This document shows positions 1 to 64,000 of a stretch of DNA of 64,000 nt, piece after piece (within the stretch, counting starts at the first letter, position 1; the number at the start of each line of letters is the position of its first letter). This DNA is from a virus. The position numbers were made by a program, and so were the translations under genes. The notes below the pieces were generated by a model that searched no databases, was not told the origin of the DNA, and worked only from the letters and a program-made list of their open reading frames with translations. The stretch is from the IMG/VR virus record IMGVR_UViG_3300037067_017075, positions 3,916 to 67,915 of that record. One strand, 5' to 3'.

Positions 1-295
1 CCGGCGTGTGCTGGGATATTGATTTGTGGGTGTGCTCCCAGCAGGGGAAGTAGTCGGTCGGCCCGAACGGGCCGTGAGATAAAAGCCTGATAGCGATATG
101 CAGTTTACCGGCATCTTCCTCGTAGACCAGAGCATCCTGCAAATTGGTCGTCAGCGTCGGCATCCACTTCTTGATGTTGGCATAGGTACGTTTCACCCTG
201 GGCCGCATCGCCGTAAATGTCCGCAGCGCAAGCGTCTGTACCTGTTTGCGCTTTTTTATAATGTTGCCGACGCCGAATACTCTGACCGAAATCAT
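1..295 (-). CDS. Partial gene running off the window, possibly an HK97-gp10-like neck/tail-completion protein
   Basis: Not in the ORF track. Manual translation from ATG 295 (ATGA overlap with the upstream stop) gives MISVRVFGVGNIIKKRKQ...MPTLTTNLQDAL..., open to position 1; lies in the tail module. Confidence 0.45.
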   Translation of the reverse strand, partial: MISVRVFGVGNIIKKRKQVQTLALRTFTAMRPRVKRTYANIKKWMPTLTTNLQDALVYEEDAGKLHIAIRLLSHGPFGPTDYFPCWEHTHKSISQHTP

Positions 296-615
296 TTGTC
301 ATACCCATACAGCGCCCCGATAATCCGCGGAATCGCCGGATCTCCGGGGACGTAGTAGCTCTTAATCGGCGGCAGCACGGACCCGTCCCGCCTGATTCGC
401 CCGGGCGACACCTTGAACCCGTGGTCCTTTACGCCCTCTTTTTCCTCGTCCTTCATCTGTTGATGAAACGCCAGCACCAAAAACCAGTAGTAGGTGCAGA
501 TCGGGTTCACCTCCGTCCCATACCAGAGGTGGTGAAACACCTTGATTGTCTCTAATGCCCCCCCCAGCTCCGAGGTCAGGCTCCGGGCAGTGCCGAGGAG
601 GGGGAGGGCGGCTAT
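292..615 (-). CDS. Tail assembly chaperone, -1 frameshift extension (gpT-like)
   Basis: The -1 frame is open from the slippery A AAA AAA at ~615-621 through ORF 292..540. Confidence 0.75.
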   Translation of the reverse strand: MAALPLLGTARSLTSELGGALETIKVFHHLWYGTEVNPICTYYWFLVLAFHQQMKDEEKEGVKDHGFKVSPGRIRRDGSVLPPIKSYYVPGDPAIPRIIGALYGYDK

Positions 616-1025
616 TTTTTTAGGTTGTCCTCTTCGTTCTCGTCCTTGTCGTCGGTCAGCCGGATGCCCAGCACGTTCGGCATGATGAACATCTGGAGCG
701 GCATGATTGACGTGTCGGGGATCTCTTCCGGGTTGTCCCAGACGAGTTCTCCGTCGGCGTCCCTAAACCCGGCCGCGGCATACCACCTGATGCGGCCCTG
801 GCCGAGGATTTCCTGCTCGTCTTCCACCGGTAGTTCCCGGCCCTCTGCCGCGGCCTCTTCCTTCCGTGCCAGGAGGTATTTCTTGGCGTACGCCCAGGAC
901 TCGAACAACGCGCCGGTCGGCAACTTGAAATCGAAGAACATCTTGACCCGCTCCCCGCCAACGAGGAGCGTAAAGGGGACCTTGGCCGTCGCCAGTTCGT
1001 TGATCCGCCTTCCTAATTTTCCCAT
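612..1025 (-). CDS. Tail assembly chaperone (gpG-like)
   Basis: ATG 1025 with GGAGG RBS; follows the tail tube gene; ends AAC CTA AAA AAA TAG. Confidence 0.75.
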   Translation of the reverse strand: MGKLGRRINELATAKVPFTLLVGGERVKMFFDFKLPTGALFESWAYAKKYLLARKEEAAAEGRELPVEDEQEILGQGRIRWYAAAGFRDADGELVWDNPEEIPDTSIMPLQMFIMPNVLGIRLTDDKDENEEDNLKK

Positions 1026-1093
1026 CGCACCCTCCAATGAAACAGGGCGGCCGTAGCCGCCCTTATCGTTTAAACCCACTTCGCCCGCGGCCC

Positions 1094-1987
1094 CTACGTC
1101 ACCAGCAGCGAGGCCCGGTACACCGAATCGGCGATGCCCTTGACGGTAACGGTCGCCGCATCGTTTCCGCTCGACACGTTCTTGGTCGTCGGAAACTCGT
1201 CCAGCGTGCACCTGCGGAAGAACTCCATCACGCACGACAGCGCGCCGGAATCCGTCTCTGCCGAGATGTAGGCCCAGCAGCAGAAGAACGGCTCGGTGTT
1301 CTTTTTAAACTCATTCCAGACGGCGATGTCGGAGAAGTCGGTGCCGCTGGCCCCCGCCGCTCCCTGCGTCCATTCCGACCCGTAAAGCATCTTGAGCACC
1401 TGCTCCCCGGGGTAGAGGTTGTGCCGCTTGCCCACGTCCACCACGGCATCGAAACTGAACGTCGGGTCCGCCCCCTCGTCGACCGTGAACTTGTAGGCTT
1501 CCTTGGTCTGGCCCAGCACCTGCACCTTGGTTGTGGTGAGGTTTATCTTGCCTGCCCCGTCGAACATCTGCGCCCCGTGGATGTTTCCGCACAGCGACAC
1601 CTTGACCACGTCGGACGCGCCGAGCGCCACCGCGAACGTGAGCGTCCCGTCCGTCCGGTTGACGGTGTAGTCGTCCTCATCGACGACCATGTACGCCCCG
1701 GAGCCGCCGGCCTGCCGCTCGACGAACGGAACAACGCGGGCGTCGACCACGCCGTAGGTGTCCACAAAATCCTCGACGCCGACTTCGTCCTTGATCGTAT
1801 ACACGAGCTGGTCGGACGTGGTGGTCGTCAGGTCAAACCACCGCGGGTTGAACAGCTTGTTGAGTTCCGTCTTGGCGTTGGCGAGGTCGGTCACCGCGTC
1901 GTTGCTTCCGGTGTACGATGCGGCGATAACCAGCACCCGCTCCTTGGTAATGCCGGACATTACCCGGTCTTTGAATAAATCCGCCAT
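1094..1987 (-). CDS. Major tail (tube) protein
   Basis: 297 aa, acidic and beta-rich, GGGAGG RBS, between the tail terminator and the frameshifted chaperone. Confidence 0.7.
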   Translation of the reverse strand: MADLFKDRVMSGITKERVLVIAASYTGSNDAVTDLANAKTELNKLFNPRWFDLTTTTSDQLVYTIKDEVGVEDFVDTYGVVDARVVPFVERQAGGSGAYMVVDEDDYTVNRTDGTLTFAVALGASDVVKVSLCGNIHGAQMFDGAGKINLTTTKVQVLGQTKEAYKFTVDEGADPTFSFDAVVDVGKRHNLYPGEQVLKMLYGSEWTQGAAGASGTDFSDIAVWNEFKKNTEPFFCCWAYISAETDSGALSCVMEFFRRCTLDEFPTTKNVSSGNDAATVTVKGIADSVYRASLLVT

Positions 1988-2028
1988 GGTATTCCCTCCC
2001 TAAACCCTGCCCCGTCAACGGGGACGTG

Positions 2029-2460
2029 TTACGTTGATATCGCCAGCACGATCTCGAACCTGGCCGCCGGGCCCGCCCCGAGGTCTATCTTAACCGCCGA
2101 CGCCCTCATGGCAGTACCCATCCGCCATTCGTCGGGGTTGTATTCGTAATACCTGATCGCTGAGCCAGCCAGGGCCTCAGCCAGCGCCGTTACCGCCAGT
2201 CCCACCGGCCCGTCGTCGTAGTCCTGCAGCTCGTGTTGCGGAATGTAGAGGTCGATCACGACGATATAGGCCCAGTTGCTCGAGCCCAGCCTGCCCGGCG
2301 CGGCAAATGCCTCGGCGCCCTGGGCGCTTACGTGGACGGCGTTCGCGTTCACGATCTGCTTGGCGTCAAACGGGCGCGTCAGCACGATGTATCCCGAAAG
2401 GGCGTCCACCTCTCCGAGCCACCGCGCCACCGACCGCGCGAGGTACGATAGGTTAAGCAT
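2029..2460 (-). CDS. Tail terminator/completion protein (putative)
   Basis: ~143 aa from MLNLSY; size and position directly upstream of the tail tube gene. Confidence 0.55.
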   Translation of the reverse strand: MLNLSYLARSVARWLGEVDALSGYIVLTRPFDAKQIVNANAVHVSAQGAEAFAAPGRLGSSNWAYIVVIDLYIPQHELQDYDDGPVGLAVTALAEALAGSAIRYYEYNPDEWRMGTAMRASAVKIDLGAGPAARFEIVLAIST

Positions 2461-2461
2461 G

Positions 2462-3442
2462 TTATGCTCCGAAGTATTTTTTGGCGTACCGGTTTGCCGG
2501 TCCCGCCGCCACGCTCGGGGCCGAGGTCTCCGGTATCCGCACCTTTGAGTCCCCGATGCGGCCGGCCACCCGCTGGCGTATTCGGTCGGCCATGATGGCC
2601 AGCATCTGGTGGGTCTCCTGCTTGCCGCCGGCCAGCGCCCGGTCGGCCAGCCGCTCCAGCCAGATAGCGTGGGCAAGGTTCAGGATGTGGTCGAGGTTGG
2701 CCTCAATGTTTTCGACCTGCCAGATCATCATCCGCAGGTCCAGCACCTGCGGGCTGGTGTCGTCGGCCGACGCCAGGATTATCTTGAGCACGGGCGACGT
2801 GGAGGGATAGGCGCTCACGTCGATCTCCGTGGCAAGGGAACACCCGACGGCAGCGCCGATCCAACTCCGTCCTCCGTCAAGAGACAGGTCAAACCCCACT
2901 GTCCTGCCGGAGCTGTCTGCCGTCACCATCTCGACCTTCACCGCCAGTATCCCGGGGTACTTCCTGGGCCGGTAGATATTGCCGTCGGTCACGCCGTGGA
3001 CCGCACCGTCGTAGTCGTAGGCCGATACGTAGCCCCCGATCATGCTGCGGTAAAAGAGGTTGCGCTTGTAGGCCGGGTCCGATACCTTGATCTTCTGCGC
3101 CTCGTCGGCGCTCACAAAATCGTAACCGGGGACCGTTTGCACCCAGCCGGATGCCGGCGCCGCGGCAAGGGAAAGCGCATCGTCGACAACCACGTTGCTG
3201 TTTCCGGCCCACCGGAACGGATCGATAGACAGGACATCGGTGTCCGGCGTGTAGTACGGCACGAACTGTTCCTCGTAGACCGACAATCCCCACGCGCCGC
3301 GGTACTGCGGAAGCTCCGGCACCGCCTGCATAAAAATGCCCCACAGCTCGTTGTCGGTCAGCGTCGGCTTCAAACTCGACGGCGCGTCGGTGTCCGCGTC
3401 CAAAAACCGAGCCAGCGCGTCTATGATATCGGCCTTCTTCAT
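2462..3442 (-). CDS. Head-tail adaptor-like virion protein with a central beta-rich insertion
   Basis: Helical N- and C-termini (LTDNEL..., LAHAIWLERLA) around a beta-rich middle; position after the capsid/GT cluster. Confidence 0.5.
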   Translation of the reverse strand: MKKADIIDALARFLDADTDAPSSLKPTLTDNELWGIFMQAVPELPQYRGAWGLSVYEEQFVPYYTPDTDVLSIDPFRWAGNSNVVVDDALSLAAAPASGWVQTVPGYDFVSADEAQKIKVSDPAYKRNLFYRSMIGGYVSAYDYDGAVHGVTDGNIYRPRKYPGILAVKVEMVTADSSGRTVGFDLSLDGGRSWIGAAVGCSLATEIDVSAYPSTSPVLKIILASADDTSPQVLDLRMMIWQVENIEANLDHILNLAHAIWLERLADRALAGGKQETHQMLAIMADRIRQRVAGRIGDSKVRIPETSAPSVAAGPANRYAKKYFGA

Positions 3443-4464
3443 TCCAATTCACCGTCATTGTTTCCCTGACCGTCACCGAGGACATCGTCCGCTTCACCGT
3501 CATTGCGAGCCTCAGCAGCAAACGAGGCAATCCCCGCACTGCCTATAGGATCCTCATCAACCGCGTTGAACGGCATCATAATCGGATCGTCCGTCTTTTT
3601 TCCTTTCTTCGGTTTCCCCTCGCACTCACCGACCAACGCCTCCAACTCATCGGCCACCTTCGCCACCGGGATTTCCGGAGGATATCCCTGGATCACCCGC
3701 TTGTGCGTCGTGTGCGGATACACCCACTCGATATGCAACACCGCCGGGTATATCTCGACCAGGTTTTTGTTCAGCGCCGCTGCCACGTGCGCCAGCCCGC
3801 TGTCGATCGTCACCACGTAGTCGGCCGCATCCATCACCGCCGCGGCGATGCGTATGGGAAGGCCGTGGAGTTCCACAACCCCGGTGTCTTCCGCGAAGAT
3901 CTTCGGGTCATCCGGCCCGCCGAGAGAGACGACACTGAACCCCATCTCCTGGATAATCAGGACCAACTCGCGCCACCTGCTGTCTCCCCAGAGCTTATTG
4001 CCTTCCCGGTTGGCGGTGTCCAGCCCGGTCGATGACATGGAATGCGGGCAGACCGCCACAAACCGACTCATCGGCCCGAGGATGTGCTCCGCCTCGGACC
4101 GCTCGGCATCGACGATCCGAAGCTCCGGCCTGCATGATCCGATCTGCACTCCCAGCAGCTCTCCGTATGCCTGCGCCATGTGGATGTTGCGCCGCTCTCC
4201 GTACGAAAACGCGGCCCCGACGTCAAACAGCCACTTCTTGGTCCAGTTTCCCCATCCGACCATCCTGCGGATCTTGTCGTGGTCAGGATCGAGGATAACC
4301 CGGTCGACGTAAGGATTTTTCCGCAGCACCCTGCTGATCGGCTGGTCCTGGGCCACGTACCAGACCGGTTCGTCAGGGTGGTTCAGCCGCCATTCCCGCA
4401 CCGCCGGCGTGGTGGCCAGCGCGTCGCCGATCAGGTTTACACCGGCAAAGAGGGTTCCCCTCAT
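3439..4464 (-). CDS. Glycosyltransferase family 9 (heptosyltransferase-like)
   Basis: IGDAL-TTP N-terminal motif, NPYVD, K-W, VVTIDSGLAHVAAAL. Confidence 0.9.
   Translation of the reverse strand: MRGTLFAGVNLIGDALATTPAVREWRLNHPDEPVWYVAQDQPISRVLRKNPYVDRVILDPDHDKIRRMVGWGNWTKKWLFDVGAAFSYGERRNIHMAQAYGELLGVQIGSCRPELRIVDAERSEAEHILGPMSRFVAVCPHSMSSTGLDTANREGNKLWGDSRWRELVLIIQEMGFSVVSLGGPDDPKIFAEDTGVVELHGLPIRIAAAVMDAADYVVTIDSGLAHVAAALNKNLVEIYPAVLHIEWVYPHTTHKRVIQGYPPEIPVAKVADELEALVGECEGKPKKGKKTDDPIMMPFNAVDEDPIGSAGIASFAAEARNDGEADDVLGDGQGNNDGELE
3448..3543 (+). repeat. Family A (CGTC-type) hairpin repeat: one full and one internally deleted copy inside the GT9 3' end
   Basis: TTCACCGTCATTGCGAG...CGAGGCAATCCCC at 3493-3535; TTCACCGTCATTG...CCCTGACCGTCACC at 3448-3477. 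Confidence 0.85.
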
Positions 4465-4490
4465 ACATCACCTCGTATTGCTATTTACAA

Positions 4491-4545
4491 TTCGCCGTCA
4501 TTGCGAGGGGTCAGCAGACCCCGCGGCAATCCCCTGATTGTCACC
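4491..4545 (+). repeat. Family A (CGTC-type) hairpin repeat
   Basis: TTCGCCGTCATTGCGAG-GGGTC AGCA GACCC-CGCGGCAATCCCC TGA TTGTCACC. Confidence 0.9.
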
Positions 4546-4553
4546 GGGATCGC

Positions 4554-4643
4554 TTACCATCTCGGCAACGCCATCACAACACCGATTAGCCAACCGATGA
4601 TTATTCCGACGATAAAACCGATGATGGTGCCTAACCAGATCAT
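4554..4643 (-). CDS. Small membrane peptide (29 aa)
   Basis: MIWLGTIIGFIVGIIIGWLIGVVMALPRW; ATGA overlap with the GT2 stop; GAGGTGG upstream. Confidence 0.6.
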   Translation of the reverse strand: MIWLGTIIGFIVGIIIGWLIGVVMALPRW

Positions 4644-5287
4644 GTAACCACCTCGATTGGTTTCAGCTTCCGATTATTCGGACTCGGCAGCCCGCTGTTC
4701 GGGATGTTTCCGACGATCCTCCCCCAGCTTGGCCCCTGCCCGTGGAGCACCGGCAGCTCCACGTCCCGGACGACCTTATATCCCAGGTCGTTCACCCGGT
4801 AGCTGAACATCCTGTCGCTGTCGATGTGGGTGTACTGTTCGTCCAGCGTCCCGTGCTGTTCCATGAACCACCGCCTGATCATCCAGCAGTGGCCCGTCAG
4901 GTAATGCGGGCGCACCGGATAGGTGATGCCCTTTTGGGGCGGAAAGTGGTCGGACCCGGCCAGCATCACCCGCTGGTCCTCTAAGTACGACAACAGCTTC
5001 TCGACCCAGCCCGGACAGAGCACAATGTCGGTGTTGAGCGCCGCGATAAACGGATGTATCGTCTCGTCCAGCCCCCGGTTGAGCGCCCTGGTGAACCAGA
5101 GTTGCTGCCCGGTTATGATATGGACGTCAGGCATCAGCGTATCGATGAATGCCTTGGTCGGTGCATCCGAGAAATCGTCCACGATAATCAGCCGGTACTC
5201 GCACCTCGGGGTGAAGTCCTTGAGGCTGGTCATCATCGTCTTAAATGAGTCAACCGCGTTGTGGACCGGGATAACGATGTCGATCAT
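4640..5287 (-). CDS. Glycosyltransferase family 2
   Basis: IDIVIPVHN, IIVDDFSD, FTRALNRG, LNTD (DxD-like). Confidence 0.9.
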   Translation of the reverse strand: MIDIVIPVHNAVDSFKTMMTSLKDFTPRCEYRLIIVDDFSDAPTKAFIDTLMPDVHIITGQQLWFTRALNRGLDETIHPFIAALNTDIVLCPGWVEKLLSYLEDQRVMLAGSDHFPPQKGITYPVRPHYLTGHCWMIRRWFMEQHGTLDEQYTHIDSDRMFSYRVNDLGYKVVRDVELPVLHGQGPSWGRIVGNIPNSGLPSPNNRKLKPIEVVT

Positions 5288-6381
5288 GCGGCCTCCACCA
5301 GCTTGCGGTACTGTTCCGCCCACAACCGCTGGTTTTTGCGGATGTCAAACTTTTCGCGCACGAGCTTCTTGGCGTTCGTAAACAGCGCTATCCGCTTCTT
5401 TTCGTTCTCCACCAGGTCTACGATGGCCCGTTTCCACAGCTCGTACCGGTTCTTTTTGACGATGATCCCGTTGTGGCCGTCGGTGATTGTCTGGCTGTAG
5501 GGTAGTACCGCCGATGCGATGGTCGGCACGCCGGCCAGCGTGTACTCGAGGAATTTCAGGTTGCTTTTAGACCGGTTAAACGTGTTGTCCACCAGAGGCG
5601 CCAGCCCGATATGCAGCCCCAGGCCGAGCAGCCGGTCGTAATACTCCTGGATCGGGACACCTTTGACCAGCCAGATCTTCTTCCGTTCGGCGATCTCCTC
5701 GGTGTTGACGACCAACTTCTTGGCCTCGTTTTTAAACACCAATCCCTCGTCGATGAGCGGCTCGATCACGCACCCGGGATAGCCGCCCATGTAGAGGATC
5801 TCCACGTCGTCGCGCTCCGACAGCAGGTCGGTGAGGACCTGGTTGATTTCCCGGAGGTCTTCATCGTGGGTCTTGGACCCCACCCACCCGATCCGGACCT
5901 TGCCGGTTGTACCGGTTTTGCACACCGGCCCGCGTTTGACGTCCCGCCAGTCCGGGTCTATGGAATTTGGGAGCACCACAACCCGGTCGCTGTACCTCCT
6001 CATTTCGTCGGCCAGGTGTTCGGTGGATACCGTGATGAGGTCGGCCAGGTGCAGACACCGCTTTACGTTGCGTTTGAGCGCCGGCGTATAAACCCGGTGG
6101 GCCGGGTTTTTCGGCGGGATGTTTAAAAGCTGGTCGTCCATGTCAACGACGATCTTCTTGCCTATGCCCTTGAGGTGTTCCAGCACCGTCAAATCAGGGT
6201 CCAGAAACCTGCGCTGAGCCACGATGACGTCGTAGTCCTCCATGACCTTGACCGGAACGAGCGACCCCTTGGTGGCAAGCGTTCCCCGCTTGTCGGCGTA
6301 GTAGCCGGGCATCATGCACCGTGCCCACGCGCACCCGTCGAAAAAAGACATCCAAAAAAACACAGAGAGTTTACGTGCCAT
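5284..6381 (-). CDS. Glycosyltransferase family 4 (GT-B)
   Basis: DMDD, ADLITVST, RIGWVGS, FNRSKSNLKFLEY-AG-P-IAS. Confidence 0.9.
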   Translation of the reverse strand: MARKLSVFFWMSFFDGCAWARCMMPGYYADKRGTLATKGSLVPVKVMEDYDVIVAQRRFLDPDLTVLEHLKGIGKKIVVDMDDQLLNIPPKNPAHRVYTPALKRNVKRCLHLADLITVSTEHLADEMRRYSDRVVVLPNSIDPDWRDVKRGPVCKTGTTGKVRIGWVGSKTHDEDLREINQVLTDLLSERDDVEILYMGGYPGCVIEPLIDEGLVFKNEAKKLVVNTEEIAERKKIWLVKGVPIQEYYDRLLGLGLHIGLAPLVDNTFNRSKSNLKFLEYTLAGVPTIASAVLPYSQTITDGHNGIIVKKNRYELWKRAIVDLVENEKKRIALFTNAKKLVREKFDIRKNQRLWAEQYRKLVEAA

Positions 6382-6391
6382 GGCCCTCCTC

Positions 6392-6419
6392 AAAACAGGG
6401 GGGCCGTCAGGCCCCCCCC
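6392..6419 (-). terminator. Intrinsic terminator after the major capsid gene
   Basis: G/C-rich hairpin closing a TGAC loop, followed by TGTTTT on the minus strand. Confidence 0.6.
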
Positions 6420-6434
6420 AGTTGGTTGTTTTAG

Positions 6435-7433
6435 CTACGGAGTCACGCAGGCGGTGATGATCCGCACCAGGGCGTTATCCCTGAATATCTTGCTCTCGTA
6501 GGAGAACTTGACTCCGACGCCCTTGTCGTCCCCGTAGTCGTCCTCGTCGGTGATCCACTCCATCGGGAGTTTGCCGTCGAAGAAGTTGCCGAGGGCGAAC
6601 GCGAACGCTTCCGCGCCCATTACCAGGGCCGATGCGATGTCGATGCTTCCGGACCCGCCGGCCACAACCGGCACCTGCGGAGTCGTGAAGATAGAAACCC
6701 CGTCCCAGTCCCCGAGGTAGTTAACGTCGAGGAAGTGCTGGAACACCGGGTTCATCTTGCCCCTGATGTCCGCGTCAGCGCGAATCGCGTGCCAGTTCGT
6801 GTCCTGGCTGAGCTGGTAGTCCTGGTAGGTGTGGATGATCGCCACGTACTTCTGCGTGGAGCCGACGTACGGGGCGTCATTTGCCTCGAGCCGCGCGCGC
6901 GCCCGGGAGATGCTGTCCAGGTCCAGGATGTCGGTCGCGGTCAGGTCGCCGGATGCCGCCACGGTCCCGGGGAAAAGCACGTTGGCGCCGGCGCCGGCCG
7001 CCGTGTAAAACGACGTGTCGACGTGTTTGGCCGCCCACCGAGACAGCACCGTTTTGGCGCCGTTCCAGAGGTCGTACTTGGTTTTTCGCTGGGTCTGGTC
7101 CTTGAGGGCAACCGCGTGCCGCCAGCGCACCGGCGTACAGGTTATTTCGGAAAATTCCAGGGTCTCCTCATTGCCTTTGAGGCGGGCCGTGTCGCCGGTA
7201 ACGCCGGTCCCAGAAAGGTCGCTCATCGTCTCGAACCGGATAATGTCTCCGGGCCCCTGCGAGAGCTCCCGTTTCATGATGATCGGCATGCCCGATTCCT
7301 CGCCGCCGATGAACTGCCCCATCACGAGTTTCTTGGGCCACTCGTTATAGAGCTTTGCCGCCCATATCTCGGGGATAAGGGCGTCGGCGTCGGTCGGCGT
7401 GGTTGCCGCCATAATTTCGTCGTAGGTCGCCAT
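6435..7433 (-). CDS. Major capsid protein (N4-gp56/DUF4043-like)
   Basis: IPEIWA, ELS-GPGD-I-F, L-G-GV-G, LKGNEETL, YVAIIH, GDWDGV; GGAGG RBS. Confidence 0.9.
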   Translation of the reverse strand: MATYDEIMAATTPTDADALIPEIWAAKLYNEWPKKLVMGQFIGGEESGMPIIMKRELSQGPGDIIRFETMSDLSGTGVTGDTARLKGNEETLEFSEITCTPVRWRHAVALKDQTQRKTKYDLWNGAKTVLSRWAAKHVDTSFYTAAGAGANVLFPGTVAASGDLTATDILDLDSISRARARLEANDAPYVGSTQKYVAIIHTYQDYQLSQDTNWHAIRADADIRGKMNPVFQHFLDVNYLGDWDGVSIFTTPQVPVVAGGSGSIDIASALVMGAEAFAFALGNFFDGKLPMEWITDEDDYGDDKGVGVKFSYESKIFRDNALVRIITACVTP

Positions 7434-7539
7434 TTTTGTTTGTCCTCCGCGTTAGAGTCCTTCCGGACAAATAAAAATGGCCTTAAATCGCAGATTCCTC
7501 CGTAATCTAAAGCCGCTTATCGCCTTCCGTCGGGAAAGG

Positions 7540-9180
7540 CTACATTTTCAATCCTTCGAGTTTGATCAGCGCCGGGAGCCGGTCTTCGATAACCGCGAAC
7601 TCCTCGGGCGGCAGCGCGCCGTAGCCGTTCTTCTTGGCCTTGGCCACGATGGCCATGAACCGCTTCTCCTCTTCGCCCGGGCCGCCGTCCTGGGCCGCCC
7701 CGACGATCGCATTGGGGGCCGCCATCTGGAATCCCGCGTCCTTGAGCACCTGCATCGAGAGCTTCATGGCCTCGGTCTGGATCGCGCCCCTGGCCGCTAT
7801 CGCGTCGACGGCCGCCGGGATCTTCTGCAGCTCCTCGGCCTTGACCGATTTGAGCGCCTCGTCAAACGCCGGAAGCTCCTTGATCGCCTCGGGCGTCAGC
7901 TCCTTGACGGCTTCGCCGAAGGCGGCAAGCCACGGCATCTCTTCCTTGGTGGCGCTGTTGAGCACCAGCACCCGGTTCTCGCCGGCGGTCAGCGCGGCCT
8001 GCACCTCGGTGTCGATCGCCTGTGCCCTCGCCGCCAGCACCGGCGCTCCCTCGGTCAGGAACTTGTCGATAACCGCGGTAAGCGGGTTTTTCTCGTCCAG
8101 CGCCGCCCCGGCGTATGCCGAAAGCCGGGCCGCGAACGCCTCTTCGAACTTCTCCTGCTTGGTGATATCCTCTACGCCCAACGGCGTGTCTTTCTCGCTC
8201 ATGTCTTCCTCCTCCGTTATCGTCTGCACCGCAAGTTTTGCCGCGATGCGGTCAATCATTGTCCCGGTGGCTCCCGCCACTTCCACAAGCGCCAGCGCCT
8301 TCCCATGCCGGTCCATCTCCACCGGCTCGTGGTAGCCGTCCGCGTCGGTTTCCACCTTTCGCGGCCATCCTTCGAGGGAAAACTGCACGCCGCTCGCTTC
8401 GTCGTCATCCTGTTTAAGGGCCATCTCCTCCCGGATACGTGCCCTGATGTCAGGCCTTCCGGCCGAAACGTGAAGCCAAAAAAAGAATTTTCCGTCCCGC
8501 TCCTCAAACGCCAGAATCTTGCCGATCCTCGACCGGGCGTCGGTGTCGCCGAACCCCTTGTGTCCCTCGTACGCCGGTTTGTTTATGTAGGACGGCCCGA
8601 ATGTCCGCAAAAACCGCTCGGAGAGATTGAACTTGACGCCACGTCCGGTATGAAACTTGCCGGTCGTCTGGTGGATGCGGACGACCATCGGGTCAGAATC
8701 GGCGCCCGATTGGATCAACTCGTTCTTGGCCGCCATGACCGTTTCCGGGATTTCGGAATCGTCGGACGGTATGGAGACTTCCGACGGAGCGGCGCACGTA
8801 AATTGAAGCGAACCGACCTTCTTGGCCATCCATTCGGCTATGTTTTCCTCGGTCCATCGGCGCGGAGGCCGCGCATCGAACACGAACGCGATCACTTCGC
8901 CGTCGCCGACAATGGTGCTGATTCCTTTGTTGACCCCTATCGGCTCGATGCTGCCGCGCTCGAAACCGTTTGTCTCGCCGATGGGATACAGGATGAACCC
9001 CTGCACGGCCATTTTCGAGACAACGGCGTTCGCCTGCCTGATAGCCGCGGAGTCACAGTCTGTCCCGCCCTTGTCCAAACAGCGGGTCCGTGCGTCGTTG
9101 GCTACCGCTACCCACCGCTCCTTCTGGGCCGTCGACAGGCCCTTAAAGTGGCTTTCGACGTCTTCGATTGTCCAGGGCAT
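7540..9180 (-). CDS. Capsid maturation protease/scaffold with an N-terminal ChaB-like domain
   Basis: MPWT...W-VAN...AIRQANA ChaB-like start; central H and FSLEG motifs; Ala-rich helical C-terminus; between portal and capsid. Confidence 0.7.
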   Translation of the reverse strand: MPWTIEDVESHFKGLSTAQKERWVAVANDARTRCLDKGGTDCDSAAIRQANAVVSKMAVQGFILYPIGETNGFERGSIEPIGVNKGISTIVGDGEVIAFVFDARPPRRWTEENIAEWMAKKVGSLQFTCAAPSEVSIPSDDSEIPETVMAAKNELIQSGADSDPMVVRIHQTTGKFHTGRGVKFNLSERFLRTFGPSYINKPAYEGHKGFGDTDARSRIGKILAFEERDGKFFFWLHVSAGRPDIRARIREEMALKQDDDEASGVQFSLEGWPRKVETDADGYHEPVEMDRHGKALALVEVAGATGTMIDRIAAKLAVQTITEEEDMSEKDTPLGVEDITKQEKFEEAFAARLSAYAGAALDEKNPLTAVIDKFLTEGAPVLAARAQAIDTEVQAALTAGENRVLVLNSATKEEMPWLAAFGEAVKELTPEAIKELPAFDEALKSVKAEELQKIPAAVDAIAARGAIQTEAMKLSMQVLKDAGFQMAAPNAIVGAAQDGGPGEEEKRFMAIVAKAKKNGYGALPPEEFAVIEDRLPALIKLEGLKM

Positions 9181-10787
9181 TATTCCCCTCCCTCAAAATT
9201 CTTTCGGGTCTTCCGGTCCCCCGAAGCCCCTGCCTTTTTCTGGACCGGCTCGACTTTACCGTCCCCGGTTTTGCCCTGGGTCCCCTTATCTACGTCTTGC
9301 GCCGCGTCCTCCCGGTACGGGATGATGTCCATCCCGGCGTCCTTGAATTCACGGTGTTCGCGTATGATCTGCTGTTGCGCCTCTTCCCAGGTGTCCTCGT
9401 CCTTGCCGGTAAAGGCCGCCTTGCGGGATTTCCGGAAGCTGCCAATCTGCGATTCGTCGATCTTCTCCTGGACCGTGCGGCTGTCGAAGCTCGTCTGGGG
9501 ATACTTCGGCGTCATCCGAACCCCCGCCACGCCGTTGAGGATCAGCTCCCGCTCGATGAGCGGTCGGAGGATTTCCTCCCACTCAAACGTGGCGCCCTCG
9601 CGGATCGCCATCTCGGCCTGCTTTTTGAGCTGGTCGAGGGCGTCTCCCGAGGGCATCCCCTTTCCGTTCCCGAACCCCATGAGCGCGGCCGGAAACGGAG
9701 AATTCATCATCAGCAGGTCGAGCTGGAGCTGGAGGTCGGCCCCCCGGATGCTGTAGAGCCGGCCGTCGTTGACCATCTCCACTTTATCCGTGCCGGACAA
9801 AAACACCATCGACCCTGCGGAAACGACCTGCTCCCACTTTTCGTTCCGCTCCCCGAGGATGCCCTGCTGGAACTTCTTGATCTGCTCATCGTTGGCGCCC
9901 AGTTCCTTGCCCATCGCATTGATGTAGAATACCAACACCGGCGTCATTGAGTAGTGGCTGTCCAGCGCGCTGTCCTCCAGCATCAGCTGCACCCTGTTGA
10001 ACTGCTCACGCATCGAGAGCATGGCCGGACGGCTGTACCAGACGTTGTCCCACATCCAGTTTTGAAACCGGGGGTGGATCATCGCAATGTAGGGGATAAA
10101 CCGGGCACGGGCCGGCGGTGCTTCGCGGCCGTCAAACGGGGCAACGCCCGCCAGCATCGGGTCCTCGAGTTGAAAGAAGGCCTTGCGGGTGCTGATCGGG
10201 CGGTCAAGGGCGTCAAACCACTTAAAGGTGAATCGGGCCGGCAGGTGCTTGATGCCGGCGATCGACCCCATCCCGGCGCCTTCGTTTATCGCCCGGGCAA
10301 ACGATTCTATGGCCTTGTCGCCTTCTTCTCCCCCCTGCTGCCACTGCGCGAGATAACTCTGGAGTTCCGGGTTCCACTCGATCTCCAGTAGCAGGAACTC
10401 TTCCTTAAAGATCGCGTTGAACAATATCTGTTTGCGGTGCTTTTCGTACCGGATTCGGTAGAGCAGGTCCTGCGCGATTCCTTCGGCCCGGGCGGCGTTT
10501 CCGCCGTCAAACCGTATCGACGGCATCTCCGACGCCAGCCAGGTGGCGTATGCGTTCGCGGGGCCGAACATGAAGGTGCTGAGCATCGCCTCCATGTCCG
10601 CCAGGACCTTCAGCCGTCCCATCTCGAGGGTCGTCCGGTAAAACCCGTTGAGGCCGAACTGCCCGCCGACCGCCGGTATGCTGTAGACGTTCGGGAGCTT
10701 GTCCTTCGACCGCTCCATCGGACGTCCCAGGTGGTTGTAGAGCACAACCGACCGTATTTCGTCTATGTTACTGGGTGGTCTTGCCAT
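9180..10787 (-). CDS. Portal protein
   Basis: 535 aa directly after TerL; P-ALMG and ILRPLIERELILNG portal-like motifs. Confidence 0.8.
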   Translation of the reverse strand: MARPPSNIDEIRSVVLYNHLGRPMERSKDKLPNVYSIPAVGGQFGLNGFYRTTLEMGRLKVLADMEAMLSTFMFGPANAYATWLASEMPSIRFDGGNAARAEGIAQDLLYRIRYEKHRKQILFNAIFKEEFLLLEIEWNPELQSYLAQWQQGGEEGDKAIESFARAINEGAGMGSIAGIKHLPARFTFKWFDALDRPISTRKAFFQLEDPMLAGVAPFDGREAPPARARFIPYIAMIHPRFQNWMWDNVWYSRPAMLSMREQFNRVQLMLEDSALDSHYSMTPVLVFYINAMGKELGANDEQIKKFQQGILGERNEKWEQVVSAGSMVFLSGTDKVEMVNDGRLYSIRGADLQLQLDLLMMNSPFPAALMGFGNGKGMPSGDALDQLKKQAEMAIREGATFEWEEILRPLIERELILNGVAGVRMTPKYPQTSFDSRTVQEKIDESQIGSFRKSRKAAFTGKDEDTWEEAQQQIIREHREFKDAGMDIIPYREDAAQDVDKGTQGKTGDGKVEPVQKKAGASGDRKTRKNFEGGE

Positions 10788-12510
10788 ATCTCCCTACCGA
10801 TGTCATCGTCCTGGTCCCGACCGACGTCATTGCCCGCTCTATGGGGCGGCCCGCTCTGTCGGGCATCGATGCCCCGATCGTCGTCCGCCCGGTCTCGGCC
10901 ACGGTCCCAGGCGCCCACGCCCCCCGGCCCTGCATAACCGCCGCCCAGGTGGCGTAGATCTCCGCCTTAATGCGGTCTGTCCGCTTGATGCCCGTCCGTT
11001 TCTCTGTCGTCCCGTACCGGCTGTAGGCCCGCTGGAGGTCGGTGTCGGGCGGAATCCCGATCTTCCCGTCCTTCATGTAAGTTTCCGTCAGGTCGTCGGC
11101 CTCTTTTGATTTTTTGGGGCTGTCAGTGTCGATCCAGTCGATGTTGCGCACTCCCGGTATCCCGTCCTTGGAAAACTTGAGCGCCTCCATCAATGCCTTG
11201 CCGGGGTTTCCGTCGATCGTAATAAACCGCAGCCCCAGCACGTGGTTGAGCCACCGAATCCGGTCGATATAGTCCCCGGACGATATCTGTTCGCGCTCCC
11301 AGGGCTTGGTGCTCTCCGGGTCGCCCCAGATCGTGCTGTACCGTGTCACGATCTTGTACGGGTTCTGGCTGACGACCTCCCGGATCGAAAACGCAGCCGC
11401 GTCTGCCGCGCTCCCCCGCTCCTCTTTCCCCTTGTTCGGGTCGGCCCCGCCGAACAGCGGACCGCATCGGGCTTTCAGCTCAGCCGCGTGTTCTGCGATG
11501 TAACCGTCGGTCCACAGCAGCGGTTCGTCGTTGGAAAGCACGCCGCCGGGAAACAGTTCGTAACACCGCTGCATCAGCAGCTCGGAAAACAGCCGCCACT
11601 TCTGGTCCTGGGGAATCCCATCGTATTCTTCGGCGTATACCTCCGGGTAACCGGATTCAAGCAGCCGCCGCTTGATCCTGACCAGCTCGTTGAGATCCCG
11701 GTAGATGTTGAGTTTGCTCGGAAAGCGCCGGACAACGAAATCCTTGTCCAGCGAACAACTATACGCGGCGTTCTCCTTGCCGTTGGGCGTCGTCGCCGCC
11801 CAGAACCCTGACCATCCGAGGGAGAGGTACGGTTCCACAACCTCGTTCCAGAACGTCTGGTCAACCACGTAGGCGTATTCGTCGCATACCACGATCGTGC
11901 GTCCCACGATCGTCCGGCCGAACCGCTCGGACCAGAACGAAAACGGGTTGAGCCCCCGCGCGGCGTCCGAGGCCGCGCGGACGTGGTACTCGGTGCCGTT
12001 TTTCAGCTTGAGAAAGAGCTTGCTGTCGCTGGCCGGGTCAATCTCGGCCGCGAACAGCGGATGCACGGCGATAAAATTGCGTATATACTGGATGAGCTGC
12101 TTTGCCGTATCCAGGTTGTTGCCCGTCAGCACAAACCGGACGGCCATCGGCCGCCGGGTCCCCCACAGCGCCATCTCCGCATACGGCAGCACCACTCCCC
12201 ACCACGCGCATTTCAGCGCGAGGTTATACATGCTTTTGCCGATGCCGCGCCCGCAGAAATCTTCCTGCCGCTTGGACCGGAAGTCCGCGATCGTCCCGAT
12301 CTGGTACTGGTCAACCAGCACTTGCCTGCCGCCGACGGTCACCAGATCCTGGTATTCACCGACCACGTCCCCGTCCCAGATTCTCGCCGTCCCCTGCGGC
12401 TCGACCTCGAAGAATTGTTTGATCCCCGCCGCCGGGTGGTTATAGAGGTTCAACAGGAACCCGGCTTCCATGTTCTTGATGTTTCTGGCGTATTTCGGGA
12501 GTTCTAGCAC
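10768..12510 (-). CDS. terL: Terminase large subunit
   Basis: Walker A CGRGIGKS, ARG motif, Walker B VVCDE, TTPNG coupling motif, RNase H-like GGADP nuclease. Confidence 0.9.
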   Translation of the reverse strand: MLELPKYARNIKNMEAGFLLNLYNHPAAGIKQFFEVEPQGTARIWDGDVVGEYQDLVTVGGRQVLVDQYQIGTIADFRSKRQEDFCGRGIGKSMYNLALKCAWWGVVLPYAEMALWGTRRPMAVRFVLTGNNLDTAKQLIQYIRNFIAVHPLFAAEIDPASDSKLFLKLKNGTEYHVRAASDAARGLNPFSFWSERFGRTIVGRTIVVCDEYAYVVDQTFWNEVVEPYLSLGWSGFWAATTPNGKENAAYSCSLDKDFVVRRFPSKLNIYRDLNELVRIKRRLLESGYPEVYAEEYDGIPQDQKWRLFSELLMQRCYELFPGGVLSNDEPLLWTDGYIAEHAAELKARCGPLFGGADPNKGKEERGSAADAAAFSIREVVSQNPYKIVTRYSTIWGDPESTKPWEREQISSGDYIDRIRWLNHVLGLRFITIDGNPGKALMEALKFSKDGIPGVRNIDWIDTDSPKKSKEADDLTETYMKDGKIGIPPDTDLQRAYSRYGTTEKRTGIKRTDRIKAEIYATWAAVMQGRGAWAPGTVAETGRTTIGASMPDRAGRPIERAMTSVGTRTMTSVGRYGKTTQ

Positions 12511-13364
12511 TGGCTTGCTTCCACCGGCGCGTCCAAAAACGCCCGGTCTATCTGGTCTATGTCTGACACCGCGTCTTTTTTGCCCTCCGCCGCGTTAATC
12601 CGGGACGACTCGGACAGAAAATCGGCCGTGGCGATCGTCCCCTCCACCAGCTCCGCCAGTGCCTCGGCCGCCGAGACCAGCGTCCCGGTCTTGTTGCCGC
12701 CCGCCCTCTTGATCAGGTCCTCGCTCGTCAGGCCCAGTATTTTCAGCATCCGTTCTCGGTGGGTGGACAGCTCCTTTTTCTGTTTCGTGATCCTCTCGCT
12801 CGGCCCCCCGCCTGGTTTGCCGTTTTGCGGCTCGTAGCTCTTGCTGATCGTCTCGTCAATCTGGTTGATCTGGTGGTTGGCGACGATCAGGTCCATGGCA
12901 AACATGACCATCTGCCCGGAATCGTCCGGGGGAAGCGTCGGAACGAGCCTCAGCAGCTCTTCTTTCGCCAGCACAAACGCCTCCTGCCCGACGGCCCTGC
13001 GAAGCCGTTTCTCCATTTTGCTCGTCACCCGCGCATCGTCGCCGGGCGTCAGGCCCAGCCGTTCCTTCTTGCCGGCGACGGCCTTGGCCACCTTCACCCG
13101 GCTCGTCGGAAACCGGTTGCAGAGGAACAACACGATCCCCTCTTCCTCGTGCCGGGCAAGCGATTCCCGGAAAATATCGAACGGCGTTGGGTGGATCCTT
13201 TTTCTCTGGGCGTAGGGCGACTTCGGAATATACATTCCGTCCGTCCCCTCGCACGCCCTGGAAGCGAGGGTCATAACGATATGCGTCTTGCCGTTGTCTC
13301 CCCCGAAAAACTCGGAAACCGCCTTCTCGAATTCATCGGGCGGCAGGTACTTTGCTCCGCTCAT
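12504..13364 (-). CDS. Terminase small subunit (putative)
   Basis: Directly upstream of and overlapping terL; helical, with an LKILGLT motif. Confidence 0.55.
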   Translation of the reverse strand: MSGAKYLPPDEFEKAVSEFFGGDNGKTHIVMTLASRACEGTDGMYIPKSPYAQRKRIHPTPFDIFRESLARHEEEGIVLFLCNRFPTSRVKVAKAVAGKKERLGLTPGDDARVTSKMEKRLRRAVGQEAFVLAKEELLRLVPTLPPDDSGQMVMFAMDLIVANHQINQIDETISKSYEPQNGKPGGGPSERITKQKKELSTHRERMLKILGLTSEDLIKRAGGNKTGTLVSAAEALAELVEGTIATADFLSESSRINAAEGKKDAVSDIDQIDRAFLDAPVEASQC

Positions 13365-13366
13365 TT

Positions 13367-13423
13367 TTCACCGTCATTGCGAGCCGCCGTAGGCGGCGTG
13401 GCAATCCCCTCACTGTCACCGTG
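13367..13423 (+). repeat. Family A (CGTC-type) hairpin repeat
   Basis: TTCACCGTCATTGCGAG-CCGCC GTA GGCGG-CGTGGCAATCCCC TCA CTGTCACCGTG. Confidence 0.92.
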
Positions 13424-13472
13424 CTCGTTACTATGCCCGTCGTTCACTCGCGCACCTGATTCATGGGAAATT

Positions 13473-13694
13473 TCATATATAGTTAATTTTGCCACCGTCG
13501 ATAAATCGATGGATGAAACAATTTGGACCTCCGATGCGATGGCCAAGGTAATGGGCTAATTCATGGAACAGCCATCGCAACATCAAACGAGATTTGTCCC
13601 TTCTGATATAGATTATGTCTATCCCGGGATGATAAGCGGCATCATTAGATGAACGTATCCATTGCGGTAATCGGTCGACAACAATTATTTTCAT
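13473..13694 (-). CDS. Small HExxH zincin-like protein in an AT-rich insertion
   Basis: AAY...IYI...LFHELAHY; ATGA overlap with the upstream gene. Confidence 0.6.
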   Translation of the reverse strand: MKIIVVDRLPQWIRSSNDAAYHPGIDIIYIRRDKSRLMLRWLFHELAHYLGHRIGGPNCFIHRFIDGGKINYI

Positions 13695-14281
13695 GTCTTA
13701 ATCTCTGGCAGTTTATTCCATCGCCGGTATTCCAGGTCAAAATCTCCCCGGTCTGCCGCCGGCAGTTTCACGTACCGGTCGAACAACCGCTGTCCCTGGT
13801 TTCGGTATTCCACCGGCTCATCCCCTTTTTTGGCGAGCCTGCGCGCGCGGAGTTCCTCCCGGAGGTCCTGCGATGCATTGGCCCGCGCAAGCGCCAGCAG
13901 CTCGTCCACGTTGTCCGGCGCCACGTAGGGTTCGACGATCAGGAGCTTGGAGTACGGTATTTTTCCGAGTATCTGGAAATCGATCTTGTAAGTCAGGACG
14001 AACGTCTCATGCAGGCTGATGAATCCGTAGGCGGACGTCTTTCTGAACGCGATATCCGGGTCGGCGCAGAACTCGGGGAAACTCCCATATCCCAGCGCCT
14101 CGTAGATCTGCTGGTCGCGGATGTCCTTGAGGATCGCCCCGAGCGCGAACGCGTCCCGGTTCCTGCTCGAGACCAGGTCCTTCAATTTTTCAAAGAGCTC
14201 GTGGCCGCGCCGGGCCTTCTCCTCGGCCGTCTCGGGTTCTACTTCGTGACAGCCGGATGCCTTTACCTCTTCCTGATCCAC
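13691..14281 (-). CDS. DUF3102-like phage protein
   Basis: LGAILKDIRDQQIY-ALGYGSF-EFC...SAY-FI motif; GTG start 14281 with RBS. Confidence 0.6.
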   Translation of the reverse strand: MDQEEVKASGCHEVEPETAEEKARRGHELFEKLKDLVSSRNRDAFALGAILKDIRDQQIYEALGYGSFPEFCADPDIAFRKTSAYGFISLHETFVLTYKIDFQILGKIPYSKLLIVEPYVAPDNVDELLALARANASQDLREELRARRLAKKGDEPVEYRNQGQRLFDRYVKLPAADRGDFDLEYRRWNKLPEIKT

Positions 14282-14541
14282 CGTCCCCTCTCCCGGCAAT
14301 ATCCAAGGCCGTATTTTTCGATGAACGTCAAAACGCCAAGCATGCCCGCCTCGATGTGGTGCCAACGGCACAACGGCATCAGGTTTTCACGCGTGTCGTC
14401 TCCCCCGGCCCCCCTGGTCTTGACGTGGTGGGGGTCAACCGGGCCCGCGCAGTCGCGGTTGTTCACGGCGCATCCCTGCGCCTTGACCTCCGCCCGGAGG
14501 GTATCGTCCCGGATACGCGCCGGCTTCGGATATGAACACAT
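14263..14541 (-). CDS. HNH endonuclease (packaging-associated)
   Basis: DPHHVKTRGAGGDD..NLMPLC.WHH; upstream of the terminase genes. Confidence 0.8.
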   Translation of the reverse strand: MCSYPKPARIRDDTLRAEVKAQGCAVNNRDCAGPVDPHHVKTRGAGGDDTRENLMPLCRWHHIEAGMLGVLTFIEKYGLGYCRERGRWIRKR

Positions 14542-14558
14542 GACTACCAGCCCGGGGT

Positions 14559-14645
14559 AAAAAAAAGGACCGCTCGTTTCCGAGCGGTCCACACCGCTGT
14601 ATCTCGTTTTGTGTTGGTCATAAAAATGGGCCGGTGCACCGGCCC
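14559..14645 (-). terminator. Two tandem intrinsic terminators in the late-operon leader
   Basis: GGGCCGG-TGCA-CCGGCCC + ATTTTT (14622-14645) and GGACCGCTCG-GAAA-CGAGCGGTCC + T8 (14559-14590). Confidence 0.8.
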
Positions 14646-14745
14646 CCGTCCCATCTTGCCCCGTCCCTGCCCTTAACCTTTCATTCCGTGACCTTGGCGG
14701 TCGTTGTTGGAGTGGGCTTTACATGCCACACCTCAGTCTACCCGA

Positions 14746-14774
14746 ATGATACAACTTCGAGGGGCCTAAGTCAA
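14746..14774 (-). promoter_or_regulatory. Sigma70-type late promoter (pR'-like)
   Basis: TTGACT-17 bp-TATCAT on the minus strand with an AT-rich upstream element. Confidence 0.75.
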
Positions 14775-14831
14775 TACTTTTTTCACACTACTGTGCATTT
14801 TTTTCACAGTAAGGGGGCCGTCCGGGGTATT

Positions 14832-15236
14832 TTACCCCCTTTTGGCCGCCGCATCGTCGTAGGCCCTCAGCCCTTCGGCGACGATGGCCTCCATGACGGC
14901 GTCGAACGTCATCCCACGCTCGTCCATGATCTTGGCTATCCGCTCTCGATGGTCGATACGGATCTTGAATGTGGTTGTCTTTTTAGCCACCGGCTTGTTC
15001 TTTTCCTCAAAAAGATCGGCAATCCCATCCATAGTTGCCTCCTCGTAAAAAACTGGTGATTTCGGCAACGGCGGCCTGATCCTCGGCCGCGCCCCTCCGC
15101 CCCGATATTCCGGGCACCCACTACACACGTCGGGGTTCCGTTCCTGGTACGTTTTACATGCGCGACGGGTGATTCGCGCGTTGAACCTGCACCTGATCAC
15201 GGCGTTCTCGGCCAGCCAGTCATCAACTTGTCCCAA
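14832..15236 (-). CDS. Cys-rich N-terminus plus RHH/CopG-like DNA-binding domain (possible internal start at 15032)
   Basis: TTTFKIR...RIAKIMDERGMT-D-VM-AIV; GAGGAGG RBS before ATG 15032. Confidence 0.55.
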   Translation of the reverse strand: MGQVDDWLAENAVIRCRFNARITRRACKTYQERNPDVCSGCPEYRGGGARPRIRPPLPKSPVFYEEATMDGIADLFEEKNKPVAKKTTTFKIRIDHRERIAKIMDERGMTFDAVMEAIVAEGLRAYDDAAAKRG

Positions 15237-15237
15237 T

Positions 15238-16569
15238 TCATACTACCTCAGAAAATAGATTTGACGCCTTCCCCTTCCGCTTCTCCGATCTCTCGGCGTA
15301 CTTCGGATTCAGTTCTATCCCGATATACTTTCGGCCCAGCTTTTCGCATACCACGCCGACGGTAGCCATGCCGGAGAAGGGGTCAAGTACTACCGCCCGT
15401 TCCCTATCCTCGTGTCCGCACTTACAGGTGGGCCGCCAGCCGATGGTTTTGGATTCTGAAAACGCTTGGCCACCACCCTTCGAGTAATCGTCCATGCCCG
15501 ATGACTTTACCGTATATCTACCGGGCCTATAATTAGGGTCGTCCGGTGGTAATTCGTGCCGCATGATTCTTTTCGATTCCACAACCCTCTCCCACCCCGC
15601 GCCGCATTCCGGGCAGACACCATGCTCTGATGTCCCGGCCTTGATACAGGGGACGACAAGGGCCTCGGGGAACATCGCAAAATGGGGCTCGGACGATGGT
15701 TGCGTAGCGATAGTCCAGACGGAACGGAGATTGCGGCCGGACAGATCCCCAACCCCGCGCTTTTGGCCGATATTGGTGGTGGAGGATGCTTTGCTTAATG
15801 GATCCACAAGTTCTTTATGTAGTCCGCCGATCCGATCCTTTTTCTCAATCATTTTCCGAATATCGGAAGGGCCGCTCTCGCACGCTTCCTTCACCGCCTC
15901 CGCATCATAAAAATACCTCGCACTCTTTGTCAGTAGGAATAGGTACTCATGGCTTTTCGTCGGTCGGTCGGTTACACTTTCGGGCATGGGGTTCGGTTTG
16001 TGCCAGATAATATCAGACCGGAGATACCACCCGTCGGCCTGTAGTGCGAAGGCCACGCGCCACGGGATGCCGCAGAGGTCTTTGGGCTTGAGGCCATTCG
16101 GCACAATCGCCTTTGGCATATTCTCGCAACCGAGATTAGTGTCCTGCTTTCCGCCGTAGCCGAAGCCGCGCCCTCCACCCGCGAAACTATCCCCCAAATT
16201 CAGCCACAGCGTCCCATCATCCCGCAGTACCCTCTTGACCTGGCTAAATATCTGTACCGCGTGTTGGACGTACAACTCAGGCGTTGGTTCAAGGCCATGA
16301 CAACCGATCCACGTTTTCTTGTCGAGCGAGAATACGCCCGAGCCCCGCTCTGCGGCGCGCCATCGCATGCGGAACAACCAGCGATCTTTGTTTTTCTTCG
16401 GGGGACAAAAAGCGTCCAGGGCAGTGCCGCCCCATTGGTCCCATACCGTCTGTATGAACCAATGCCCGTAGCTTCTCAGTCCCCAGTACGGCGGGCTCGT
16501 CACCACGCAATGAACGGATTTCTTCGGCAGTGTCGGTAGGATGTCTCGGCAGTCACCGTGTAGTATCAT
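15238..16569 (-). CDS. DNA N6-adenine/N4-cytosine methyltransferase (beta class)
   Basis: VTSPPY, DIIWHKPNPMPES, HFAMFP, VLDPFSG, IGIELN; CPECG...CKC insertion. Confidence 0.93.
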   Translation of the reverse strand: MILHGDCRDILPTLPKKSVHCVVTSPPYWGLRSYGHWFIQTVWDQWGGTALDAFCPPKKNKDRWLFRMRWRAAERGSGVFSLDKKTWIGCHGLEPTPELYVQHAVQIFSQVKRVLRDDGTLWLNLGDSFAGGGRGFGYGGKQDTNLGCENMPKAIVPNGLKPKDLCGIPWRVAFALQADGWYLRSDIIWHKPNPMPESVTDRPTKSHEYLFLLTKSARYFYDAEAVKEACESGPSDIRKMIEKKDRIGGLHKELVDPLSKASSTTNIGQKRGVGDLSGRNLRSVWTIATQPSSEPHFAMFPEALVVPCIKAGTSEHGVCPECGAGWERVVESKRIMRHELPPDDPNYRPGRYTVKSSGMDDYSKGGGQAFSESKTIGWRPTCKCGHEDRERAVVLDPFSGMATVGVVCEKLGRKYIGIELNPKYAERSEKRKGKASNLFSEVV

Positions 16570-17072
16570 TCCGCCTCCCGCTTCTCCTCATACAGCCCGC
16601 CCTTGAGAAACCCGGCCGCCGCCTTGACCGCCGCCTGCTGGTAACACCGCATGACCCTGTCGTTCGGCAACCCGGTTTGTATGGCCACGGATTGCCGGTC
16701 GACCCCTCCCGCGTTGGCCGGGTGCATCATGCGTATCAGCCGCTCCCCCGTCGTGTTGATGCGCGAGAGGACGCCGTTGACCTTGCCGATATACGCGAGC
16801 TTCTCCTCCCTGGTTATTGGTCCGGCGCCGGCCTGCTCGCCGGTCAGGCACGGGATCGACGCCACGCTGCTCTCGTACCCGCGGTAAAGCCGCATGACCC
16901 GGGTGACGACCGCCAGCGGGTCGTGCATCTCCTCCCGCTTAAGGACTTCAAGGGTTACTGTCCCGCGAACAAGTTTGGCGCCGCAACTATCGAAGACTAC
17001 CCTTGTCCCCCTTCGCTTTCTTTCCAGCCGCCGGCGCGCCAGGGCCTTGCGTAGATCCATGGATTCCTCCAT
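16566..17072 (-). CDS. Hypothetical protein with a C-terminal HTH-like region; candidate late regulator
   Basis: C-terminal RQSVAIQTGLPNDRVMR helix pattern; lies in the middle operon upstream of the late promoter. Confidence 0.35.
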   Translation of the reverse strand: MEESMDLRKALARRRLERKRRGTRVVFDSCGAKLVRGTVTLEVLKREEMHDPLAVVTRVMRLYRGYESSVASIPCLTGEQAGAGPITREEKLAYIGKVNGVLSRINTTGERLIRMMHPANAGGVDRQSVAIQTGLPNDRVMRCYQQAAVKAAAGFLKGGLYEEKREAE

Positions 17073-17517
17073 ACCTGATAAAGTAATCGCCGAGATTTAT
17101 GGCGTCGGCCTCGTCCTCGGTAACGTCCCGCCGTGCGATCTCCCGCGCCACGAGGATAGATAACCGCTTTCTGTCCACCCGCTTAGTTTTATGGCCCACT
17201 CGGAGTTGCCGCGCCTGCCAGGCGCTCGCCGCGATCTTGAATACCTCAGCGCCGGGGTTCCTGATCTGCGCCAGCACCGCGCAGGTGGTAGCGACCTCCG
17301 TCAGCCGCATGGCCGTCGCAACGTTCATCTTGAGATAAACGCTTTCGATCACGACCGTGGAGAACCGGCCTTCCCGGTAGAGCAGCTCACCAAACCGATT
17401 CGTATCTCTTGCCGACCCGGATTTCACGTACCGGCAGCCCTCAAATATCGCCCATCCTATCGCCCTGGTCGACGGGTCCACCGCCAGTATCCGTTCTTTT
17501 CTGATCAGGTCATCCAT
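16987..17517 (-). CDS. RuvC-like Holliday junction resolvase
   Basis: ILAVDPST-AIGWA, VVIE, W, DEADAI acidic catalytic motifs. Confidence 0.85.
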   Translation of the reverse strand: MDDLIRKERILAVDPSTRAIGWAIFEGCRYVKSGSARDTNRFGELLYREGRFSTVVIESVYLKMNVATAMRLTEVATTCAVLAQIRNPGAEVFKIAASAWQARQLRVGHKTKRVDRKRLSILVAREIARRDVTEDEADAINLGDYFIRYGGIHGSTQGPGAPAAGKKAKGDKGSLR

Positions 17518-17806
17518 CCGTTCCCGCCCGTTTTCGTATGTACCTCATTATCTTCTTTCGCGCCTGCCAGATGAGGCGCTGGGCTTCCTCGCTCGAGACC
17601 CTCATCGCCTCCCCGATAGCCCAGGGATCGAACCCCTCGATGTAGTACCGGTGCGCCAGCCGGGCAACCGGTTCTACCGTTGATTCCGCATCGAGATACA
17701 GCGCCAGCCTCTCGGCAGCGATGATCTTTCGTTCCGGGTTATCCTCCGAGGGAAAACACTCAACGTCACAGGTAATTACGTTATCAGGCATTCCTGCCTC
17801 CTTCAC
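17510..17806 (-). CDS. Sigma-region-4-like HTH protein
   Basis: RYYIEG...IGEAMRVS...QRLIWQARKKI pattern. Confidence 0.6.
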   Translation of the reverse strand: MKEAGMPDNVITCDVECFPSEDNPERKIIAAERLALYLDAESTVEPVARLAHRYYIEGFDPWAIGEAMRVSSEEAQRLIWQARKKIMRYIRKRAGTDG

Positions 17807-17825
17807 CCATTCCTGGGCCTACGCT

Positions 17826-19169
17826 TTAGCACCCGTAGGGACGCGATTCATCGCGTCCGTCTCTCTCCACCTCCATTATTGCCCGTCCGAAGATTTCGGG
17901 GATTTGGGGGACAACGGCGTTTCCGAGGGCTTTAAGTCGGTGTGTTCGACCCGCTGATGTTTTATTCTTTTGTTTCTGAACGGAAACGGAGACGTCCCTT
18001 TTCGTCTCGGGTTCGCCGGATATTCCGTGAGTTCTGTGTACCCTATCGGATACCCCATCATCCACTCGACAAAGGCGGGCTGCAACTTGAGGCCACGGCT
18101 CGTCCCACGATTCACTTTGATCTTTCCGCTTATTGCCGACAGCGTGTTCTGTATCCCGTACATCGGTGCGTCCGGGCCTCTCTGTGTTTCGCCTTTCCAG
18201 TCCCGGCCCTTGGGCGTCGGCAACATGGTAGTCGATTCCCTCAAAAAATCCGACCCACTTTCCACAGTCCGGGCAGTACCCTCTTTCCCATTCCCAACTT
18301 GTGTCCGGATACCACCCGTCACAATGGGGGCAGTATTGATAGCCGTCTGGATGTTCTGTCCCCCCTCCCCGTGTTCCCCCGCCCCCGTGTGGCAGTTCCC
18401 GTGAGGGGTCGGTAACATATTGATCGCCAGACCGAGCGGAGGGGTCGATACGAGGCCCGCCTTGTGCCGACGAGTCCACGATTCCTCCGTTTCGTTCGTC
18501 ATCTTCGATGGGCGCGGCGTGGGGAGCATCGACAGGCTCTTCATTACATCGTGTAGTTGTGCCCCGTGGCTCACGCCCTGCTTGCTCACTCTCTTGAACC
18601 CCGACGGGGTCCGCATCGCCTCCACCGCCCCACCCGACACGTCCTTCGTCGATGGCGTGGGAAGCATCCGATTCTGGATGCGTAAATCCATGCTCGGAGT
18701 TTTGAGCAATAATCCACACCCTGTCTCGTCTGTGCGGGGCATTGACGGCACAAGCCGGTATAACAAACGTCCCGACTTCGTAGCCGATACCCTCCAGGTC
18801 AGATATACTTTGGTCGAGGCCCATATTGATGAAGCCAGCAACATTCTCGCCAATGACCCAACGAGGCCGGAGCTCGTCAATGACACGGAACATTTCCGGC
18901 CAGAGGTGACGGTCATCTTCCGTGCCCCGGCGCTTCCCGGCAACGGAGAACGGCTGACAGGGGAACCCCCCACAGATAAGGTCAACTGGTTCGAGGTTGT
19001 GTTTCCCGACTTCTTTGACATCCCTATACCTTTTTACATTCGGCCAATGTTTGGCGAGAACCTTGTTGCAGAAATCGTCGATTTCAACCTGCCACTTGAC
19101 CGTCATACCAGCACGTTCAAGGCCGAGGTCAAAGCCACCGATGCCGGAAAAGAGTGAACCCGCTTTCAC
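17826..19169 (-). CDS. dcm: DNA cytosine-5 methyltransferase, alpha chain
   Basis: SLFSGIGG (motif I), GGFPCQPFS (IV), ENV (VI), HRRDRVW (VIII), LKALGNAVVP (X). Confidence 0.93.
   Translation of the reverse strand: MKAGSLFSGIGGFDLGLERAGMTVKWQVEIDDFCNKVLAKHWPNVKRYRDVKEVGKHNLEPVDLICGGFPCQPFSVAGKRRGTEDDRHLWPEMFRVIDELRPRWVIGENVAGFINMGLDQSISDLEGIGYEVGTFVIPACAVNAPHRRDRVWIIAQNSEHGFTHPESDASHAIDEGRVGWGGGGDADPVGVQESEQAGREPRGTTTRCNEEPVDAPHAAPIEDDERNGGIVDSSAQGGPRIDPSARSGDQYVTDPSRELPHGGGGTRGGGTEHPDGYQYCPHCDGWYPDTSWEWERGYCPDCGKWVGFFEGIDYHVADAQGPGLERRNTERPGRTDVRDTEHAVGNKRKDQSESWDEPWPQVAARLCRVDDGVSDRVHRTHGISGEPETKRDVSVSVQKQKNKTSAGRTHRLKALGNAVVPQIPEIFGRAIMEVERDGRDESRPYGC
17832..17859 (+). repeat. Family B (GTAG-type) REP-like palindrome in the dcm 3' end
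   Basis: CCCGTAG-GGACGCGAT TC ATCGCGTCC. Confidence 0.8.
17876..19021 (-). CDS. Overlapping alternative-frame C5-MTase beta chain (TRD-like repeats plus motif IX)
   Basis: 381 aa ORF nested in dcm; four MLPTP modules; LQPAFVEWMMGYPIGYT motif IX-like segment. Confidence 0.8.
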   Translation of the reverse strand: MSKKSGNTTSNQLTLSVGGSPVSRSPLPGSAGARKMTVTSGRKCSVSLTSSGLVGSLARMLLASSIWASTKVYLTWRVSATKSGRLLYRLVPSMPRTDETGCGLLLKTPSMDLRIQNRMLPTPSTKDVSGGAVEAMRTPSGFKRVSKQGVSHGAQLHDVMKSLSMLPTPRPSKMTNETEESWTRRHKAGLVSTPPLGLAINMLPTPHGNCHTGAGEHGEGGQNIQTAINTAPIVTGGIRTQVGNGKEGTARTVESGSDFLRESTTMLPTPKGRDWKGETQRGPDAPMYGIQNTLSAISGKIKVNRGTSRGLKLQPAFVEWMMGYPIGYTELTEYPANPRRKGTSPFPFRNKRIKHQRVEHTDLKPSETPLSPKSPKSSDGQ

Positions 19170-20551
19170 GTTTTAATCAGTTCTCCCTGCACCGGCTCGT
19201 CCCCTGGCTCGCGCGGCGCTTCCGGCGCGGGCCCGGCCTCCGGCGCTGGACCAAGATCGGGCGGTAATGGATCCCCTGGTCCTTTCGGCTCCGAGCACGG
19301 CTCCACGGCCGGCGTCGGCTCTGCCGGAGGAGCAACGGCCGCCCCCGTGAACTTCGACTCGTCAAAGTCGTCGGAGTCGTCTTTGATCCCCTCGGCGGCC
19401 CGCTTCTGCTCCCGCAATAGGTATTCCTGTTCTCGGACCTTGTCTACAACGTCAAGATTGGGATCGGCGCGGAACGCAGCACAAACATCCTTGATGCAGA
19501 ACTCGAGCAACTCGACCCCGTCCCGTAGATCTTCGATATGCATATCCTTGATAACCGCTCCCGTCCCACTCCCAAAAACTGCCTCGAGAAGATTTACGCG
19601 AAAGGCTTTCTCTTTACTCCCGACGTTGCCTGCGAGTTGTTCCTTTATCAGCGCGGTTTCAATCATCTCAAGCAGTTTTTCCTTTTTGTGTTTACGCTGG
19701 AAGTCGGTTTCCCCGGACGTCACAAAATTACGATATGTCTCCGACTCCGGGACCTTAATGCCGGGGCCACCAAGGTTTAGAGCGTTCCAATGCGCAGCAA
19801 AATCCTCAAATGTCGGGTTGATGAAGACCATCCCGTCCGTCATATCCGAACGATCCTTGAGCACCACGCAACCGACCTCGAGCTTTTTGTCCTTGGTCTT
19901 ATATTTCTTCCCCTCTGTTTTTACTTGTTTGAACATCTCTAAGCAAAGGCTTGGCTCATAATCGACGCCCTTTCTGGCCTTCATCTTCGTGTTTATTTTC
20001 ACGAATGATGCCTTTCCGGTTTCCTCGTTGATTTCCCTTTCCCAGACGTCTGCCGACCGACCACAAACGATGATGTGGATCTGGGCGAAGGTAAGCTTTT
20101 TGTAGAACTCACTGAGAAGTCCGTCAAGTTCTGGATATTCAAGCGGCTCCATCCTCTTCCTTTTGGCCGACTCTGGCTTGCCCTGGTTTTTCGCCTTCAA
20201 GAAGCCTTCCACCATATCTTCCCAGACGTGCGTGAAACTATCGATGATGATTACGAGACATCCCTCGGCAATGGCAAGATCAATCGTCTCCATCATGTCG
20301 TTGTATGACCGTGACCGGACGCGCTTAAGGGTATAGCCGGCCGCTTTGAACTTCGGAACCAGAAAGTCGCTCCCTACCTCCGTATCGAAAAACGCCGCTG
20401 TCCCTTTCCTCCCCGTTTTCTTCCGCTCCAGGTCAAGCAGTCCGATAGCGAATAGTCCGGCGGTAAACGTCTTACCCGTTCCCCCTTCACCGTACATGCC
20501 TATACTGGCATGAGATACCTCGTTTGATGCATCTACCAATTTAACCGTCAT
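19166..20551 (-). CDS. AAA-family ATPase (Sak4-like recombination protein)
   Basis: Walker A GEGGTGKT, DTE-GS, IIIDSFTH-W, VLKDRS. Confidence 0.8.
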   Translation of the reverse strand: MTVKLVDASNEVSHASIGMYGEGGTGKTFTAGLFAIGLLDLERKKTGRKGTAAFFDTEVGSDFLVPKFKAAGYTLKRVRSRSYNDMMETIDLAIAEGCLVIIIDSFTHVWEDMVEGFLKAKNQGKPESAKRKRMEPLEYPELDGLLSEFYKKLTFAQIHIIVCGRSADVWEREINEETGKASFVKINTKMKARKGVDYEPSLCLEMFKQVKTEGKKYKTKDKKLEVGCVVLKDRSDMTDGMVFINPTFEDFAAHWNALNLGGPGIKVPESETYRNFVTSGETDFQRKHKKEKLLEMIETALIKEQLAGNVGSKEKAFRVNLLEAVFGSGTGAVIKDMHIEDLRDGVELLEFCIKDVCAAFRADPNLDVVDKVREQEYLLREQKRAAEGIKDDSDDFDESKFTGAAVAPPAEPTPAVEPCSEPKGPGDPLPPDLGPAPEAGPAPEAPREPGDEPVQGELIKT

Positions 20552-20615
20552 CTCCCTATCCTCCCCATCTCGCCCGTTCCCGTTCTCGATGGTTGTAAAA
20601 ACCAGCGGTCCCCCG

Positions 20616-20819
20616 CTATTCGTTAAACTCCGCTATCACCTCGTTATACGACGGGATTTCGACCTTATCGAAAGCCTCATCTCCGTATGCCATTGAACTC
20701 CCCACAGCCTCACGTTGCATGTTCTCCGCGGTCATCGCGGCTATCTTCCGGTTAGCCTCGGTGCATTTTACGATGATGAGCGCGTGTGCCCGCAACGCAG
20801 CGATGATATTGTTTGTCAT
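20616..20819 (-). CDS. Hypothetical phage protein
   Basis: Coupled to the dnaB stop; MTAENMQR....MAYGDEAF motif seen in small phage proteins. Confidence 0.6.
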   Translation of the reverse strand: MTNNIIAALRAHALIIVKCTEANRKIAAMTAENMQREAVGSSMAYGDEAFDKVEIPSYNEVIAEFNE

Positions 20820-22159
20820 TATTTAAACTCCGCCTCCGTCTCCTCCATGAGGTAGATCGGCTTATCGACCTTCACGTATATCTTCCCCACCCTGCCGTCT
20901 TTGTGCTTGGCGACGATGAACTCCAGTCGCCCGCGGATCTCCTTTCGGGTTATCGGGTCGGTCCCGATGTACTTGTCGTCGTGGTGTAGAAACACCACGA
21001 TATTCGCGTCCTGCTCAATAGACCCCGAGCCCCGCAGGTCGCTCAGCACCGGCCGCGGGTCCGGGCGTTTGTCGAGGTTGCGGTTGAGCTGGCTCAAAAG
21101 CATCACGTTAACGTTGAGTTCCTTGGCCAGTTCCTTGAGCCGCCAGGTGATCTCCCCGATCTCCTCGTTTTCCGACTTCCTGCCCGGCCGCCGTACCATC
21201 TGGAGATAGTCGATCATCACGACCCCGATGTTGTGCTCGAGCACGTATTTTTTTGTCAGGAATTCGATGTCGTCGATGGTTTGGTGGGTGTTCTCGTTGA
21301 TAAACACCGGCAGTTGGCTGAAATCGGCGACGGTCTCCGTTATGTTCAGCCATTCCTCTTTCGGGAACTTGCCGTCGCGGATGGCGTAGTTGTTGATCAT
21401 GGCGTACCGCGCAATGATCCGGCGGGCGAACTCTTCCTTGGTTTGGTCGAGGCAGAAGAAGAGGATCGGCGTCTGCTTGGACAGCGTCCCCACCATGTTG
21501 ACCAGCAGCGCGGTCTTGCCCACCGACGGCCGCGCCGCCACGACGAACAACTGCCGTTTCTGGATTCCGCCGAGCTCATTGTTGATTGACGGGTAGCTCG
21601 TGTTCCATCCGGGGTGATAGTCCTTGTCTTTAAACTTGGTGGCGATGCGGTCTATCTCCGATTTCAGCGGATCGTGGATGTGGACCGTGGCATCCTTTCC
21701 CGTCTCGATGGCGATGATCTCCCGGGCGAGCTTCAAGATCAGGTCGTGCGGGTCCGATTTCGCCTCGTATGCATCCGCCTGGGCCTCGCTGCACGCCGTT
21801 ATCAGCCGCCGCAGGTTGGCATGGCGCTTGACGATCCCGGCGTAATACCGGATGTTGGCCGCCGTTGGGACGTTGTCGACCAGGGAGGCGATGTAGGGAA
21901 TGCCGCCGGCGTCGTCGAGGATGTTCTTCTCTTTGAGCAATTCGGTCAGCGTAATAAAGTCGATCGGCTGGTTGCGCTTGAACAACTCTGTCATGGCCGA
22001 GTAGATCCGGCGGTGCTGTTCTTGGTAGAAGTCCGCCGGCGCCAGCATATCCAGCACCCGGGCGATCGCCTGTTCTTCGATGAGTATTCCCCCCAGGACC
22101 GACTGCTCGGCCTCGAGGTTCTGGGGCGGTACGCGCATCATGTATGTTTTTGTTGTCAC
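20819..22159 (-). CDS. dnaB: Replicative DNA helicase
   Basis: PPQNLEAEQSVLG, AARPSVGKT, IDYLQ, LSQLNR, LSDLRGSGSIEQDA. Confidence 0.96.
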   Translation of the reverse strand: MTTKTYMMRVPPQNLEAEQSVLGGILIEEQAIARVLDMLAPADFYQEQHRRIYSAMTELFKRNQPIDFITLTELLKEKNILDDAGGIPYIASLVDNVPTAANIRYYAGIVKRHANLRRLITACSEAQADAYEAKSDPHDLILKLAREIIAIETGKDATVHIHDPLKSEIDRIATKFKDKDYHPGWNTSYPSINNELGGIQKRQLFVVAARPSVGKTALLVNMVGTLSKQTPILFFCLDQTKEEFARRIIARYAMINNYAIRDGKFPKEEWLNITETVADFSQLPVFINENTHQTIDDIEFLTKKYVLEHNIGVVMIDYLQMVRRPGRKSENEEIGEITWRLKELAKELNVNVMLLSQLNRNLDKRPDPRPVLSDLRGSGSIEQDANIVVFLHHDDKYIGTDPITRKEIRGRLEFIVAKHKDGRVGKIYVKVDKPIYLMEETEAEFK

Positions 22160-22200
22160 CGGTTAGCGTCCTTGTTTTTGTCGGCTATCAATGCTTCCTC

Positions 22201-23621
22201 TTAATCCCGGATAATCCCATAGTCGTCACATTCCTCACCAACCCATGATTCGGTCCATGTCAGAAAAAGGTCCCGATCAACCGTGCTATTAAGAAACGCC
22301 TTAAATTCGTCGCGCTTAGTATTGAAAAAATCAGAAGTTGCCCACCATTCCTTAGACCCGTCGGGGCCGACGAAGAAGTAGTGCCAACTGTTCATTTTGG
22401 ACTTAAAAATATTTGTTACCATCGCTGGCGTCGGTTTCCCATCCTGATCGTGCGAAAACAGTTCCAACGCCTTCGCGTGAGCAACCTCGGTATGTTCGGA
22501 CATAAAAGAACACACAAAAATAACATGATGCCGGTTGTATCCCATATTCGCAATCCTCTGCTATATCAGCCGCCGTACCGTGCCTCATCCGACTGATCCA
22601 GCACCTCATATTCCACATTCTCGGAATAATACTCTTTGAGCATCGCGGTCACCAGCGGCACGATCGTGGGCGTCCGCTTGTGTTCTTTATACAGGCTTAC
22701 CAGCACTCCATATATCCGCTTGCGGCTGTAACTCTTGAGCCACCGGCCCAGTATGCCGAACGGGCCCGAGCGCTTCGGAAACGGCCGGGTAGAAATGGCG
22801 TTCATCAGCGGCACCACCAGATCCCGGTACTCTATCGGCGTCATCGCGCCTAACTCTTCCGGAGTCTTGGACAGCACCTCTGGGGTTATAGGGGCGTCGT
22901 TAGGATGCTTCGGCATCGTCCCCTCCGGCCATCCCCTCTATGATCCCCTTCCGTTGAAAATCGGCCCTGATGATCTCAAAGGCACAGCGCGCGTGGATGT
23001 GTTTCTCCCCGGGGGCGCTCACCTGGCCGGTGTTGGTTTTCACCACAGCGGCAATCGAAATGTCGATCTCGCCCAATAGGTGGTCGGCGCGGCACCGGAT
23101 GATCTGGGTGTGGATCTCGTCCGATGGGTTCTCGATGAGCCTTTGGCAGTGGTCACACACGAAGCCGTTTATTTCTGTCATAGTTCAATTCCCTTTATAC
23201 GACAGAAGGCACGGAGACAAACATACTCAAGCGTTGGGCCGTCAGTACAAACACAATGTCCATCCCTTTCGCCGTTCGTGTACCTATGCCCGACCCCGAG
23301 TATTACTGATTTGGGATAATAGTGAATATCAATTTCATTATGAGGTTCGTCGATTTCTCTCAGTTTTTTCATTAGCCACGAGAGGGACGGGAGAAGGATC
23401 GAGTTTTCGCGCTGGGCCGTAAGGCATTCATGGTAATCGAGCATATAATAAGAGCGTGTGACTCCAAACGCATCCGTCTTTGATTCAAATCGAAGATTCC
23501 TTATCAAGTGTGGAGCAAGATCATTGCCGTTCATCATCCACATCCCAACTTCCGGCTCTATCTCATCCTGGATTTTTGCGGCAAGGTCGATGAATTCTTT
23601 GGTGTAGATTTCATTTATCAT
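22201..23621 (-). CDS. Four hypothetical genes (22201-22545, 22566-22916, 22900-23181, 23178-23621)
   Basis: Co-oriented, closely spaced or overlapping ORFs with RBSs; no recognisable domains. Confidence 0.6.
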
Positions 23622-23914
23622 TGTTCACCTATAGAACGGTTTATAGAGGGGGTGTTTATAATAAACCTCTCAGCTCCCTCGCGTTGCGCTGCTTCGCAGC
23701 CGCAAGCTTCTGTTCTCTTGTAGCACGGAGAGAGAACTTGTCTTGGGTACTTCCGTGTTCTAAAGACCCAACCCCCCCACCCCCTTCCCAGGGAACACGG
23801 AACCCGGGAGAGGGCAAAACTCAGCACCGTCCTTCTACGTCGGTTCACCGACAGAAGGTAGAAAGGAAGAAAAATTCGCGCGCGCTGCGAAAATGAAAAA
23901 ACGCCGTATAGGCG

Positions 23915-24142
23915 TTAGGCTGCTTCGGGTTTTTCGTTCCTGGCGATCGCGGCGTTGGCCCAGAATATCGCCGTTTCGAGGTTCGTGAGGGCAACCGCCT
24001 GCTCCCGGCTGTCGGGAGTTGTCTCGGCTATCAGTAGGGCCAATTCCTTGCCCTTGTCTCTGATTGCCTGATAGCGCTCCTGCTGTCCGGAAACGGGTGG
24101 GTGATAGGAAAAGTCGTTTTCGATGCGTTCTCGTTTATCCAT
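23915..24142 (-). CDS. Acb2/Tad1-like helical-hairpin protein
   Basis: F-YHPP...RY..IR...SREQAVALTNLETAIFWANAAIARNE; GGAGGG RBS. Confidence 0.7.
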   Translation of the reverse strand: MDKRERIENDFSYHPPVSGQQERYQAIRDKGKELALLIAETTPDSREQAVALTNLETAIFWANAAIARNEKPEAA

Positions 24143-24175
24143 GGATCCCTCCAACGAAAAAGGCGCCGCAGTTAC

Positions 24176-24445
24176 CTACGCCGCCTGGCTGTCTTTCTTT
24201 TTAAGGTTGATCGTCATCTCGTAATCCGCGGAAAAGAAATCATCTGGAAGCCCGAGTTCCCTGATGATCGATGCGCGGACCCGGGGTGACCGGGTGATTC
24301 CCAGGACGGTAAAGCTCGCCGCCTGCCTGGATACCGGAGGAGAGGTCTTCTTTCCGATCTCCGTGCGGGTGACGTCCTTCACTTCAATGAGGACATTGAG
24401 CATCTTATGTTTACGTGCTTCCAGTAATTCCATATTTCTCTCCAT
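24176..24445 (-). CDS. Cro-like HTH regulator
   Basis: First gene after a strong promoter; VTRTEIG...VSRQAAS..VLG...IIRELGL. Confidence 0.7.
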   Translation of the reverse strand: MERNMELLEARKHKMLNVLIEVKDVTRTEIGKKTSPPVSRQAASFTVLGITRSPRVRASIIRELGLPDDFFSADYEMTINLKKKDSQAA

Positions 24446-24456
24446 TTGATGGGTAC

Positions 24457-24485
24457 AGGTTACACCCCAAAAAACCCCATGTCAA
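24457..24485 (-). promoter_or_regulatory. Sigma70 promoter of the middle operon
   Basis: TTGACA-17 bp-TAACCT. Confidence 0.75.
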
Positions 24486-25464
24486 GAAAATAATAACGCA
24501 AAACGCATTTTTTTTGGGGCCGCAATAGTCTCGCTACATATACCCCCCCATAGATCCACCCACAAACCCACGATTTCACGCCCCCCACAATAGTTTCGCT
24601 ACAAAATACACCCACACCTTCCCCCGCAACCAGCCATTTACCCATCCCCCACCCCACGCTCCACCCACTCACCCCAATTCCGCACCCAACGCGACCGCTC
24701 TCCAGGCCACCAGGGAAGAAACGCTAATTTTCCCTAATTCTCAACAAAAACAACCCAATACACGGCAATTCCACAAAACGCAGATTCCAAACCCTGGAAC
24801 GGGATTTTCAAAAGTTTCCCGATATGAGAGGTGAGGTCGTCAACCGCGGCGGGGGGGAACCCCTCCGGTCAACTAAATCTCGGGGGGCTGCGCACGTCCA
24901 AACAAATAGGTATTTGTTTGGGAATTGTGCAAAAATTGCATAGTATTGTGCAAACTTTGCACAATTGGGCACGTAGGGGGGGGCGGCAAGGCGGACCGGG
25001 CGTGTGCTGGCCCTGTCGCTGGGCTACCCATGCCCCCCTTTTTTTAGTATCCGCGCGAAAGCATTATGGACGTTGTTAGTCCGTGTGTTCTGCACTCATT
25101 GTAATCGATCTGATTACAAATGCATCATGCTAATTTATTTGTAATCAGATGGGGGCGGCGGTAGGAGCCTGGCATGGGGCAGGGGAAGGCCTGGGCCGGT
25201 TGTTTTATTTAATTACATTTATATCATTGTGATTACGTTCTGCCCGTGGTGTTGTGGGGCGTGGTGGTGGGGGGCGATGCGGTGTTGTGGTGTGTCTTGG
25301 TTCTGCTGTGTTGGTTCTGTTATTCCGAATATTCGGAATAGTTCACTCTCTCAATAATTCCGCGTTCACCCATTAACGAGTCTGTCTCTCTCTCACAGAG
25401 TACTGTAATAAGGGCGTTACTCTATAGGGGGATATACGATAAGGGGGGGTTGTTTGTGGTGGTG

Positions 25465-25635
25465 CTACCTGAGGGCCTTGGTCTGTGGTGGTGGGGGCGG
25501 GGGTCTCCGGGGCGGGCGCGTGACCTTGGCAAGGAGCTGATCACACTCACGGCAGTATACTGCGTTTCCCTCTATCTCTTCGGGTCTGTCTGGTATGCTT
25601 TCCCTATACCCGCACCGGGGACATATGATCCGCAT
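25465..25635 (-). CDS. Small zinc-ribbon protein
   Basis: CPRCG...CREC with a GGGGG RBS. Confidence 0.6.
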   Translation of the reverse strand: MRIICPRCGYRESIPDRPEEIEGNAVYCRECDQLLAKVTRPPRRPPPPPPQTKALR

Positions 25636-25658
25636 GGTGCGCCCCCCTGCCCTGCCCG

Positions 25659-25892
25659 TCAAAATGGGATGTCGTCACCCTCCGGCGGCGATCCCTGCCC
25701 TTCCTGGGCGGGTTCGGCCGGGGCGTCAACGTCAATCCCTTTTGCCTTGTAATGTTCTGTTATAATCAGCCGCACCATTTGGGCGCGTGATCGCATGCTT
25801 GCCCGTGCGTCCTGGTCTATCGCGTCGATCAACCGCGTGTCGATCCTGATTGATAAAGCCGCTTCCATGCGTTCCGTTTCTCCTTTACTCAT
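25659..25892 (-). CDS. Ribbon-helix-helix (Arc/CopG-like) regulator, probably leaderless
   Basis: LSIRIDTRLIDAIDQDARASMRSRAQMVRLII. Confidence 0.8.
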   Translation of the reverse strand: MSKGETERMEAALSIRIDTRLIDAIDQDARASMRSRAQMVRLIITEHYKAKGIDVDAPAEPAQEGQGSPPEGDDIPF

Positions 25893-25898
25893 GCCTTT

Positions 25899-26027
25899 AT
25901 GATAAATCCCCTTGTGTTTTCCTGTCAATAACAAAATGCAATTTAAAACAAAAAAAACACATTTAAACACATTTTTCTCTTGACAGGGTATTTTATTGTG
26001 TTAGAATGTATTTAAAGGAAATACATT
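25899..26027. promoter_or_regulatory. Divergent sigma70 promoters with an operator-like inverted repeat
   Basis: Leftward TTGACA-18-TATCAT (25928-25899); rightward TTGACA-16-TAGAAT with extended TG (25980-26007); AATGTATTT-N5-AAATACATT at 26005-26027. Confidence 0.75.
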
Positions 26028-26049
26028 TCAATACATAGGGGGTTTAAAG

Positions 26050-29000
26050 ATGTGCCGAGTGAGACTCACAGTAGACGGGAAAACCAGAGTTTATAACCTG
26101 ACGCCCGCCGCGTTCGGACGGTTCCTGACCAAATGGGCCAACAGCCGGGGGCTGGTAGTCCTGGACATCCTTGACATTTCCGAGGATAAACCGGCATTCT
26201 CTGAGCGGGCCGCGTGATCATGGGGGGTTTCCCCCCTCAATCTCTATCGGGGATAGGGATTGATGGGAGACACACCACAAACAAGGGGGATTTAATCGTG
26301 ACAATCAAGACAACGGAGCAGTATTGGGATTGTGAATGTCGTGAGAACTTCATTCATCCGGCGGCTGTCAATCATTGCCCGCGGTGTGATACATACCGTG
26401 ACGAACAGCCAGACAGCAGAGTTAATGAAGTCTTGGACGTTGGGCTTTCTATTACCGCCGAAAACTGGGACACGCTCATCGACCAGGTCGAGGATGCGGC
26501 GGAGCGGTTCAATGAATAATCGCATTCAATAACAGGGGGATATTGTGAAACGCTATACGATGAAAAATTATGAGATTTTCCGGGATAACGGAAAATGGGT
26601 GGCGGTCAGGTCTGGCCTCGATGGAGTACGTCGTAACATCGCTATGCCGAATTGCCAGACAAAACGGGACGCCATAGAGGACGCGCGGCGTGACAGAGAT
26701 TTTTTAAACGATGTTATTGGGGGACGTTATGAGACCCCATAAACCAAAAACACGCGACACGCGCCGGGTCCCGGCCGAGACACCCACGGAAATAGTGATC
26801 CGGTCGCTGTGGGGGATCGTACGCGAGCCGGGAATGACCGGGGCGGAGCGGGCGGAGTGTCTGACATTTTTTGTGCTGTCAATCGTCCATGAGGGATTTT
26901 TTGAGCGGATCGATTGGCGGGCAGTTGCGGCCGAGGGGCTATAACGGAGGGGGGTATATGTTACGTTCGAAGATTTTGGCAGCACAACACCGGGCACTAG
27001 TACGCCGACAGCGAACCGCGTTAGCGTTATGTGCTGACGATGATGAGCGTCAGGCGGTGCTATCTGTCTGTGGCCCGCTCATCAGCAGGGCCAACAGCGC
27101 CGTTGAATATGCGCGGGCGTGTGAGACGAGAGAAACGCATCCGTGGCATACCGCGCCCGATGGGACACCGTGCCGGTGTACCGCCGAGGACAGGCGTTAT
27201 GGTTGTGGATGTCGGTAACACACGGAGGCCGTGCGGGCCTCCCGGAGCTTTCCGAGATATCGGAAATTTCCGGGAGTTTCACAGGGAAGCTCACGGGGGA
27301 ACAATTCACGACAGGGGGGACTTATGGACGACACGAAAGCGGCCAGAATCTGGCAAGCGGTTTTTTTACAGGCGGTCAAAGACTACCGGGCTGGGGATTT
27401 GCCCCGGCGGTGGTTTTTCGGCCCGGCGGCCCTGGCAATTTCCGGGGTGATCATAGCGGCGGGGCTGGCCGACGATACGGCGAAACGGGCCGGGGAGATC
27501 ATGGGGAGGGCGGCGGCATGAAACGACAATGGCAACCGGCGGCGAGATATCGCATTTCTCTATTCACGCCCCTCATGCTGCACCATTCCTATTGGGCCGA
27601 TACGTTAGCGGAGATATACGACGTGATCCGCTATTTGTCGCCCCGGTGGGGGAAAGTATACGACTACGAACACAGGCATGACGTTTTAGCATGGGGCGGC
27701 CCTGTCCCGACGGCAAATTTGCCGGGCGGGTTTTAGTATATCGGGAGGCTTTACGCTTCCCGTCTATCCCCCTGAGGGGATAGACGAAAGGCGTAAAACA
27801 TAACAGGGGGGATTTATGAGAATCAAAAACTTACCATCGTTTCGGTCGTATGGGGAATACGCGAGCGACAATTACGGCGCTCACGCGCTGCAATTTACGG
27901 ACGGGCGGGAGATTACCTATTATTTCTCATACAAGACGCTTGTGGCCGTCTGCGTGCCGGGGGTTGGCCTCCGTGTCCTCAAGAACTATTGGGGAACCAC
28001 CACCGGCAAGCATCTAAACTGGATAGACGGCGGCCAGAAATCAAACAGATGCACCCAAGAAGAATTTGACCGCTTCTTAATTCAGAACGGCATTGTAGAA
28101 GAAGCGGCAGCGTAAACCCTTGACGGCCGGGAGTGATCCCGGCGGCGGCCGTAACGTGATCCGCATTAAAGAGGGAAGCGGCCAAAAAAGCGGATCGAGA
28201 AAAACAGGGGGAAGCATGAATAAAAGAATCACATGGCCAGAGAAAAATATGTATAGCGATCCAGATCATAATACATATTTTTTGGGTCGCAACGGAACCG
28301 GAAAAGCTGGTGGAGTCGTGATAACCGATTTTAATCATAAATCGGTGGGCCGGGTAAGAATCGATCCACTAACACGGCAAAGCATCACGCGCGGAAAACC
28401 GAGGGAGGGCCGGGCGTGGATCGAATTTCCGGCGGCTTACGCCGGGGCCGTTGCCGACGCGATACGGGAAGCGGCGGGGCTGTTTCCGGTGCGGGAGGGG
28501 ATCAGGTGCGCGAAATGTGGGAGCGATATCTATAACCTCTTAGACGATGACAACAGGATATATACGTACCGCTGCGACTGCGGACACGAGGGCACGGCGG
28601 CATATATTGAGATCATAACGGAAATAACGTAATTATCGGGAGGGGGGAACCGTGGAAAAAATCAGTATTGAAAATCAGGGACATTGTCCAAGGTGTGGCG
28701 GGGACAATATCGAATTTGAGGGCTGGAACGCCGATGGCGAAACCGGCTGGGATGATTGCACGTGTTTGACGTGCGGGGCGTATTTTCAACAGGTCTATGA
28801 TATCCGCTATCTTTATTCAGAGACAACGGGGGACGAATTGCCCGCATATTGCCGACTCGATCCGCCGCCGTTTCCGCATATCATACCGTAGACCGATCCG
28901 GGGGGGGCTTTATGTCCCCCCGTGATCCCCCCGGATGCGGGAGGATCACGGGGGTATATAAAACACTAACAGGGGGCAAATATGAAAAAAGATTGGCGCG

Positions 29001-29152
29001 AAATGATCAAATGGTCGGACGACGAGCTTCTAATGGGCTTGGTGGCCGAGCGAATGAGTGAGCTTAATCCGTACTCACCTTTTCACCGGCGATTAGATAA
29101 AGTTTATGACCGTCTCCAAGAAAAGGTAAAGGCGGAGCGCAAGACGGCGTAA
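26050..29152 (+). CDS. Cluster of ~11 small early genes (26050-26217, 26298-26519, 26545-26742, 26729-26944, 26958-27218, 27324-27521, 27518-27736, 27816-28115, 28216-28632, 28652-28891, 28982-29152)
   Basis: Most are preceded by (A)ACAGGGGG-type RBSs; several carry CxxC motifs; functions unknown. Confidence 0.7.
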
Positions 29153-29280
29153 TCCCCCAGGGGCGGGGGCTCCGGCCCCTGCCCTATCCCCCCCGTATCC
29201 GGGGGGTTGGTATTTTACATAATTTATGAGTATCGGGCGCGGTGGGCGGCTTCATAAATTCAGTATCCGGGAGGCGTATC

Positions 29281-30312
29281 TTGATCGGATTGGCATTACA
29301 AAAACATAGTTGCGATGTATGCGGGCGGGAGCTGGATCATCCGGGCCGCTGCCCGGAGTGCATCGGCTGGGAATACCTGGCCCAGGCGTCGGCCATTGAC
29401 GGGCGCGTGTATCGGGTCCCGGTATCGGAGATAGGTATCGATCCCGCCGTGTATCAATTTAAGCGCGACGTGGACGCCCAGGGCGTATCCGAGGGGTCCC
29501 GGCTCACGGGTTCGTGGAACGAAGCGGCGGCCGGGCTGCTGCTGCTGTATGAAGACCTGTCCGGTATCTTATGGGTGGCAAACGGACATCATCGATTGAG
29601 CCATGCGCGGCGGTGCGGTATCCGGGCCCTGAATGCGCTCATAGTCCGGGAGATCGAGGGCTATTCATCGGAGGACGCCCGGAGGCTGGCCGCCGAGGCG
29701 AACATCCTGGACGGCAAGGGCACGGACCTGGACCATGCCGAGTTTTTCCGGCATTCCGAGGCCGATAAGTCTTTTTACAAAAAGGCCGGGCTGGCCCGGC
29801 GGGGCTGGATCATAGGCCAATGGGCGACGGATGACCTGTATGCGCTTTTTCGGGCCGGCAAGGTATCCGGGGAATGCGCGGAGGCGGTATCGGGGGCGGC
29901 GCCGGGTGACATAGCGATACAGGCGGCGGCTGCCCGGTGGTGCCTGGCCAATCCGAGGGCAAAGGGCGATGAAGCGCGGGCCTATACGGAGGCGCTCAAA
30001 GTCGTGCCGAGGGGCCCGGCGACGGCAGATCTATTCGGCTTTGACGACAGCGCGATCATCGAGGCCGACCGGTACACCCGGATCGTCCGGGCCATCCGTT
30101 CCGAGATATCGGAACGAATCACGGCGGTGCGGAGCGCGGCAAAGCGCCCGGACGTGGCGCGGGCCGGGGGAGTGGAAGTTGCGGACCCGGACGGTATCCT
30201 GGCGCAAGTGCGGGAAGACCAAGCGACGCTGGCCCGGTGGGATAAATGGTATCTGGACCCGGAATTGACCGCTGTGGTCAAGAAACGGGCGAGGGATAAA
30301 GAAGCGGCTTAA
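29281..30312 (+). CDS. ParB/Srx-like domain protein resembling ParB domains of phage polyvalent proteins, with an N-terminal Zn finger
   Basis: IGIDPAVYQFK, W-E-AAG, VANGHHRL (GxxR), AAEANI; TTG start with GGAGG. Confidence 0.75.
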   Translation: MIGLALQKHSCDVCGRELDHPGRCPECIGWEYLAQASAIDGRVYRVPVSEIGIDPAVYQFKRDVDAQGVSEGSRLTGSWNEAAAGLLLLYEDLSGILWVANGHHRLSHARRCGIRALNALIVREIEGYSSEDARRLAAEANILDGKGTDLDHAEFFRHSEADKSFYKKAGLARRGWIIGQWATDDLYALFRAGKVSGECAEAVSGAAPGDIAIQAAAARWCLANPRAKGDEARAYTEALKVVPRGPATADLFGFDDSAIIEADRYTRIVRAIRSEISERITAVRSAAKRPDVARAGGVEVADPDGILAQVREDQATLARWDKWYLDPELTAVVKKRARDKEAA

Positions 30313-30381
30313 ACTTGCAGATCAAATAGAATCCGAAGCATGGTCAAAGTTTATTTCTCATCCTTATTAACATAACGGGGG

Positions 30382-32142
30382 ATGATTATGGCAAAAATAC
30401 TTCGCAAAATAGATGGAGAATGGATTGCTCTATGTCCGAACTCTACAGATCCAAAGATGGGTGACGTATATTTGAGCGATCCCCAGTCTTATGCGCTCTC
30501 TCTCTATTATGTTTATGATGAAGGACCATACAATAAACGCTTCCTGTCTCCGAGACAACGCGAGGAAATACTCAGAGACGTTCCAACATATGTCGATGAA
30601 TGGAGAAGGTCGGGCTGTATTTCCTGGAGAAAAAATCCCGAATGGATTGCGAAGTATCACGGCAATAGATTTTGGTATTTTATTAGAAAGATCAAGGTGT
30701 GGCTTTTTTGGTCATTGCCCAGTCTAAAAAGTTTTCTCAAATAGGAGGGTTATTATGATTGCAACAGCAAATTTACCAGGGAGTACGCATTTTCGGTGGT
30801 TCAAGGGTACTAAAAGACAGTGTTATAGGTTTTTCAACTATCTTAACAGAACAAACGAATACTGGCGGCAGGAATATATGCCTCAAGTAATGACAGACAA
30901 TGCCACGAGAAAACGAGATCGTTACCAGGACGGTACGTTGATCTATGACGTGCCAGAAGGACACTATGAATGCGATGGATTAACCGAAGAGGCAATAATC
31001 AATAGAACTTTTGAGCCTTATCCCCGACAGATATCGAGGGTGTCCTATACTCAAGGACTTTGCCCAATTTGCGACAATGATGTTTTAGATCAGAAAAAGA
31101 CGGAAATCAACGACAATACGATTGCAGTGTATTTTAGATGTTGTGGGTGTAAAGCATATCTAAAAGAGCAATATCGTATCGCATATTATGATGGAACTAT
31201 CGTTGTCGATAAACACGGAAATTCGAAAGAAGAACTACAGGCGGGGGGTATCCGATGAAACGCTGTACTGAATGTCACGTCCCCCTGCCCCGGGACCACC
31301 GGGGAGCGCAGTTGTGCGCCGGGTGCCGGCTGGAGGCCGAGGATGCGGGGATGACCACCCCATGCGACAGGTCGCATGGGGGCCCCGGTGAGGGCAAGAA
31401 AACTAACGCCCAGGAGCCCCGTCTATTTTCCGAGAAACCCCAGCGGGACCGCTCTGTTGAGAAGGCCGAGGCCGAGTGGACGTGGCGGGAGAAGATCAGG
31501 GCAAAGACAAAACCAATTGACGAGTTGCCGCTGTTTCGGCGGCAGAGGGAGATGTTTTAACGGAGGTATCTATGGCTATTTGTCCGATTTACAAGGCGGG
31601 GATGTTGGCTAATCCCGATCCAGAAATTCGCACCTGTGAGGGATTAAATAACATGATGTGCGATCAATCCGGCTGCGCCTGGTGGGATCAGTATGCCGGG
31701 ATGTGCGCGCTGCTGGTCCTGGCGAACAACGTATCGACCGAGAACTTCCTGCTCCGCGAAAAGGCGGCCCGCGAGGTCATGGTAGAAAAAAAGTAGCCTC
31801 CTGATGGGGAGGGGGCCGGACCGGTTCCCCCGCCGGTATCCCCCTCGGTCCCCTCCCCCTCCTTATGGAGAACGGTGACATATGACAAAGGACGACATTA
31901 TTGCCGATTATCTCAGGTCCGATGTCCTGACCCTGACGATCATCCGGGCCCGGCGGGTGGACTTCGACACGCGGGAGGGCCGGGGTATCCGGCTTCGGTT
32001 CGTTGGACAAGCGGTATCCGGGGGCGAGATTGCAGCGCTCAACGCCTCCGGCTGGTGGCCGGTGGGCGAGATCGGCGGGGCCTATACCCATTTAATCCGC
32101 TCCGGCGCCGAGTTTTGGGCGGCGGCATGTATCTGGATTTGA
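30382..32142 (+). CDS. Five hypothetical genes (30382-30744, 30755-31258, 31255-31560, 31572-31796, 31882-32142)
   Basis: Co-oriented ORFs with RBSs; the first two are AT-rich. Confidence 0.6.
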
Positions 32143-32219
32143 TTTTTTTCAAAAAAACGCTGCACACATGACCGGATTAACTGAATATATGATACGATAA
32201 TAATAGAGGGAGAAGATCA

Positions 32220-32795
32220 ATGAATTATTACAAGCTAACGAACAAATCCGAGGTTCACTACGGGCTGCGGCTGGTCGATGGGCTGAACGTTGACCCGTGG
32301 CAGTGGAACCCCTCCGGCCGCTGCCAGGAGGGCGGAATCTACTTTGTCTCCTCGGAAATCCTGGCGTGCCTCTCGTATCCGGAGGGAGGGGCATACTGGA
32401 TCCGCACCGTTACCCTGCCCGAGGGTGAACCGGTGTGGACGGAGGACGGCCCGGTTAAGTACAAGGCCCACCGACTGATCCTCGGTCGGCGACGGCGTAT
32501 CACGCCGGCGGTGCTGAAACGGCTCGTTCGTGAGGGTGCGCTGCTTCACCCAAACGCGGCCACCTGGGCGGCGGAAAACGGTTACCTCGACTGCCTGCGG
32601 TATCTCAACGAGATCGGAGCGCCGATCAATGAGTGGGCGGCCACCCGGGCGGCGATAAACGGTCACATCGACTGCCTGCGATATCTCAACGAGATCAAGG
32701 CGCCAATCGATTCGGAGGCGGCCGGGTGGGCGGCGGCAATGGGTCAGGTCGAGGCCGCGCGAATAATCAAAACCTGGCTGGAGGGAAAACGATGA
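32220..32795 (+). CDS. Ankyrin-repeat protein
   Basis: AATWAAENGYLDCLRYL / AATRAAINGHIDCLRYL / AAGWAAAMGQVE repeats. Confidence 0.85.
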   Translation: MNYYKLTNKSEVHYGLRLVDGLNVDPWQWNPSGRCQEGGIYFVSSEILACLSYPEGGAYWIRTVTLPEGEPVWTEDGPVKYKAHRLILGRRRRITPAVLKRLVREGALLHPNAATWAAENGYLDCLRYLNEIGAPINEWAATRAAINGHIDCLRYLNEIKAPIDSEAAGWAAAMGQVEAARIIKTWLEGKR

Positions 32796-34260
32796 GCCGA
32801 CGCAGACAATATCTTGTATCCGAGATGATTCTGGCGTTTAAACGGTACGTCAAACACGAGATAACCAGGGAGGAATTCGACGAGGCGCGGGAGAAGATCC
32901 ACATCGCCATCAACGGCGCGCCCGTTGGTGAACTTAATTTCGACGGGGTATCCGGGGAGCCCGGCAAGTCCGGAGTCCCCACCCAGGCCGCCCTCGACTG
33001 CCTGGCCGAATGCTACCGGGCAGAGGGCCGGTCGTTTCTGGTGCTTTCCATGCCGGAAGGAAACTACGACGCTCGGGTATCGGCGCGGTTCGGCAGGACC
33101 GATGACGAGGATGCCGTGGCGATGATCGCGGCGTTTCTGGAGGGCAAGCCCGCCATCAAGGAGCAGTTGCTGGTCCACTACGGCCGGGAGGCGATGGACC
33201 TGCACGTAGAGGCCGAGTTTTTCCGGCAGCGCCGGGAGCGGGAGCTGGACCGGGAGATCGAGGGGCTGGAAGAAATACGGACAGTCCCGTACACATGGGT
33301 GGCCGATGAAACAACTCCGGCATTTCCAACAATAAGAAGGTGGCGGCTGATCTAATGAGAAAACACATTAAGGAGTAAACGATATGTGGTGGATTTTAAT
33401 TTCCGGTGTTGTTCTTTGCGTGACGATCGCCATCCTGGTTCGTTACGCTGAGGAAAGCTGGCTATGGGTTGCGATCGCGGTGTTAGTGTGGGCTTTTTTC
33501 GCCGTCATTTCTTTTGGTTTTTTCTTCGGCACGACCTCCGAGTATGGAGAGATGCACGGCATCCTGTATTCGTTGCCGGCCTACAAAAAGACCGTTGACG
33601 ATACTGGGGACATAACCTATGCGATCTCAGAAAACGAAATGATCAATGCGGCCGAAATCGGGATCGGCAAGGCCAAGAGCGAGCGGATGGCTGAGATGGT
33701 CACCAGGATAGACCGCTACAACCATCTTTATGGTGTCAACCGAGAATTTTATGATACATGGTGGGGCCGCCTTTGGATGCCGGCATGGCCGGAGGATTTG
33801 AAGCCCTTGATAATAACGAAATAAGGAGAGGTAAGACATGAAAAAGATGTTTCAGTGGCTGGCGTCGCTGGTTATGGTGGTGCTTTGTAAGGCCGTGCAG
33901 ATCATCGGTAAACTCGCCGACAGAAAATACGTGGCGGGCTGCGAGTGGGGAGATCACACGAATATTTATATATATGGCAACAACTTCTTCCGCCTCCGCC
34001 TTGCCTCCGGTGCATTGCATCTGCGGGCCAGTCGTTTCGGAATGGTCGTGTTTCTTTCCGACGAATTCAACGCATGGGGTAAAACCAGGAGCGAGTTCTT
34101 ATGTGAAAACCTGGAACGAGTGTTTGATAAGGAATCGGTGGGATTCAAAAACACATCGAAAGAGATATTGCGGGTCGAGCAAGAGTTAATCTTCCGGTTA
34201 GCGACCCTCGTCGCCAACAAGAAACGGCCGCACAAAAAGCAGGAGTCCGGCGGTGCATAA
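32792..34260 (+). CDS. Three hypothetical genes (32792-33355; 33384-33824 membrane protein; 33838-34260)
   Basis: RBSs and coupled starts; two TM segments in the middle gene. Confidence 0.6.
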
Positions 34261-35101
34261 ACACGTCCCCGAGTTCATCGACCACCTCCGGCAGCGGAAG
34301 ATGCCCCGGCCGCTGAGGGCAAGCACCATCAAGGTCTACGGCACGGTCCTCCTTCGGTGGCGGGACGTCTACCCCGGCGACATCAACACGGCCACCGAGG
34401 ACGAGATCGAGGGCTTCCTCAACCGTATCAGGGGCAACGGCTCCTGGCGGTACGTTGCGGCGGTGGCCCTCAAAAACTATTACCGCTGGCTGGGCAGGCC
34501 GCTGGGTGATCGGTTCAAGATCTCGCTGCCCGCCGCCCGGGAGTACCCGGCGGTTACCGACGTCGAGTTCGAGCTGATCAAGCGCCACGCCTCGCCCCGT
34601 ATCAGGAACCTCATCAACTTCCTGGCGCTCACCGGCGTCCGTATCTCCGAGGCCCTCGGGGCACAGGCCGGCGACTTTGAGCTCGACCGCATCGAAGACG
34701 GCCGGCGCCGGCCGGCGATGAAGGTCCGGGGAAAGGGCGGAAAGATCAGGCGCATTCCACTGGTCCACCGCGGGCTGGTGGAGTGGCTTCGAAGGCAGGT
34801 GGCGGGGCCGTTCGAGGGAATGAGTTACGATCAGGCGTGGGGCGGGATCCACGCGGCGGCCGAGCGCGCCGGGGTCCAGCGGCTGATCTCCGAACCGGGG
34901 GAATATCCGCCCCGGTACTACGTGAGCCCGCACGCCTTTAGGCGGTACGCCGCGACCAGGCTGCTGGACCGGGGCGTCGATATCGATGTGGTCCAGACGG
35001 TCCTGCGGCACTCGAACATCAACACGACGCTCCGCTATGCCAAGACCCGGGAGAACCGGGTGTGGGCGCAGATGGGACAGGGAGAGGCGTATGTACAGTA
35101 G
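34253..35101 (+). CDS. Tyrosine recombinase (XerC/D-like integrase)
   Basis: TGVRISE (R), GKGGKIR (K), HAFRR (HxxR), LRHS (H), TLRY (Y). Confidence 0.92.
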   Translation: MHKHVPEFIDHLRQRKMPRPLRASTIKVYGTVLLRWRDVYPGDINTATEDEIEGFLNRIRGNGSWRYVAAVALKNYYRWLGRPLGDRFKISLPAAREYPAVTDVEFELIKRHASPRIRNLINFLALTGVRISEALGAQAGDFELDRIEDGRRRPAMKVRGKGGKIRRIPLVHRGLVEWLRRQVAGPFEGMSYDQAWGGIHAAAERAGVQRLISEPGEYPPRYYVSPHAFRRYAATRLLDRGVDIDVVQTVLRHSNINTTLRYAKTRENRVWAQMGQGEAYVQ

Positions 35102-35711
35102 CACCAAAACCGTCCTCATCAAGCACGGTGGCCCGGTATCCGATAAGCTCAGGTACGTCGGGCAATGGGACGGGGTCGATATCTACACGACCGCACCCAG
35201 GACGACAATATGGATGTGGCCGTTCGGTATCTTCTTGCTGATTTGTGAGCTTCTGCGGTGGATACCGCTGCTCCTGTCTTACGAGGCCCAGCGTTACTAC
35301 GGCATCTGGCTGTGGTCGAAGGTGCTCAAGGGTGTCGGCTGGCTTTTAAACGTACCGGAGGACAAAACATGATAAAAACTCGGGAACCCGACCGGTCTCC
35401 GCTTAAAGCGGAGGTTAGCAGGATCGTCAAAGGATTCCTTGCCGTCAATACGTTCACCGTGAAGGTATCGACGGGCATCAAAACCCGCACCGTCGGCTTC
35501 TTCCGGAAGCTCAACTGGGAGCTTCTTGTCTGGTGGATATGGTTTTCCTTCATGATTCTCTGCCTTTTATGGGTTATCGGAACCTTCATCTTGTTCTTGG
35601 TAACGCCGAAAGAACCGGCATCATTTCTGGCGATGGGAATTAATATCATGCTACTGGTGTTTGTCGTCTATAACTTGAGCTGGTTGTTGCCGGCCTATAG
35701 GAATGTCCGCA

Positions 35712-35987
35712 ATGACAAGACGTAAACCACCCCAGATCAACTTCGTCCCCGATACCGACGCCACTCCCGGGCAGAACTTCGCGGCCATTCTTAAAAAACT
35801 CGGCATCCGGGACGAGAAGGCGGTCAAGGAGCTGTCGCGCAAAACGCGGCTGGACCCCTCGGCTATCGCCGATATCGCCAACGACCAGGAGACCATCACC
35901 CCGTCGATAGCCGACCTGCTGGAACGCGGGACCGGCATCAAGCGCGAGTGGTGGCTGATGATGGTGGAGAGGTGTACAAAAAAATGA
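35712..35987 (+). CDS. XRE/HigA-like HTH protein
   Basis: TPGQ..., ELSRKTRLDPSAIADIAN...ITPSIA..L...TG...WWL. Confidence 0.75.
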   Translation: MTRRKPPQINFVPDTDATPGQNFAAILKKLGIRDEKAVKELSRKTRLDPSAIADIANDQETITPSIADLLERGTGIKREWWLMMVERCTKK

Positions 35988-36812
35988 CTCGTATTCCTCA
36001 GTTCTTCTGCTGGTGCGGACGCGAGATGCGGCTGGAGCGATCCGGTATCCGGCTACGGGTAGAGTCCTCCATGATAGGGCCGAGGGCCGTCGTCGAGGCC
36101 GAGCAGTGGCGGTGTAAGGCATGTGACATGCGGGTCCGCCGGATCGCACCCGGAACCACGCCGATCACCCCGATGGACCCGGGGTTTGAAAAGGCGGTGT
36201 GGGATGAGGAAGTGAGGACGATATGAAGTTTAATTTTTTATCATGCGCGTCACCAAAAACAAAAGTGAGATTACTAAAGGTCGTCCCCTGCTTTCCCAGT
36301 GGATCCATAGCTGGGTATATAGGTGAAGAACCAAAGAGTTATGAGCCAACCCATGACCACATCGAGTTCCCGATTAGCATCTATCACGCATCTGTCTGTG
36401 AGACGTTTTTTCATGGCAGGATAGCGCATATATGGGGTGGCGGAATATCTTGTTGGGTGGATCCAACAACGAAGGAATTGATATAGATGGAACCCATAAC
36501 GATTCAAACCAGTATAAAACATCAGTATCAGATCAAGGCCAGAGTCCAGAATATTACTGATCATCTTTTGAGATTTACCATTCCAGAAGAAAGCCTGACC
36601 GAGAAATATTACCCAAGGCGTAAACAGATCGTTCTCCTGTCGATGGACCAAGGAATATGGCGCCTAATAATCATCGATGTAAAGCGCCGTATGCTCGAAA
36701 ACGATGATGCCTATGTAGTCGATCTTCTCGCCGAGACCGAGGGGCTCAAAAAGGTGCAACCGAGGAAACACCGGGCGGCATTAATGCCGCCCCTACATCT
36801 GTAACCCGTTTT

Positions 36813-36886
36813 GTATTCATCGGGGCCCCCGCTCGGCCTGCCGAGTGGGGTGATGCCCCCGTAGGGGCTCCATTCATGGTGCCCGC
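36813..36886. repeat. Composite repeat: partial family C element (minus, 36813-36856) abutting a family B GTAG palindrome (plus, 36858-36886)
   Basis: CATC-A-CCCCACTC...GAGCGGGGG-CCCC-GATG; CCCGTAG-GGGCTCCAT TC ATGGTGCCC. Confidence 0.75.
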
Positions 36887-37106
36887 ATAAAGGAGTTGGT
36901 TCTATGGGTAACATCATTCCGATTTCACGGAAATCAGGGTCGCCCACCATGGGAGACCTCATCGCCGGGCTCTATTCCGACTGCGGGATCCCAATGAGTG
37001 CGGACGACCGCCGGCGCATCGACAGAGCCCTGACCGACATCGAGAACGAGACCGACATCGTTCCCCTCCCGGCCAACATCGCCGTACTGGGGATGAGGAG
37101 GGACTG

Positions 37107-37550
37107 ATGCGCGGATACTTCGAGATCGGCATCTATCATACTAAAACAGAGATCAACGTCGGTACTCTCTGGCGCTCTGCCTATCAACTCGGAGCAGCGG
37201 GCATCTTCACAATCGGTAGACGCTACAAGAGGCAGGCGGGGGATACCGTCAAGGCATGGCGCCATATTCCGTTGCGACATTACGTCGATTTTGAGGACTT
37301 CAATACACATCGGCCCCAGGACGCGGTTCTCATTGGGGTTGAAATGGGCGGTGATCTTCTCCATACCTGTGCTCACCCGGATCGGGCTATCTATCTGATG
37401 GGCGCTGAGGATTCAGGTCTGCCACAGCAAATTTTAGATCGATGCAACCGAGTCATAGCGGTAGAAACTTCCGGCGTGGAATCATACAACGTCGCGGTTG
37501 CCGGAAGTATTGTGATGTATCATCGGTTTATAACGAGGACTTGTTTATGA
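37107..37550 (+). CDS. SpoU/TrmH-family RNA 2'-O-methyltransferase (SPOUT)
   Basis: NVGTLWRSA..LG, LMGAEDSGL, SYNVAVAGSIVMY. Confidence 0.92.
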   Translation: MRGYFEIGIYHTKTEINVGTLWRSAYQLGAAGIFTIGRRYKRQAGDTVKAWRHIPLRHYVDFEDFNTHRPQDAVLIGVEMGGDLLHTCAHPDRAIYLMGAEDSGLPQQILDRCNRVIAVETSGVESYNVAVAGSIVMYHRFITRTCL

Positions 37551-38383
37551 ACACATTCTGGATCATCGTCGGGATCGCCATGATCGTCGTCCTGGGCGCC
37601 GTACTGGTCCTCATGGGCCTCGGGTATATTATCACCGAGGACCTGGCGGGAGCCGGCGAGCTGGAGGAAGGGGATGGATAAAGAACAATGCAGAGAATGC
37701 CTCGGAGAAGACTATTCCTGCCCGGTGAGACAGGCAGTTGACGCATCCAGAACATTCGGCTGCGCATGTGGAGAAGATGCTGCCGAAGAAGTGGCGGCCT
37801 ATCTCGTCGATAGACGAGGGTGTGCTATGAAAAGCGCATTAATCGAGCAGGGTATCATCCGGGGCGAGCCGCTGAACCCTGAACTGCCACCCCTGCCTCC
37901 CGGAGGACTGAAAGATTATTGGAAGGTGCGGCTCGGAATGACGGAGGAAAAGCATGGATCAGATTGATATGCCTAAGAATCACACTGATCATTGTATGGT
38001 AGTTGGGTGTAATAATCCAGTTACCTATCGGGGCACTATGTTCCCAAATTCTTGTTCTGAACACGCGTTGTGGTGTTTTTTTCCCGGATGCTTTAAAAAC
38101 GCAATTATAGAAAAGCGTGGAGTTGCTCTATGTAACGTGCATAAAAAACTAAATCTCAGAAAGCGCAATTCATATATTTGTGCACACACAGGATGTTATG
38201 AGACCGCAAGCCGGTATATCAAATTTTATGGTTATATGGCCATTACGCTTGTAAAAGCCTATTGTGATACGCATCTGCCGGGAGGCATAGAACAACAACG
38301 GCGCAATTCACCAAAAGAAATATCGTTCAAGCAATATTTATTGGCGATGGGAATAAACCGTTGCGCCGAACAGGAGAATGCTC

Positions 38384-38803
38384 ATGAGCCTCAATAAAGT
38401 AATGCTGATCGGCCGGCTCGGCGCCGATCCCGAGGTCAGGTATCTTGACCACGGCGATGCCGTCGCCACGTTCTCGATCGCCACGTCCGAAAAATGGACG
38501 GACAAGAACTCCGGGAAGAAAGAAGAGCGCACCGAATGGCACCGGTGCGTGGCGTGGCGGCGGCTGGGCGAGGTCTGCGGCGAATATCTTTCCAAGGGCA
38601 AGCAGGTCTATGTGGAGGGGAAGCTCCAGACCAGGGAATGGACCGACCGGGACGGCGTAAAGCGCTCCACCACGGAGGTCGTCCTTTCCAACATGGTCAT
38701 GCTTGGATCCGCCGGCAACCGGCCCCAGGGGCCCGGAGAGGCCGATGCGCCGCCGCACAGCAAGGGCACGTCCGCGCCGGATGAGGATGATATACCATTT
38801 TAG
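38384..38803 (+). CDS. ssb: Single-stranded DNA-binding protein
   Basis: SLNKVMLIGRLGADPE, ERTEWHR, VEGKLQTR, C-terminal DDIPF. Confidence 0.97.
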   Translation: MSLNKVMLIGRLGADPEVRYLDHGDAVATFSIATSEKWTDKNSGKKEERTEWHRCVAWRRLGEVCGEYLSKGKQVYVEGKLQTREWTDRDGVKRSTTEVVLSNMVMLGSAGNRPQGPGEADAPPHSKGTSAPDEDDIPF

Positions 38804-38873
38804 GATTCCGATCAAAGTGGGCTTTGATCGGGTGAACACGTGGCCACCTCACGCTGCGCGTGAGACTCTGGCC
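38801..38873 (+). repeat. Family C two-hairpin element starting at the ssb TAG
   Basis: TAG GATT CCGATCAAAG TGGG CTTTGATCGG GTGAA CACGT GGCC A CCTCACGC TGC GCGTGAG ACTCT GGCC. Confidence 0.85.
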
Positions 38874-38929
38874 GGGAGAACGTGAACAATGGGAACGCTT
38901 GGATTCGATAATAATAGCACGGCGCAACA

Positions 38930-39225
38930 GTTTCCCGCGGCCGGATCGGACAGACCGGCGCTTTACCGAAACGCCGACCGGCAGGGAGCGCTCGGAGCGC
39001 ACGGTGCAAGAAGAATACGAAAAGGAAGAGCGCCGGATGTGGCGGGCGGTGACGCTGGTGATTAAGGCCAAGCTTGAGGCGGTTGAATCCAACATCACAA
39101 CGTTCGACCAGGAGTTTTTGCCGTTTATCGTTATGCCCGACGGCCGCACGATTGCCGAGATCCTGGTGCCGCAACTCCCCGCCCTGATCGGAGGCGACCG
39201 ACAGTTGGAGGATTTAAGGAAATGA
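38930..39225 (+). pseudogene. Probable 5'-truncated remnant of a conserved phage protein
   Basis: C-terminal WRA..L.IKAKLEAVE..ITTF..EFL..IV.PDG motif, but no convincing N-terminal half or RBS after the family C element. Confidence 0.45.
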
Positions 39226-39853
39226 GTAAAATTAAGATGTTTTTGCATAAGCTATTCCGTTCTTCAAAAACGGCCTGTGCCGAAGACGGACATCTTGCTC
39301 CGGTGTATATAGTCCAGAAATGCTACCGTAAACCGGACAGAGAAAAGGATATTTTCCATAGCCGGTACGTTATGATGAAGGTCAAGCGATTTCGGCCACA
39401 ATGCCCCCGATGCGGGAAATGGCTTGGAAACTGGAAGGAATTTTACGATACCGGGATAACGTCGTTTTCAGCCGGTGATTCGGTATGGAATGCTACTCGG
39501 TACGGCGGATTTTATCTCATCGATAGCTGGCGGACCTACAATGACCCCAGCAAACCCCCCGCAAACGAAAAATATGAGGGTTGATCCGATGAGCGCTATC
39601 TCACGCTTCCTCAAGGAACACGGCCTCAAACACCTGACACCTTTCTGGTACGTCCGCTACCGCTACGGCATCATCCTGCGGCGTTTCGGGCGCGTCCGGA
39701 CAGTTAATGGCGCATATGGCACAATCACCTGCGCCCGGGGCGGGTACGTGTACGTCCGGCTGGACGGCGAAAAGCGGTCAGGCCGGTATCACCCGAAGGA
39801 GCTGGTGTACTACCCAGCCCGGCCCGAGCCGGTACACCACAAGGAAGAGGACA

Positions 39854-40600
39854 ATGAATCGAACGAAGATAGAGTGGGTTCGTAACCCCGACGGGACCGC
39901 CGGCTACACCTGGAATCCAGTTACCGGCTGCCGTCATAACTGCTCCTACTGCTACGCCCGCCGGATGTGCGTGCGGTTTGCCGGGAAGTGGGGCCTCGAC
40001 CCGGCCGACCCATTCAGGCCGACGTTTCACCCGGAACGGTTGAATGAAGTAGATCATCTCAAGGGGAAGAAACAAATATTTGTTGGATCGATGTGCGATC
40101 TTTTCGGTGATTGGGTTCCGAAAGAATGGATACAGGACGTCATCGATAAAGCGAGATTCCAAGACGAGCATTATGCACACTACGTTGTCGATAGAGACGG
40201 TCGGGTAAAACAATCCTGTCCCAGGACCTTCATCTTCCTAACCAAGAACCCCCGGCGATATGCCGAGTTCGACTTCCCGCCGAACTGCTGGCTCGGGGTG
40301 ACGGTGACGGGGCAGATCGATTACCAGAAATACCTCGGACTCAGAAGGCAGGATTCTAAAAATATCAAGTTCATGTCCTACGAACCGATCCTCGGGTCAT
40401 TTGATTTCTTTGACTTCGCCTTTCCCGACTGGCTCATCCTCGGCGCCATGACTGGGCCGGGGGCAAAGAAGTACGCACCCGACCCCCGGTGGATAGCCGA
40501 TGCCGTGGCGCAATGCCGGGCGCGGGGGATCCCGGTGTTTATGAAGAACTCCATCCGTCCCTACTGGACGGGGGAGATGATACGGGGGTGGCCGAGATGA
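39854..40600 (+). CDS. DUF5131 (Gp37Gp68, radical-SAM-like) protein
   Basis: TKIEW, TWNPVTGC...CSYCYA, IFVGSMCDLF, LTKNP, SYEPIL, IPVFMK. Confidence 0.9.
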   Translation: MNRTKIEWVRNPDGTAGYTWNPVTGCRHNCSYCYARRMCVRFAGKWGLDPADPFRPTFHPERLNEVDHLKGKKQIFVGSMCDLFGDWVPKEWIQDVIDKARFQDEHYAHYVVDRDGRVKQSCPRTFIFLTKNPRRYAEFDFPPNCWLGVTVTGQIDYQKYLGLRRQDSKNIKFMSYEPILGSFDFFDFAFPDWLILGAMTGPGAKKYAPDPRWIADAVAQCRARGIPVFMKNSIRPYWTGEMIRGWPR

Positions 40601-40814
40601 CTTATGCTATCAAAGACAGTGCCGGCAACAGAGTGATTGTTGTCGAAAAGATGCCGCGTAGACGCTGCGAGCTTTGTGGAAAAACGGCCGAGTTGCGTCC
40701 TTACGGCCCCAACGGTGAAAATATTTGTTTCGCTTGCGGCATGAAGGATGAAGAGACAACGGCTAAACAGTTCGGCAAGATCATTTTGGGAGAAAATCTG
40801 GATTCGTAATCTAT

Positions 40815-40961
40815 GGCTGGGCCTCGGCGGAGGGGGGAAGGGCAGTACTGGAATGTGCCCATAGTCCGTACTGTCTGTGATTAACACGGTAGCGATTATA
40901 TGGGATCGCGACCCCGACATGTCTCGGCCCTGTGGGATGATAAGCCGCTCCCACCCCAGCC
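40815..40961 (+). ncRNA. Candidate structured intergenic RNA
   Basis: GGCTGGG/CCCAGCC closing stem enclosing several hairpins. Confidence 0.4.
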
Positions 40962-41177
40962 TAACAAATAAGTAGAGGATGACGATGAGACGTATCTGTA
41001 AGAAATGTGGGTGTGCAGATTTCAATGTTCTCATTACTGGCCCAGAATCGCACCATCTGGGATTGTTCGGCTTGAGGAACTTTTCAGGGATAGAACTTTA
41101 TTGCGTTAAGTGCGGAGAAGTCGAATCATTCTCCATAGAATATTTAGGCGAGTATACAAAGGACGAAGTAACCGAAT

Positions 41178-41265
41178 AGGGTGTGGGAACTGGCGTGAGA
41201 TGTGGTGCGAAAAGGACAGCTCTCATGCGGTGTAAACTGTTGGCGAGCGTACCAGCCCACACCCT
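41178..41265 (+). ncRNA. Candidate tRNA-like structured RNA
   Basis: 10 bp closing stem AGGGTGTGGG/CCCACACCCT with a stacked 5 bp arm. Confidence 0.45.
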
Positions 41266-42022
41266 TTAAAGGAGAGAGATTATGAGGCCCAACGAATTTA
41301 CACGTGGCTTTGATGCTGGCCTGGCAGCGAGCCGGGCCAATACAAAAGAAATCCTTGACGAAAAAGACAGAACAATCTCCGACCTCCGATCCCGCCTTGC
41401 CGCCGAGACCAAACGAGCAGACGAGGCAGAGGTGTAAAGGGATTTTGCTAACGCACTGCTTAAAGAACTCGGATGGGAAATACCATGTAACGGAGGGAGT
41501 GATGGATAGACCGTTTGACTTAGACCTGGAAGATAAACTATTTAACTGTGAAATGGCGATTGAATACGCCGTTGCCAATCACGGTGTAGACCCATATAAA
41601 TTCCGCACTCAGCTAAAAGAGATATTTGACGACCTCCGCACCGCCCGCGCCGAACTCGCCTCCGCCAAGAAGGTGATAGGGGAGATACGGGAATCGGCGC
41701 ATGGAATGTTGCAGTCTAAAACCGTGGGTGAATTGCACGATCATGCCGAAGCAATTATCAAGGTCATAAAGGAGAAATGAGAAGATGAATTCTTTTCAAT
41801 GGTGGTGGTGCAGGACTATAGCGTGGCGAGTAGCCGATTGGCGACGAAAGGGGTTGAGGTTTATCGAGGACTGGTTTTGGGGAATCCTGTTTATTGCCGT
41901 TGTGATTTTGTTCTTGTTGCCGCTCGCGGCAGCGTGCCATTGTCTCGAAAACGGTCATTTTGAAGCATTCCCCCTTGCGTTTTAGGACAACCGCACCCCC
42001 CTACTAACAAGGAGTGAGAATG

Positions 42023-44177
42023 ATGGACTTAGATAAAATATATAGCCTATTCGACGATGCCGTAAAAAATAATAACGACAAAATAGTGCTGTCTATTCCC
42101 CTGGCGGTGGAGTTTAGAGACGTGCTCAGAAATGCACTGGTGGAGCGTAACACCACAAATTCAACAAAACACCACCTACTCGATGAGGCAATATCCCGCA
42201 TTACCGAACTCGAACGGGAGCGGGATGAAGCGGTGAAACAAGCGAATGAAAATTATCACGCCTACGAGATCATGCGCGACGGTTGCAAGATGCACGAAGA
42301 ACTGGCCGACTCGTGGAAGGAGAAGGCAGAGAAGGCGGAGGGTGCGCTTGTCGAGAGTTTCCGGGACGGCTACGACGCGGGTTATAAATACGCGAAAAGC
42401 GCGGCTGGCAGTAGAGGAGGCCCATATGTTGAACGATAAAGACCTACGGGCGGTAGCGGAGTTCGCGGGGATAGACCTCGACACGATCAAACTCCCCCAG
42501 TACGTTAATGATACGCGGTCAGATATGAAACTAAAATTACAGACCGACTCCGGCATGGCCGCGATACTGAGGACACTGTTGGCGAAGCCCTCCGTGATGC
42601 CTACGGGGAGTCTGGACAGGATACGAGAATTGATAACCTTGCCCGATGGTGTAGAGTGGGCTCCCGGTCCTGAATACGTGCGTAAACAGATACAGTCAAT
42701 TATTGACGAGGGATAACATGGACATAGATAAGAGAGTAGCAGAGTGGCTTGGCTTTATAGTGACGAAGGACGCGTTAGAGCATAACCAATACGAATGGTT
42801 TTGTGACAACAAAGCTTACGGGATGTGGAAAGAGTTTATCGATTGGCTCTTTTCCGACGAAGGCTCTATGGCCATACTGAGGGCATTCCACAAGGCGGGG
42901 TACAGAGTTGTTCACGAGACAATACTTACCTCTACATTTGTCCACACGGAACGCTACGTGGGTAATGCGCATTATGAACAAGGGGTAAAGGCACGTGCCG
43001 GTTCTTTAAACGCTGCCATCCGTGAAGCGGCGAGGAGATACGTAAAGGAGAAGCCATGATAGAAGAAATAAGAAAGAGGAATGAGGAGCACAAGACCCTA
43101 CACGACAAGCTTGTGTCCGCAATGGGTATAAACTACGATTACCCACAACTCGTCATCGATATCGACGTCCTCCTCGCTATCATCGATAGGGTGCGGGAGG
43201 AGTTGCCCGTAGAGAAGATGTGCGACTTCTGCGGGGTATCAACGATCGGGGGGAATCCGCACGACATCCTCGACGACATCAGGGCCATCCTCAACGAGGA
43301 GGACACAAAATGACACCGGAAGAACTGATAAAGGTTTTTCGGAACAATTCTAAGGAAAGTAGCTCCGAATACTCAACATTGTTATGGAATGATCGAGCGG
43401 AATGTATCACGGCTCTCCTTAATCGCGCCACCCGTGCCGAGAAAGCGTTAGGGGAGATACGAACGGTATCACACATAGACCCATACACCATTTCCAACTT
43501 CAAGGACACGGTGTATGGGGTAAACGGCATCCTTGACGACTATTACGGAGGCCAATGATGACCGAAGATGAATTAAGGGCCGTTGAAGAAAGGCGTCAAG
43601 ATGCACTATTTCTATGCTCTGAATATGGTGTATCGCAATTACTCAAAACCGACATCCCCGCCCTCCTCGCAGAGGTGCGGAGGTTGCGGGAGATATGTGA
43701 GCGATGGGAGAACCTATCCCCTGTATGGAGGAAAGAATGAACACCATCTTTACCAAAGAGTATCTACCGGGGACGGTTTGACCCGATGAAGATGGTCTAC
43801 GTCCATTTCGGAAACTTTGGGCCTCCTATACTCGACGAACGGATACTCAGGCCGATTGCAGAGGTAACGAAGGAATTCAGCGAACGGATTAAACCGGTAT
43901 TCGAGTCTCTGGGAGACGGCAATGTAACGGTTAGTGTCGTTGTGACAGAAGTCGAAAAAACATGACCGAACACATGGCCTACATAGCCGTTAAATCCTGC
44001 GGGTGCGTCGTGGGGGCCGTTGTGGATATTCCGGAATGTCGGAAAGAGACGGCCAAGGACGTCGCCGAATGGATACGTAACGGCCTGACGATAGAACGAG
44101 TCCCATCGGCGGAAGTCAAGACGCTCTTAAAGGCGTGCCACTGTGATGAAAAACAGATTTCCATGGGGTTGAAATGA
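42023..44177 (+). CDS. Run of small hypothetical (ead/nin-like) genes
   Basis: Coupled short ORFs with a recurrent DIPALLAEVRRLR / DIDVLLAIIDRVR motif. Confidence 0.55.
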
Positions 44178-44731
44178 TCTACGAAAAAATTCTCGAATAT
44201 CTCAAGGAATGCGAAGACCAGGGAAAAGAACCGGTCCTTTCGCCACATGGGCAACTCGGTTTAATGCGGGCATTCCGGTTTCTTTTTTGTCAGTATAAGC
44301 GGCTCAAGGGTCTCCAACTCGAGCGCGATCAATGGCGCGCCGGCATTCACAAGCGGTGCAATCGGGAACATTATGAATGGCGATTACGCAAGAAGGTCCC
44401 CATCGTTTGCGTCTGCGGCTCAACAAAGTTCAAACCGGAATGGGAAAAGGCGGTCCTCGAGGAGACACTGGCCGGCCGGGTGGTGTTATCGGTCGGCGGG
44501 TTCGACCATCATGACCACCTTGGCATCACAGAGGACCAAAAAGAGGCCCTTGACGTCCTCCACAAGCACAAAATAGACATCGCCAACGAAATCCTCGTGA
44601 TAAACAAAGACAACTACATAGGGAAATCAACGCTCTCGGAGATCCGTTACGCCCAGGCTAAGGGCAAAGGGATACGATTCTACTTTCCGCTCTCAAAGGA
44701 TTGGAGCGAAACGTTGGGGATTCCAGTATGA
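44174..44731 (+). CDS. Protein with a C-terminal nucleoside-deoxyribosyltransferase-like (flavodoxin) domain
   Basis: IVCVCGSTKF, LH.HKIDIANEILVIN..YIG.ST.SEI.YA...GK. Confidence 0.65.
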   Translation: MIYEKILEYLKECEDQGKEPVLSPHGQLGLMRAFRFLFCQYKRLKGLQLERDQWRAGIHKRCNREHYEWRLRKKVPIVCVCGSTKFKPEWEKAVLEETLAGRVVLSVGGFDHHDHLGITEDQKEALDVLHKHKIDIANEILVINKDNYIGKSTLSEIRYAQAKGKGIRFYFPLSKDWSETLGIPV

Positions 44732-45354
44732 CCGTCAGAGAACTTGCCAAAAGTTGCGTCGGGGCAATTTTCCGCAACCCGCCGCGGGCCCCGGACCCGG
44801 ATTTGACCGGCTATGACCCGTCCTGGGAGGCCCGGAGCGTCAAGGAGCTGCTGTTTGTGGTCAACTGTATGCTGTTGCCGCACCAGCGGTTCCCGTCGTA
44901 CGACGACCTGATCCACAAAATCAAGGGGACGCGGCAGGCCACCGACGAGCAGGCCGCCGCCGCCACCGCCGTGCTGCGCCGGCGCGCGGGCGCCATGTAC
45001 GACCTCACGAACGCCCTGAGCGCCATGCACCGCCGGTGGATCGTCGAAGTGGCCGAAAACACGCGGCTGGAGCGGATCCTGTCGTCCAGGGGCTGGCTGA
45101 TCCACCGAAACTTCTGGTGGGCCGCGGCTCTGATCGCCGTGACCGTCTGGGTCGGTCTGGTGGGGCGGCCCACCTTAATGATCGTGGCCAAGGACGTCCG
45201 GTACGACGCCATAGTGGAGCGGATAGCCAACGTTTATGCCGAAAACGCCCGGCTGCGGGTAGAAAACCGGGTGCTCCAGCAATACCTCCAGGACGCAACG
45301 GCCGAGAACGAAGAGATCAAGGGGCTGTTGAAAAAATACGTGGGGGAGGAGTAG
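44728..45354 (+). CDS. Hypothetical protein with a TM segment and coiled coil
   Basis: FWWAAALIAVTVWVGLVG followed by heptad repeats. Confidence 0.55.
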   Translation: MTVRELAKSCVGAIFRNPPRAPDPDLTGYDPSWEARSVKELLFVVNCMLLPHQRFPSYDDLIHKIKGTRQATDEQAAAATAVLRRRAGAMYDLTNALSAMHRRWIVEVAENTRLERILSSRGWLIHRNFWWAAALIAVTVWVGLVGRPTLMIVAKDVRYDAIVERIANVYAENARLRVENRVLQQYLQDATAENEEIKGLLKKYVGEE

Positions 45355-45425
45355 AACCTTTCGCGCAAATCGGGGGCGCGAGTGAGCGACAGGCCACCCC
45401 GTTCGGGACGAACGAGGCCCCGGCC
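45352..45425 (+). repeat. Family C two-hairpin element starting at a TAG
   Basis: TAG AACCTT TCGCGC...GCGCGA GTGAG CGACA GGCC A CC CCGTTCG GGA CGAACG AGG CCCC GGCC. Confidence 0.8.
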
Positions 45426-45444
45426 AGAGAAAAGGAGAAACGAT

Positions 45445-45837
45445 ATGGAAATACTTGATTTTGAGATTCTTAACGGCAAGACGTTGCGTTCTATTGAAGG
45501 TACTACCGGAGACGACAAAATGGTTTTCGTCGTCGACGACAAAGAACAATATGTCCTTTTTCACAATCAAGAGTGTTCCGAACACGTAACGGTCGAGGAT
45601 ATCGCCGGAGATATAGCCGACCTGATAGGGACTCCCATCATTGAGGCCGAAGAAATCTCAGGCGATATTGGGCCAGAAGGATGGAAACCTGATAAATATG
45701 CTGAGAGTTGGACGTGGACATTCTATAAGATTTCCACGATTAAGGGCAGCGTAACTATTCGTTGGTTTGGATGCTCCAACGGATATTACTCGGAACGTGT
45801 CGATCTTGTAACCCTTGACGAATGGAAACAGAATTGA
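45445..45837 (+). CDS. Conserved phage hypothetical protein
   Basis: H.Q.C.E.V.VEDI.GD, SWTWTFY, V.IRWFG.SNGYYSE motif; AAGGAG RBS. Confidence 0.75.
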   Translation: MEILDFEILNGKTLRSIEGTTGDDKMVFVVDDKEQYVLFHNQECSEHVTVEDIAGDIADLIGTPIIEAEEISGDIGPEGWKPDKYAESWTWTFYKISTIKGSVTIRWFGCSNGYYSERVDLVTLDEWKQN

Positions 45838-45838
45838 G

Positions 45839-46372
45839 ATGAAACGCCTCATCCTTATCCTCCTTCTCTCCCCTGCCCTGCTGGGGTCGCGGACGTTTGA
45901 GACGATCGACCTGATCCTCGACCTGGCGCGCTCCCGGGAGGCTGTGCGGGAGCTTGCCCGGGCGGTGGACCTCGGCAGCGTCCCCTCCATCGCCCCGGCG
46001 CCCGGCAGGATATCCAGTAGATTCGGTTCCCGGGTCCACCCGGTCTGGCGGTGTCGGTCGTTTCACTCCGGGCTGGATATCGCCAACGCCGAGGGGACGC
46101 CGGTCTGCGCCGTTGGCGGCGGGGTGGTGGTGTTTGCCGGCGGCGGCCGGCGTTATTCCGGCTACGGCAACGTGGTGGTCATTGAGCACTCGCCCAGGGT
46201 CCGGACCATGGTGGCCCACCTGGGGGCGGTCTTCGTGGCCGAGGGAGACAGGGTGCGCCGCGGGGACGTCGTGGGTACCATGGGGTCCACCGGGATCTCG
46301 ACTGGCCCGCACGTCCATTACGAGATCATTGTGGAAGGGATCCACGTAGACCCGGAGGCGTGGATACTATAG
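45839..46372 (+). CDS. M23 family peptidase with a signal peptide
   Basis: ISSRFG.R.HP, HSGLDIA, YGNVVVIEH, STGPHVHYE. Confidence 0.92.
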   Translation: MKRLILILLLSPALLGSRTFETIDLILDLARSREAVRELARAVDLGSVPSIAPAPGRISSRFGSRVHPVWRCRSFHSGLDIANAEGTPVCAVGGGVVVFAGGGRRYSGYGNVVVIEHSPRVRTMVAHLGAVFVAEGDRVRRGDVVGTMGSTGISTGPHVHYEIIVEGIHVDPEAWIL

Positions 46373-46405
46373 GACTTCGCGTGAAGCGGGCTTCACGCGA
46401 GTGAG
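46370..46405 (+). repeat. Family C element (first hairpin only) starting at the M23 TAG
   Basis: TAG GACT TCGCGTGAAG CGGG CTTCACGCGA GTGAG. Confidence 0.8.
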
Positions 46406-46744
46406 CGGCATCCGCCTCGACATGGCCACACTCGTCGGGACGCTATCAAATCTGGACGACAAAATCCAAGACGACGAGTCGGTTCGTCAGGACATCCTCG
46501 AGGTGGCAGCAGCGTGCTTTCGGATGTTGGAACTTATCGGGGATCATCCCCTTAACCGGATCGCACGGGAACTGGATATAACCCGCGCCGTGGCCAACGA
46601 GTTTGCGCTTCTATCGGCGGCGCACAGGAACCACGAACCGATGGTCTTTATTGCCGGGGTGGACGATGATGTGAGAGGAAGAATCAGAAAGAGAATCGCA
46701 CAAATATTGGTAGTGGGTCAGTTTGACTTGGAGGATTTTTCGAG

Positions 46745-47122
46745 TTGACGGTAAGTAAGGGCGTTAAGAAATATATTGAAGGTTTTTTGGCCGGGCAAAC
46801 TATCGCGTATTGCGAACAAGTTAGGCTTGGAGCTAAGCTCGCCGCGAATATAGACTGTGATCAAACCTACGTGGATAAACTGCTACCTATCGTCGCAGAC
46901 GAGGGTTGCAGGGCCAGCGTTGTGTCAACCAGTCCAGGCCGCGTTTGTTTCTGGATCTTCAGATACGAGTTTGTGAAAAGCATCATCGACCATCTGCAAT
47001 CTGTTTCGGAAAATGAAATTGCGAATGACTTTGATATTTGGATCGCCGGAAAACTCTTCGGTTATGCAGATTGCGAGATAGCCAGTTGCATTAATGGGAA
47101 AATGAAAGTTGCGCCTAAGTGA
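46745..47122 (+). CDS. Hypothetical cargo protein
   Basis: 125 aa; GGAGG upstream. Confidence 0.6.
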   Translation: MTVSKGVKKYIEGFLAGQTIAYCEQVRLGAKLAANIDCDQTYVDKLLPIVADEGCRASVVSTSPGRVCFWIFRYEFVKSIIDHLQSVSENEIANDFDIWIAGKLFGYADCEIASCINGKMKVAPK

Positions 47123-47294
47123 GCTTTTCTTTTAGAATCCAGTATGCTCCCTGATTTGGACAGCCTCCCATTGAACACGGAGGGACTCTGTTTCCCCTAT
47201 TAAGAATTATCGTGTTTGTGCAAGCAGAATGTTTATATCTACCTGTCTCGGAAGCGGTAGTACCAACTTCGAAACGATCTCCTATGTTAGCCAT
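47115..47294 (-). CDS. YjzC-like small Zn-ribbon cargo protein (59 aa)
   Basis: Manual translation MANIGDRFEVG...TGRY...C...RG.RVPPC...W; AAGGAG RBS. Confidence 0.65.
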   Translation of the reverse strand: MANIGDRFEVGTTASETGRYKHSACTNTIILNRGNRVPPCSMGGCPNQGAYWILKEKLT

Positions 47295-47323
47295 TTTAGT
47301 TTCTCCTTTTAAAAATATGTATA

Positions 47324-47479
47324 TTACCTGTAAACCTTCGTCGGTGGGTCTGAACTAATAGCACCCATTCTCTTCAAAATTTCGTGGAGGTGGCGATTCA
47401 ATTGTTGGACGGCCCCCACTAATTCCTTGGTAGTTCTTTCGAGGTCTTTTACGTTCTTTTCGAGGGTTTCGTTCGACAT
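47324..47479 (-). CDS. Small coiled-coil cargo protein (51 aa)
   Basis: Manual translation MSNETLEKNVKDLERTTKELVGAVQQLNRHL...; GGAG upstream. Confidence 0.5.
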   Translation of the reverse strand: MSNETLEKNVKDLERTTKELVGAVQQLNRHLHEILKRMGAISSDPPTKVYR

Positions 47480-47651
47480 TTTGCATATCTCCAAAAAGGT
47501 TTAAATATGATTCAATATTATATAATATTAATTAATAATACTACACATAAACGAATTTGCAAGAAAATATATTATATACAATTATAAAATACCAATAAAG
47601 ATTTTTTGTTTTTCTTCTTGCCATGCTTGACCGGTCATGCTACAATAAGCC

Positions 47652-47897
47652 ATGACAAAGAAGAAAACACCAACCGACATTAATCAGCTTGCCAAATTCA
47701 TTACTGATCAGACGACAGAAGAGAAGCCCGTCGAAGAAGCATCGCCAGTAAGAGAGAAGAATGCAGCTGCCGTGGCCCTTGGAAGATTAGGTGGATTGAA
47801 GGGCGGTAAGGCCAGAGCAGAAAAATTAACCGCAAAACGTAGAAAAGAAATCGCGCAAAACGCCGCCATAAAAAGATGGCATAAGGATAATGATTAA
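47652..47897 (+). CDS. Small basic protein commonly accompanying these IS1-like transposases
   Basis: D.NQLAK.I.D, KNAAAVALGRLGGLKGGKARAEKLT..RR.EIA..AA..RW. Confidence 0.8.
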   Translation: MTKKKTPTDINQLAKFITDQTTEEKPVEEASPVREKNAAAVALGRLGGLKGGKARAEKLTAKRRKEIAQNAAIKRWHKDND

Positions 47898-48997
47898 GTT
47901 TCTTTTTCTGTTATTGTAATTACCTTATTATCACCTTCTGGTTTATTATTTCCAGAAATAGTACTTTTAATAGCGTGTGCTTCGATTGTATCTCGAATCA
48001 ATTGAACTGGAAGATTTGTATGTGTCGCTATCTTTCTATAGTCTATTGGTGTACCATATTTTAATTCCGCAACTTGTCCGACAAGACGGGGTTTTTCGAT
48101 TGGTATTTCTATCGGTTCTTTTGTTCTCCAATCATACTTATTTAATTGATAAATCAGATACTTGTATTGTCTTTGCGTTATTACCTCTAACTCTCGCGCC
48201 CTCATCATAATCGCCTGGATAGATACCCTCCAACGTTTTTTCATATCAATAATATTATTCATATTTACAGGACGATCTAATTCTTTGAGCATCGCTTCTT
48301 TAGGCAGGAGAAATTCACTGGCGAAATTATTAGCCTCCTTCTCTACCTTCTTAATATCTCCATTCATAGCTTGATGTAATACTAAATGACCAAGTTCATA
48401 CGCCATACTAAAACGAAGTCTATCTCCCGGGGCAAAACCATTAGTAAGAATTATTATCGGACGTTTTGGCTCATCTCCAACCCATACGGAAAACGCATCA
48501 ATTTTATTTATGTCAGTAGGTAACGCAATTACTAAAACACCATTCTTTTCAATGGTACTTACTAAATTATTAATAGGAGTATCTGGCGATAAGCCAAATG
48601 CCGATCTTGTTTGGATTGCCGCATCTTCGGGTATATCATCAATTCGTGGTAGACGATTTTGAATCTTACTACGAGTATTTCTTTCAAGATGGCTGACAAC
48701 TTCATAGAAGATACGGCTATATTGATATACTCTACTACGCTCCTTTTTAGTAATTGCGGCTCTCGCACGATACAAAAGGGACCCAAGCGGGAATTCTACC
48801 GATGTCGGTTGTTTAAAAAATGCTGGTGGAAACCCAACTTGAAAGGTTATCTTTTGTAGGATTTCATCACCGGGTGTAATTCTTCCCAGTTCGATTTGCA
48901 CAATCTCTGATTGATGAACACCAATCTTCTTTGCAAGTTCGATTTGCGTTAGTCCCCTAAATTCTCGGGCCTGTCTTACCCTATCACCATTAATCAT
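47894..48997 (-). CDS. XRE HTH plus ImmA/IrrE (M78) peptidase domain; HExxH reads YELGH
   Basis: N-terminal RVRQAREFRGLTQ.ELA; DRLRFSMAYELGHLVLH; EKEANNFASEFLLP. Confidence 0.9.
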   Translation of the reverse strand: MINGDRVRQAREFRGLTQIELAKKIGVHQSEIVQIELGRITPGDEILQKITFQVGFPPAFFKQPTSVEFPLGSLLYRARAAITKKERSRVYQYSRIFYEVVSHLERNTRSKIQNRLPRIDDIPEDAAIQTRSAFGLSPDTPINNLVSTIEKNGVLVIALPTDINKIDAFSVWVGDEPKRPIIILTNGFAPGDRLRFSMAYELGHLVLHQAMNGDIKKVEKEANNFASEFLLPKEAMLKELDRPVNMNNIIDMKKRWRVSIQAIMMRARELEVITQRQYKYLIYQLNKYDWRTKEPIEIPIEKPRLVGQVAELKYGTPIDYRKIATHTNLPVQLIRDTIEAHAIKSTISGNNKPEGDNKVITITEKET

Positions 48998-49140
48998 TTT
49001 TTGTTATCCACTTTAACTTCTATTTCCGCATCCAGAAAGATTTCTAAATCCTCTGATTCAAAAGTAGGTACCGTTTCCGTTACAGATTTAATGTTGCTTA
49101 ATTTGCTTTGCGGATTTCTAACATTAAATTCTCCTTGCAA
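48994..49140 (-). pseudogene. 3' remnant of the gene upstream of the XRE-ImmA gene
   Basis: 49-codon frame ending in an ATGA overlap with XRE-ImmA, preceded by an in-frame TAG at 49141-49143. Confidence 0.4.
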
Positions 49141-49283
49141 CTATTGTCCTTCTATGCTAATAATATTAGCAGAATAGGACAATGGCGTCAAGAAAAAAAT
49201 GCAATCAAAAGAAAATACTACGAAAATGGGCAAAAGGAAAGAAAAAGCTTGACATGCTTGAGCGGTCATGTATAATAGATAGT

Positions 49284-50114
49284 ATGAATACTTTAAAACC
49301 CGAAAAGAGAAAACAGGTAGTCGCGGCATTGGTGGAGGGTAACTCCATCCGCGCCACTTGCCGCATGACGGGCGTAGCAAAGAACACGGTGGTCAAGCTA
49401 CTTGTTGATCTCGGGAAAGTCTGCACGGAATACCAGGACAAGGTATTCGTTGATCTCCCCTGCAAGCATATCCAGTGTGACGAGATTTGGGCCTTCTGCT
49501 ACGCGAAAGAGAAAAACGTTCCCGAAGATAAGAAAGGTCATTTTGGGTACGGCGATGTCTGGACGTTCACCGCCATTTGTGCGGATTCTAAGCTCATCCC
49601 CACTTGGCACATTGGCAGGCGTGATGCAGAGAACGCGACACTATTTATGAAGGACCTCGCCGCAAGAATGGCGAATAGAGTACAGCTTACTACAGATGGT
49701 CACGGGATGTATTTGGTAGCCGTTGAAGATGCTTTCGGGTCAGAAGTGGATTTTAGCCAACTCGTCAAGATATATGGTACGCCTCCCGAAGCCGAAAAGA
49801 GATATAGCCCAGCTCAATGTATTGGAGCCGAAAAGCATACGATCAACGGAAATCCTGATCGGGCGAAAGTTTCAACGAGTTATGTTGAGAGACAGAATCT
49901 AACAATGCGTATGAACATGAGACGCTTTACGAGACTGACAAACGCCTTTTCTAAGAAGGTTGAAAACCTTTGGTGCGCGGTAAGCCTTCATTTTATGTAC
50001 TACAATTTCTGCCGTATCCATCAGACCTTGAAAATGACCCCGGCAATGAAGGCGGGTGTTACTGACCATCTTTGGGAAATCGAGGATATTTTAAGTCTTT
50101 TGAATTCAAACTGA
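49284..50114 (+). CDS. IS1-family DDE transposase
   Basis: HTH LVEGNSIRATCRMTGV; IQCDEIW; LTTDG; TSYVERQNLTMRM..RRFTRLTNAFSKK. Confidence 0.92.
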   Translation: MNTLKPEKRKQVVAALVEGNSIRATCRMTGVAKNTVVKLLVDLGKVCTEYQDKVFVDLPCKHIQCDEIWAFCYAKEKNVPEDKKGHFGYGDVWTFTAICADSKLIPTWHIGRRDAENATLFMKDLAARMANRVQLTTDGHGMYLVAVEDAFGSEVDFSQLVKIYGTPPEAEKRYSPAQCIGAEKHTINGNPDRAKVSTSYVERQNLTMRMNMRRFTRLTNAFSKKVENLWCAVSLHFMYYNFCRIHQTLKMTPAMKAGVTDHLWEIEDILSLLNSN

Positions 50115-50593
50115 CCCACTACCGAGATGTACCCGCGCATTAACATGACGTTTCACCAGCTTGACCGCAAGTTGTGGGGTCAGCAAGAGGGAGAACCTGC
50201 CGTCGAGGTTATCGGGACTCCCGGAGGCGGCGGCATGATCCGGCGCGGCCACACGAGCATCGTGTTGTCACCGACGGAGATGATGAACCTCGGTTATTCG
50301 CTCAGTAGAATCGGGGAGGCGAGGAAGGAGTTGATCAATGACTGAGCTGGCTGCTATCAACCGCGCGGGGTGGGAGATAAATGCCTGCTGTGGTTACTGC
50401 GGTACTCCGTTCGACCTGATCCACCCCGAGCCCCGCACGGAGCGGCCGACGCCGCGCTACAATCCTATTTTAACTCTCATAGGGATGTAATTGAGGGATG
50501 GTTTACCATTATCACACCAGTTAATAAACGTCTTGCCGTCCTTAAAGAAGAGATTGAAACGTTGAAAAGCAAGCAATGGCAGGAGATCCACGC

Positions 50594-51196
50594 ATGACAG
50601 CAGGTCGTACATTAAAAACACTAAGCCAAGAATGGGGTACTCCCGAAAAGTACGTTAATGCTGTGCGTGAGTTCTTCGGGGGGAACATTGACCTTGACCC
50701 CTGTTCTAATGAATACTCCATTGTACATGCGAAAAATGAATATCAACTTCCAAAGCATGACGGGCTCAGGGAGAGTTGGAATTTTCCTACTATCTACATA
50801 AATCCACCATATGGGATTGATAAAGAACGAGGTACATCAATTAAACAATGGCTTAAAAGGTGTGAGGCGGCAAACAGAGAATACAAATCAGAAGTCCTTG
50901 CGCTTGTACCCGTAGCAACTAATACGGGACACTGGAAAAATTATGTTTTTGGTAAAGCTACAGGTGTTTGTTTCCTTTATGACACCCGACTAAAGTTTCT
51001 TGTAAATGGACAAAATGGTGGGAAAGGTGCCCCAATGTCATGTGCTATGATCTATTGGGGAAAGGACTTCGACAAATTCATGACAGTTTTTAGTAAGTTC
51101 GGTGCTGTTGTTGATCTTCGCCCATTGAAGGGAAAAGAGTTTGGTGAACGATCTGAAAACGATCAATTAGCTTTAATACCTACTACCGAAAAATAA
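50594..51196 (+). CDS. Phage Dam-like DNA N6-adenine methyltransferase
   Basis: EWGTP, IDLDPCS, DGL..SW, INPPYG, RLKF. Confidence 0.88.
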   Translation: MTAGRTLKTLSQEWGTPEKYVNAVREFFGGNIDLDPCSNEYSIVHAKNEYQLPKHDGLRESWNFPTIYINPPYGIDKERGTSIKQWLKRCEAANREYKSEVLALVPVATNTGHWKNYVFGKATGVCFLYDTRLKFLVNGQNGGKGAPMSCAMIYWGKDFDKFMTVFSKFGAVVDLRPLKGKEFGERSENDQLALIPTTEK

Positions 51197-51509
51197 CCTT
51201 ATACATTAACTCGGTCGTGTCAAGTATATAATCGCCTAATTTATGCACAATCCATTAATCCCCGGTAGTTTTGACCCGACCCGTGATATTGCCGCGATAG
51301 AACGCGCATATGATTTTTACAGGAAAATACAGAACGACAGACGGCTTGCGGAGAGAGCAGACCGGCAGGATGCAGCGATAGCAGCATTGGTCACGGCAGT
51401 GCAGGATCTGCACCGACTCATTGTGTTGCATCTTGCCGATGTTCCCATGAGCGATATTACGAAAGCACAATACAAAAAGTTGGCAAAAGAATTACAAGAG
51501 AGGTGATCC

Positions 51510-52097
51510 ATGGATCTCTTTGAAACCGAATACGCCAAAGCCTGTGCGCAGGAGTCCGACATCAACGAGCACTTGCCCTACCTCCACGGGCTGGCCATCA
51601 ACCGCCTGCATGTGACGGAGTTCGGCGTCCGACAGGGGACGAGCACCCGGGCTTTCATGGCGGCCCGTCCGAAGCGATTGGTTTCCTACGACCTGGTGTT
51701 GGACCCGGTTGTGGGTGCGTTGTTCGAGCGGGCGGTGCTGGAGGGTCACAACTACGCCTACCGCCAGGCCAACGTCCTGGATATCGAAATCGAAGAAACC
51801 GATATCCTGTTCATCGACACGTTCCACACCGGTCGGCAGGTGACCGCGGAGCTGGCTCGGCACGGTGGTAAGGTGCGGGACTATATCATTTTCCACGACG
51901 TGGAGACGTTCGGGTGGGTCGGGGAGGACGGGTCGGAAGGGATACTGCGGCCAATTATTGCCTTCATGGCCGCCGACCACGATTGGACGGTCTTCCACTA
52001 CGACCGGGCCAACAACGGGCTGTTGACGATCGCCCGGGGGGCGTCGACGGCGTTGATGAAAAGAGATACATCGACGCGCAGCCAAATATCTAAATAA
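51510..52097 (+). CDS. Class I SAM methyltransferase (Methyltransf_24-like)
   Basis: SDINEHL, TEFGVRQGTST, DILFIDTFH, YIIFHD. Confidence 0.85.
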   Translation: MDLFETEYAKACAQESDINEHLPYLHGLAINRLHVTEFGVRQGTSTRAFMAARPKRLVSYDLVLDPVVGALFERAVLEGHNYAYRQANVLDIEIEETDILFIDTFHTGRQVTAELARHGGKVRDYIIFHDVETFGWVGEDGSEGILRPIIAFMAADHDWTVFHYDRANNGLLTIARGASTALMKRDTSTRSQISK

Positions 52098-52115
52098 CAT
52101 CACATAGGTATGCCC

Positions 52116-52709
52116 TCAAGCATCCATCGACGGCAGATCTGCCTTCCGCTGGCCCTGCCCTATCCAGTACGTCCCGTCGCCCGTCCGGTGGGGTGTCACC
52201 CGCAGCTCGTCGAACAACGGCCCATACCGCTCCATGACCTGCCCGATATCGGTGAAGTGCCGCACGTGCGACGCGCAGTCAAAATTCGGCACGTCGAACA
52301 CCACGAACGTGCCGGGCACGATGTGGCCGAAGACCGCCAGGTCGTTCTCGAGGTGTTCCAGCACCTCCATGGCCACCACGACATCCGCACGGCCCAGCGC
52401 ATCTTCCGTAAACTCGGAAAATATATCGGCGCAGAAAAACAGGCATTCCGGAGCGTAGAGCGCCGCCTGGTCGATGAGCCGGTCGGCAAAGTCGATGCCG
52501 AGGTAGCCGGTCCACCCCCGGTCGGCCAGCACCCGGGCCAGCCGCCCCGTCCCGCAGCCCAGCTCCACGATCAACCGGCCGTCCGGCTCTCCGAGGCTGT
52601 CCGCCACGGCGGCGTACAACGTCCGCCAGGGGGAGGTCTCCAGCGGCCGGGATATCAGGTCGTGGTTGGCAGGGTCGTTGTAGTAGTCGACACCTTTCAA
52701 TTCACCCAT
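52116..52709 (-). CDS. Class I SAM methyltransferase
   Basis: IVELGCGTG, YLGIDF, EVLEHL; start MGELKG at 52709. Confidence 0.85.
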   Translation of the reverse strand: MGELKGVDYYNDPANHDLISRPLETSPWRTLYAAVADSLGEPDGRLIVELGCGTGRLARVLADRGWTGYLGIDFADRLIDQAALYAPECLFFCADIFSEFTEDALGRADVVVAMEVLEHLENDLAVFGHIVPGTFVVFDVPNFDCASHVRHFTDIGQVMERYGPLFDELRVTPHRTGDGTYWIGQGQRKADLPSMDA

Positions 52710-53365
52710 CAGCGTCTCCTTGCGGGCACGCCCATGACCCGCTGTCCCGGTCCCACGTTGCGGGTTACCACCGCGTTTGCGCCGACGACCGCGCCGCGGG
52801 CGATCCTCACCCCGGGGTGGATCCGGGCCCCGTGGCCGATGCGGACGCCTTGTTCGACCGTCGCCCCGACGTAGTTGTCCTTCGGCCTGTCGGACCGGCC
52901 CATGTCGTTGTCGTTGCAGAAGCTCACCATCATGCCGATAAAGCAGCTGTCGCCCACCACCATGCGGCCGGTCATGTGGGCGTTGTCCATGATCCGGACG
53001 CGGTCGCCGATCCGGGTGTTTCGGTTGACGGTCACCCCCTGGGCGATCAGGCAGTCCCGCCCGATCGTCACGTCCTCCCGCACGCAGGCGGTGTCGCAGA
53101 CCATCGTGTTTTCGCCGATATGGCTGCCGGTATAAAGCACCGCGCCGGCTCCGATGATGCACCCGTCCTCGATAATCAGCGGGCCGTATTCCCAATAGTT
53201 CGTCAAGTGAGCGGCTCCGGAGCTCATCGGCGGTCGGCCCAACACGGCAAACGGCATAACGGTGACGCCGCGGCCGATGACTACGTTCGGATAGACCACG
53301 CAGATCTGCCGGCATCGAATCAGCCCGCGCACAAGACATAAAAGATTGTTAATTAACGCACCCAC
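52709..53365 (-). CDS. Hexapeptide-repeat acetyltransferase (sugar N-acetyltransferase-like)
   Basis: Left-handed beta-helix repeats, FCND, VGANAVVTRNV...GVPAR. Confidence 0.85.
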   Translation of the reverse strand: MGALINNLLCLVRGLIRCRQICVVYPNVVIGRGVTVMPFAVLGRPPMSSGAAHLTNYWEYGPLIIEDGCIIGAGAVLYTGSHIGENTMVCDTACVREDVTIGRDCLIAQGVTVNRNTRIGDRVRIMDNAHMTGRMVVGDSCFIGMMVSFCNDNDMGRSDRPKDNYVGATVEQGVRIGHGARIHPGVRIARGAVVGANAVVTRNVGPGQRVMGVPARRR

Positions 53366-53375
53366 CGCTTACCTC

Positions 53376-54137
53376 TCAAATGCCAGGATAGATGTCGCTA
53401 AACCTAAACAGTCCACTCTCCGGAGCGATGAAGTTATACGGCTTTGTCAAATCTATATGCCCGTAGTGCGTGTGCCAGCCGCGTTTGATTTCTTCGGGGT
53501 TGTAGCGGGCTCGCCGCTCACAGATCTTTCGCTCACCCTGCTGCTGGCTCCGCAGCGGCCAGTGCTTGTAGATGAATGGCGTGGGATATACCCTCATGCT
53601 TGGGATCGTTACCCGGTGGGCCGCGGTCGTCGCAATGTCGATGCTGACGCCCCTCGGCTGTATGAATATCCGGTGCACCGGGTGCCCGTAGTGGGCCACG
53701 CCGTGGGTGAAGAACGTCTCCGGGTCCATCCCGCGGCAAAACCCGTCTACCGTCGGCACAAAGTTGAATACCGCCGTGTCGATGAAGTTGTAGCCCTCCG
53801 CCCTGACGCGCCAGAGCGCATCCACCAGCCGAACTCCGGGCCACGGGCTGCACAGCAGGTCGTCGGACCCGGTGGGGATTATCCACCAATCAGGATGATT
53901 TAGTGCTATCGCCTCGATGCGGCGGAGCTGACCGGCAAAGTCCCATTTTTCTCCCGGCATTGCTGGCCACCGCTCGAGTGCAACGCCATCCTTAAACGCC
54001 CCAAGAGCCTCCCAGGTGCCGTCGGTGGACCAATCGTCGAGGACGTGGACATTAACTCCCCCCGCCAGCCACTTTTTTACCGTCTGTTCTATAATGTCAA
54101 TCTCGTCGCGCACAATCAGGCAGGCCAACATCTTCAT
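53376..54137 (-). CDS. Glycosyltransferase family 2 (GT-A)
   Basis: VRDEIDII, VLDDWSTDGT, WII...SDD, H..LRS. Confidence 0.85.
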   Translation of the reverse strand: MKMLACLIVRDEIDIIEQTVKKWLAGGVNVHVLDDWSTDGTWEALGAFKDGVALERWPAMPGEKWDFAGQLRRIEAIALNHPDWWIIPTGSDDLLCSPWPGVRLVDALWRVRAEGYNFIDTAVFNFVPTVDGFCRGMDPETFFTHGVAHYGHPVHRIFIQPRGVSIDIATTAAHRVTIPSMRVYPTPFIYKHWPLRSQQQGERKICERRARYNPEEIKRGWHTHYGHIDLTKPYNFIAPESGLFRFSDIYPGI

Positions 54138-54979
54138 CTGACCTCCTTTGCCGGGTTTCCGGCTACCGTTTTTCCGTCCGGAACGTCTTTCAGTACCACC
54201 GCCCCCATGCCGATAGTCACGTTGTCTCCGATGGTGATGTTGTCCTTGATCATCGCTCCGATGCCTATCCAGCAGCCTCGGCCGATATGTGCGCTCCCGC
54301 CGACCACCGTATGGGCGATGAGTATGGTGTTATCCCCAATAACCGCATTGTGCGCCACGTGGACGTGATGGTCTATTTTGACGCCGTTTCCGATGATAGT
54401 GTCGGACAGCACCCCGCGGTCGATATTGGCAAACGGATAGATATCCACGTCGTTGCCGATGACAACGCCGCCGAGGTGCGGGAAGTGGGCCCACCGGCCG
54501 TCGGGGTCGCGGACATAGTTGAACCCGGGCTGGCCGATTGAGACGTGGTTATGGATGGTTACGTTTTTGCCGATAGTGGCGATCGAAGCGACCACGGAAT
54601 AAAACCCGATGGATACCGTCTGTTTTGGCGATGGAACGCCCGGTACGTTGAATATAGGAAACGGGCAATCGACCATGTTTTCGTCGTAGTCTGGCGCGAA
54701 GAACTCGCGGAGAACGCGGACGAAAGACAACTTCGGGTCGGCGCAGAGGACCATCGACGGTCCCGCTGTACCCTCGGCTACTTCCAGGATGTCATGCGCG
54801 ACAACGGCGCCGGCCTTTGTGGCCAGCACACGGGAGAGGTCGATAAGGTTCTTGCCCGAGCAAAACGAGAGATCGGCCGGCCCCGAGCCGTCCAGCGGCC
54901 CGATGCCGGTTATCTCCACGTCCGGTCCGACGAGCCGGTGGCCCGGGCCGAGGAACGCGACGATGTCTGATAACTTCAT
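54134..54979 (-). CDS. LpxD-like acyltransferase
   Basis: LSFC...DP.LSF N-terminal domain, PGFNY, PHLGGVVIG, IDRG.LSDT, KID..VHVAHN, AGNPAK. Confidence 0.88.
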   Translation of the reverse strand: MKLSDIVAFLGPGHRLVGPDVEITGIGPLDGSGPADLSFCSGKNLIDLSRVLATKAGAVVAHDILEVAEGTAGPSMVLCADPKLSFVRVLREFFAPDYDENMVDCPFPIFNVPGVPSPKQTVSIGFYSVVASIATIGKNVTIHNHVSIGQPGFNYVRDPDGRWAHFPHLGGVVIGNDVDIYPFANIDRGVLSDTIIGNGVKIDHHVHVAHNAVIGDNTILIAHTVVGGSAHIGRGCWIGIGAMIKDNITIGDNVTIGMGAVVLKDVPDGKTVAGNPAKEVR

Positions 54980-54980
54980 T

Positions 54981-55376
54981 CTATTTCCTATTCTCAAAAT
55001 ATACGGCCCCGCCGCCGCCAAGGATTCCGCCCACCAGCATTCCCCAGCCGAACCAGGTCATCTTCTTCCAGAACGTCATCGGCGGGTGCTTGGCAAGGTA
55101 GTCGAGGGCCTTCGGAATCACCTTTTCCTCGTAGGCTCTCACCCGGATCGAGTCGTTGAGGGCCTTATCGCCGTACGGCCGCTTGACGATGTAGGTGTCG
55201 TCTGCGGCGTTGTAACGCACGGCATCAGGATCGGCCGGCTCGGCCGACAACTCCTTGATGACCTCGTCAACCTGGTCCTCGGTGATGGTGAAAGACAGGG
55301 TGGCGCAGCCCATCGGGCCGATCAGCCAGAAGCAGATCAGCGCGACGGCTATCCAGGCGCGGATGTTTTGTTTCAT
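54981..55376 (-). CDS. Lipoprotein-like lysis accessory (spanin-like)
   Basis: Signal peptide ending PMGC and a C-terminal hydrophobic segment; within the lysis cluster. Confidence 0.5.
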   Translation of the reverse strand: MKQNIRAWIAVALICFWLIGPMGCATLSFTITEDQVDEVIKELSAEPADPDAVRYNAADDTYIVKRPYGDKALNDSIRVRAYEEKVIPKALDYLAKHPPMTFWKKMTWFGWGMLVGGILGGGGAVYFENRK

Positions 55377-55642
55377 CACGGCCTCCACGCGTTGGACATC
55401 ACGGCGGTCCGCTGATCGGTCGTGAGCTCGGCGATCTTCGGCCCGATGTATTCCTTTTCCATCACCACCCTGCCGGTGGAAAAATCCTGGTTGTACTTGG
55501 CCGATGCCGCGCGGCCCGCCGCCGCGTTGAACCGGCACGACTGCACCATTCCGAAAACGACCGCAACGGCCAGCAGCGCCGCCAGCGCGACGATAATCCA
55601 GCGCTCAAGCGTCAGCTTCGCAATGAGTGTTTTTACGTCCAT
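55376..55642 (-). CDS. Membrane-anchored lysis accessory (i-spanin-like)
   Basis: N-terminal TM; coupled to neighbouring genes. Confidence 0.45.
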   Translation of the reverse strand: MDVKTLIAKLTLERWIIVALAALLAVAVVFGMVQSCRFNAAAGRAASAKYNQDFSTGRVVMEKEYIGPKIAELTTDQRTAVMSNAWRP

Positions 55643-55643
55643 C

Positions 55644-55910
55644 CTATCCTCCGTTCGACGGCTTGCCGCCGTTCCTGCCCCGTAGGTAGTCGAGGGCCAC
55701 GTTTGCGCCCATGTACGCGCACAACAGCAACAGGTAGTTGAGGGAGATCTCCCCCTTCCAGACGTAGACCCCGCTGCCGATGATCAGGGCGATGAACTTG
55801 CGCCCGCCGATCCCCTGCCAGAGCTTGATATACCAGGGCTGGCAGGCGGTTAATAGCGCCACGGGCGCCTGTGTCGTGTCGACACGGATTCTATCCGGTT
55901 TTTCAGCCAT
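55644..55910 (-). CDS. Holin (putative)
   Basis: GRKFIA, two TM segments, YMGANV motif; downstream of the endolysin. Confidence 0.65.
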   Translation of the reverse strand: MAEKPDRIRVDTTQAPVALLTACQPWYIKLWQGIGGRKFIALIIGSGVYVWKGEISLNYLLLLCAYMGANVALDYLRGRNGGKPSNGG

Positions 55911-56024
55911 ATTTGACCTCGTCATAGCCTCCAGGAGCGGTCATGTGTGCGCTCCCCTGCCCCTGCTATTGGTTTATGCCGTCCGGCCCGCTCTGGCCCG
56001 CACCGGCGGTGTTCGGGCGGTTTT

Positions 56025-56513
56025 TTACCACTCTCCAGCCACGATCCAGTGCTTGACCATGTCAGGATGGTTCTTGTACGGATGACGGAAGGCGAAGTCG
56101 AGATGGACCCACTTCGAGTACTGCATCCATCCGATCCGAATGTTCGGGTAGATCTTCCGGATCTCGTTGCGCATCCCCCGGGGAGAGGCAAAATACCCAA
56201 CGATCGATATATCGACCGCGTAGCTCCTGCGGTCGTTGCCGATCTGCGCGAGCAGCGTCGGGACGTGCGGCGATGCTTCTGCCCCCCCCTCCGCCCGGTT
56301 GTGACGCTGACAGCGGACCCCGCTGGTGATCAGCAGCGGCCGGCCACCAAAATGTGCGCGGAGATACTCCACGACGTCCAGGATGTCCGGGTCGATGACC
56401 GCGAGCACCTGCTCCAGGGTCTTGTATGGACAGTCGGAATAGCGGCAGCGGCACGCAACCTCGTAGAGGTAGATGTGCGGCCACCTTTTTGCATCGAGAA
56501 GATCGTTGCTCAT
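56025..56513 (-). CDS. Endolysin, peptidase M15A
   Basis: EVACRC, ITSGVRC..HN...GG...SPH, AVDI, WVHLD. Confidence 0.9.
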   Translation of the reverse strand: MSNDLLDAKRWPHIYLYEVACRCRYSDCPYKTLEQVLAVIDPDILDVVEYLRAHFGGRPLLITSGVRCQRHNRAEGGAEASPHVPTLLAQIGNDRRSYAVDISIVGYFASPRGMRNEIRKIYPNIRIGWMQYSKWVHLDFAFRHPYKNHPDMVKHWIVAGEW

Positions 56514-56800
56514 CCAAGATACCTCCCTAAGATAAAACCGACTCCGGTACAGACGGCGCTCGTCGCTCCCATATATACCCATATCCGGTCCTTGAGCGCA
56601 AACAGCGACGTAAACCGCTTCTCGTTGAACTCACAGACCTTCGAGCATTGTCCTTCCGATGCGCTCACCCGTATCTCGAGCGCCCGCATCCCGCCGTTGA
56701 TCCGCTGGACTCCGGCTTTTGTTTCCGTAATATCGGAGGCCATGTTCTTGATCTCGTTGAGCACCACCGCAAGCGTCACTTCTTCCTTTTTTGCCGCCAT
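56510..56800 (-). CDS. Coiled-coil protein with a C-terminal TM (holin/antiholin-like)
   Basis: Heptad repeats followed by a hydrophobic tail; ATGA-coupled to the endolysin. Confidence 0.55.
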   Translation of the reverse strand: MAAKKEEVTLAVVLNEIKNMASDITETKAGVQRINGGMRALEIRVSASEGQCSKVCEFNEKRFTSLFALKDRIWVYMGATSAVCTGVGFILGRYLG

Positions 56801-56824
56801 CCCATACCCTCCGATATCGTTACA

Positions 56825-56900
56825 AGCCAGCCCCGCGCTACTGCGTGGGGGTGGCCCGTGTTCACCCAATTGAAGCCTGCTTCAATCGGAAGTGTTCCTA
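56825..56900 (-). repeat. Family C two-hairpin element starting at a TAG
   Basis: TAG GAACACTT CCGATTGAAG CAGG CTTCAATTGG GTGAA CACG GGCC A CCCCCACGCAG TAGCGCGGGG CT GGCT. Confidence 0.85.
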
Positions 56901-57547
56901 CCCGTAAAACACCGTCGGCTCCACCCACTTGCGCCCCGACCGCCCGACTATCTCCAGCGTCCCGCGCCGGGTCCGCCGCACCAGCGCCACCACCGTGCCC
57001 TCATATATCGGGTCGGACGACGAGCCGGCAAGGTTGACCGTCAACCCGCTTTCCAGCAGCACGGCGTAGGTCCCGTCCTCGTTGACGGCCGTGACCTTGC
57101 CGACCGGATCCCGCGGGTAGTCCTCCTGCCGGACGATTTTTCTGACTGTGCGGATTCCTATCGGCACCGCTTTTCTCCAAAAAATAAAGGCCGCCGCGTT
57201 CGCCGCCCTATCGAACGGCTTCGATCAAAGAGTTATTCGAACCTGCGGCACGTCTCGAGCGTCATTCTGGTCAGCATCGAATCCGGCAGCACCACGTGCG
57301 TCAGCGACCGGCAGACCGCCGAACAGCAGATCCCCACCCGCGGGTTGTCCAGCTCGTGGACGTCGCCCTCGGCATAGGAAAAATCTATCGGAACCGTCAG
57401 CGACCTGACCTTCCTGAACAGCCACTGCGGGTAGAGCTCCGCCAGTCCCCGGCGGTGGGCGATCGCCGCCGAAAGGATCAGCGGGTCGGAAACCGCCCGC
57501 ATCGTCCTTGTCCCGTCTCCGAGCGTTACCCTCTCCGATATGGCCAT
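56898..57547 (-). CDS. Two small tail-associated genes (56898-57167 OB-fold-like; 57233-57547)
   Basis: GKVTAVNEDGTYAV OB-like pattern; located in the tail module. Confidence 0.5.
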
Positions 57548-57556
57548 GCATTCCCC

Positions 57557-59320
57557 CTACTCATAGATCGGGCGCCAGTGGATCTCGAACTCATACTCAA
57601 TGGTTTTATAGACTTTGCGGGTCGGGTCTCCGGTCCTGTCTATGGTTCCATCGTCTATTGTGAAGCTCTTGGTCTGAGGGACGGGCCAGCCACCGGCAAA
57701 CGACACCGTGACCGAATGAGACCCCGGACGTCCGCGGACATACCGGGCCCGTGAGTCGCCGTCGATGTCTTCCACGTCCTCGTCGACAGCCGCGATGTCT
57801 CCCCACGCCGACCAGTGTATCTGTCCGTCCCACCCGCCTACCGGCACAATGCTGCCGTCAGCTTTTTTCCCGAGGACCCTGAGCGTCCCCCGCACGTACC
57901 CGTCCGCACCCCAGTAGGGAAGCTCCACCAGCTCGTAGGCTCCGTACACGATAACCAGATATTCGCCGGTAACTCCATTGACCTCGACCACGCAGTTCCG
58001 GCGGCCCACCACTTCGTACTCCACCGGCCCGCGGTGCAGATAGTTGTCCCTGATGTGCAGGTCCGGGTTGGCGTCGCTGGCAAGCGGCGGTCCCCACGAG
58101 CCCTCCCGGTGCAGCGTTTGCCAGGCGCCGTAGGTTATCGAGTGGCCCGCCGGCGTGGTGTCCGGCGATGCTGCGTCGGCCGGGGTGGACGTCGACTCTG
58201 TCTTGATGGAGGTGGTAATCTCCACCTTGCAGTTTTCCTGCCCTGCATCGCACAGGATAACCGTTTTCCCTGGGGTCTGAGACCGGAACGTGAACGCGGC
58301 GCACCCGCCTGCCCGGTACGTCACGTAGACCAGGCTAACCCTGTCCGGCAGGGAGGTGCCGAGCGTGATGGTCTTGCCGTCGAACGACCCGCCGGTATAG
58401 TAGTTTTTAAGAAAACTGGCTGTGCGGTCAATGATCACCGAAATCACCTCGGAGATGGCGTTTGCCACGCCGACGGTGATCTCGTCGCTCGACCATTGTT
58501 CCTCGGCCTCTATCGTCTCGGTGGTCGTCAGGGCGCTTCCGCTCTGGAGGCTTCCCGGTCCGGAGAAGATCTCGGCGGTTACCACCGTCCCGTCGGCCAC
58601 CGGCAGCCCGTCCGGCGTCAGCACGCAGGCCACGATCTGCGACGGCGTAATCAGGTCGATGGAGGCCGGGTCGGCCCGCGCCGTGATTGACCCTATGCCG
58701 GGATCTGCGATTATGATGATGAGCGTGGCGCTCTGGCCCATCCACGTCCCGGTGACGGTGGCGTATCCGCCTCCCTCCGCCCGGGCGGTCAGCACCGTCT
58801 CGGCGTAGTCGTAGACCACCGGGACTTCCGCCGGCGCGATGCCGGCCAGCTGGTCCACGGAAAAACCGACGGTCTCGCACCCGTCGTAGACCACGAAGTG
58901 CGGCACGCGCTCCATATCCACCGAGGTCTCAATCTCCCGCTCGCTCCAACCGGCCACCGGGATTTCGTCGCCCTGTTCGTCGCCGACCTTCACGTACACC
59001 CTGGGGGGGTTGATGATCCAGTAACTCGTGCGGATGCGCCGCTCGTCGTACGGCGTGGACGTGTCCCGCCGGGGCAGCATCCCGGCCACGTCGCCGTTGG
59101 GATACCGGCAGCGGGCGCGGATGCGGCAGTGGTCGGTGCCGTTGGAGTTGAGCCGGCCGCTCGGGTGCGTGGCGATGTCCGACTCCAGCACGATCTTCGG
59201 CCAGCCGTCGTTCAGCGCACCCGAGTCGTCATCAGTGACCAGCACGCTGTTTTCCCCGTCGGGAAGCTCGATGCTCTCCTCGAGGTCGATGATCTTGGTT
59301 TTTTCGTCCAATCTTGACAA
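57557..59320 (-). CDS. Tail/baseplate-associated protein with Ig-like (Big) segments
   Basis: ITARADPASI, PVADGTVVT, NGTDHCRIRA Big_1-like motifs. Confidence 0.6.
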   Translation of the reverse strand: MSRLDEKTKIIDLEESIELPDGENSVLVTDDDSGALNDGWPKIVLESDIATHPSGRLNSNGTDHCRIRARCRYPNGDVAGMLPRRDTSTPYDERRIRTSYWIINPPRVYVKVGDEQGDEIPVAGWSEREIETSVDMERVPHFVVYDGCETVGFSVDQLAGIAPAEVPVVYDYAETVLTARAEGGGYATVTGTWMGQSATLIIIIADPGIGSITARADPASIDLITPSQIVACVLTPDGLPVADGTVVTAEIFSGPGSLQSGSALTTTETIEAEEQWSSDEITVGVANAISEVISVIIDRTASFLKNYYTGGSFDGKTITLGTSLPDRVSLVYVTYRAGGCAAFTFRSQTPGKTVILCDAGQENCKVEITTSIKTESTSTPADAASPDTTPAGHSITYGAWQTLHREGSWGPPLASDANPDLHIRDNYLHRGPVEYEVVGRRNCVVEVNGVTGEYLVIVYGAYELVELPYWGADGYVRGTLRVLGKKADGSIVPVGGWDGQIHWSAWGDIAAVDEDVEDIDGDSRARYVRGRPGSHSVTVSFAGGWPVPQTKSFTIDDGTIDRTGDPTRKVYKTIEYEFEIHWRPIYE

Positions 59321-59382
59321 TGTCGCCTCCGGCGACGATTAGAAATTGTCATTGCCAGGACATGCGGCAACCAGCCACGCAC

Positions 59383-59567
59383 TTCACCGTCATTGCCGCA
59401 ATCCCCGGATTAACCCCGTAATCGCCTTCACCCGTAGGGGCACCATATATGGTGCCCGCCGCGGCCCCGCCGCATTGATATCTCCCTGCGTTCGCCGGGG
59501 CCCCACTCGTTAGAGTGGGGTGGCGCCTCCCTCACTCGTGCGAATCCTGATTCGCACGAAGTTCTAC
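59383..59567. repeat. Composite of family A (59383-59406, +, hairpin deleted), family B (59431-59460, +) and family C (59493-59566, -) elements
   Basis: TTCACCGTCATTGCCGCAATCCCC; CCCGTAG-GGGCACCAT AT ATGGTGCCC; TAG AACT TCGTGCGAAT CAGG ATTCGCACGA GTGAG GGAGG CGCC A CCCCACTC TAAC GAGTGGGG CCCC GGCG. Confidence 0.88.
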
Positions 59568-61570
59568 TCGATCACCCACTCCCGATACCGCACCGAAAGG
59601 TCCAGCCCCCGCGCGCTGCGCACCACCGCGCCGTCGGCCCCGGCCAGCGTCTGCAGCACGCTCATCGGGTACTCTCCCTCGATCACCAGCAGCCCGCCGG
59701 GGATCGTGAAGTCGGCCGCAAGGTAGTTTTCGATTTCCAGCGTCAGCCCGCAGTCACCGGCTATCCGCCGCATCAGCGCCAGCCGCGTCGTGGTGGCCAC
59801 CACCTCGGTGATCTTTTCGGCGTACGGCATGAACAACCGCGCCGCCTGGTTGCGGCCCCAGATCTGCCAGGTGGTGGAGTCCGGGTCCTCGCTCATCCGC
59901 AGCTCTTCCCAGAAGTAGCTGTCGTACAACGCGCCGTCCACGTAGACCTCGATCCTGGGCGTCAAAAAGCTGCTGTCGCTCCTGAGGTACAACTGCTTGA
60001 CCAGGTAAAGCGCCTCGTCGGCCACGTCTATGGTGATCTGGTTGGGCGTCCGGTCAATGTCCTCGCTGATCTCGATCCGGGTGTATTGCCGCCCTGGCCG
60101 CAGCTCGGCGCAGTCGAGATAGACCTTGACCTCGGGCGGGGCGGCGGCCGCGAACTCGCCGATGGTGTTGACCACCGACCAGTCGAAGTCGATAAAGTCC
60201 TTGCCGATCCGGTTGGAAAGGTCGAAGTCCCAGCCGACCTGCGTGCGGATGGCGTTGACGATCTCGACCGTATCCCCGCCCCATGCCGTGGGGAAGTCCT
60301 TTTCTTCAAACCCGATCTGGTTGATGAGCCTGATCTCCGGACACCCCAACTCGATCTCATAGCCCGATACCCGGGTAAATTTCATGGAACGGTTGAGCAG
60401 GTAAATCGTGCCGGCATAGACCTGTAAATTATCGACCTCGAACACGTTGGCCGCCGCGTTGGAGGCAAAGTAGATCTGCGCATAGACGTTGCTGGAAACC
60501 CAGCTTGTGTAGGTCGTCCCTATCTGGACCCATGCCGAGGATTTCCAGTAATAAAACGACACCGAGGTGCCGGAGCGGACGATCCGAAGGATCGATGTCG
60601 CCAGCGTGTCGGTAACGTAGTTTTGCTGAACATTGGCACCGTTTATCCATACCTGTTGGCGGTAGTACTGGTTCGTGGAGTTTCTGAACACCTGAAATCG
60701 CAGCCTGTCGGTATCGTCGTCTATCGCGAATAAATAAAGGTTCAGCCAGCGGGTATCTCCCGCGCCCGTGTCAAGGGTGACAATGTTAGTATTCAGCCGT
60801 ATATCGAAGTCGCCGAAAATATTGAGCGTGTTTACAAAGTCGATCGTGGCGTTTTTAGCAGCTCCGCCGCAGTTGAAAGTCACAAGATTATTTATGGCAA
60901 TCGTCGCCTGATCCCCGGTGACCTTATAAAAACACGGTTCCACCTGCTGGCCGTCAAACCCGTAACCCGCCGCAAACGGCTCGTCGGTATAGGGGTAGCC
61001 ACTGACAAACCACTGCTGTTCCCCGGTGTTCGCGCCATAGACCCCAACCCAGTCGGTCTGTTCCACAACCGCATCGTCGTCGTCATAGAGCGTGAACCTG
61101 CCCCGGTGGTCCGGCCGCATCTCGATCACCAGCCGGTAGTCGTCGGTCTGCGTGAAATCGCCGACAGATTCGGCGACGGTTCCGGTGGCCCAGCTTGCGC
61201 CGTCCCACGTGCGGATGTCGCCCGCCCGGTCTTTTACACAAAAATGCAGGCTGTCAAACCCGTTCGTCCAACACCACATCCGGCGCGTGGCGTCGAACGT
61301 CGCCTTTGCGGCGATTACCGGCTGCACCGTCCCCGCAACCACCGCGCCGAGGTAGCCCACTACCGCCTGCGCACCGAGCGTAATGGTTATCCGGTAGTTA
61401 CCGGGCAGGGCGGCCGGTGACGCGAGGATGCCCTGGGAGGTCTTTTCAATGTTGATCTGGAGGTTGCCCTCGCCCCCGCCTGCGTCGTAATACGCCCCGG
61501 TGGCCGACAGGTCCTCTTCCAACAGCAGATCTCCTGCTCCGGTCATGTTGTCCTGTAAGAAGACTTCCAT
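59564..61570 (-). CDS. Tail tip/hub protein with a lectin (ConA-like) insertion
   Basis: LRIVRSGTSVSFYY....WVQIG ConA-like motif; C-terminal gp27/Tal-like hub features. Confidence 0.6.
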   Translation of the reverse strand: MEVFLQDNMTGAGDLLLEEDLSATGAYYDAGGGEGNLQINIEKTSQGILASPAALPGNYRITITLGAQAVVGYLGAVVAGTVQPVIAAKATFDATRRMWCWTNGFDSLHFCVKDRAGDIRTWDGASWATGTVAESVGDFTQTDDYRLVIEMRPDHRGRFTLYDDDDAVVEQTDWVGVYGANTGEQQWFVSGYPYTDEPFAAGYGFDGQQVEPCFYKVTGDQATIAINNLVTFNCGGAAKNATIDFVNTLNIFGDFDIRLNTNIVTLDTGAGDTRWLNLYLFAIDDDTDRLRFQVFRNSTNQYYRQQVWINGANVQQNYVTDTLATSILRIVRSGTSVSFYYWKSSAWVQIGTTYTSWVSSNVYAQIYFASNAAANVFEVDNLQVYAGTIYLLNRSMKFTRVSGYEIELGCPEIRLINQIGFEEKDFPTAWGGDTVEIVNAIRTQVGWDFDLSNRIGKDFIDFDWSVVNTIGEFAAAAPPEVKVYLDCAELRPGRQYTRIEISEDIDRTPNQITIDVADEALYLVKQLYLRSDSSFLTPRIEVYVDGALYDSYFWEELRMSEDPDSTTWQIWGRNQAARLFMPYAEKITEVVATTTRLALMRRIAGDCGLTLEIENYLAADFTIPGGLLVIEGEYPMSVLQTLAGADGAVVRSARGLDLSVRYREWVIE

Positions 61571-61585
61571 TCTATTCCGTCACTC

Positions 61586-61641
61586 CACCGTCATTGCGAG
61601 CCGCCTTCTGGCGGCGTGGCAATCCCCGTACTGTCACCGTG
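61586..61641 (+). repeat. Family A (CGTC-type) hairpin repeat
   Basis: CACCGTCATTGCGAG-CCGCC TTCT GGCGG-CGTGGCAATCCCC GTA CTGTCACCGTG. Confidence 0.92.
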
Positions 61642-61643
61642 TC

Positions 61644-62270
61644 CTACGCTACGGCCAAACTCCGCAACCTCACACTCAACCCGCCGCTGTTGCGCGGAAG
61701 CGGAAACGGACCAACATCATTTGCCGGGATCCAGAGTTCAAAATCTCCCCCCGGCCAGTCGAATACGATAAACTGCCCGACCACCGACGCATACGCCGCT
61801 TCCGGGCTTGGGGCCAGTCCACTTCCGCCCGACCAGAGCATGGAATACGTCCCGCCGATTTCTCCGGTAGAACAGGCCATGTGCCACGTCCAGGCATTGC
61901 CGTCGGACCGCCACAAATCGTCGTTGCACGCGCCGCCCAGCGGCTCCAGCAGGTAGGTCTGCGCCGGCAGGTAGATTTTGTACCGCTTGTTGCCGGGCCA
62001 GCAGTATTCCTGAACGTCCAGGTAGATGACCTCGTCCACCGGCCCAACCGGGATCTCCGACAGATCCGCGTCCAGCACGACCACCACCTCGCCGTTCTCG
62101 TCGTTGCCGGGGTCCAGCAGGACCACCACCTCGCCGTCAACCGTGCCTTCCGGCGCCTCCAGCACAACCGTGATCTCGCCGGTTTCGTCCACAACAATCC
62201 CCGTAATTCCCGAAATTACACGCTCCCGATCACCTTCAACCCACTGCGGTTTACGTCCATCGCCTCGCAC
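61644..62270 (-). CDS. Hypothetical tail-region protein (start uncertain)
   Basis: 208 aa ORF overlapping the upstream gene by 55 bp. Confidence 0.5.
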   Translation of the reverse strand: MRGDGRKPQWVEGDRERVISGITGIVVDETGEITVVLEAPEGTVDGEVVVLLDPGNDENGEVVVVLDADLSEIPVGPVDEVIYLDVQEYCWPGNKRYKIYLPAQTYLLEPLGGACNDDLWRSDGNAWTWHMACSTGEIGGTYSMLWSGGSGLAPSPEAAYASVVGQFIVFDWPGGDFELWIPANDVGPFPLPRNSGGLSVRLRSLAVA

Positions 62271-63484
62271 GCCGCCGGGCCCACGGCCCTCACCCAGAAC
62301 CCCTTGCTCGAGCTGACGGTGCTAAACGTCATGGTGTCGCCCACGCCGAACGTCCCGCTGAACCCCGCGGCGTAGATCGTAAAGTAGACGCCGCTCCAGT
62401 GGACCACCGCGCAGTCCTCGGACATGTCGTGGTTGGTGACGATGGCCCCGGACCGTGTGCCGGAGATGCTGTAGTGCGTGGCGTCCAGCCACGTCACGAT
62501 AAAGTCGTCGTCAACCCCCCCGGCCTCGTCTGCCAGAATCGGGTAACCTGAGTCGTCGTAGGCCCCACCCGTGCCGGAGGTCACCACCACCGTGCCGACC
62601 GACGGCGCAAGGTCGCCCAGGGCGAGCGCCGCGGCCACCACTGTCCCGTCGGATCCGCGCCGCTCGGCCGAGCTCAGGCCCAGCTCCGTCATCGCCGCCG
62701 CCCCGCCGATGCACTGGAAGAACCGGTGATAGTAGTAGAGGTCGCGTTCGAGGTGGAGATAGCCGCCGATGGCCGACGCCGTAACGTAGCCCGACGCCGC
62801 CAGGTTGATGGTGGCCGCCACTTCGGCGGCCGTGGTCTCGGCGTCGAAATAGGCCGTCACCACGGTCTTGCCGTCAACACGGATCGACAGGTAGTCGTCC
62901 TCGGCAAACGCAAACGGCTCCAACGCCGTGCCGAGGAGAAACGCCTTCTGCTTGGTCGGGTACGCATTGGTGGTCAGTCCGTCGATGGTTACCGTGGCCC
63001 TGGTCCCGTCCCAGCTCAGGTCGGCCACCTCAAAATGCTCCCACCGGTTGATCGTGCGGTCCAGCAGAAACACCGTGTCGCCGATGTGAATGCCGTCGGC
63101 CGCCTCGAAGTCGGCCTCGAACACAGCCGACCCGGCCGCGCCGGACGCCGCCAGCTCTCCACTGCCGAACCAGTCTTCGGCGGCATAGCCCGATGCGGCG
63201 TACCAGACGTCGGTGGGCGTACCCCCGGCTATCCGCAGCCGGTCGCCCGCCTCGGTCGGGCGGCTGTTGATGAGCCAGCCGTTGGTGAACGGGTTGGTCG
63301 TCTCCTTCTTAGCGAACCCCTTGCCGATCCAGTCCCATCCGGCAACGCGGTCGGTTTCTCCGATGTCCGGGTAAAAGTTTGCCGGCACGCCGGACTTAAT
63401 GTCGTCATCGGTCAGTATCCCGCCGCAGCTTCCGCCCTGGGTCGCCACCGCCGCCTTTTTGAGTTTTATCACCGGAAGAGCCAT
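62216..63484 (-). CDS. Minor tail/baseplate structural protein
   Basis: N.YPDI...DR.AG, TAAEVAATIN, SGTF.VGDT.TF.T motifs typical of virion proteins. Confidence 0.6.
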   Translation of the reverse strand: MALPVIKLKKAAVATQGGSCGGILTDDDIKSGVPANFYPDIGETDRVAGWDWIGKGFAKKETTNPFTNGWLINSRPTEAGDRLRIAGGTPTDVWYAASGYAAEDWFGSGELAASGAAGSAVFEADFEAADGIHIGDTVFLLDRTINRWEHFEVADLSWDGTRATVTIDGLTTNAYPTKQKAFLLGTALEPFAFAEDDYLSIRVDGKTVVTAYFDAETTAAEVAATINLAASGYVTASAIGGYLHLERDLYYYHRFFQCIGGAAAMTELGLSSAERRGSDGTVVAAALALGDLAPSVGTVVVTSGTGGAYDDSGYPILADEAGGVDDDFIVTWLDATHYSISGTRSGAIVTNHDMSEDCAVVHWSGVYFTIYAAGFSGTFGVGDTMTFSTVSSSKGFWVRAVGPAACEAMDVNRSGLKVIGSV

Positions 63485-63488
63485 ACTA

Positions 63489-63586
63489 TTCACCGTCATT
63501 GCGAGGCCGTCGCAGACGGCCGTGGCAATCCCCTTACTGTCACCAAGAACGTGGATATACCCGTAGGGGCGGCATGGCCGCCCGCC
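63489..63586 (+). repeat. Family A repeat (63489-63544) next to a family B GTAG palindrome (63560-63586)
   Basis: TTCACCGTCATTGCGAG-GCCGTC GCA GACGGC-CGTGGCAATCCCC TTA CTGTCACC; CCCGTAG-GGGCGGC ATG GCCGCCC. Confidence 0.9.
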
Positions 63587-63595
63587 ATTGAATCG

Positions 63596-64000
63596 TTAGA
63601 CGCGAAGTAAATAAACCGTCCCCCGCATCACCTGCTTGTAGTACCCATCGAGGTACTGCTGGTCCAGCGGCTCGCGTGACCAGTCCGGAACCACGGAATG
63701 CTTCGTGGTCCCGTCGTCGTCGGAAAATTCGAGCGCCACGCCCTCGGCCATCATCGCCGCCAGCTTGGCCGCCTCTTCCACAAACATCAGCCCGTGGCGG
63801 TCGTCGCCCTCGAGGGTGACAGGCATCCCGGCGGTCAGCCGCGCAAACGACTGCACCACCACCCCGCCGCCCACCGTCCGGTGGACCGACCCCTGCCGCT
63901 GGACCCCTACGTGCTTTTCCCGCCACATGGGCGCGGAAAGAAAGTACGCACGGTCCGCCTCAGCCGCGCCCGGGCGGCTTATGTAGGTCTCGGATTTTTG
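63596..64000 (-). CDS. Distal-tail-like protein, 5' end outside the window
   Basis: Frame open from 64000; RTVGG.VVVQ...G.PVTL motif. Confidence 0.55.
   Translation of the reverse strand, partial: QKSETYISRPGAAEADRAYFLSAPMWREKHVGVQRQGSVHRTVGGGVVVQSFARLTAGMPVTLEGDDRHGLMFVEEAAKLAAMMAEGVALEFSDDDGTTKHSVVPDWSREPLDQQYLDGYYKQVMRGTVYLLRV

Follow-up and report, generated by a model that had tools for sequence, protein, structure and literature searches.

We found that the word GTATC forms a real, local and strand-polarised array in and around the gene of an orphan protein with a predicted ParB/Noc/KorB fold, in a 64,000-nt stretch of phage DNA (hereafter the window). We propose that it is a putative cognate operator and loading-site array for this ParB-like protein and not a classical ParABS centromere, a reading for which we consider the case evenly poised. 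The array is probably the protein's own, since relatives of the gene carry the same word array.

A local and strand-polarised GTATC array

The 15 plus-strand copies of GTATC that a first, sequence-only reading had listed in 29195–30253 and the 14 in 31176–33081 are all present, with an extra site at 30654. Between 29190 and 33100 there are 30 plus-strand copies versus two on the minus strand, at 29916 and 32191 only (binomial P = 2.5e-7), which agrees with the reported rarity of the reverse complement. On both strands of the window the word occurs 137 times against 101.8 ± 9.5 in dinucleotide shuffles (0/100 reached 137), or roughly once per 0.93–1.26 kb per strand, and the frequency that had been taken as expected was about right. 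Per-kb counts from 29001–30000 onward are 13, 3, 6 and 7, against 0–5 elsewhere; the site count gave no plus-strand GTATC in 26000–29189. Among all 4-, 5- and 6-mers with at least four copies, GTATC is the most enriched word both in 29150–30320 (15 copies versus 0.69 expected from base composition, 5.35 from the region's own order-2 Markov model and 1.7 at the rate of the remaining 26–52 kb) and in 30321–33100 (15 versus 2.25, 4.34 and 4.31, respectively). The longer form GTATC(C/G)GG is found at 11 of the 30 sites. The exact 9-mer GGTATCCGG, previously said to be frequent, does occur, at 5/30, for which 'often' was generous. Site spacings are irregular (35, 33, 13, 133, 13, 13, 16, 34, 79, 54 bp etc.). 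The genome record carries a 127-bp terminal repeat.

The features to which we refer below are the following:

29189..29206, plus strand: terminator-like hairpin, seven G-C pairs followed by TTGGTATTTT (terminator scan and sequence)
29195..29280, plus strand: non-coding upstream array of four co-oriented sites (29195, 29230, 29263, 29276)
29281..30312, plus strand: gene of a solo protein with a predicted ParB fold, 343 aa (motifs, structure model, fold matches, codon tests)
29409..29455, plus strand: densest sub-array, four sites at spacings of 13, 13 and 16 bp
30382..33355, plus strand: seven co-oriented genes of unknown function
34253..35101, plus strand: tyrosine recombinase gene, 282 aa (PF00589, 3.4e-19)

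The locality of the sites bears on one of the functions suggested earlier, that of Chi/KOPS-like signals. Polar Chi-like nuclease-attenuation signals, as well as restriction/modification decoys or orientation-biased sites, could share the short, asymmetric and strand-biased character of the word, as do the 5-bp Bacillus subtilis Chi and Type III sites. The phage encodes a Dam-family methyltransferase (PF05869), and anti-defence-like neighbours are represented by a weak Lar-like match in a neighbouring gene (E = 0.004, below Pfam's cut-off) and an ankyrin-repeat protein (32220–32795, one of the seven downstream genes). Yet such signals should be spread over the genome, and all 12 plus-strand copies of GTATC(C/G)GG in the 67.9-kb phage genome fall inside 29195–36045 (about 7 kb); moreover, the orthologous loci of four lineages have them as tandem pairs where the genes of a single family begin. 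We therefore regard this explanation as extremely improbable.

Upstream, coding and downstream sites

The left edge of the GTATC-rich segment is the terminator-like hairpin, with the first site (29195) sitting in its loop. Judging from sequence, the ParB-like gene more likely starts at TTG 29281, behind GGGAGG, than at GTG 29242, and with this start all four upstream sites fall in non-coding DNA (4 versus 0.14 expected in 128 nt). Sites 29263 and 29276, spaced by 13 bp, share sequence with the ribosome-binding site GGGAGG and with the start codon TTG, and −10-like hexamers lie 17 nt downstream of sites 29195 (CATAAT) and 29230 (CATAAA). At the orthologous loci L013, L014, L016 and L031, the upstream arrays can be aligned with this layout.

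These surroundings are also consistent with operators or promoter elements for another factor, for example a regulator of the host, a sigma-like factor, or an activator or repressor encoded by the phage. In that case, the ParB-like gene would belong to the regulated cassette without being the source of the binder, an alternative that we hold to be unlikely. The upstream GTATC(C/G) hexamer often precedes an A/T-rich −10-like hexamer by 16–18 nt, in the window and elsewhere (L016 217, 250 and 262 before AAAAAT; L031 574 before CAAAAT; a GTATT variant at L013 830 before CAAAAT), a geometry expected of a site overlapping the −35 position, and no canonical sigma-70 promoter was predicted between hairpin and start codon. 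Sites also stand 5' of other genes (L013 2488 and 3730; L015 5848–5909; window 31248, 31566 and 31836), and variation in the ParB-like protein is not matched by variation in the motif. The lambda CII protein binds promoter direct repeats one helical turn apart, some of them within genes. However, the −10-like hexamers may simply mirror AT-rich spacers, and they are missing from the in-gene sites, so that a promoter role cannot account for these 11 sites. Furthermore, no sigma factor, Xis-type or other regulator was recognised beside the array, and tblastn with every window ORF of 40 aa or more found no gene consistently shared by the loci apart from those of the ParB-like protein and the tyrosine recombinase.

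The 11 copies inside the ParB-like gene (29409, 29422, 29435, 29451, 29485, 29564, 29618, 29863, 29887, 30194 and 30249) compare with 2.84 ± 1.36 in synonymous-codon shuffles (0/5000 reached 11) and 1.21 ± 1.07 under codon permutation; thus, the enrichment persists under the codon-preserving null that the sequence-only reading had named as a check. The synonymous-shuffle null is imperfect, as unrelated words reach z of 5–11 in long homologous ORFs (e.g., CCTGG, L008), and for this reason the comparison with genes of the same genome outweighs the z-score. Synonymous opportunities for GTATC are used in 11/15 cases in the ParB-like gene and in none of 20 in seven upstream early genes. Downstream genes use 13/26, versus 22/236 in the background of 38 other genes of the same genome (Fisher P = 1.5e-6), and the reverse word is used at 0/20 of their synonymous opportunities. 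All four Val-Ser pairs of the ParB-like gene are written GTA-TCN, yet GTA makes up 5/21 of its Val codons; likewise, its four Gly-Ile pairs are all GGT-ATC, yet GGT accounts for 6/29 Gly codons. The in-gene sites comprise four GTA-TCN, four GGT-ATC and three NNG-TAT-CNN, which together with the four non-coding ones upholds the claim that sites occur in non-coding DNA and in all three frames. Codon-preserving nulls and opportunity use agree in showing selection on nucleic acid and not on protein, as had been supposed, and the gene's array is most likely written in part into the coding sequence through codon choice. The densest sub-array spans the conserved peptide VYRVPVSEIGIDPAVYQ, with sites in three different frames; its VSE site is common to L016 and L031 and its YQ site to L014.

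The seven downstream genes and their spacers hold 15 plus-strand sites (30654, 31176, 31248, 31566, 31731, 31836, 31985, 32014, 32129, 32375, 32497, 32600, 32816, 32948 and 33077). Two of them, 31248 and 31566, lie 6–7 nt 5' of an ATG, and 31836 lies 46 nt 5' of one. Further sites (34425, 34599 and 34641) are found inside the recombinase gene.

It is conceivable that the motif acts in RNA, with GUAUC in the sense transcript being bound or cut to time or limit expression; T4 RegB, for instance, cleaves early mRNAs at GGAG. If only mRNA mattered, the strict co-orientation with transcription across ~3.9 kb, including the unused reverse word downstream, would need no further explanation. The enriched segment starts exactly at the terminator-like hairpin and could therefore be one transcription unit, and sites 29276, 31248 and 31566 are placed between ribosome-binding site and start codon. 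In turn, the tandem pairs at 11–13 bp resemble DNA operators, as do the conserved AT-rich spacers that contain −10-like hexamers. No consistent stem-loop was seen (mean flanking stem 2.0 bp versus 1.5–1.7 in controls), Rfam returned no family at E ≤ 1 for 28500–33500, and neither an RNase nor an RNA-binding protein was recognised in the cassette. Overall, a role in RNA, through an RNA-binding protein or a sequence-specific endoribonuclease, seems distinctly improbable.

The ParB-like protein and its relatives

The protein has a CxxC...CxxC zinc-ribbon-like motif at its N-terminus, a ParB/Srx N-terminal domain in which G-H-H-R is invariant, a helical domain whose model superposes on its DNA-binding counterpart in ParB/Noc/KorB, and a long-helix region at the C-terminus. 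In Foldseek, its AlphaFold2 model (pLDDT 90.1) was matched best by structures of Noc, KorB, ParB-parS and ParB with CTP analogues (E 2.6e-5 to 8e-4). VIA-align superpositions cover model residues ~32–249, i.e., the N-terminal and DNA-binding domains (Noc 7nfu_A: Z 9.9, rmsd 4.0 over 194 residues; KorB 8qa9_A: Z 10.1, rmsd 6.0 over 192; ParB-parS 6t1f_B: Z 9.5, rmsd 4.3 over 179). Canonical ParB NTP-binding motifs are the GERR and ENLQR boxes, from which the predicted NTP-binding residues of the protein deviate. The Pfam ParB model (ParB_N) does not match the protein, and a PDB sequence search gave no match. The 'ParB-like' label thus holds at the level of fold and not by Pfam, and the model indicates an orphan ParB/Noc/KorB-fold protein.

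Four independent solo orthologues (L013, L014, L016 and L031) are 47–67% identical to the window protein and 53–78% to one another. In these, the motif takes the form of tandem direct pairs 11–13 bp apart upstream of the gene, and it recurs in-gene. Within 250 nt upstream there are three copies in L014 and five each in L016 and L031, versus 0.15–0.22 expected, with zero on the opposite strand. The same test on homologous genes, which had been suggested earlier, gave an in-gene excess for L014 (6 versus 1.68 expected, P = 0.0008) and L016 (4 versus 1.57, P = 0.048), a borderline value for the partial gene of L031 (2 versus 0.43, P = 0.051) and none for L013 (2 versus 1.19, P = 0.34). L013 carries six copies of GTATCCGGGG in 6.6 kb, on one strand only, three of them just 5' of genes that include the ParB-like and recombinase genes. 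The aligned layout across loci is a site, an AT-rich spacer of ~30 nt and a tandem pair at 11 bp. Alignment columns 52, 61, 117, 210 and 287 each have a site in two to three of five loci, and lineage-specific sites arose by amino-acid replacements, e.g., GIL in the window versus GRL/GRV elsewhere; such a mix of shared and lineage-specific sites is what selection for site number would produce. In L015, the ParB-like gene is separated from the next array by three small genes that are free of sites; thus, the downstream spread is not conserved.

A module of ~300 residues (43–337) recurs inside proteins of 1,000–4,800 aa, which contain the majority of the best 150 of 3,140 matches at E ≤ 1e-3; in a scan of five of them, LPD38 was present in three (together with RelA/SpoT in one) and RadC in another, and the fifth gave no match. 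These matches indicate that the window gene is a solo form of a module otherwise embedded in giant polyvalent phage proteins. At 18 polyvalent loci, with the module inside ORFs of 684–2,938 codons, we counted 0–1 upstream sites each and no in-gene site in 15/18. The motif at all four solo orthologues and the absence of an upstream array from polyvalent modules support the proposed tie between array and gene, and the alignments show inheritance of the array with the gene family over ~50% protein divergence, with site turnover.

An iteron-type replication origin, or another polar replication signal, would resemble in-gene phage origins. The direct repeats of the orthologues alternate with AT-rich stretches, and classic-looking GTATCGG-type iteron arrays occur on unrelated viral contigs. 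Scans of 47 window proteins against Pfam and/or PHROGs recognised no replication initiator, helicase or polymerase, and hence an unrecognised origin and initiator must exist somewhere. Nevertheless, the repeat unit is 11–13 bp and forms pairs only, not three or more phased iterons of 17–22 bp, in-gene spacing is irregular, the adjoining gene encodes a ParB and not a Rep fold, and the sequence-only reading had placed a separate candidate origin at 24.5–25.5 kb. In a Logan contig (run X3), position 29137 is followed directly by 31770, with 31770–32979 and its sites kept at ~97% identity, so that a close relative apparently lacks 29138–31769, and with it the ParB-like gene at this place; an essential origin should forbid such a loss. 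An origin is in our view very improbable.

A putative operator and loading-site array

We propose that the GTATC and GTATC(C/G)GG sites would be a cis-acting docking array on double-stranded DNA for the 29281–30312 protein. At the promoter-proximal sites between hairpin and start codon, which in relatives are head-to-tail tandem pairs about one helical turn apart, the protein would bind and control its own expression. Within the gene, the many co-oriented sites of its first third could serve as extra nucleation or loading sites, as could those at lower density over the next 3 kb, and a higher-order complex might coat this early-gene segment for silencing, insulation or protection; ParA-driven partition has no part in the proposal. 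Here we infer the identity of the binder, the action of the sites as DNA, nucleotide dependence and the biological outcome. ParB-family proteins commonly autoregulate via sites at their own promoter, KorB, P1 ParB and many centromere-binding proteins regulate their own expression, and the first B. subtilis parS was located within spo0J. Since the motif is kept across orthologues ~50% identical, there is no protein-site co-variation to indicate the binder, and the kept motif would be equally well explained by a factor of the host or another one of the phage. Known ParB clamps diffuse bidirectionally from palindromic sites; a clamp model leaves the co-orientation of sites hundreds of bp apart unexplained, and this polarity suits an RNA-level or tracking-type process more naturally. 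Further points against the proposal are the site-free genes of L015, the lack of an in-gene excess in L013, the failure of Pfam ParB_N and of PDB sequences to match the protein, and its deviating NTP-binding residues. The X3 contig, in which sites are kept although the gene is missing at this place, also speaks against it but weighs little, being a single contig of depth 5 and recent divergence.

A parS-like centromere in the ParABS sense, another of the earlier suggestions, does not agree with our data, as no ParA-type ATPase (PF13614) was found in the 67.9-kb genome and the sites are asymmetric direct-repeat words of 5–8 bp, not palindromic parS. P1 parS is itself built from short asymmetric box A and box B words. 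The modelled fold matches ParB with CTP analogues and with parS, and as for B. subtilis Spo0J, the sites lie at and inside the candidate binder's own gene. Yet ParB-parS systems (Spo0J, P1 ParB, F SopB-sopC) have either a compact centromere or 16-bp palindromes, one or a few in number, in contrast to 30 co-oriented short sites over 3.9 kb. They also differ from the window in its missing ParA and ParB_N match and in the phage-borne gene within an early-gene block, with no relatives on 72,556 plasmids (tblastn).

Another parallel is KorB-OB of IncP plasmid RK2, in which a ParB-family CTP clamp acts as a transcriptional repressor. The N-terminal and helical DNA-binding domains of our model superpose on KorB, and both systems distribute multiple sites across several kb of a mobile element, some at promoters including their own and others distant or intragenic. 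By this analogy, silencing over long range (PMC11790492; PMC13768133) would be a plausible outcome. Unlike the asymmetric window word, OB is palindromic and 13 bp long, and KorB works with ParA-type IncC and the co-repressor KorA, the former without a counterpart found in the phage genome. The likeness rests on fold, with no detectable sequence similarity.

ParB/Srx-fold domains of polyvalent proteins of phages and conjugative elements share the module with the window protein and likewise lack association with ParA, according to Iyer et al. (2017; PMC5512222). The same paper predicts NTP-regulated, sequence-nonspecific DNases or NTP sensors that are virion-packaged and encoded among late genes, unlike a solo module that lies in an early block and goes with an array of specific sites. 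When profiles were compared, P1 DdrB, the named prototype, showed no similarity (hhalign probability 0.2–0.4%), which leaves 'DdrB-like' family membership without support.

Short-word arrays, such as the Apl direct-repeat sites (PMC7498355) and the omega heptads of pSM19035 (10.1101/2022.05.29.493902), offer a further comparison. Like these, ParR-parC of R1 and Cox and Xis sites, the window family has asymmetric head-to-tail words about one helical turn apart at promoters. Omega, ParR and Apl-type binders are small ribbon-helix-helix or winged-helix proteins, whereas the only conserved candidate binder here has a predicted ParB fold; their arrays are compact and intergenic, whereas the window sites are mostly within coding sequence and spread over kilobases. 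The omega, ParR-parC and Apl-type arrays double as centromere or recombination-control sites, and the conserved neighbour in the window family is a tyrosine recombinase, too short at 282 aa for an arm-binding domain; L013, L014 and L015 each have a gene 42–43% identical to it downstream of their ParB-like gene. L015 also has another intergenic array, with GTATC at 5848, 5871 and 5909, which lies 5' of the recombinase gene.

The GTATC array and its genome setting

The virus record comprises 67,915 bp of an uncultivated phage and carries a 127-bp repeat at both ends. Long minus-strand ORFs with high third-position G+C, taken to be putative late/structural genes, occupy 1–22 kb and 52–64 kb, and a block of small plus-strand genes extends from ~25.9–26.0 kb, where a strong divergent promoter pair is predicted at its start, to ~51.5 kb. 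The GTATC array and the ParB-like gene are positioned ~3 kb inside this early block, which includes the following features:

29281–30312, plus strand, ParB-like gene (343 aa)
34253–35101, plus strand, tyrosine recombinase gene (282 aa)
37107–37550, early block, SpoU-type methyltransferase
39707–40600, early block, DUF5131 (radical-SAM-like) protein
50576–51196, early block, phage Dam-family N6-adenine methyltransferase

The sequence-only reading had located 15 plus-strand GTATC words in 29195–30253 and 14 more in 31176–33081. Every coordinate proved correct, and we found one further plus-strand copy at 30654, which brings the total to 30 on the plus vs. two on the minus strand. Window-wide, both strands together hold 137 copies vs. 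101.8 ± 9.5 in dinucleotide shuffles, so that the original expectation of one GTATC per 1.0–1.4 kb per strand was a fair one. The local density reaches 13 per kb in 29001–30000 vs. 0–5 in each kb outside 29–33 kb, and GTATC is the top-enriched word among all 4–6-mers in each sub-region, under every expectation used. The TTG at 29281, preceded by GGGAGG, is most likely the start of the ParB-like gene; this leaves four sites non-coding and places 11 within the gene, where they do occupy all three reading frames, as had been observed. Tandem Repeats Finder reported nothing at 29.1–30.3 kb, excluding a tandem repeat, and a separate repeat search returned short weak families only.

The flanks of the word are weakly constrained, the only preferences seen being G at −1 (16/30 sites) and G at +6 and +7 (18/30 and 17/30). 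All 12 plus-strand copies of the fuller motif GTATC(C/G)GG (GTATCSGG) in the whole genome fall within 29195–36045, and the six minus-strand copies are scattered over the genome. This locality argues against a Chi-like or restriction-related signal, which we regard as highly unlikely; the Chi/KOPS-type role put forward in the sequence-only reading finds no replicon-wide dispersal here. A parS-like centromere, suggested in the same place, does not fit either, as the sites are asymmetric, predominantly in one orientation and not palindromic. ParABS partition systems possess a ParA gene and palindromic parS, neither of which was found here: PF13614 (AAA_31), the one ParA model used, gave no match in the 67,915-bp record at E ≤ 0.01 and matched 14 of 14 control genomes.

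The codon-preserving null that had been proposed as a check leaves the enrichment in the ParB-like gene intact. Synonymous-codon shuffles yield 2.84 ± 1.36 sites and codon permutation 1.21 ± 1.07, vs. 11 observed (reached in 0/5000 of the synonymous shuffles). Each of the four Val-Ser pairs reads GTA-TCN, yet GTA accounts for 5 of the 21 Val codons; likewise, each of the four Gly-Ile pairs reads GGT-ATC, yet GGT accounts for 6 of the 29 Gly codons; and three of the four suitable x-Tyr-x contexts are written NNG-TAT-CNN. Taken alone, the synonymous-shuffle null also lets unrelated words reach z 5–11 in long homologous ORFs, so that a control drawn from within the genome, gene against gene, carries more weight. 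We also counted, per gene set, every position where synonymous codons could spell GTATC.

Table. GTATC words used out of those possible with synonymous codons.
Gene set: used/possible
ParB-like gene: 11/15
Seven downstream genes (30382–33355): 13/26
Next four genes: 4/19
Seven upstream early genes: 0/20
38 other window genes: 22/236

By Fisher test, the use in the ParB-like gene has P = 3.7e-8 and that in the downstream genes P = 1.5e-6; the reverse word takes 1/7 opportunities in the former and 0/20 in the latter. GTATC is enriched beyond codon usage: the codon nulls, the word ranking and the same-genome comparison together reject a compositional or codon artefact. Nor is the motif forced by the protein, since homologous modules embedded in large polyvalent proteins (L008–L011) lack in-gene GTATC. 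No site is present in the matched part in 15 of 18 such polyvalent loci, and the opportunities used in L027, L028 and L030 are 3/6, 3/8 and 2/8, respectively.

A divergent ParB-fold protein

For the ParB-like protein, Pfam gave no family at E ≤ 0.01, PF02195 (ParB_N) searched over the whole genome gave no match at E ≤ 1, and a PDB sequence search gave none; among PHROGs, it aligns with one segment of a ‘portal’ family profile of great length (6.9e-11) and, weakly, with PHROG 1033 ‘ParB-like partition protein’ (E = 0.0022). An AlphaFold2 model built on a 19-row alignment (pLDDT 90.1) has an N-terminal ParB/sulfiredoxin fold, superposing on ParB 7bm8_A with Z 10.8 (rmsd 2.4 over 94 residues), on PadC 6ryk_A with Z 9.6 (rmsd 2.6 over 94 residues) and on sulfiredoxins with Z 7–8. 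Foldseek retrieved ParB, Noc and KorB at E 2.6e-5 to 8e-4, the ParB matches including structures with CTP analogues and with parS. By this predicted N-terminal alpha+beta fold, the protein belongs to the ParB/Srx superfamily. Alignments of the model to ParB, Noc and KorB structures truncated at the C-terminus span residues ~32–249 (179–194 aligned, rmsd 4.0–6.0), running through the N-terminal domain and the region of the DNA-binding domain; this speaks for a similar arrangement in the model and not for DNA binding as such.

G102, H104 and R105 do not vary among 19 sequences, nor does G102-H103-H104-R105 among the 11 solo orthologues. By sequence, the arginine of G-H-H-R fits the GxxR-type active-site motif of the superfamily, a motif for which PMC5512222 is one source. 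The putative NTP-binding boxes deviate from canonical ParB box sequences; a CxxC...CxxC motif lies N-terminal to the module and long helices lie C-terminal to it. A zinc ribbon as the reading head is weakened as a candidate, as the orthologue in L016 lacks the first CxxC but has five upstream sites.

An exhaustive search yielded 3,140 relatives, and the best 150 of these mostly carry the module (query residues 43–337) within proteins of 1,000–4,800 aa. Pfam searches of five larger relatives detected LPD38 in three (one also with RelA/SpoT), RadC in one and no family in one; such large relatives are the polyvalent proteins described by Iyer et al., 2017 (PMC5512222). In 18 loci, the module resides inside large multidomain phage proteins, in ORFs of 684–2,938 codons, and its phage matches are annotated as DNA methylase subunits. 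Using hhalign, two family alignments (A2 and A1) gave probabilities of 0.2% and 0.4% against P1 DdrB (L061:24542–27529, minus strand), the prototype of the DdrB-like family that Iyer et al. name, so no similarity was detected; as the target was one sequence, a remote link may still exist. In view of the fold match, the polyvalent kinship and the absence of a DdrB match, we describe it no more narrowly than as a solo member of the ParB fold with kin among polyvalent-protein modules.

Orthologous loci and cassette variation

Solo proteins 48–79% identical to the ParB-like protein exist, the closest (P0153–P0157) at 66–79%. We compared the DNA of five orthologous loci from four lineages, i.e., L013 (67%), L014 = L015 (51%), L016 (47%) and L031 (50%, partial), and found the GTATC word in all of them; the same test on homologous genes, also proposed earlier, thus shows that the arrays recur at solo orthologues. 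The 250 nt before the gene hold three plus-strand copies in L014 and five each in L016 and L031 (0.15–0.22 expected), and none on the opposite strand. In-gene copies number 6 vs. 1.68 expected in L014 (P = 0.0008), 4 vs. 1.57 in L016 (P = 0.048) and 2 vs. 0.43 in the partial gene of L031 (P = 0.051). The upstream layout is conserved and consists of a single site, a ~30-nt AT-rich spacer (aaatttctcaagtttt-like), a tandem pair of the form GTATCsGGsCCGTATCCGG with sites 11 bp apart, and a second AT-rich spacer; in two loci, a second tandem pair adjoins the ribosome-binding site. L013 holds a weaker version, with a degenerate pair (GTATT) and no in-gene excess (2 vs. 1.19), and the 10-mer GTATCCGGGG recurs there six times within 6.6 kb (800–6110), always on the gene strand (~0.006 copies expected) and in three cases directly upstream of a gene. 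Past its recombinase gene, the plain 5-mer occurs six times on the opposite strand (4805–5490), without the flank.

The only other gene common to the window and these loci encodes the tyrosine recombinase (42–43% identity in L013, L014 and L015), and in L015 a second intergenic array is located upstream of it. Arm-type integrase sites are unlikely, as the 282-aa recombinase, with its catalytic domain at 113–267, has no space for an arm-binding domain. The 18 polyvalent-ORF loci have 0–1 upstream sites each. In a codon-level alignment, some sites are common to lineages and others lineage-specific, and some of the latter arose through amino-acid replacements; in these alignments, the combination is a signature of selection for site number. 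Taken at the sequence level, the array is a cis-element travelling with the solo ParB-fold gene.

Beyond these loci, blastn of 28800–33200 against cultured phages gave no match, and tblastn gave eight distant ones (<60% identity), of which six align over 80% or more of the query and four bear a DNA methylase annotation. A plasmid search for relatives of the protein gave no match. Profile scanning of IMG/VR with A2 recovered two loci, both of polyvalent type, and a scan of genome contigs recovered three, of which the two analysed, L035 and L036, carry the module in ORFs of 2,163 and 702 codons; neither scan added a solo gene. The exact four-site pattern has one match in IMG/VR, in an unrelated giant virus, and the site, spacer, tandem pair layout occurs in 23 stretches vs. 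~4 expected by a rough estimate. The stretches group by sequence into ~9 families of repeat arrays that are unrelated, and relatives of the ParB-like protein and of the recombinase are absent from all of them at E ≤ 1e-3; we rejected them as a sign of a shared binder and read them as ordinary iteron arrays containing the word by chance. One family (L038–L048 and L054, 36–41% GC) has intergenic arrays of at least six GTATCGGAA direct repeats with AT-rich spacers, resembling classic iterons, and other families have GTATCGGT, GGTATCC or GTATCGGTTGT arrays.

Near-identical DNA is present in one groundwater run, from which the record may derive, and in one landfill run. In X3, a landfill metagenome run assembled as Logan contigs, one contig (depth ~5) fuses 29137 to 31770 and so omits a 2,632-bp segment with the ParB-like gene, and a second (depth 3.3) has 18 letters in place of 33262–34241; both are suggestive of cassette-like indels in closely related phages. 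If the X3 junction is real, the ParB-like gene, the array and the next four genes would be an optional cassette in these relatives, fitting a mobile, self-contained module and misfitting an essential origin. An iteron origin, which we consider quite improbable, would call for at least three phased iterons of ~17–22 bp beside a Rep gene; the 11–13-bp units of the array occur in pairs only, spacing within the gene is irregular and the adjoining gene has a ParB fold, not that of a Rep initiator. The 33 differences listed for X3 in 32298–32902, to which 22 unlisted ones add, include none within a GTATC site; with ~1.3 expected by chance, this count is uninformative.

Directly before the cassette, 28652–28891 encodes a small protein with a weak Lar restriction-alleviation match (E = 0.004, under the curated cut-off). 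C/G runs at 28895–28962 and 29150–29206 give several long hairpins flanking a small ORF (28982–29152), e.g., one with 25-nt arms at 28909–28933 and 28938–28962 that are 88% complementary.

Candidate roles of the array and the ParB-fold protein

The simplest reading, on which our judgement is evenly balanced, is that the ParB-fold protein is a putative binder of the GTATC sites as its own targets. Autoregulation would then act through the copies at its promoter and ribosome-binding site, and intragenic and downstream copies would offer extra loading points. Our confidence is held down by a motif that does not co-vary with the protein, by the kb-scale polarity, which bidirectionally sliding ParB clamps leave unexplained, and by the absence of the downstream spread in L015. 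Within the arrays that precede the gene, GTATC(C/G) is frequently found 16–18 nt ahead of a −10-like hexamer, and no canonical promoter was predicted at the upstream array; we infer from both that GTATC may overlap −35 positions. That the sites serve a different regulator or constitute a promoter element seems to us somewhat unlikely.

If the word acted at the RNA level, as a signal in the transcript of the operon, the strand polarity would be explained, but the tandem pairs upstream and the absence of a structure presenting the motif speak against this role, and we hold it to be unlikely. Hairpin-loop presentation was rejected, the mean flanking stem being 2.0 bp vs. 1.5–1.7 in controls; stems of at least 4 bp flank 6/30 sites vs. 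4.3% of random positions, and no Rfam family matched the array at E ≤ 1. The remaining probability falls to some explanation other than those named here.

ParB-family proteins with cognate sites at and within their own genes are already known. What is new is a fold branch missed by Pfam's ParB model, a non-palindromic, co-oriented short word heavily overprinted on coding sequence, and a ParA-less setting with a conserved recombinase neighbour; our literature searches turned up no account of GTATC arrays or of a DNA target for the ParB-like module. To our knowledge, the DNA target is known for almost no orphan ParB-fold protein. A 2025 survey based on the Pfam ParB model (PMC12704722) stresses how widespread such proteins are among phages and other mobile elements; the present family would slip past it. 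Here, a candidate target is legible from the sequence, with a defined motif, a 0.5-kb core fragment and four natural array variants, opening the questions of whether divergent ParB folds are still site-loaded clamps, which nucleotide they use and what a ParA-less ParB does in a phage early region. More tentatively, and as a possibility that we rate well below the binding itself, this undescribed branch might be a phage sequence-specific regulator that reads a non-palindromic 5–8-bp word, with a loading zone that codon choice and even amino-acid replacements have spelled out, in a single orientation, within its own gene and the coding sequences next to it; with the recombinase, it might form a ParA-independent module that coats early genes and directionally controls, silences or protects them. 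If so, the strict polarity would point to a directional step (oriented loading or transcription coupling). We know of no directional step such as oriented loading among ParB-family clamps. With 11 of 15 possible codon contexts used and some sites created through amino-acid changes, the array is also a plain example of regulatory overprinting on a coding sequence, and this bears on the interpretation and recoding of synonymous positions in phage genes.

Three minor observations concern the rest of the early block. GTATC contains an adenine, but a connection with the Dam-family N6-adenine methyltransferase of the block would be speculative. A second, weaker GTATC pattern, which may be due to chance, lies at 42510–43760, with words directed away from ~43.1 kb (minus strand at 42510, 42563, 42620, 42689 and 43037; plus strand at 43236, 43404, 43466, 43630 and 43760); its sites lack the CGG flank, and the gene at 42246–42716 takes the reverse word at 4/5 opportunities. 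Lastly, 47894–50114 is a low-GC island (GC 0.41 vs. 0.50–0.60 in the surroundings), probably an inserted element, which encodes an HTH and IrrE/M78-peptidase regulator (PHROG 2439, 9e-83) on the minus strand and, on the plus strand, a gene with weak transposase-type matches (IS1 DDE, rve).

Follow-up and report, generated by a model that had tools for sequence, protein, structure and literature searches.

Very few lineages are known to carry hairpins that are conserved in sequence and abut stop codons, as in the TRIT and REP elements. The REP/BIME elements of enterobacteria occur in hundreds of copies, form inverted doublets and come with cognate RAYT transposases, and E. coli REPs within ~15 nt of a stop codon reportedly have an effect on translation. 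The RNase III sites of phage T7 are intercistronic sense hairpins with an internal loop, and after cutting the 3' hairpin protects the upstream message. Mycobacteriophage start-associated sequences and stoperators, like the T4-type PeSL cassettes, are short boundary repeats that are oriented with transcription and present in many copies per genome. TRIT of Mycobacterium (Tuberculosis Rho-independent terminator) is a hairpin of conserved sequence that keeps to a very narrow range of positions around stop codons, with ~147 copies per genome centred around -8 and partly in coding sequence (PMC3152330). Later reports state that 3'-end mapping suggests RNase III cutting and not transcription termination (PMC13714241; bioRxiv 10.1101/2022.06.01.494293).

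We examined a phage sequence of 64,000 nt (the window) for a repeated element, family C. A first-pass annotation had treated it as a single two-hairpin element; its six copies were all located where it had placed them, and both hairpins were also found alone. Family C is therefore a composite of two separable modules, A and B, forming a sense-strand RNA spacer. The window holds four full copies (38801+, 45352+, 56900-, 59566-), one with module A only (46370+) and two with module B only (36856-, 31356+), and the modules occur both singly and in varied combinations with two other hairpin families. Module A is a 26-nt hairpin in which a YRGG tetraloop tops a stem of 11 bp; the pairs at its base are fixed as U·G, U-A, C-G and G-C, the top two pairs are A-U, and the pairs in midstem covary freely. 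Module B has 4 plus 7 to 11 bp with an asymmetric internal loop.

The 30-nt pattern of module A matched four times in the window and never in 100 shuffles. A model built on the four full phage copies only (R1) scored these at 72 to 89 bits and the 46370 copy at 40 bits, with the next match at 16 bits. RNAalifold found 23 pairs in four phage sequences, 11 of them changed on both sides. Four of the six copies folded more stably than their shuffles (z -2.75 to -4.5); the 46370 copy was borderline (z -1.46, equalled by 13 of 200 shuffles), and the 45352 copy did not exceed its shuffles (z 0.16, 118 of 200 as good). In 38 copies of module A, 6 from the phage and 32 bacterial or metagenomic, pairing held in 99.5% of 404 stem cells and 8 of the 11 pairs had changes on both sides, values reached by none of 500 shuffles, while slid registers collapsed to 19 to 53% pairing. 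The stem cells (n = 418) comprised 378 Watson-Crick pairs, 37 G·U pairs and no A·C. The closing U·G was retained in 34 of the 38 copies, and reverse-strand matches scored 19 to 23 bits against 30 to 55 bits on the forward strand. Since the conserved U·G marks the sense strand, module A acts as RNA. In the phage, all six module A copies lie in sense orientation relative to the flanking genes, in both arms. The covarying sense-strand structure that had been proposed is thus borne out, and so is its unfamiliarity: Rfam 15 gave no match at gathering score across the whole window and none at E<=1 for 10 loci with six phage and four bacterial copies. A pseudoknot in which the RGG of loop A would pair with the C-rich bulge of B was dropped because bacterial copies, which are without B, conserve the loop just as well; the bulge of the 56900 copy is only CU.

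The copy at 38801-38873 (+; R1 84.4 bits, MFE -35.4, z -3.86) lies 3' of the SSB gene, whose ORF closes with the usual acidic tail. It consists of the TAG (38801-38803), a 3-nt spacer, hairpin A (38807-38832; 11 bp, loop UGGG), a linker starting GUGAA and the bulged hairpin B (38842-38873). The first-pass annotation had seen the gene that follows as apparently 5'-truncated. Its ORF aligns to phrog_17260 from profile position 55 of 158 onward and not before, a difference that may be no more than normal variation within the family. The copy at 45352-45425 (+; R1 76.5 bits), 3' of a 217-aa ORF, has its TAG at 45352-45354, a 5-nt spacer and hairpin B at 45392-45425. Its hairpin A is weakened to 7 bp with a 9-nt loop, the 3' arm being short by 3 nt, and its TAG shares the frame of the following ORF. 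The A-only copy at 46370-46410 (+; 40.1 bits with R1, 54.7 bits with model R2) follows an M23-peptidase/endolysin-like gene; its TAG (46370-46372) and hairpin A (46376-46401) are succeeded by GUGAGCGGC, and the next ORF starts at about 46401-46422. On the minus strand, the copy at 56825-56900 (R1 72.2 bits, MFE -39.7, z -4.51) is 3' of an 89-aa ORF, with TAG 56900-56898, a 7-nt spacer, hairpin A 56890-56865 and hairpin B at about 56856-56825. The copy at 59493-59566 (-; R1 89.3 bits, z -3.09) is 3' of a 668-aa tail-like gene, with TAG 59566-59564, a 3-nt spacer, hairpin A 59560-59535 and hairpin B 59525-59493.

Module B stands alone, on the minus strand, at 36818-36855 (z -2.75), in a spacer whose flanking ORFs are on the plus strand; on its own strand another hairpin family lies upstream (36858-36886) and a terminator-like hairpin downstream (36792-36773). 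The second lone module B, at 31353-31390 (+), falls within a doubtful ORF (31255-31560) or at its end; this ORF has no PHROG match, and the lower stem of the module forms only three of four pairs. A probable decayed module A at 13435-13477 (-) scored weakly (R1 12.9 bits, E 0.23); it retains the loop CAGG and the 3' arm with GUGAAC and has lost the pairing of the 5' arm. It adjoins a copy of the start-associated leader family. A further module A was found outside the window at genome positions 3669-3708 (-). This copy begins with an out-of-frame TAA, and its upstream ORF stops at a TGA within the 5' arm.

All five window copies that have a 5' end start at an ORF-closing TAG, as the first-pass annotation had stated and as the ORF ends confirm (38378-38803, 44701-45354 and 45815-46372 on the plus strand; 56898-57167 and 59564-61570 on the minus strand). 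The spacers from stop to hairpin A are 3, 5, 3, 7 and 3 nt. With TAG making up 26 to 31% of predicted stops, its association with five of the six phage module A copies has a P of 0.005 to 0.012. Among bacterial copies the adjacent stop is TAG in 15 cases, TGA in 8 and TAA in one, and the TAA of one phage copy is not its stop. TAG is preferred and not obligatory.

The bacterial copies came from a narrow clade of uncultured Actinomycetota, in which the module A hairpin lies 1 to 6 nt past the stops of clpX, fusA, pckA, ilvE, folC and ABC-ATPase genes (upstream genes: clpX three times, PEPCK and ABC ATPase four times each, ilvE and folC twice each, EF-G, Pup ligase and others). R1, which contains phage copies only, recovered these bacterial hairpins with 33 matches at E<=0.01, the best at 36.7 bits. 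Among 41 relatives of one genome of the clade (G002), R2 had matches in 12 and the module A pattern in 19; the pattern gave 50 matches in all and its reversed control gave 1. Genomes that carry the hairpin have 1 to 11 copies. The pattern was found in only 5 of 301 genomes of a class-level sample, and none of 121 genomes sampled from the phylum had many copies. Most of the bacterial or metagenomic matches (23 of 34) lie -1 to +6 nt past the stop codon that closes an open frame of 130 codons or more; one further match (L183) adjoins the stop of a contig-limited frame, and for about 11 of the 34 no long ORF ends alongside. Orthologous sites are kept across species, and midstem changes between orthologues are compensated. 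Such conservation at orthologous housekeeping genes argues for function and not for spread.

The bacterial 3' flanks are of UU(U)C-, UG- or CU-type, and the GUGAR linker and module B are absent. Many copies face a convergent gene, and further hairpins follow, some with GCUCUUUC-type tails. The module B pattern was not enriched in the 41 bacterial genomes (27 matches, with about 50 when the control was reversed), and module B appears to be phage specific. Since hairpin A of the phage is the same as the housekeeping gene-end signal of this clade, the phage most likely borrows that signal, and the clade likely includes its hosts, an assignment made from the shared motif alone. Capture of hairpin A together with a host SSB gene was rejected, as the chromosomal SSBs of the clade are only 33 to 39% identical to that of the phage. 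A 43% SSB homologue on a small G002 contig is without hairpin A downstream.

In searches for relatives of the phage, a megablast of 12 kb against GenBank phages returned no match, the capsid protein is only 25 to 28% identical to podovirus capsids, the 668-aa protein had no match, and neither it nor the 217-aa protein had IMG/VR relatives. R1 found nothing in 145 kb from 11 loci that hold homologues of the gene following 45352, nor in 942 kb from 66 loci with SSB homologues of up to 63% identity. A strict pattern scan of IMG/VR gave no matches and a relaxed one gave six loci, none with complementary arms by eye. Of the DNA-run contigs compared with 40000-59999, X2 is near-identical, and X3 and X4 barely cover the copies.

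TRIT is the closest known analogue of hairpin A. Both are lineage-restricted Actinomycetota hairpins, conserved in sequence and structure, with a narrow position relative to the stop (3 to 7 nt in the phage; -1 to +6 for the 23 bacterial matches) and no canonical U-tract logic. TRIT is high in copy number, largely palindromic, bidirectional, spans ~50 nt and is reported only in Mycobacterium. Hairpin A, compared with it by description only, is 26 nt, strand-asymmetric, present in 1 to 11 copies, starts after the stop, belongs to a different, uncultured clade and is also phage-borne. To TRIT it adds another actinobacterial case, in which the hairpin is different, smaller and specific to one strand. 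Word searches of the literature, supplements aside, found no description of hairpin A and TRIT as the sole analogue. At the level of kind, an analogue is in print.

The other known systems are more distant. Like REP/BIME, hairpin A is an extragenic gene-end hairpin that forms mosaics with other motifs, and the REP roles include 3'-end protection and translation near stops. Membership of a REP family is contradicted by the low copy number (50 pattern matches over the 41 genomes, none of which has more than 11), the lack of a detectable Y1 transposase in the five genomes searched and the lack of inverted doublets in the module A loci read. T7 RNase III sites have an internal loop, and module B has an asymmetric one. 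The T7 sites are single, longer, irregular hairpins, with about two helical turns of duplex for the type; cleavage is only proposed here, and we know of no sequence likeness between them and family C. The mycobacteriophage and T4-type boundary repeats differ in being repressor DNA sites or promoter-plus-terminator cassettes, and none of them, to our knowledge, is a covarying hairpin common to host housekeeping genes.

Our preferred reading, to which we give somewhat less than an even chance, is that family C punctuates mRNA through host machinery, by forming or protecting 3' ends just past the stop. That a phage carries six copies argues that the signal is portable and works via the host. We infer that a host factor would read hairpin A: a nuclease or binding protein specific for dsRNA, or such a factor acting with the terminating ribosome. 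The upstream mRNA would be ended, or cut and then protected, just beyond the stop codon, as is currently proposed for TRIT, and hairpin A would thereby punctuate the polycistronic phage transcripts. If the GUGAR linker, which is conserved and single-stranded, were cut, hairpin A would cap the 3' end of the upstream cistron; the downstream cistron would then start with the phage-specific bulged hairpin B, 5 to 25 nt ahead of the next ribosome-binding site. Because GUGAR and module B are missing from the bacterial copies, the proposed cut site is unsupported beyond the six phage copies. With 11 bp, the stem is short by the standard of classical bacterial RNase III substrates. One module B copy is antisense to the neighbouring ORFs, another is perhaps inside an ORF, the 45352 hairpin A is weak and about 11 of the 34 bacterial matches have no long ORF ending beside them, all of which speak against punctuation. 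A more specific version is possible, though we hold it with more reserve: hairpin A would be a recognition element tying the end of translation to the making of mRNA 3' ends in this actinobacterial clade, through some host factor or through the terminating ribosome and a nuclease, and the phage would have copied this code, at about a hundredfold the density in the host, to cut and stabilize its own polycistronic messages.

Alternatively, hairpin A could stall or time termination, as has been reported for E. coli REPs near stops, or, once melted, free an SD-like 3' end (GRGUGA) and so couple cistrons. Its onset ~2 to 7 nt past the stop means that a terminating ribosome must hold or melt the 5' arm, and the distance is tight in phage and bacteria alike. 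In the copy outside the window, where the upstream ORF ends within the 5' arm, the next gene has the 3' flank GUGGGGUGG as its ribosome-binding site and starts with an ATG 4 nt past that flank, ~14 nt from the hairpin, and GGUGA is the likely SD of the start-associated leader family. TAG enrichment among adjacent bacterial stops (15/24 against 28/80, P 0.016 with a crude background) also fits a role in termination. However, the next start codon is 60 to 95 nt away in the four full copies, behind module B; no conserved mini-ORF was found after GUGAR in the five copies read; and the many bacterial copies with a convergent gene ahead of them leave no second cistron to couple. Programmed readthrough was excluded as a general role, since only one of the five TAGs (45352) has an open in-frame extension and the other four frames stop after 3 to 17 codons. 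We consider a translation-coupled role unlikely.

It is less likely again that hairpin A is a noncanonical terminator or attenuator at which RNA polymerase halts or pauses, so that it sets the balance between upstream and downstream transcripts. Hairpin A is stable, contains GC and lies at gene ends, often before convergent genes in bacteria, and TRIT was initially interpreted in this way. Yet a terminator scan called none of the five in-window module A copies nor any module B. No T-run follows, the phage 3' flank being GUGAR; 2 to 3 U come immediately past the stem in only ~40% of bacterial copies; and the downstream phage genes require continued transcription. For TRIT itself, an overlap of predicted TRITs with only 2 to 4% of mapped termination sites is reported in M. 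tuberculosis (bioRxiv 10.1101/2022.06.01.494293).

The first-pass annotation had also suggested a TAG-targeting miniature mobile element. On such a reading the modules would spread, or be shuffled, between gene boundaries as DNA in the manner of REP/BIME or T4 PeSL. Modules found alone or mixed with two other hairpin families, the decayed and half copies, and the GTAG at three of six phage copies are compatible with this. So, weakly, is contig X3 of a related phage, which tracks the window to 46410 (the end of module A) and continues with sequence like 59430 onward, as seen in one contig with a 30-nt side. A search for the Y1 transposase (PF01797) in phage G000 and bacterial genomes G002, G003, G006 and G016 was negative in all five, with a control that matched 6 of 14 known genomes and with MAGs that are incomplete. 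The ends of the five window copies show no terminal inverted repeats or target duplications, the copies differ by compensated changes and are not near-identical, bacteria have few copies at orthologous positions, and no other IMG/VR virus was found with the element. We regard mobility as improbable. An operator or cruciform bound by protein as DNA is the least credible reading, for while each arm is nearly palindromic in some bacterial copies (TTCGATCGAA type), like tandem operators, the loop is asymmetric, the conserved U·G is a C·A mismatch on the opposite strand, orientation strictly follows the upstream gene, and the phage arms are complementary without being palindromic. No sigma-70-type promoter is consistently placed among the window copies.

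Sharing of a hairpin between host and phage is a new type of evidence for host assignment. If the host-code reading were true, cis-RNA signals in common could assign hosts to uncultured phages. With its clear invariant and covarying positions, the 26-nt hairpin is also a compact object for finding the factor.

All six copies of the two-hairpin family C element listed in the first-pass annotation were present at their positions, comprising four full copies at 38801(+), 45352(+), 56900(-), and 59566(-), a first hairpin at 46370(+), and a second hairpin at 36856(-). As that annotation had claimed, each of the five copies with a 5' end began at a TAG closing an ORF. The genes upstream of these copies were an SSB at 38801 (phrog_44, E 1e-57), a 217-aa ORF at 45352, an M23-peptidase/endolysin-like gene at 46370, an 89-aa ORF at 56900, and a 668-aa tail-like gene at 59566. 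The SSB ends in the usual acidic tail, implying that its TAG is a true stop. At 45352, the TAG shares its frame with the next ORF, and the 31 intervening codons contain no stop (45352-45447). Readthrough there would fuse 217-aa and 130-aa proteins, and since this is true of only one of the five copies, it may be chance. A general readthrough signal was rejected because an open in-frame path onward existed at the 45352 TAG only.

The covariation reported for the element held when RNAalifold was run on the four full copies, with 23 pairs predicted and 11 of them changed on both sides. A 30-nt pattern of the first hairpin gave 4 matches versus 0 in 100 shuffles. Relative to shuffles, stability was clearly higher for four of the six folds (z -2.75 to -4.5), marginal for 46370 (z -1.46), and no higher for 45352 (z 0.16), owing to the loss of 3 nt from its first hairpin. 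The covariance model built from the four full copies (R1) scored these at 72 to 89 bits and 46370 at 40 bits, with the next match at 16 bits. No known Rfam family matched. We rejected an intrinsic terminator, having found neither a U-tract nor a terminator call at any in-window copy, and no sigma-70-type promoter was consistently placed at these copies.

The element is a composite of two modules that also occur apart. Module A consists of the first hairpin (hairpin A) and GUGAR; module B is a GC hairpin with a bulge (hairpin B), made up of a lower stem of 4 bp, an unpaired A, an upper stem that begins CC(CC), and a pyrimidine bulge on the 3' side. Module A stands alone at 46370(+) in the window and just outside it at genome positions 3669-3708(-), where it scored 35 bits. 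The latter copy begins with a TAA, but out of frame; the actual upstream ORF (172 aa) terminates at a TGA within the 5' arm, and the 3' flank serves a 969-aa gene as its ribosome-binding site. TAG was thus found at five of six phage module A copies (P 0.005-0.012, given that TAG makes up 26-31% of predicted stops). A decayed module A lies at 13435-13477(-). Module B stands alone at 36818-36855(-), in a spacer between plus-strand ORFs, and at 31353-31390(+), within a doubtful ORF or at its end.

The idea that hairpin A is unique to this phage did not survive, since it also occurs in a bacterial clade. Pattern scans of IMG/VR found no other virus with module A. In metagenome contigs, a relaxed pattern matched at least 118 stretches, and among the matches listed four had fully complementary arms, two of which (loci L143 and L183) place the hairpin 2 nt past a TAG. 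A tighter pattern against one-genome-per-species contigs gave two matches, both in MAGs (one titled Actinomycetota bacterium) and directly past the stops of folC (TAA) and ilvE (TGA). A model of module A (R2) found five copies in one of these MAGs and matches in at least 12 of 41 relatives (150 candidates scored per genome). Pattern searching gave 50 matches, spread over 19 of these 41 relatives (1 to 11 per genome), and 1 in the reversed control, some of the single matches not being hairpins. The clade is narrow: 5 of 301 genomes matched the pattern in a class-level sample, and a phylum-level sample of 121 genomes held chance-level singletons only, the motif-bearing MAG G002 excepted. The denominators 41 and 121 include unpublished-flagged genomes (G028, G039; G326, G408, G437), which no positive claim uses. 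R1, built from phage copies alone, matched bacterial hairpins 33 times at E<=0.01 (best, 36.7 bits), so the likeness is not an artifact of a model trained on both sets. Module B was not enriched in the clade.

Across 38 copies of hairpin A, 99.5% of 404 stem cells were paired and 8 of the 11 stem pairs had changed on both sides. None of 500 shuffles attained the observed pairing values, and slid registers dropped to 19-53% paired. This alignment was fitted to the model, which favors structure; an independent MAFFT alignment of 10 copies was 100% paired, with 6 of 11 pairs changed on both sides. The closing U·G was kept in 34 of 38 copies, the U-A, C-G, and G-C above it and the two A-U pairs near the top were fixed, and the loop was CAGG in 33 of 38. 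Among 418 stem cells there were 37 G·U and no A·C, and the orientation was always that of the upstream gene. Together, these two observations favor a sense-strand RNA over duplex DNA.

In bacteria, 23 of 34 bacterial or metagenomic matches lay at -1 to +6 nt from a stop codon closing an open frame of 130 codons or more. One more, L183, also adjoins a stop, its frame being limited by the contig; the remaining matches had no long ORF ending alongside. The adjoining stops were TAG (15), TGA (8), and TAA (1), compared with a crude background from the same loci of TGA (46), TAG (28), and TAA (6) (one-sided Fisher P 0.016), so TAG is preferred without being obligatory. Housekeeping genes precede the hairpin: clpX (3 genomes), ATP-dependent PEP carboxykinase and an amino-acid ABC ATPase (4 each), ilvE and folC (2 each), EF-G, Pup ligase (consistent with Actinomycetota), an SDR, a B12-binding mutase subunit, a DHODH-like gene, and an HTH-IrrE regulator. 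Hairpin A is kept at orthologous sites with mid-stem changes compensated; past clpX, the mid-stem reads GGG/CCC, CUC/GAG, or AUC/GAU. Taken together, hairpin A is a sense-strand element with protein-like sequence constraints that abuts stop codons and is common to the phage and a bacterial clade.

The bacterial hairpin heads three or four more hairpins over ~190 nt, often with a convergent gene opposite. The series of four or five is conserved, recurring at several loci and genomes (L216-L218, L224, L226, L232, L236, L238, and L242); one of its hairpins is GAGGGGGCCGG...CCCCCUC, and the series ends in ACCCCCAC. A search of L216-L218 against Rfam found no match to the series.

The closest known counterpart is TRIT in Mycobacterium, which the RNIE paper describes as a well-conserved hairpin with 147 copies and a very narrow position around -8 relative to the stop codon (PMC3152330). 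According to a Term-seq preprint, predicted terminators including TRIT overlap just 2-4% of mapped termination sites (bioRxiv 10.1101/2022.06.01.494293), and a 2026 RNA 3'-end atlas describes two peaks within TRIT and proposes RNase III cleavage (PMC13714241). As far as these descriptions go, both hairpins are lineage restricted, sequence conserved, and abut the stop codon without a U-tract; compared by description rather than sequence, they differ in size, strand symmetry, copy number, exact position, and lineage. We class hairpin A among gene-end hairpins of the TRIT/REP-like kind. What is unusual is a phage with six copies of its presumed host's signal.

We tentatively favor, at close to even confidence, a model in which a host factor reads hairpin A and the mRNA is ended or cut just past the stop codon, with the resulting end protected. 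In the phage, the cut would fall within the conserved GUGAR linker, so that hairpin A would cap the upstream cistron and hairpin B would head the downstream one, just 5' of its ribosome-binding site. A ribosome-coupled role in stalling or coupling, for which the 2- to 7-nt stop-to-hairpin spacing and the copy at genome positions 3669-3708 argue, is unlikely. Non-canonical termination or attenuation seems more doubtful again. The mosaic arrangement of the modules and one related-phage contig that leaves the window exactly at 46410 would fit a mobile or recombination cassette, which we regard as improbable. Of the two origins first proposed, an undescribed cis-acting RNA stands and a TAG-targeting mobile element does not: no Y1/RAYT transposase was found in the phage or four motif-bearing genomes (control positive in 6 of 14 known genomes). 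A DNA-level site is very improbable given the strand signature.

Two further hairpin families in the same spacers make the phage intergenic regions mosaics of modules. One lies on the minus strand just 5' of the start codons of late genes (3493-3566, 4488-4565, 13367-13440, 59373-59396 [partial], 61574-61658, and 63479-63564). It comprises GGGGAUUGCC, a variable covarying hairpin, and GCAAUGACGGUGAA, with the start codon 4 to 6 nt beyond and 17 nt from TTGCCA to CGCAAT, and resembles a leader or promoter associated with starts. In the other, CUACGGG follows a 9-bp hairpin whose arms covary; it is sense on minus, with copies at 17832-17860, 36858-36886, and 59431-59459, two of which adjoin module B. 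On the minus strand at 36773-36905, within a plus-strand ORF block, a CUACGGG hairpin is succeeded by module B and then by a terminator-like hairpin whose tail is T-rich (36792-36773); together they could represent a small transcript, antisense or non-coding. In DNA sequencing run X3, one related-phage contig tracks the window to 46410, the end of module A, and continues with sequence like that from 59430 onward, in the CUACGGG family. The observation, from one contig with 30 nt on one side, suggests that modules lie at mosaic joints between related phages.

The virus record is 67,915 bp with direct terminal repeats, and the window covers bases 3916-67915. No near relative was found among GenBank phages, the capsid protein is 25-28% identical to podovirus capsids, and no tRNA genes were found in the window. 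Genes run on the minus strand up to ~25 kb, plus from 26 to 47 kb, and minus again from 52 kb. Capture of the phage SSB from the host together with the hairpin was ruled out by comparison with clade SSBs. G002 carries a second, phage-like SSB on a small contig (L245, contig C998, 263-673), with a full-length identity of 43% to the phage SSB; it ends at TAG and is followed by a different hairpin, not hairpin A. A low-GC island (0.41-0.50) at 47300-51500 encodes a Dam-like methylase and a regulator of the HTH/M78 type (phrog_2439), and one ORF there has a weak IS1-like match; contig joints from sequencing runs X2 and X4 are numerous there, so the region is probably variable or acquired. Three tandem 81-nt repeats (74-86% alike) at 32556-32752, at and within the start of ORF 32633-33355, are a repeated protein module. 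Past the stop of ORF 28652-28891, positions 28901-28962 hold a G/C-run hairpin, then a 25-nt inverted repeat whose arms are 88% complementary and separated by 4 nt, and then TATATAAA. Finally, the divergent control region between the arms (24890-24975) has an AT-rich hairpin with module A's base and top pairs (R1, 13.9 bits, E 0.13), adjoined by repeated inverted TTGTGCAA-type words that are operator-like.
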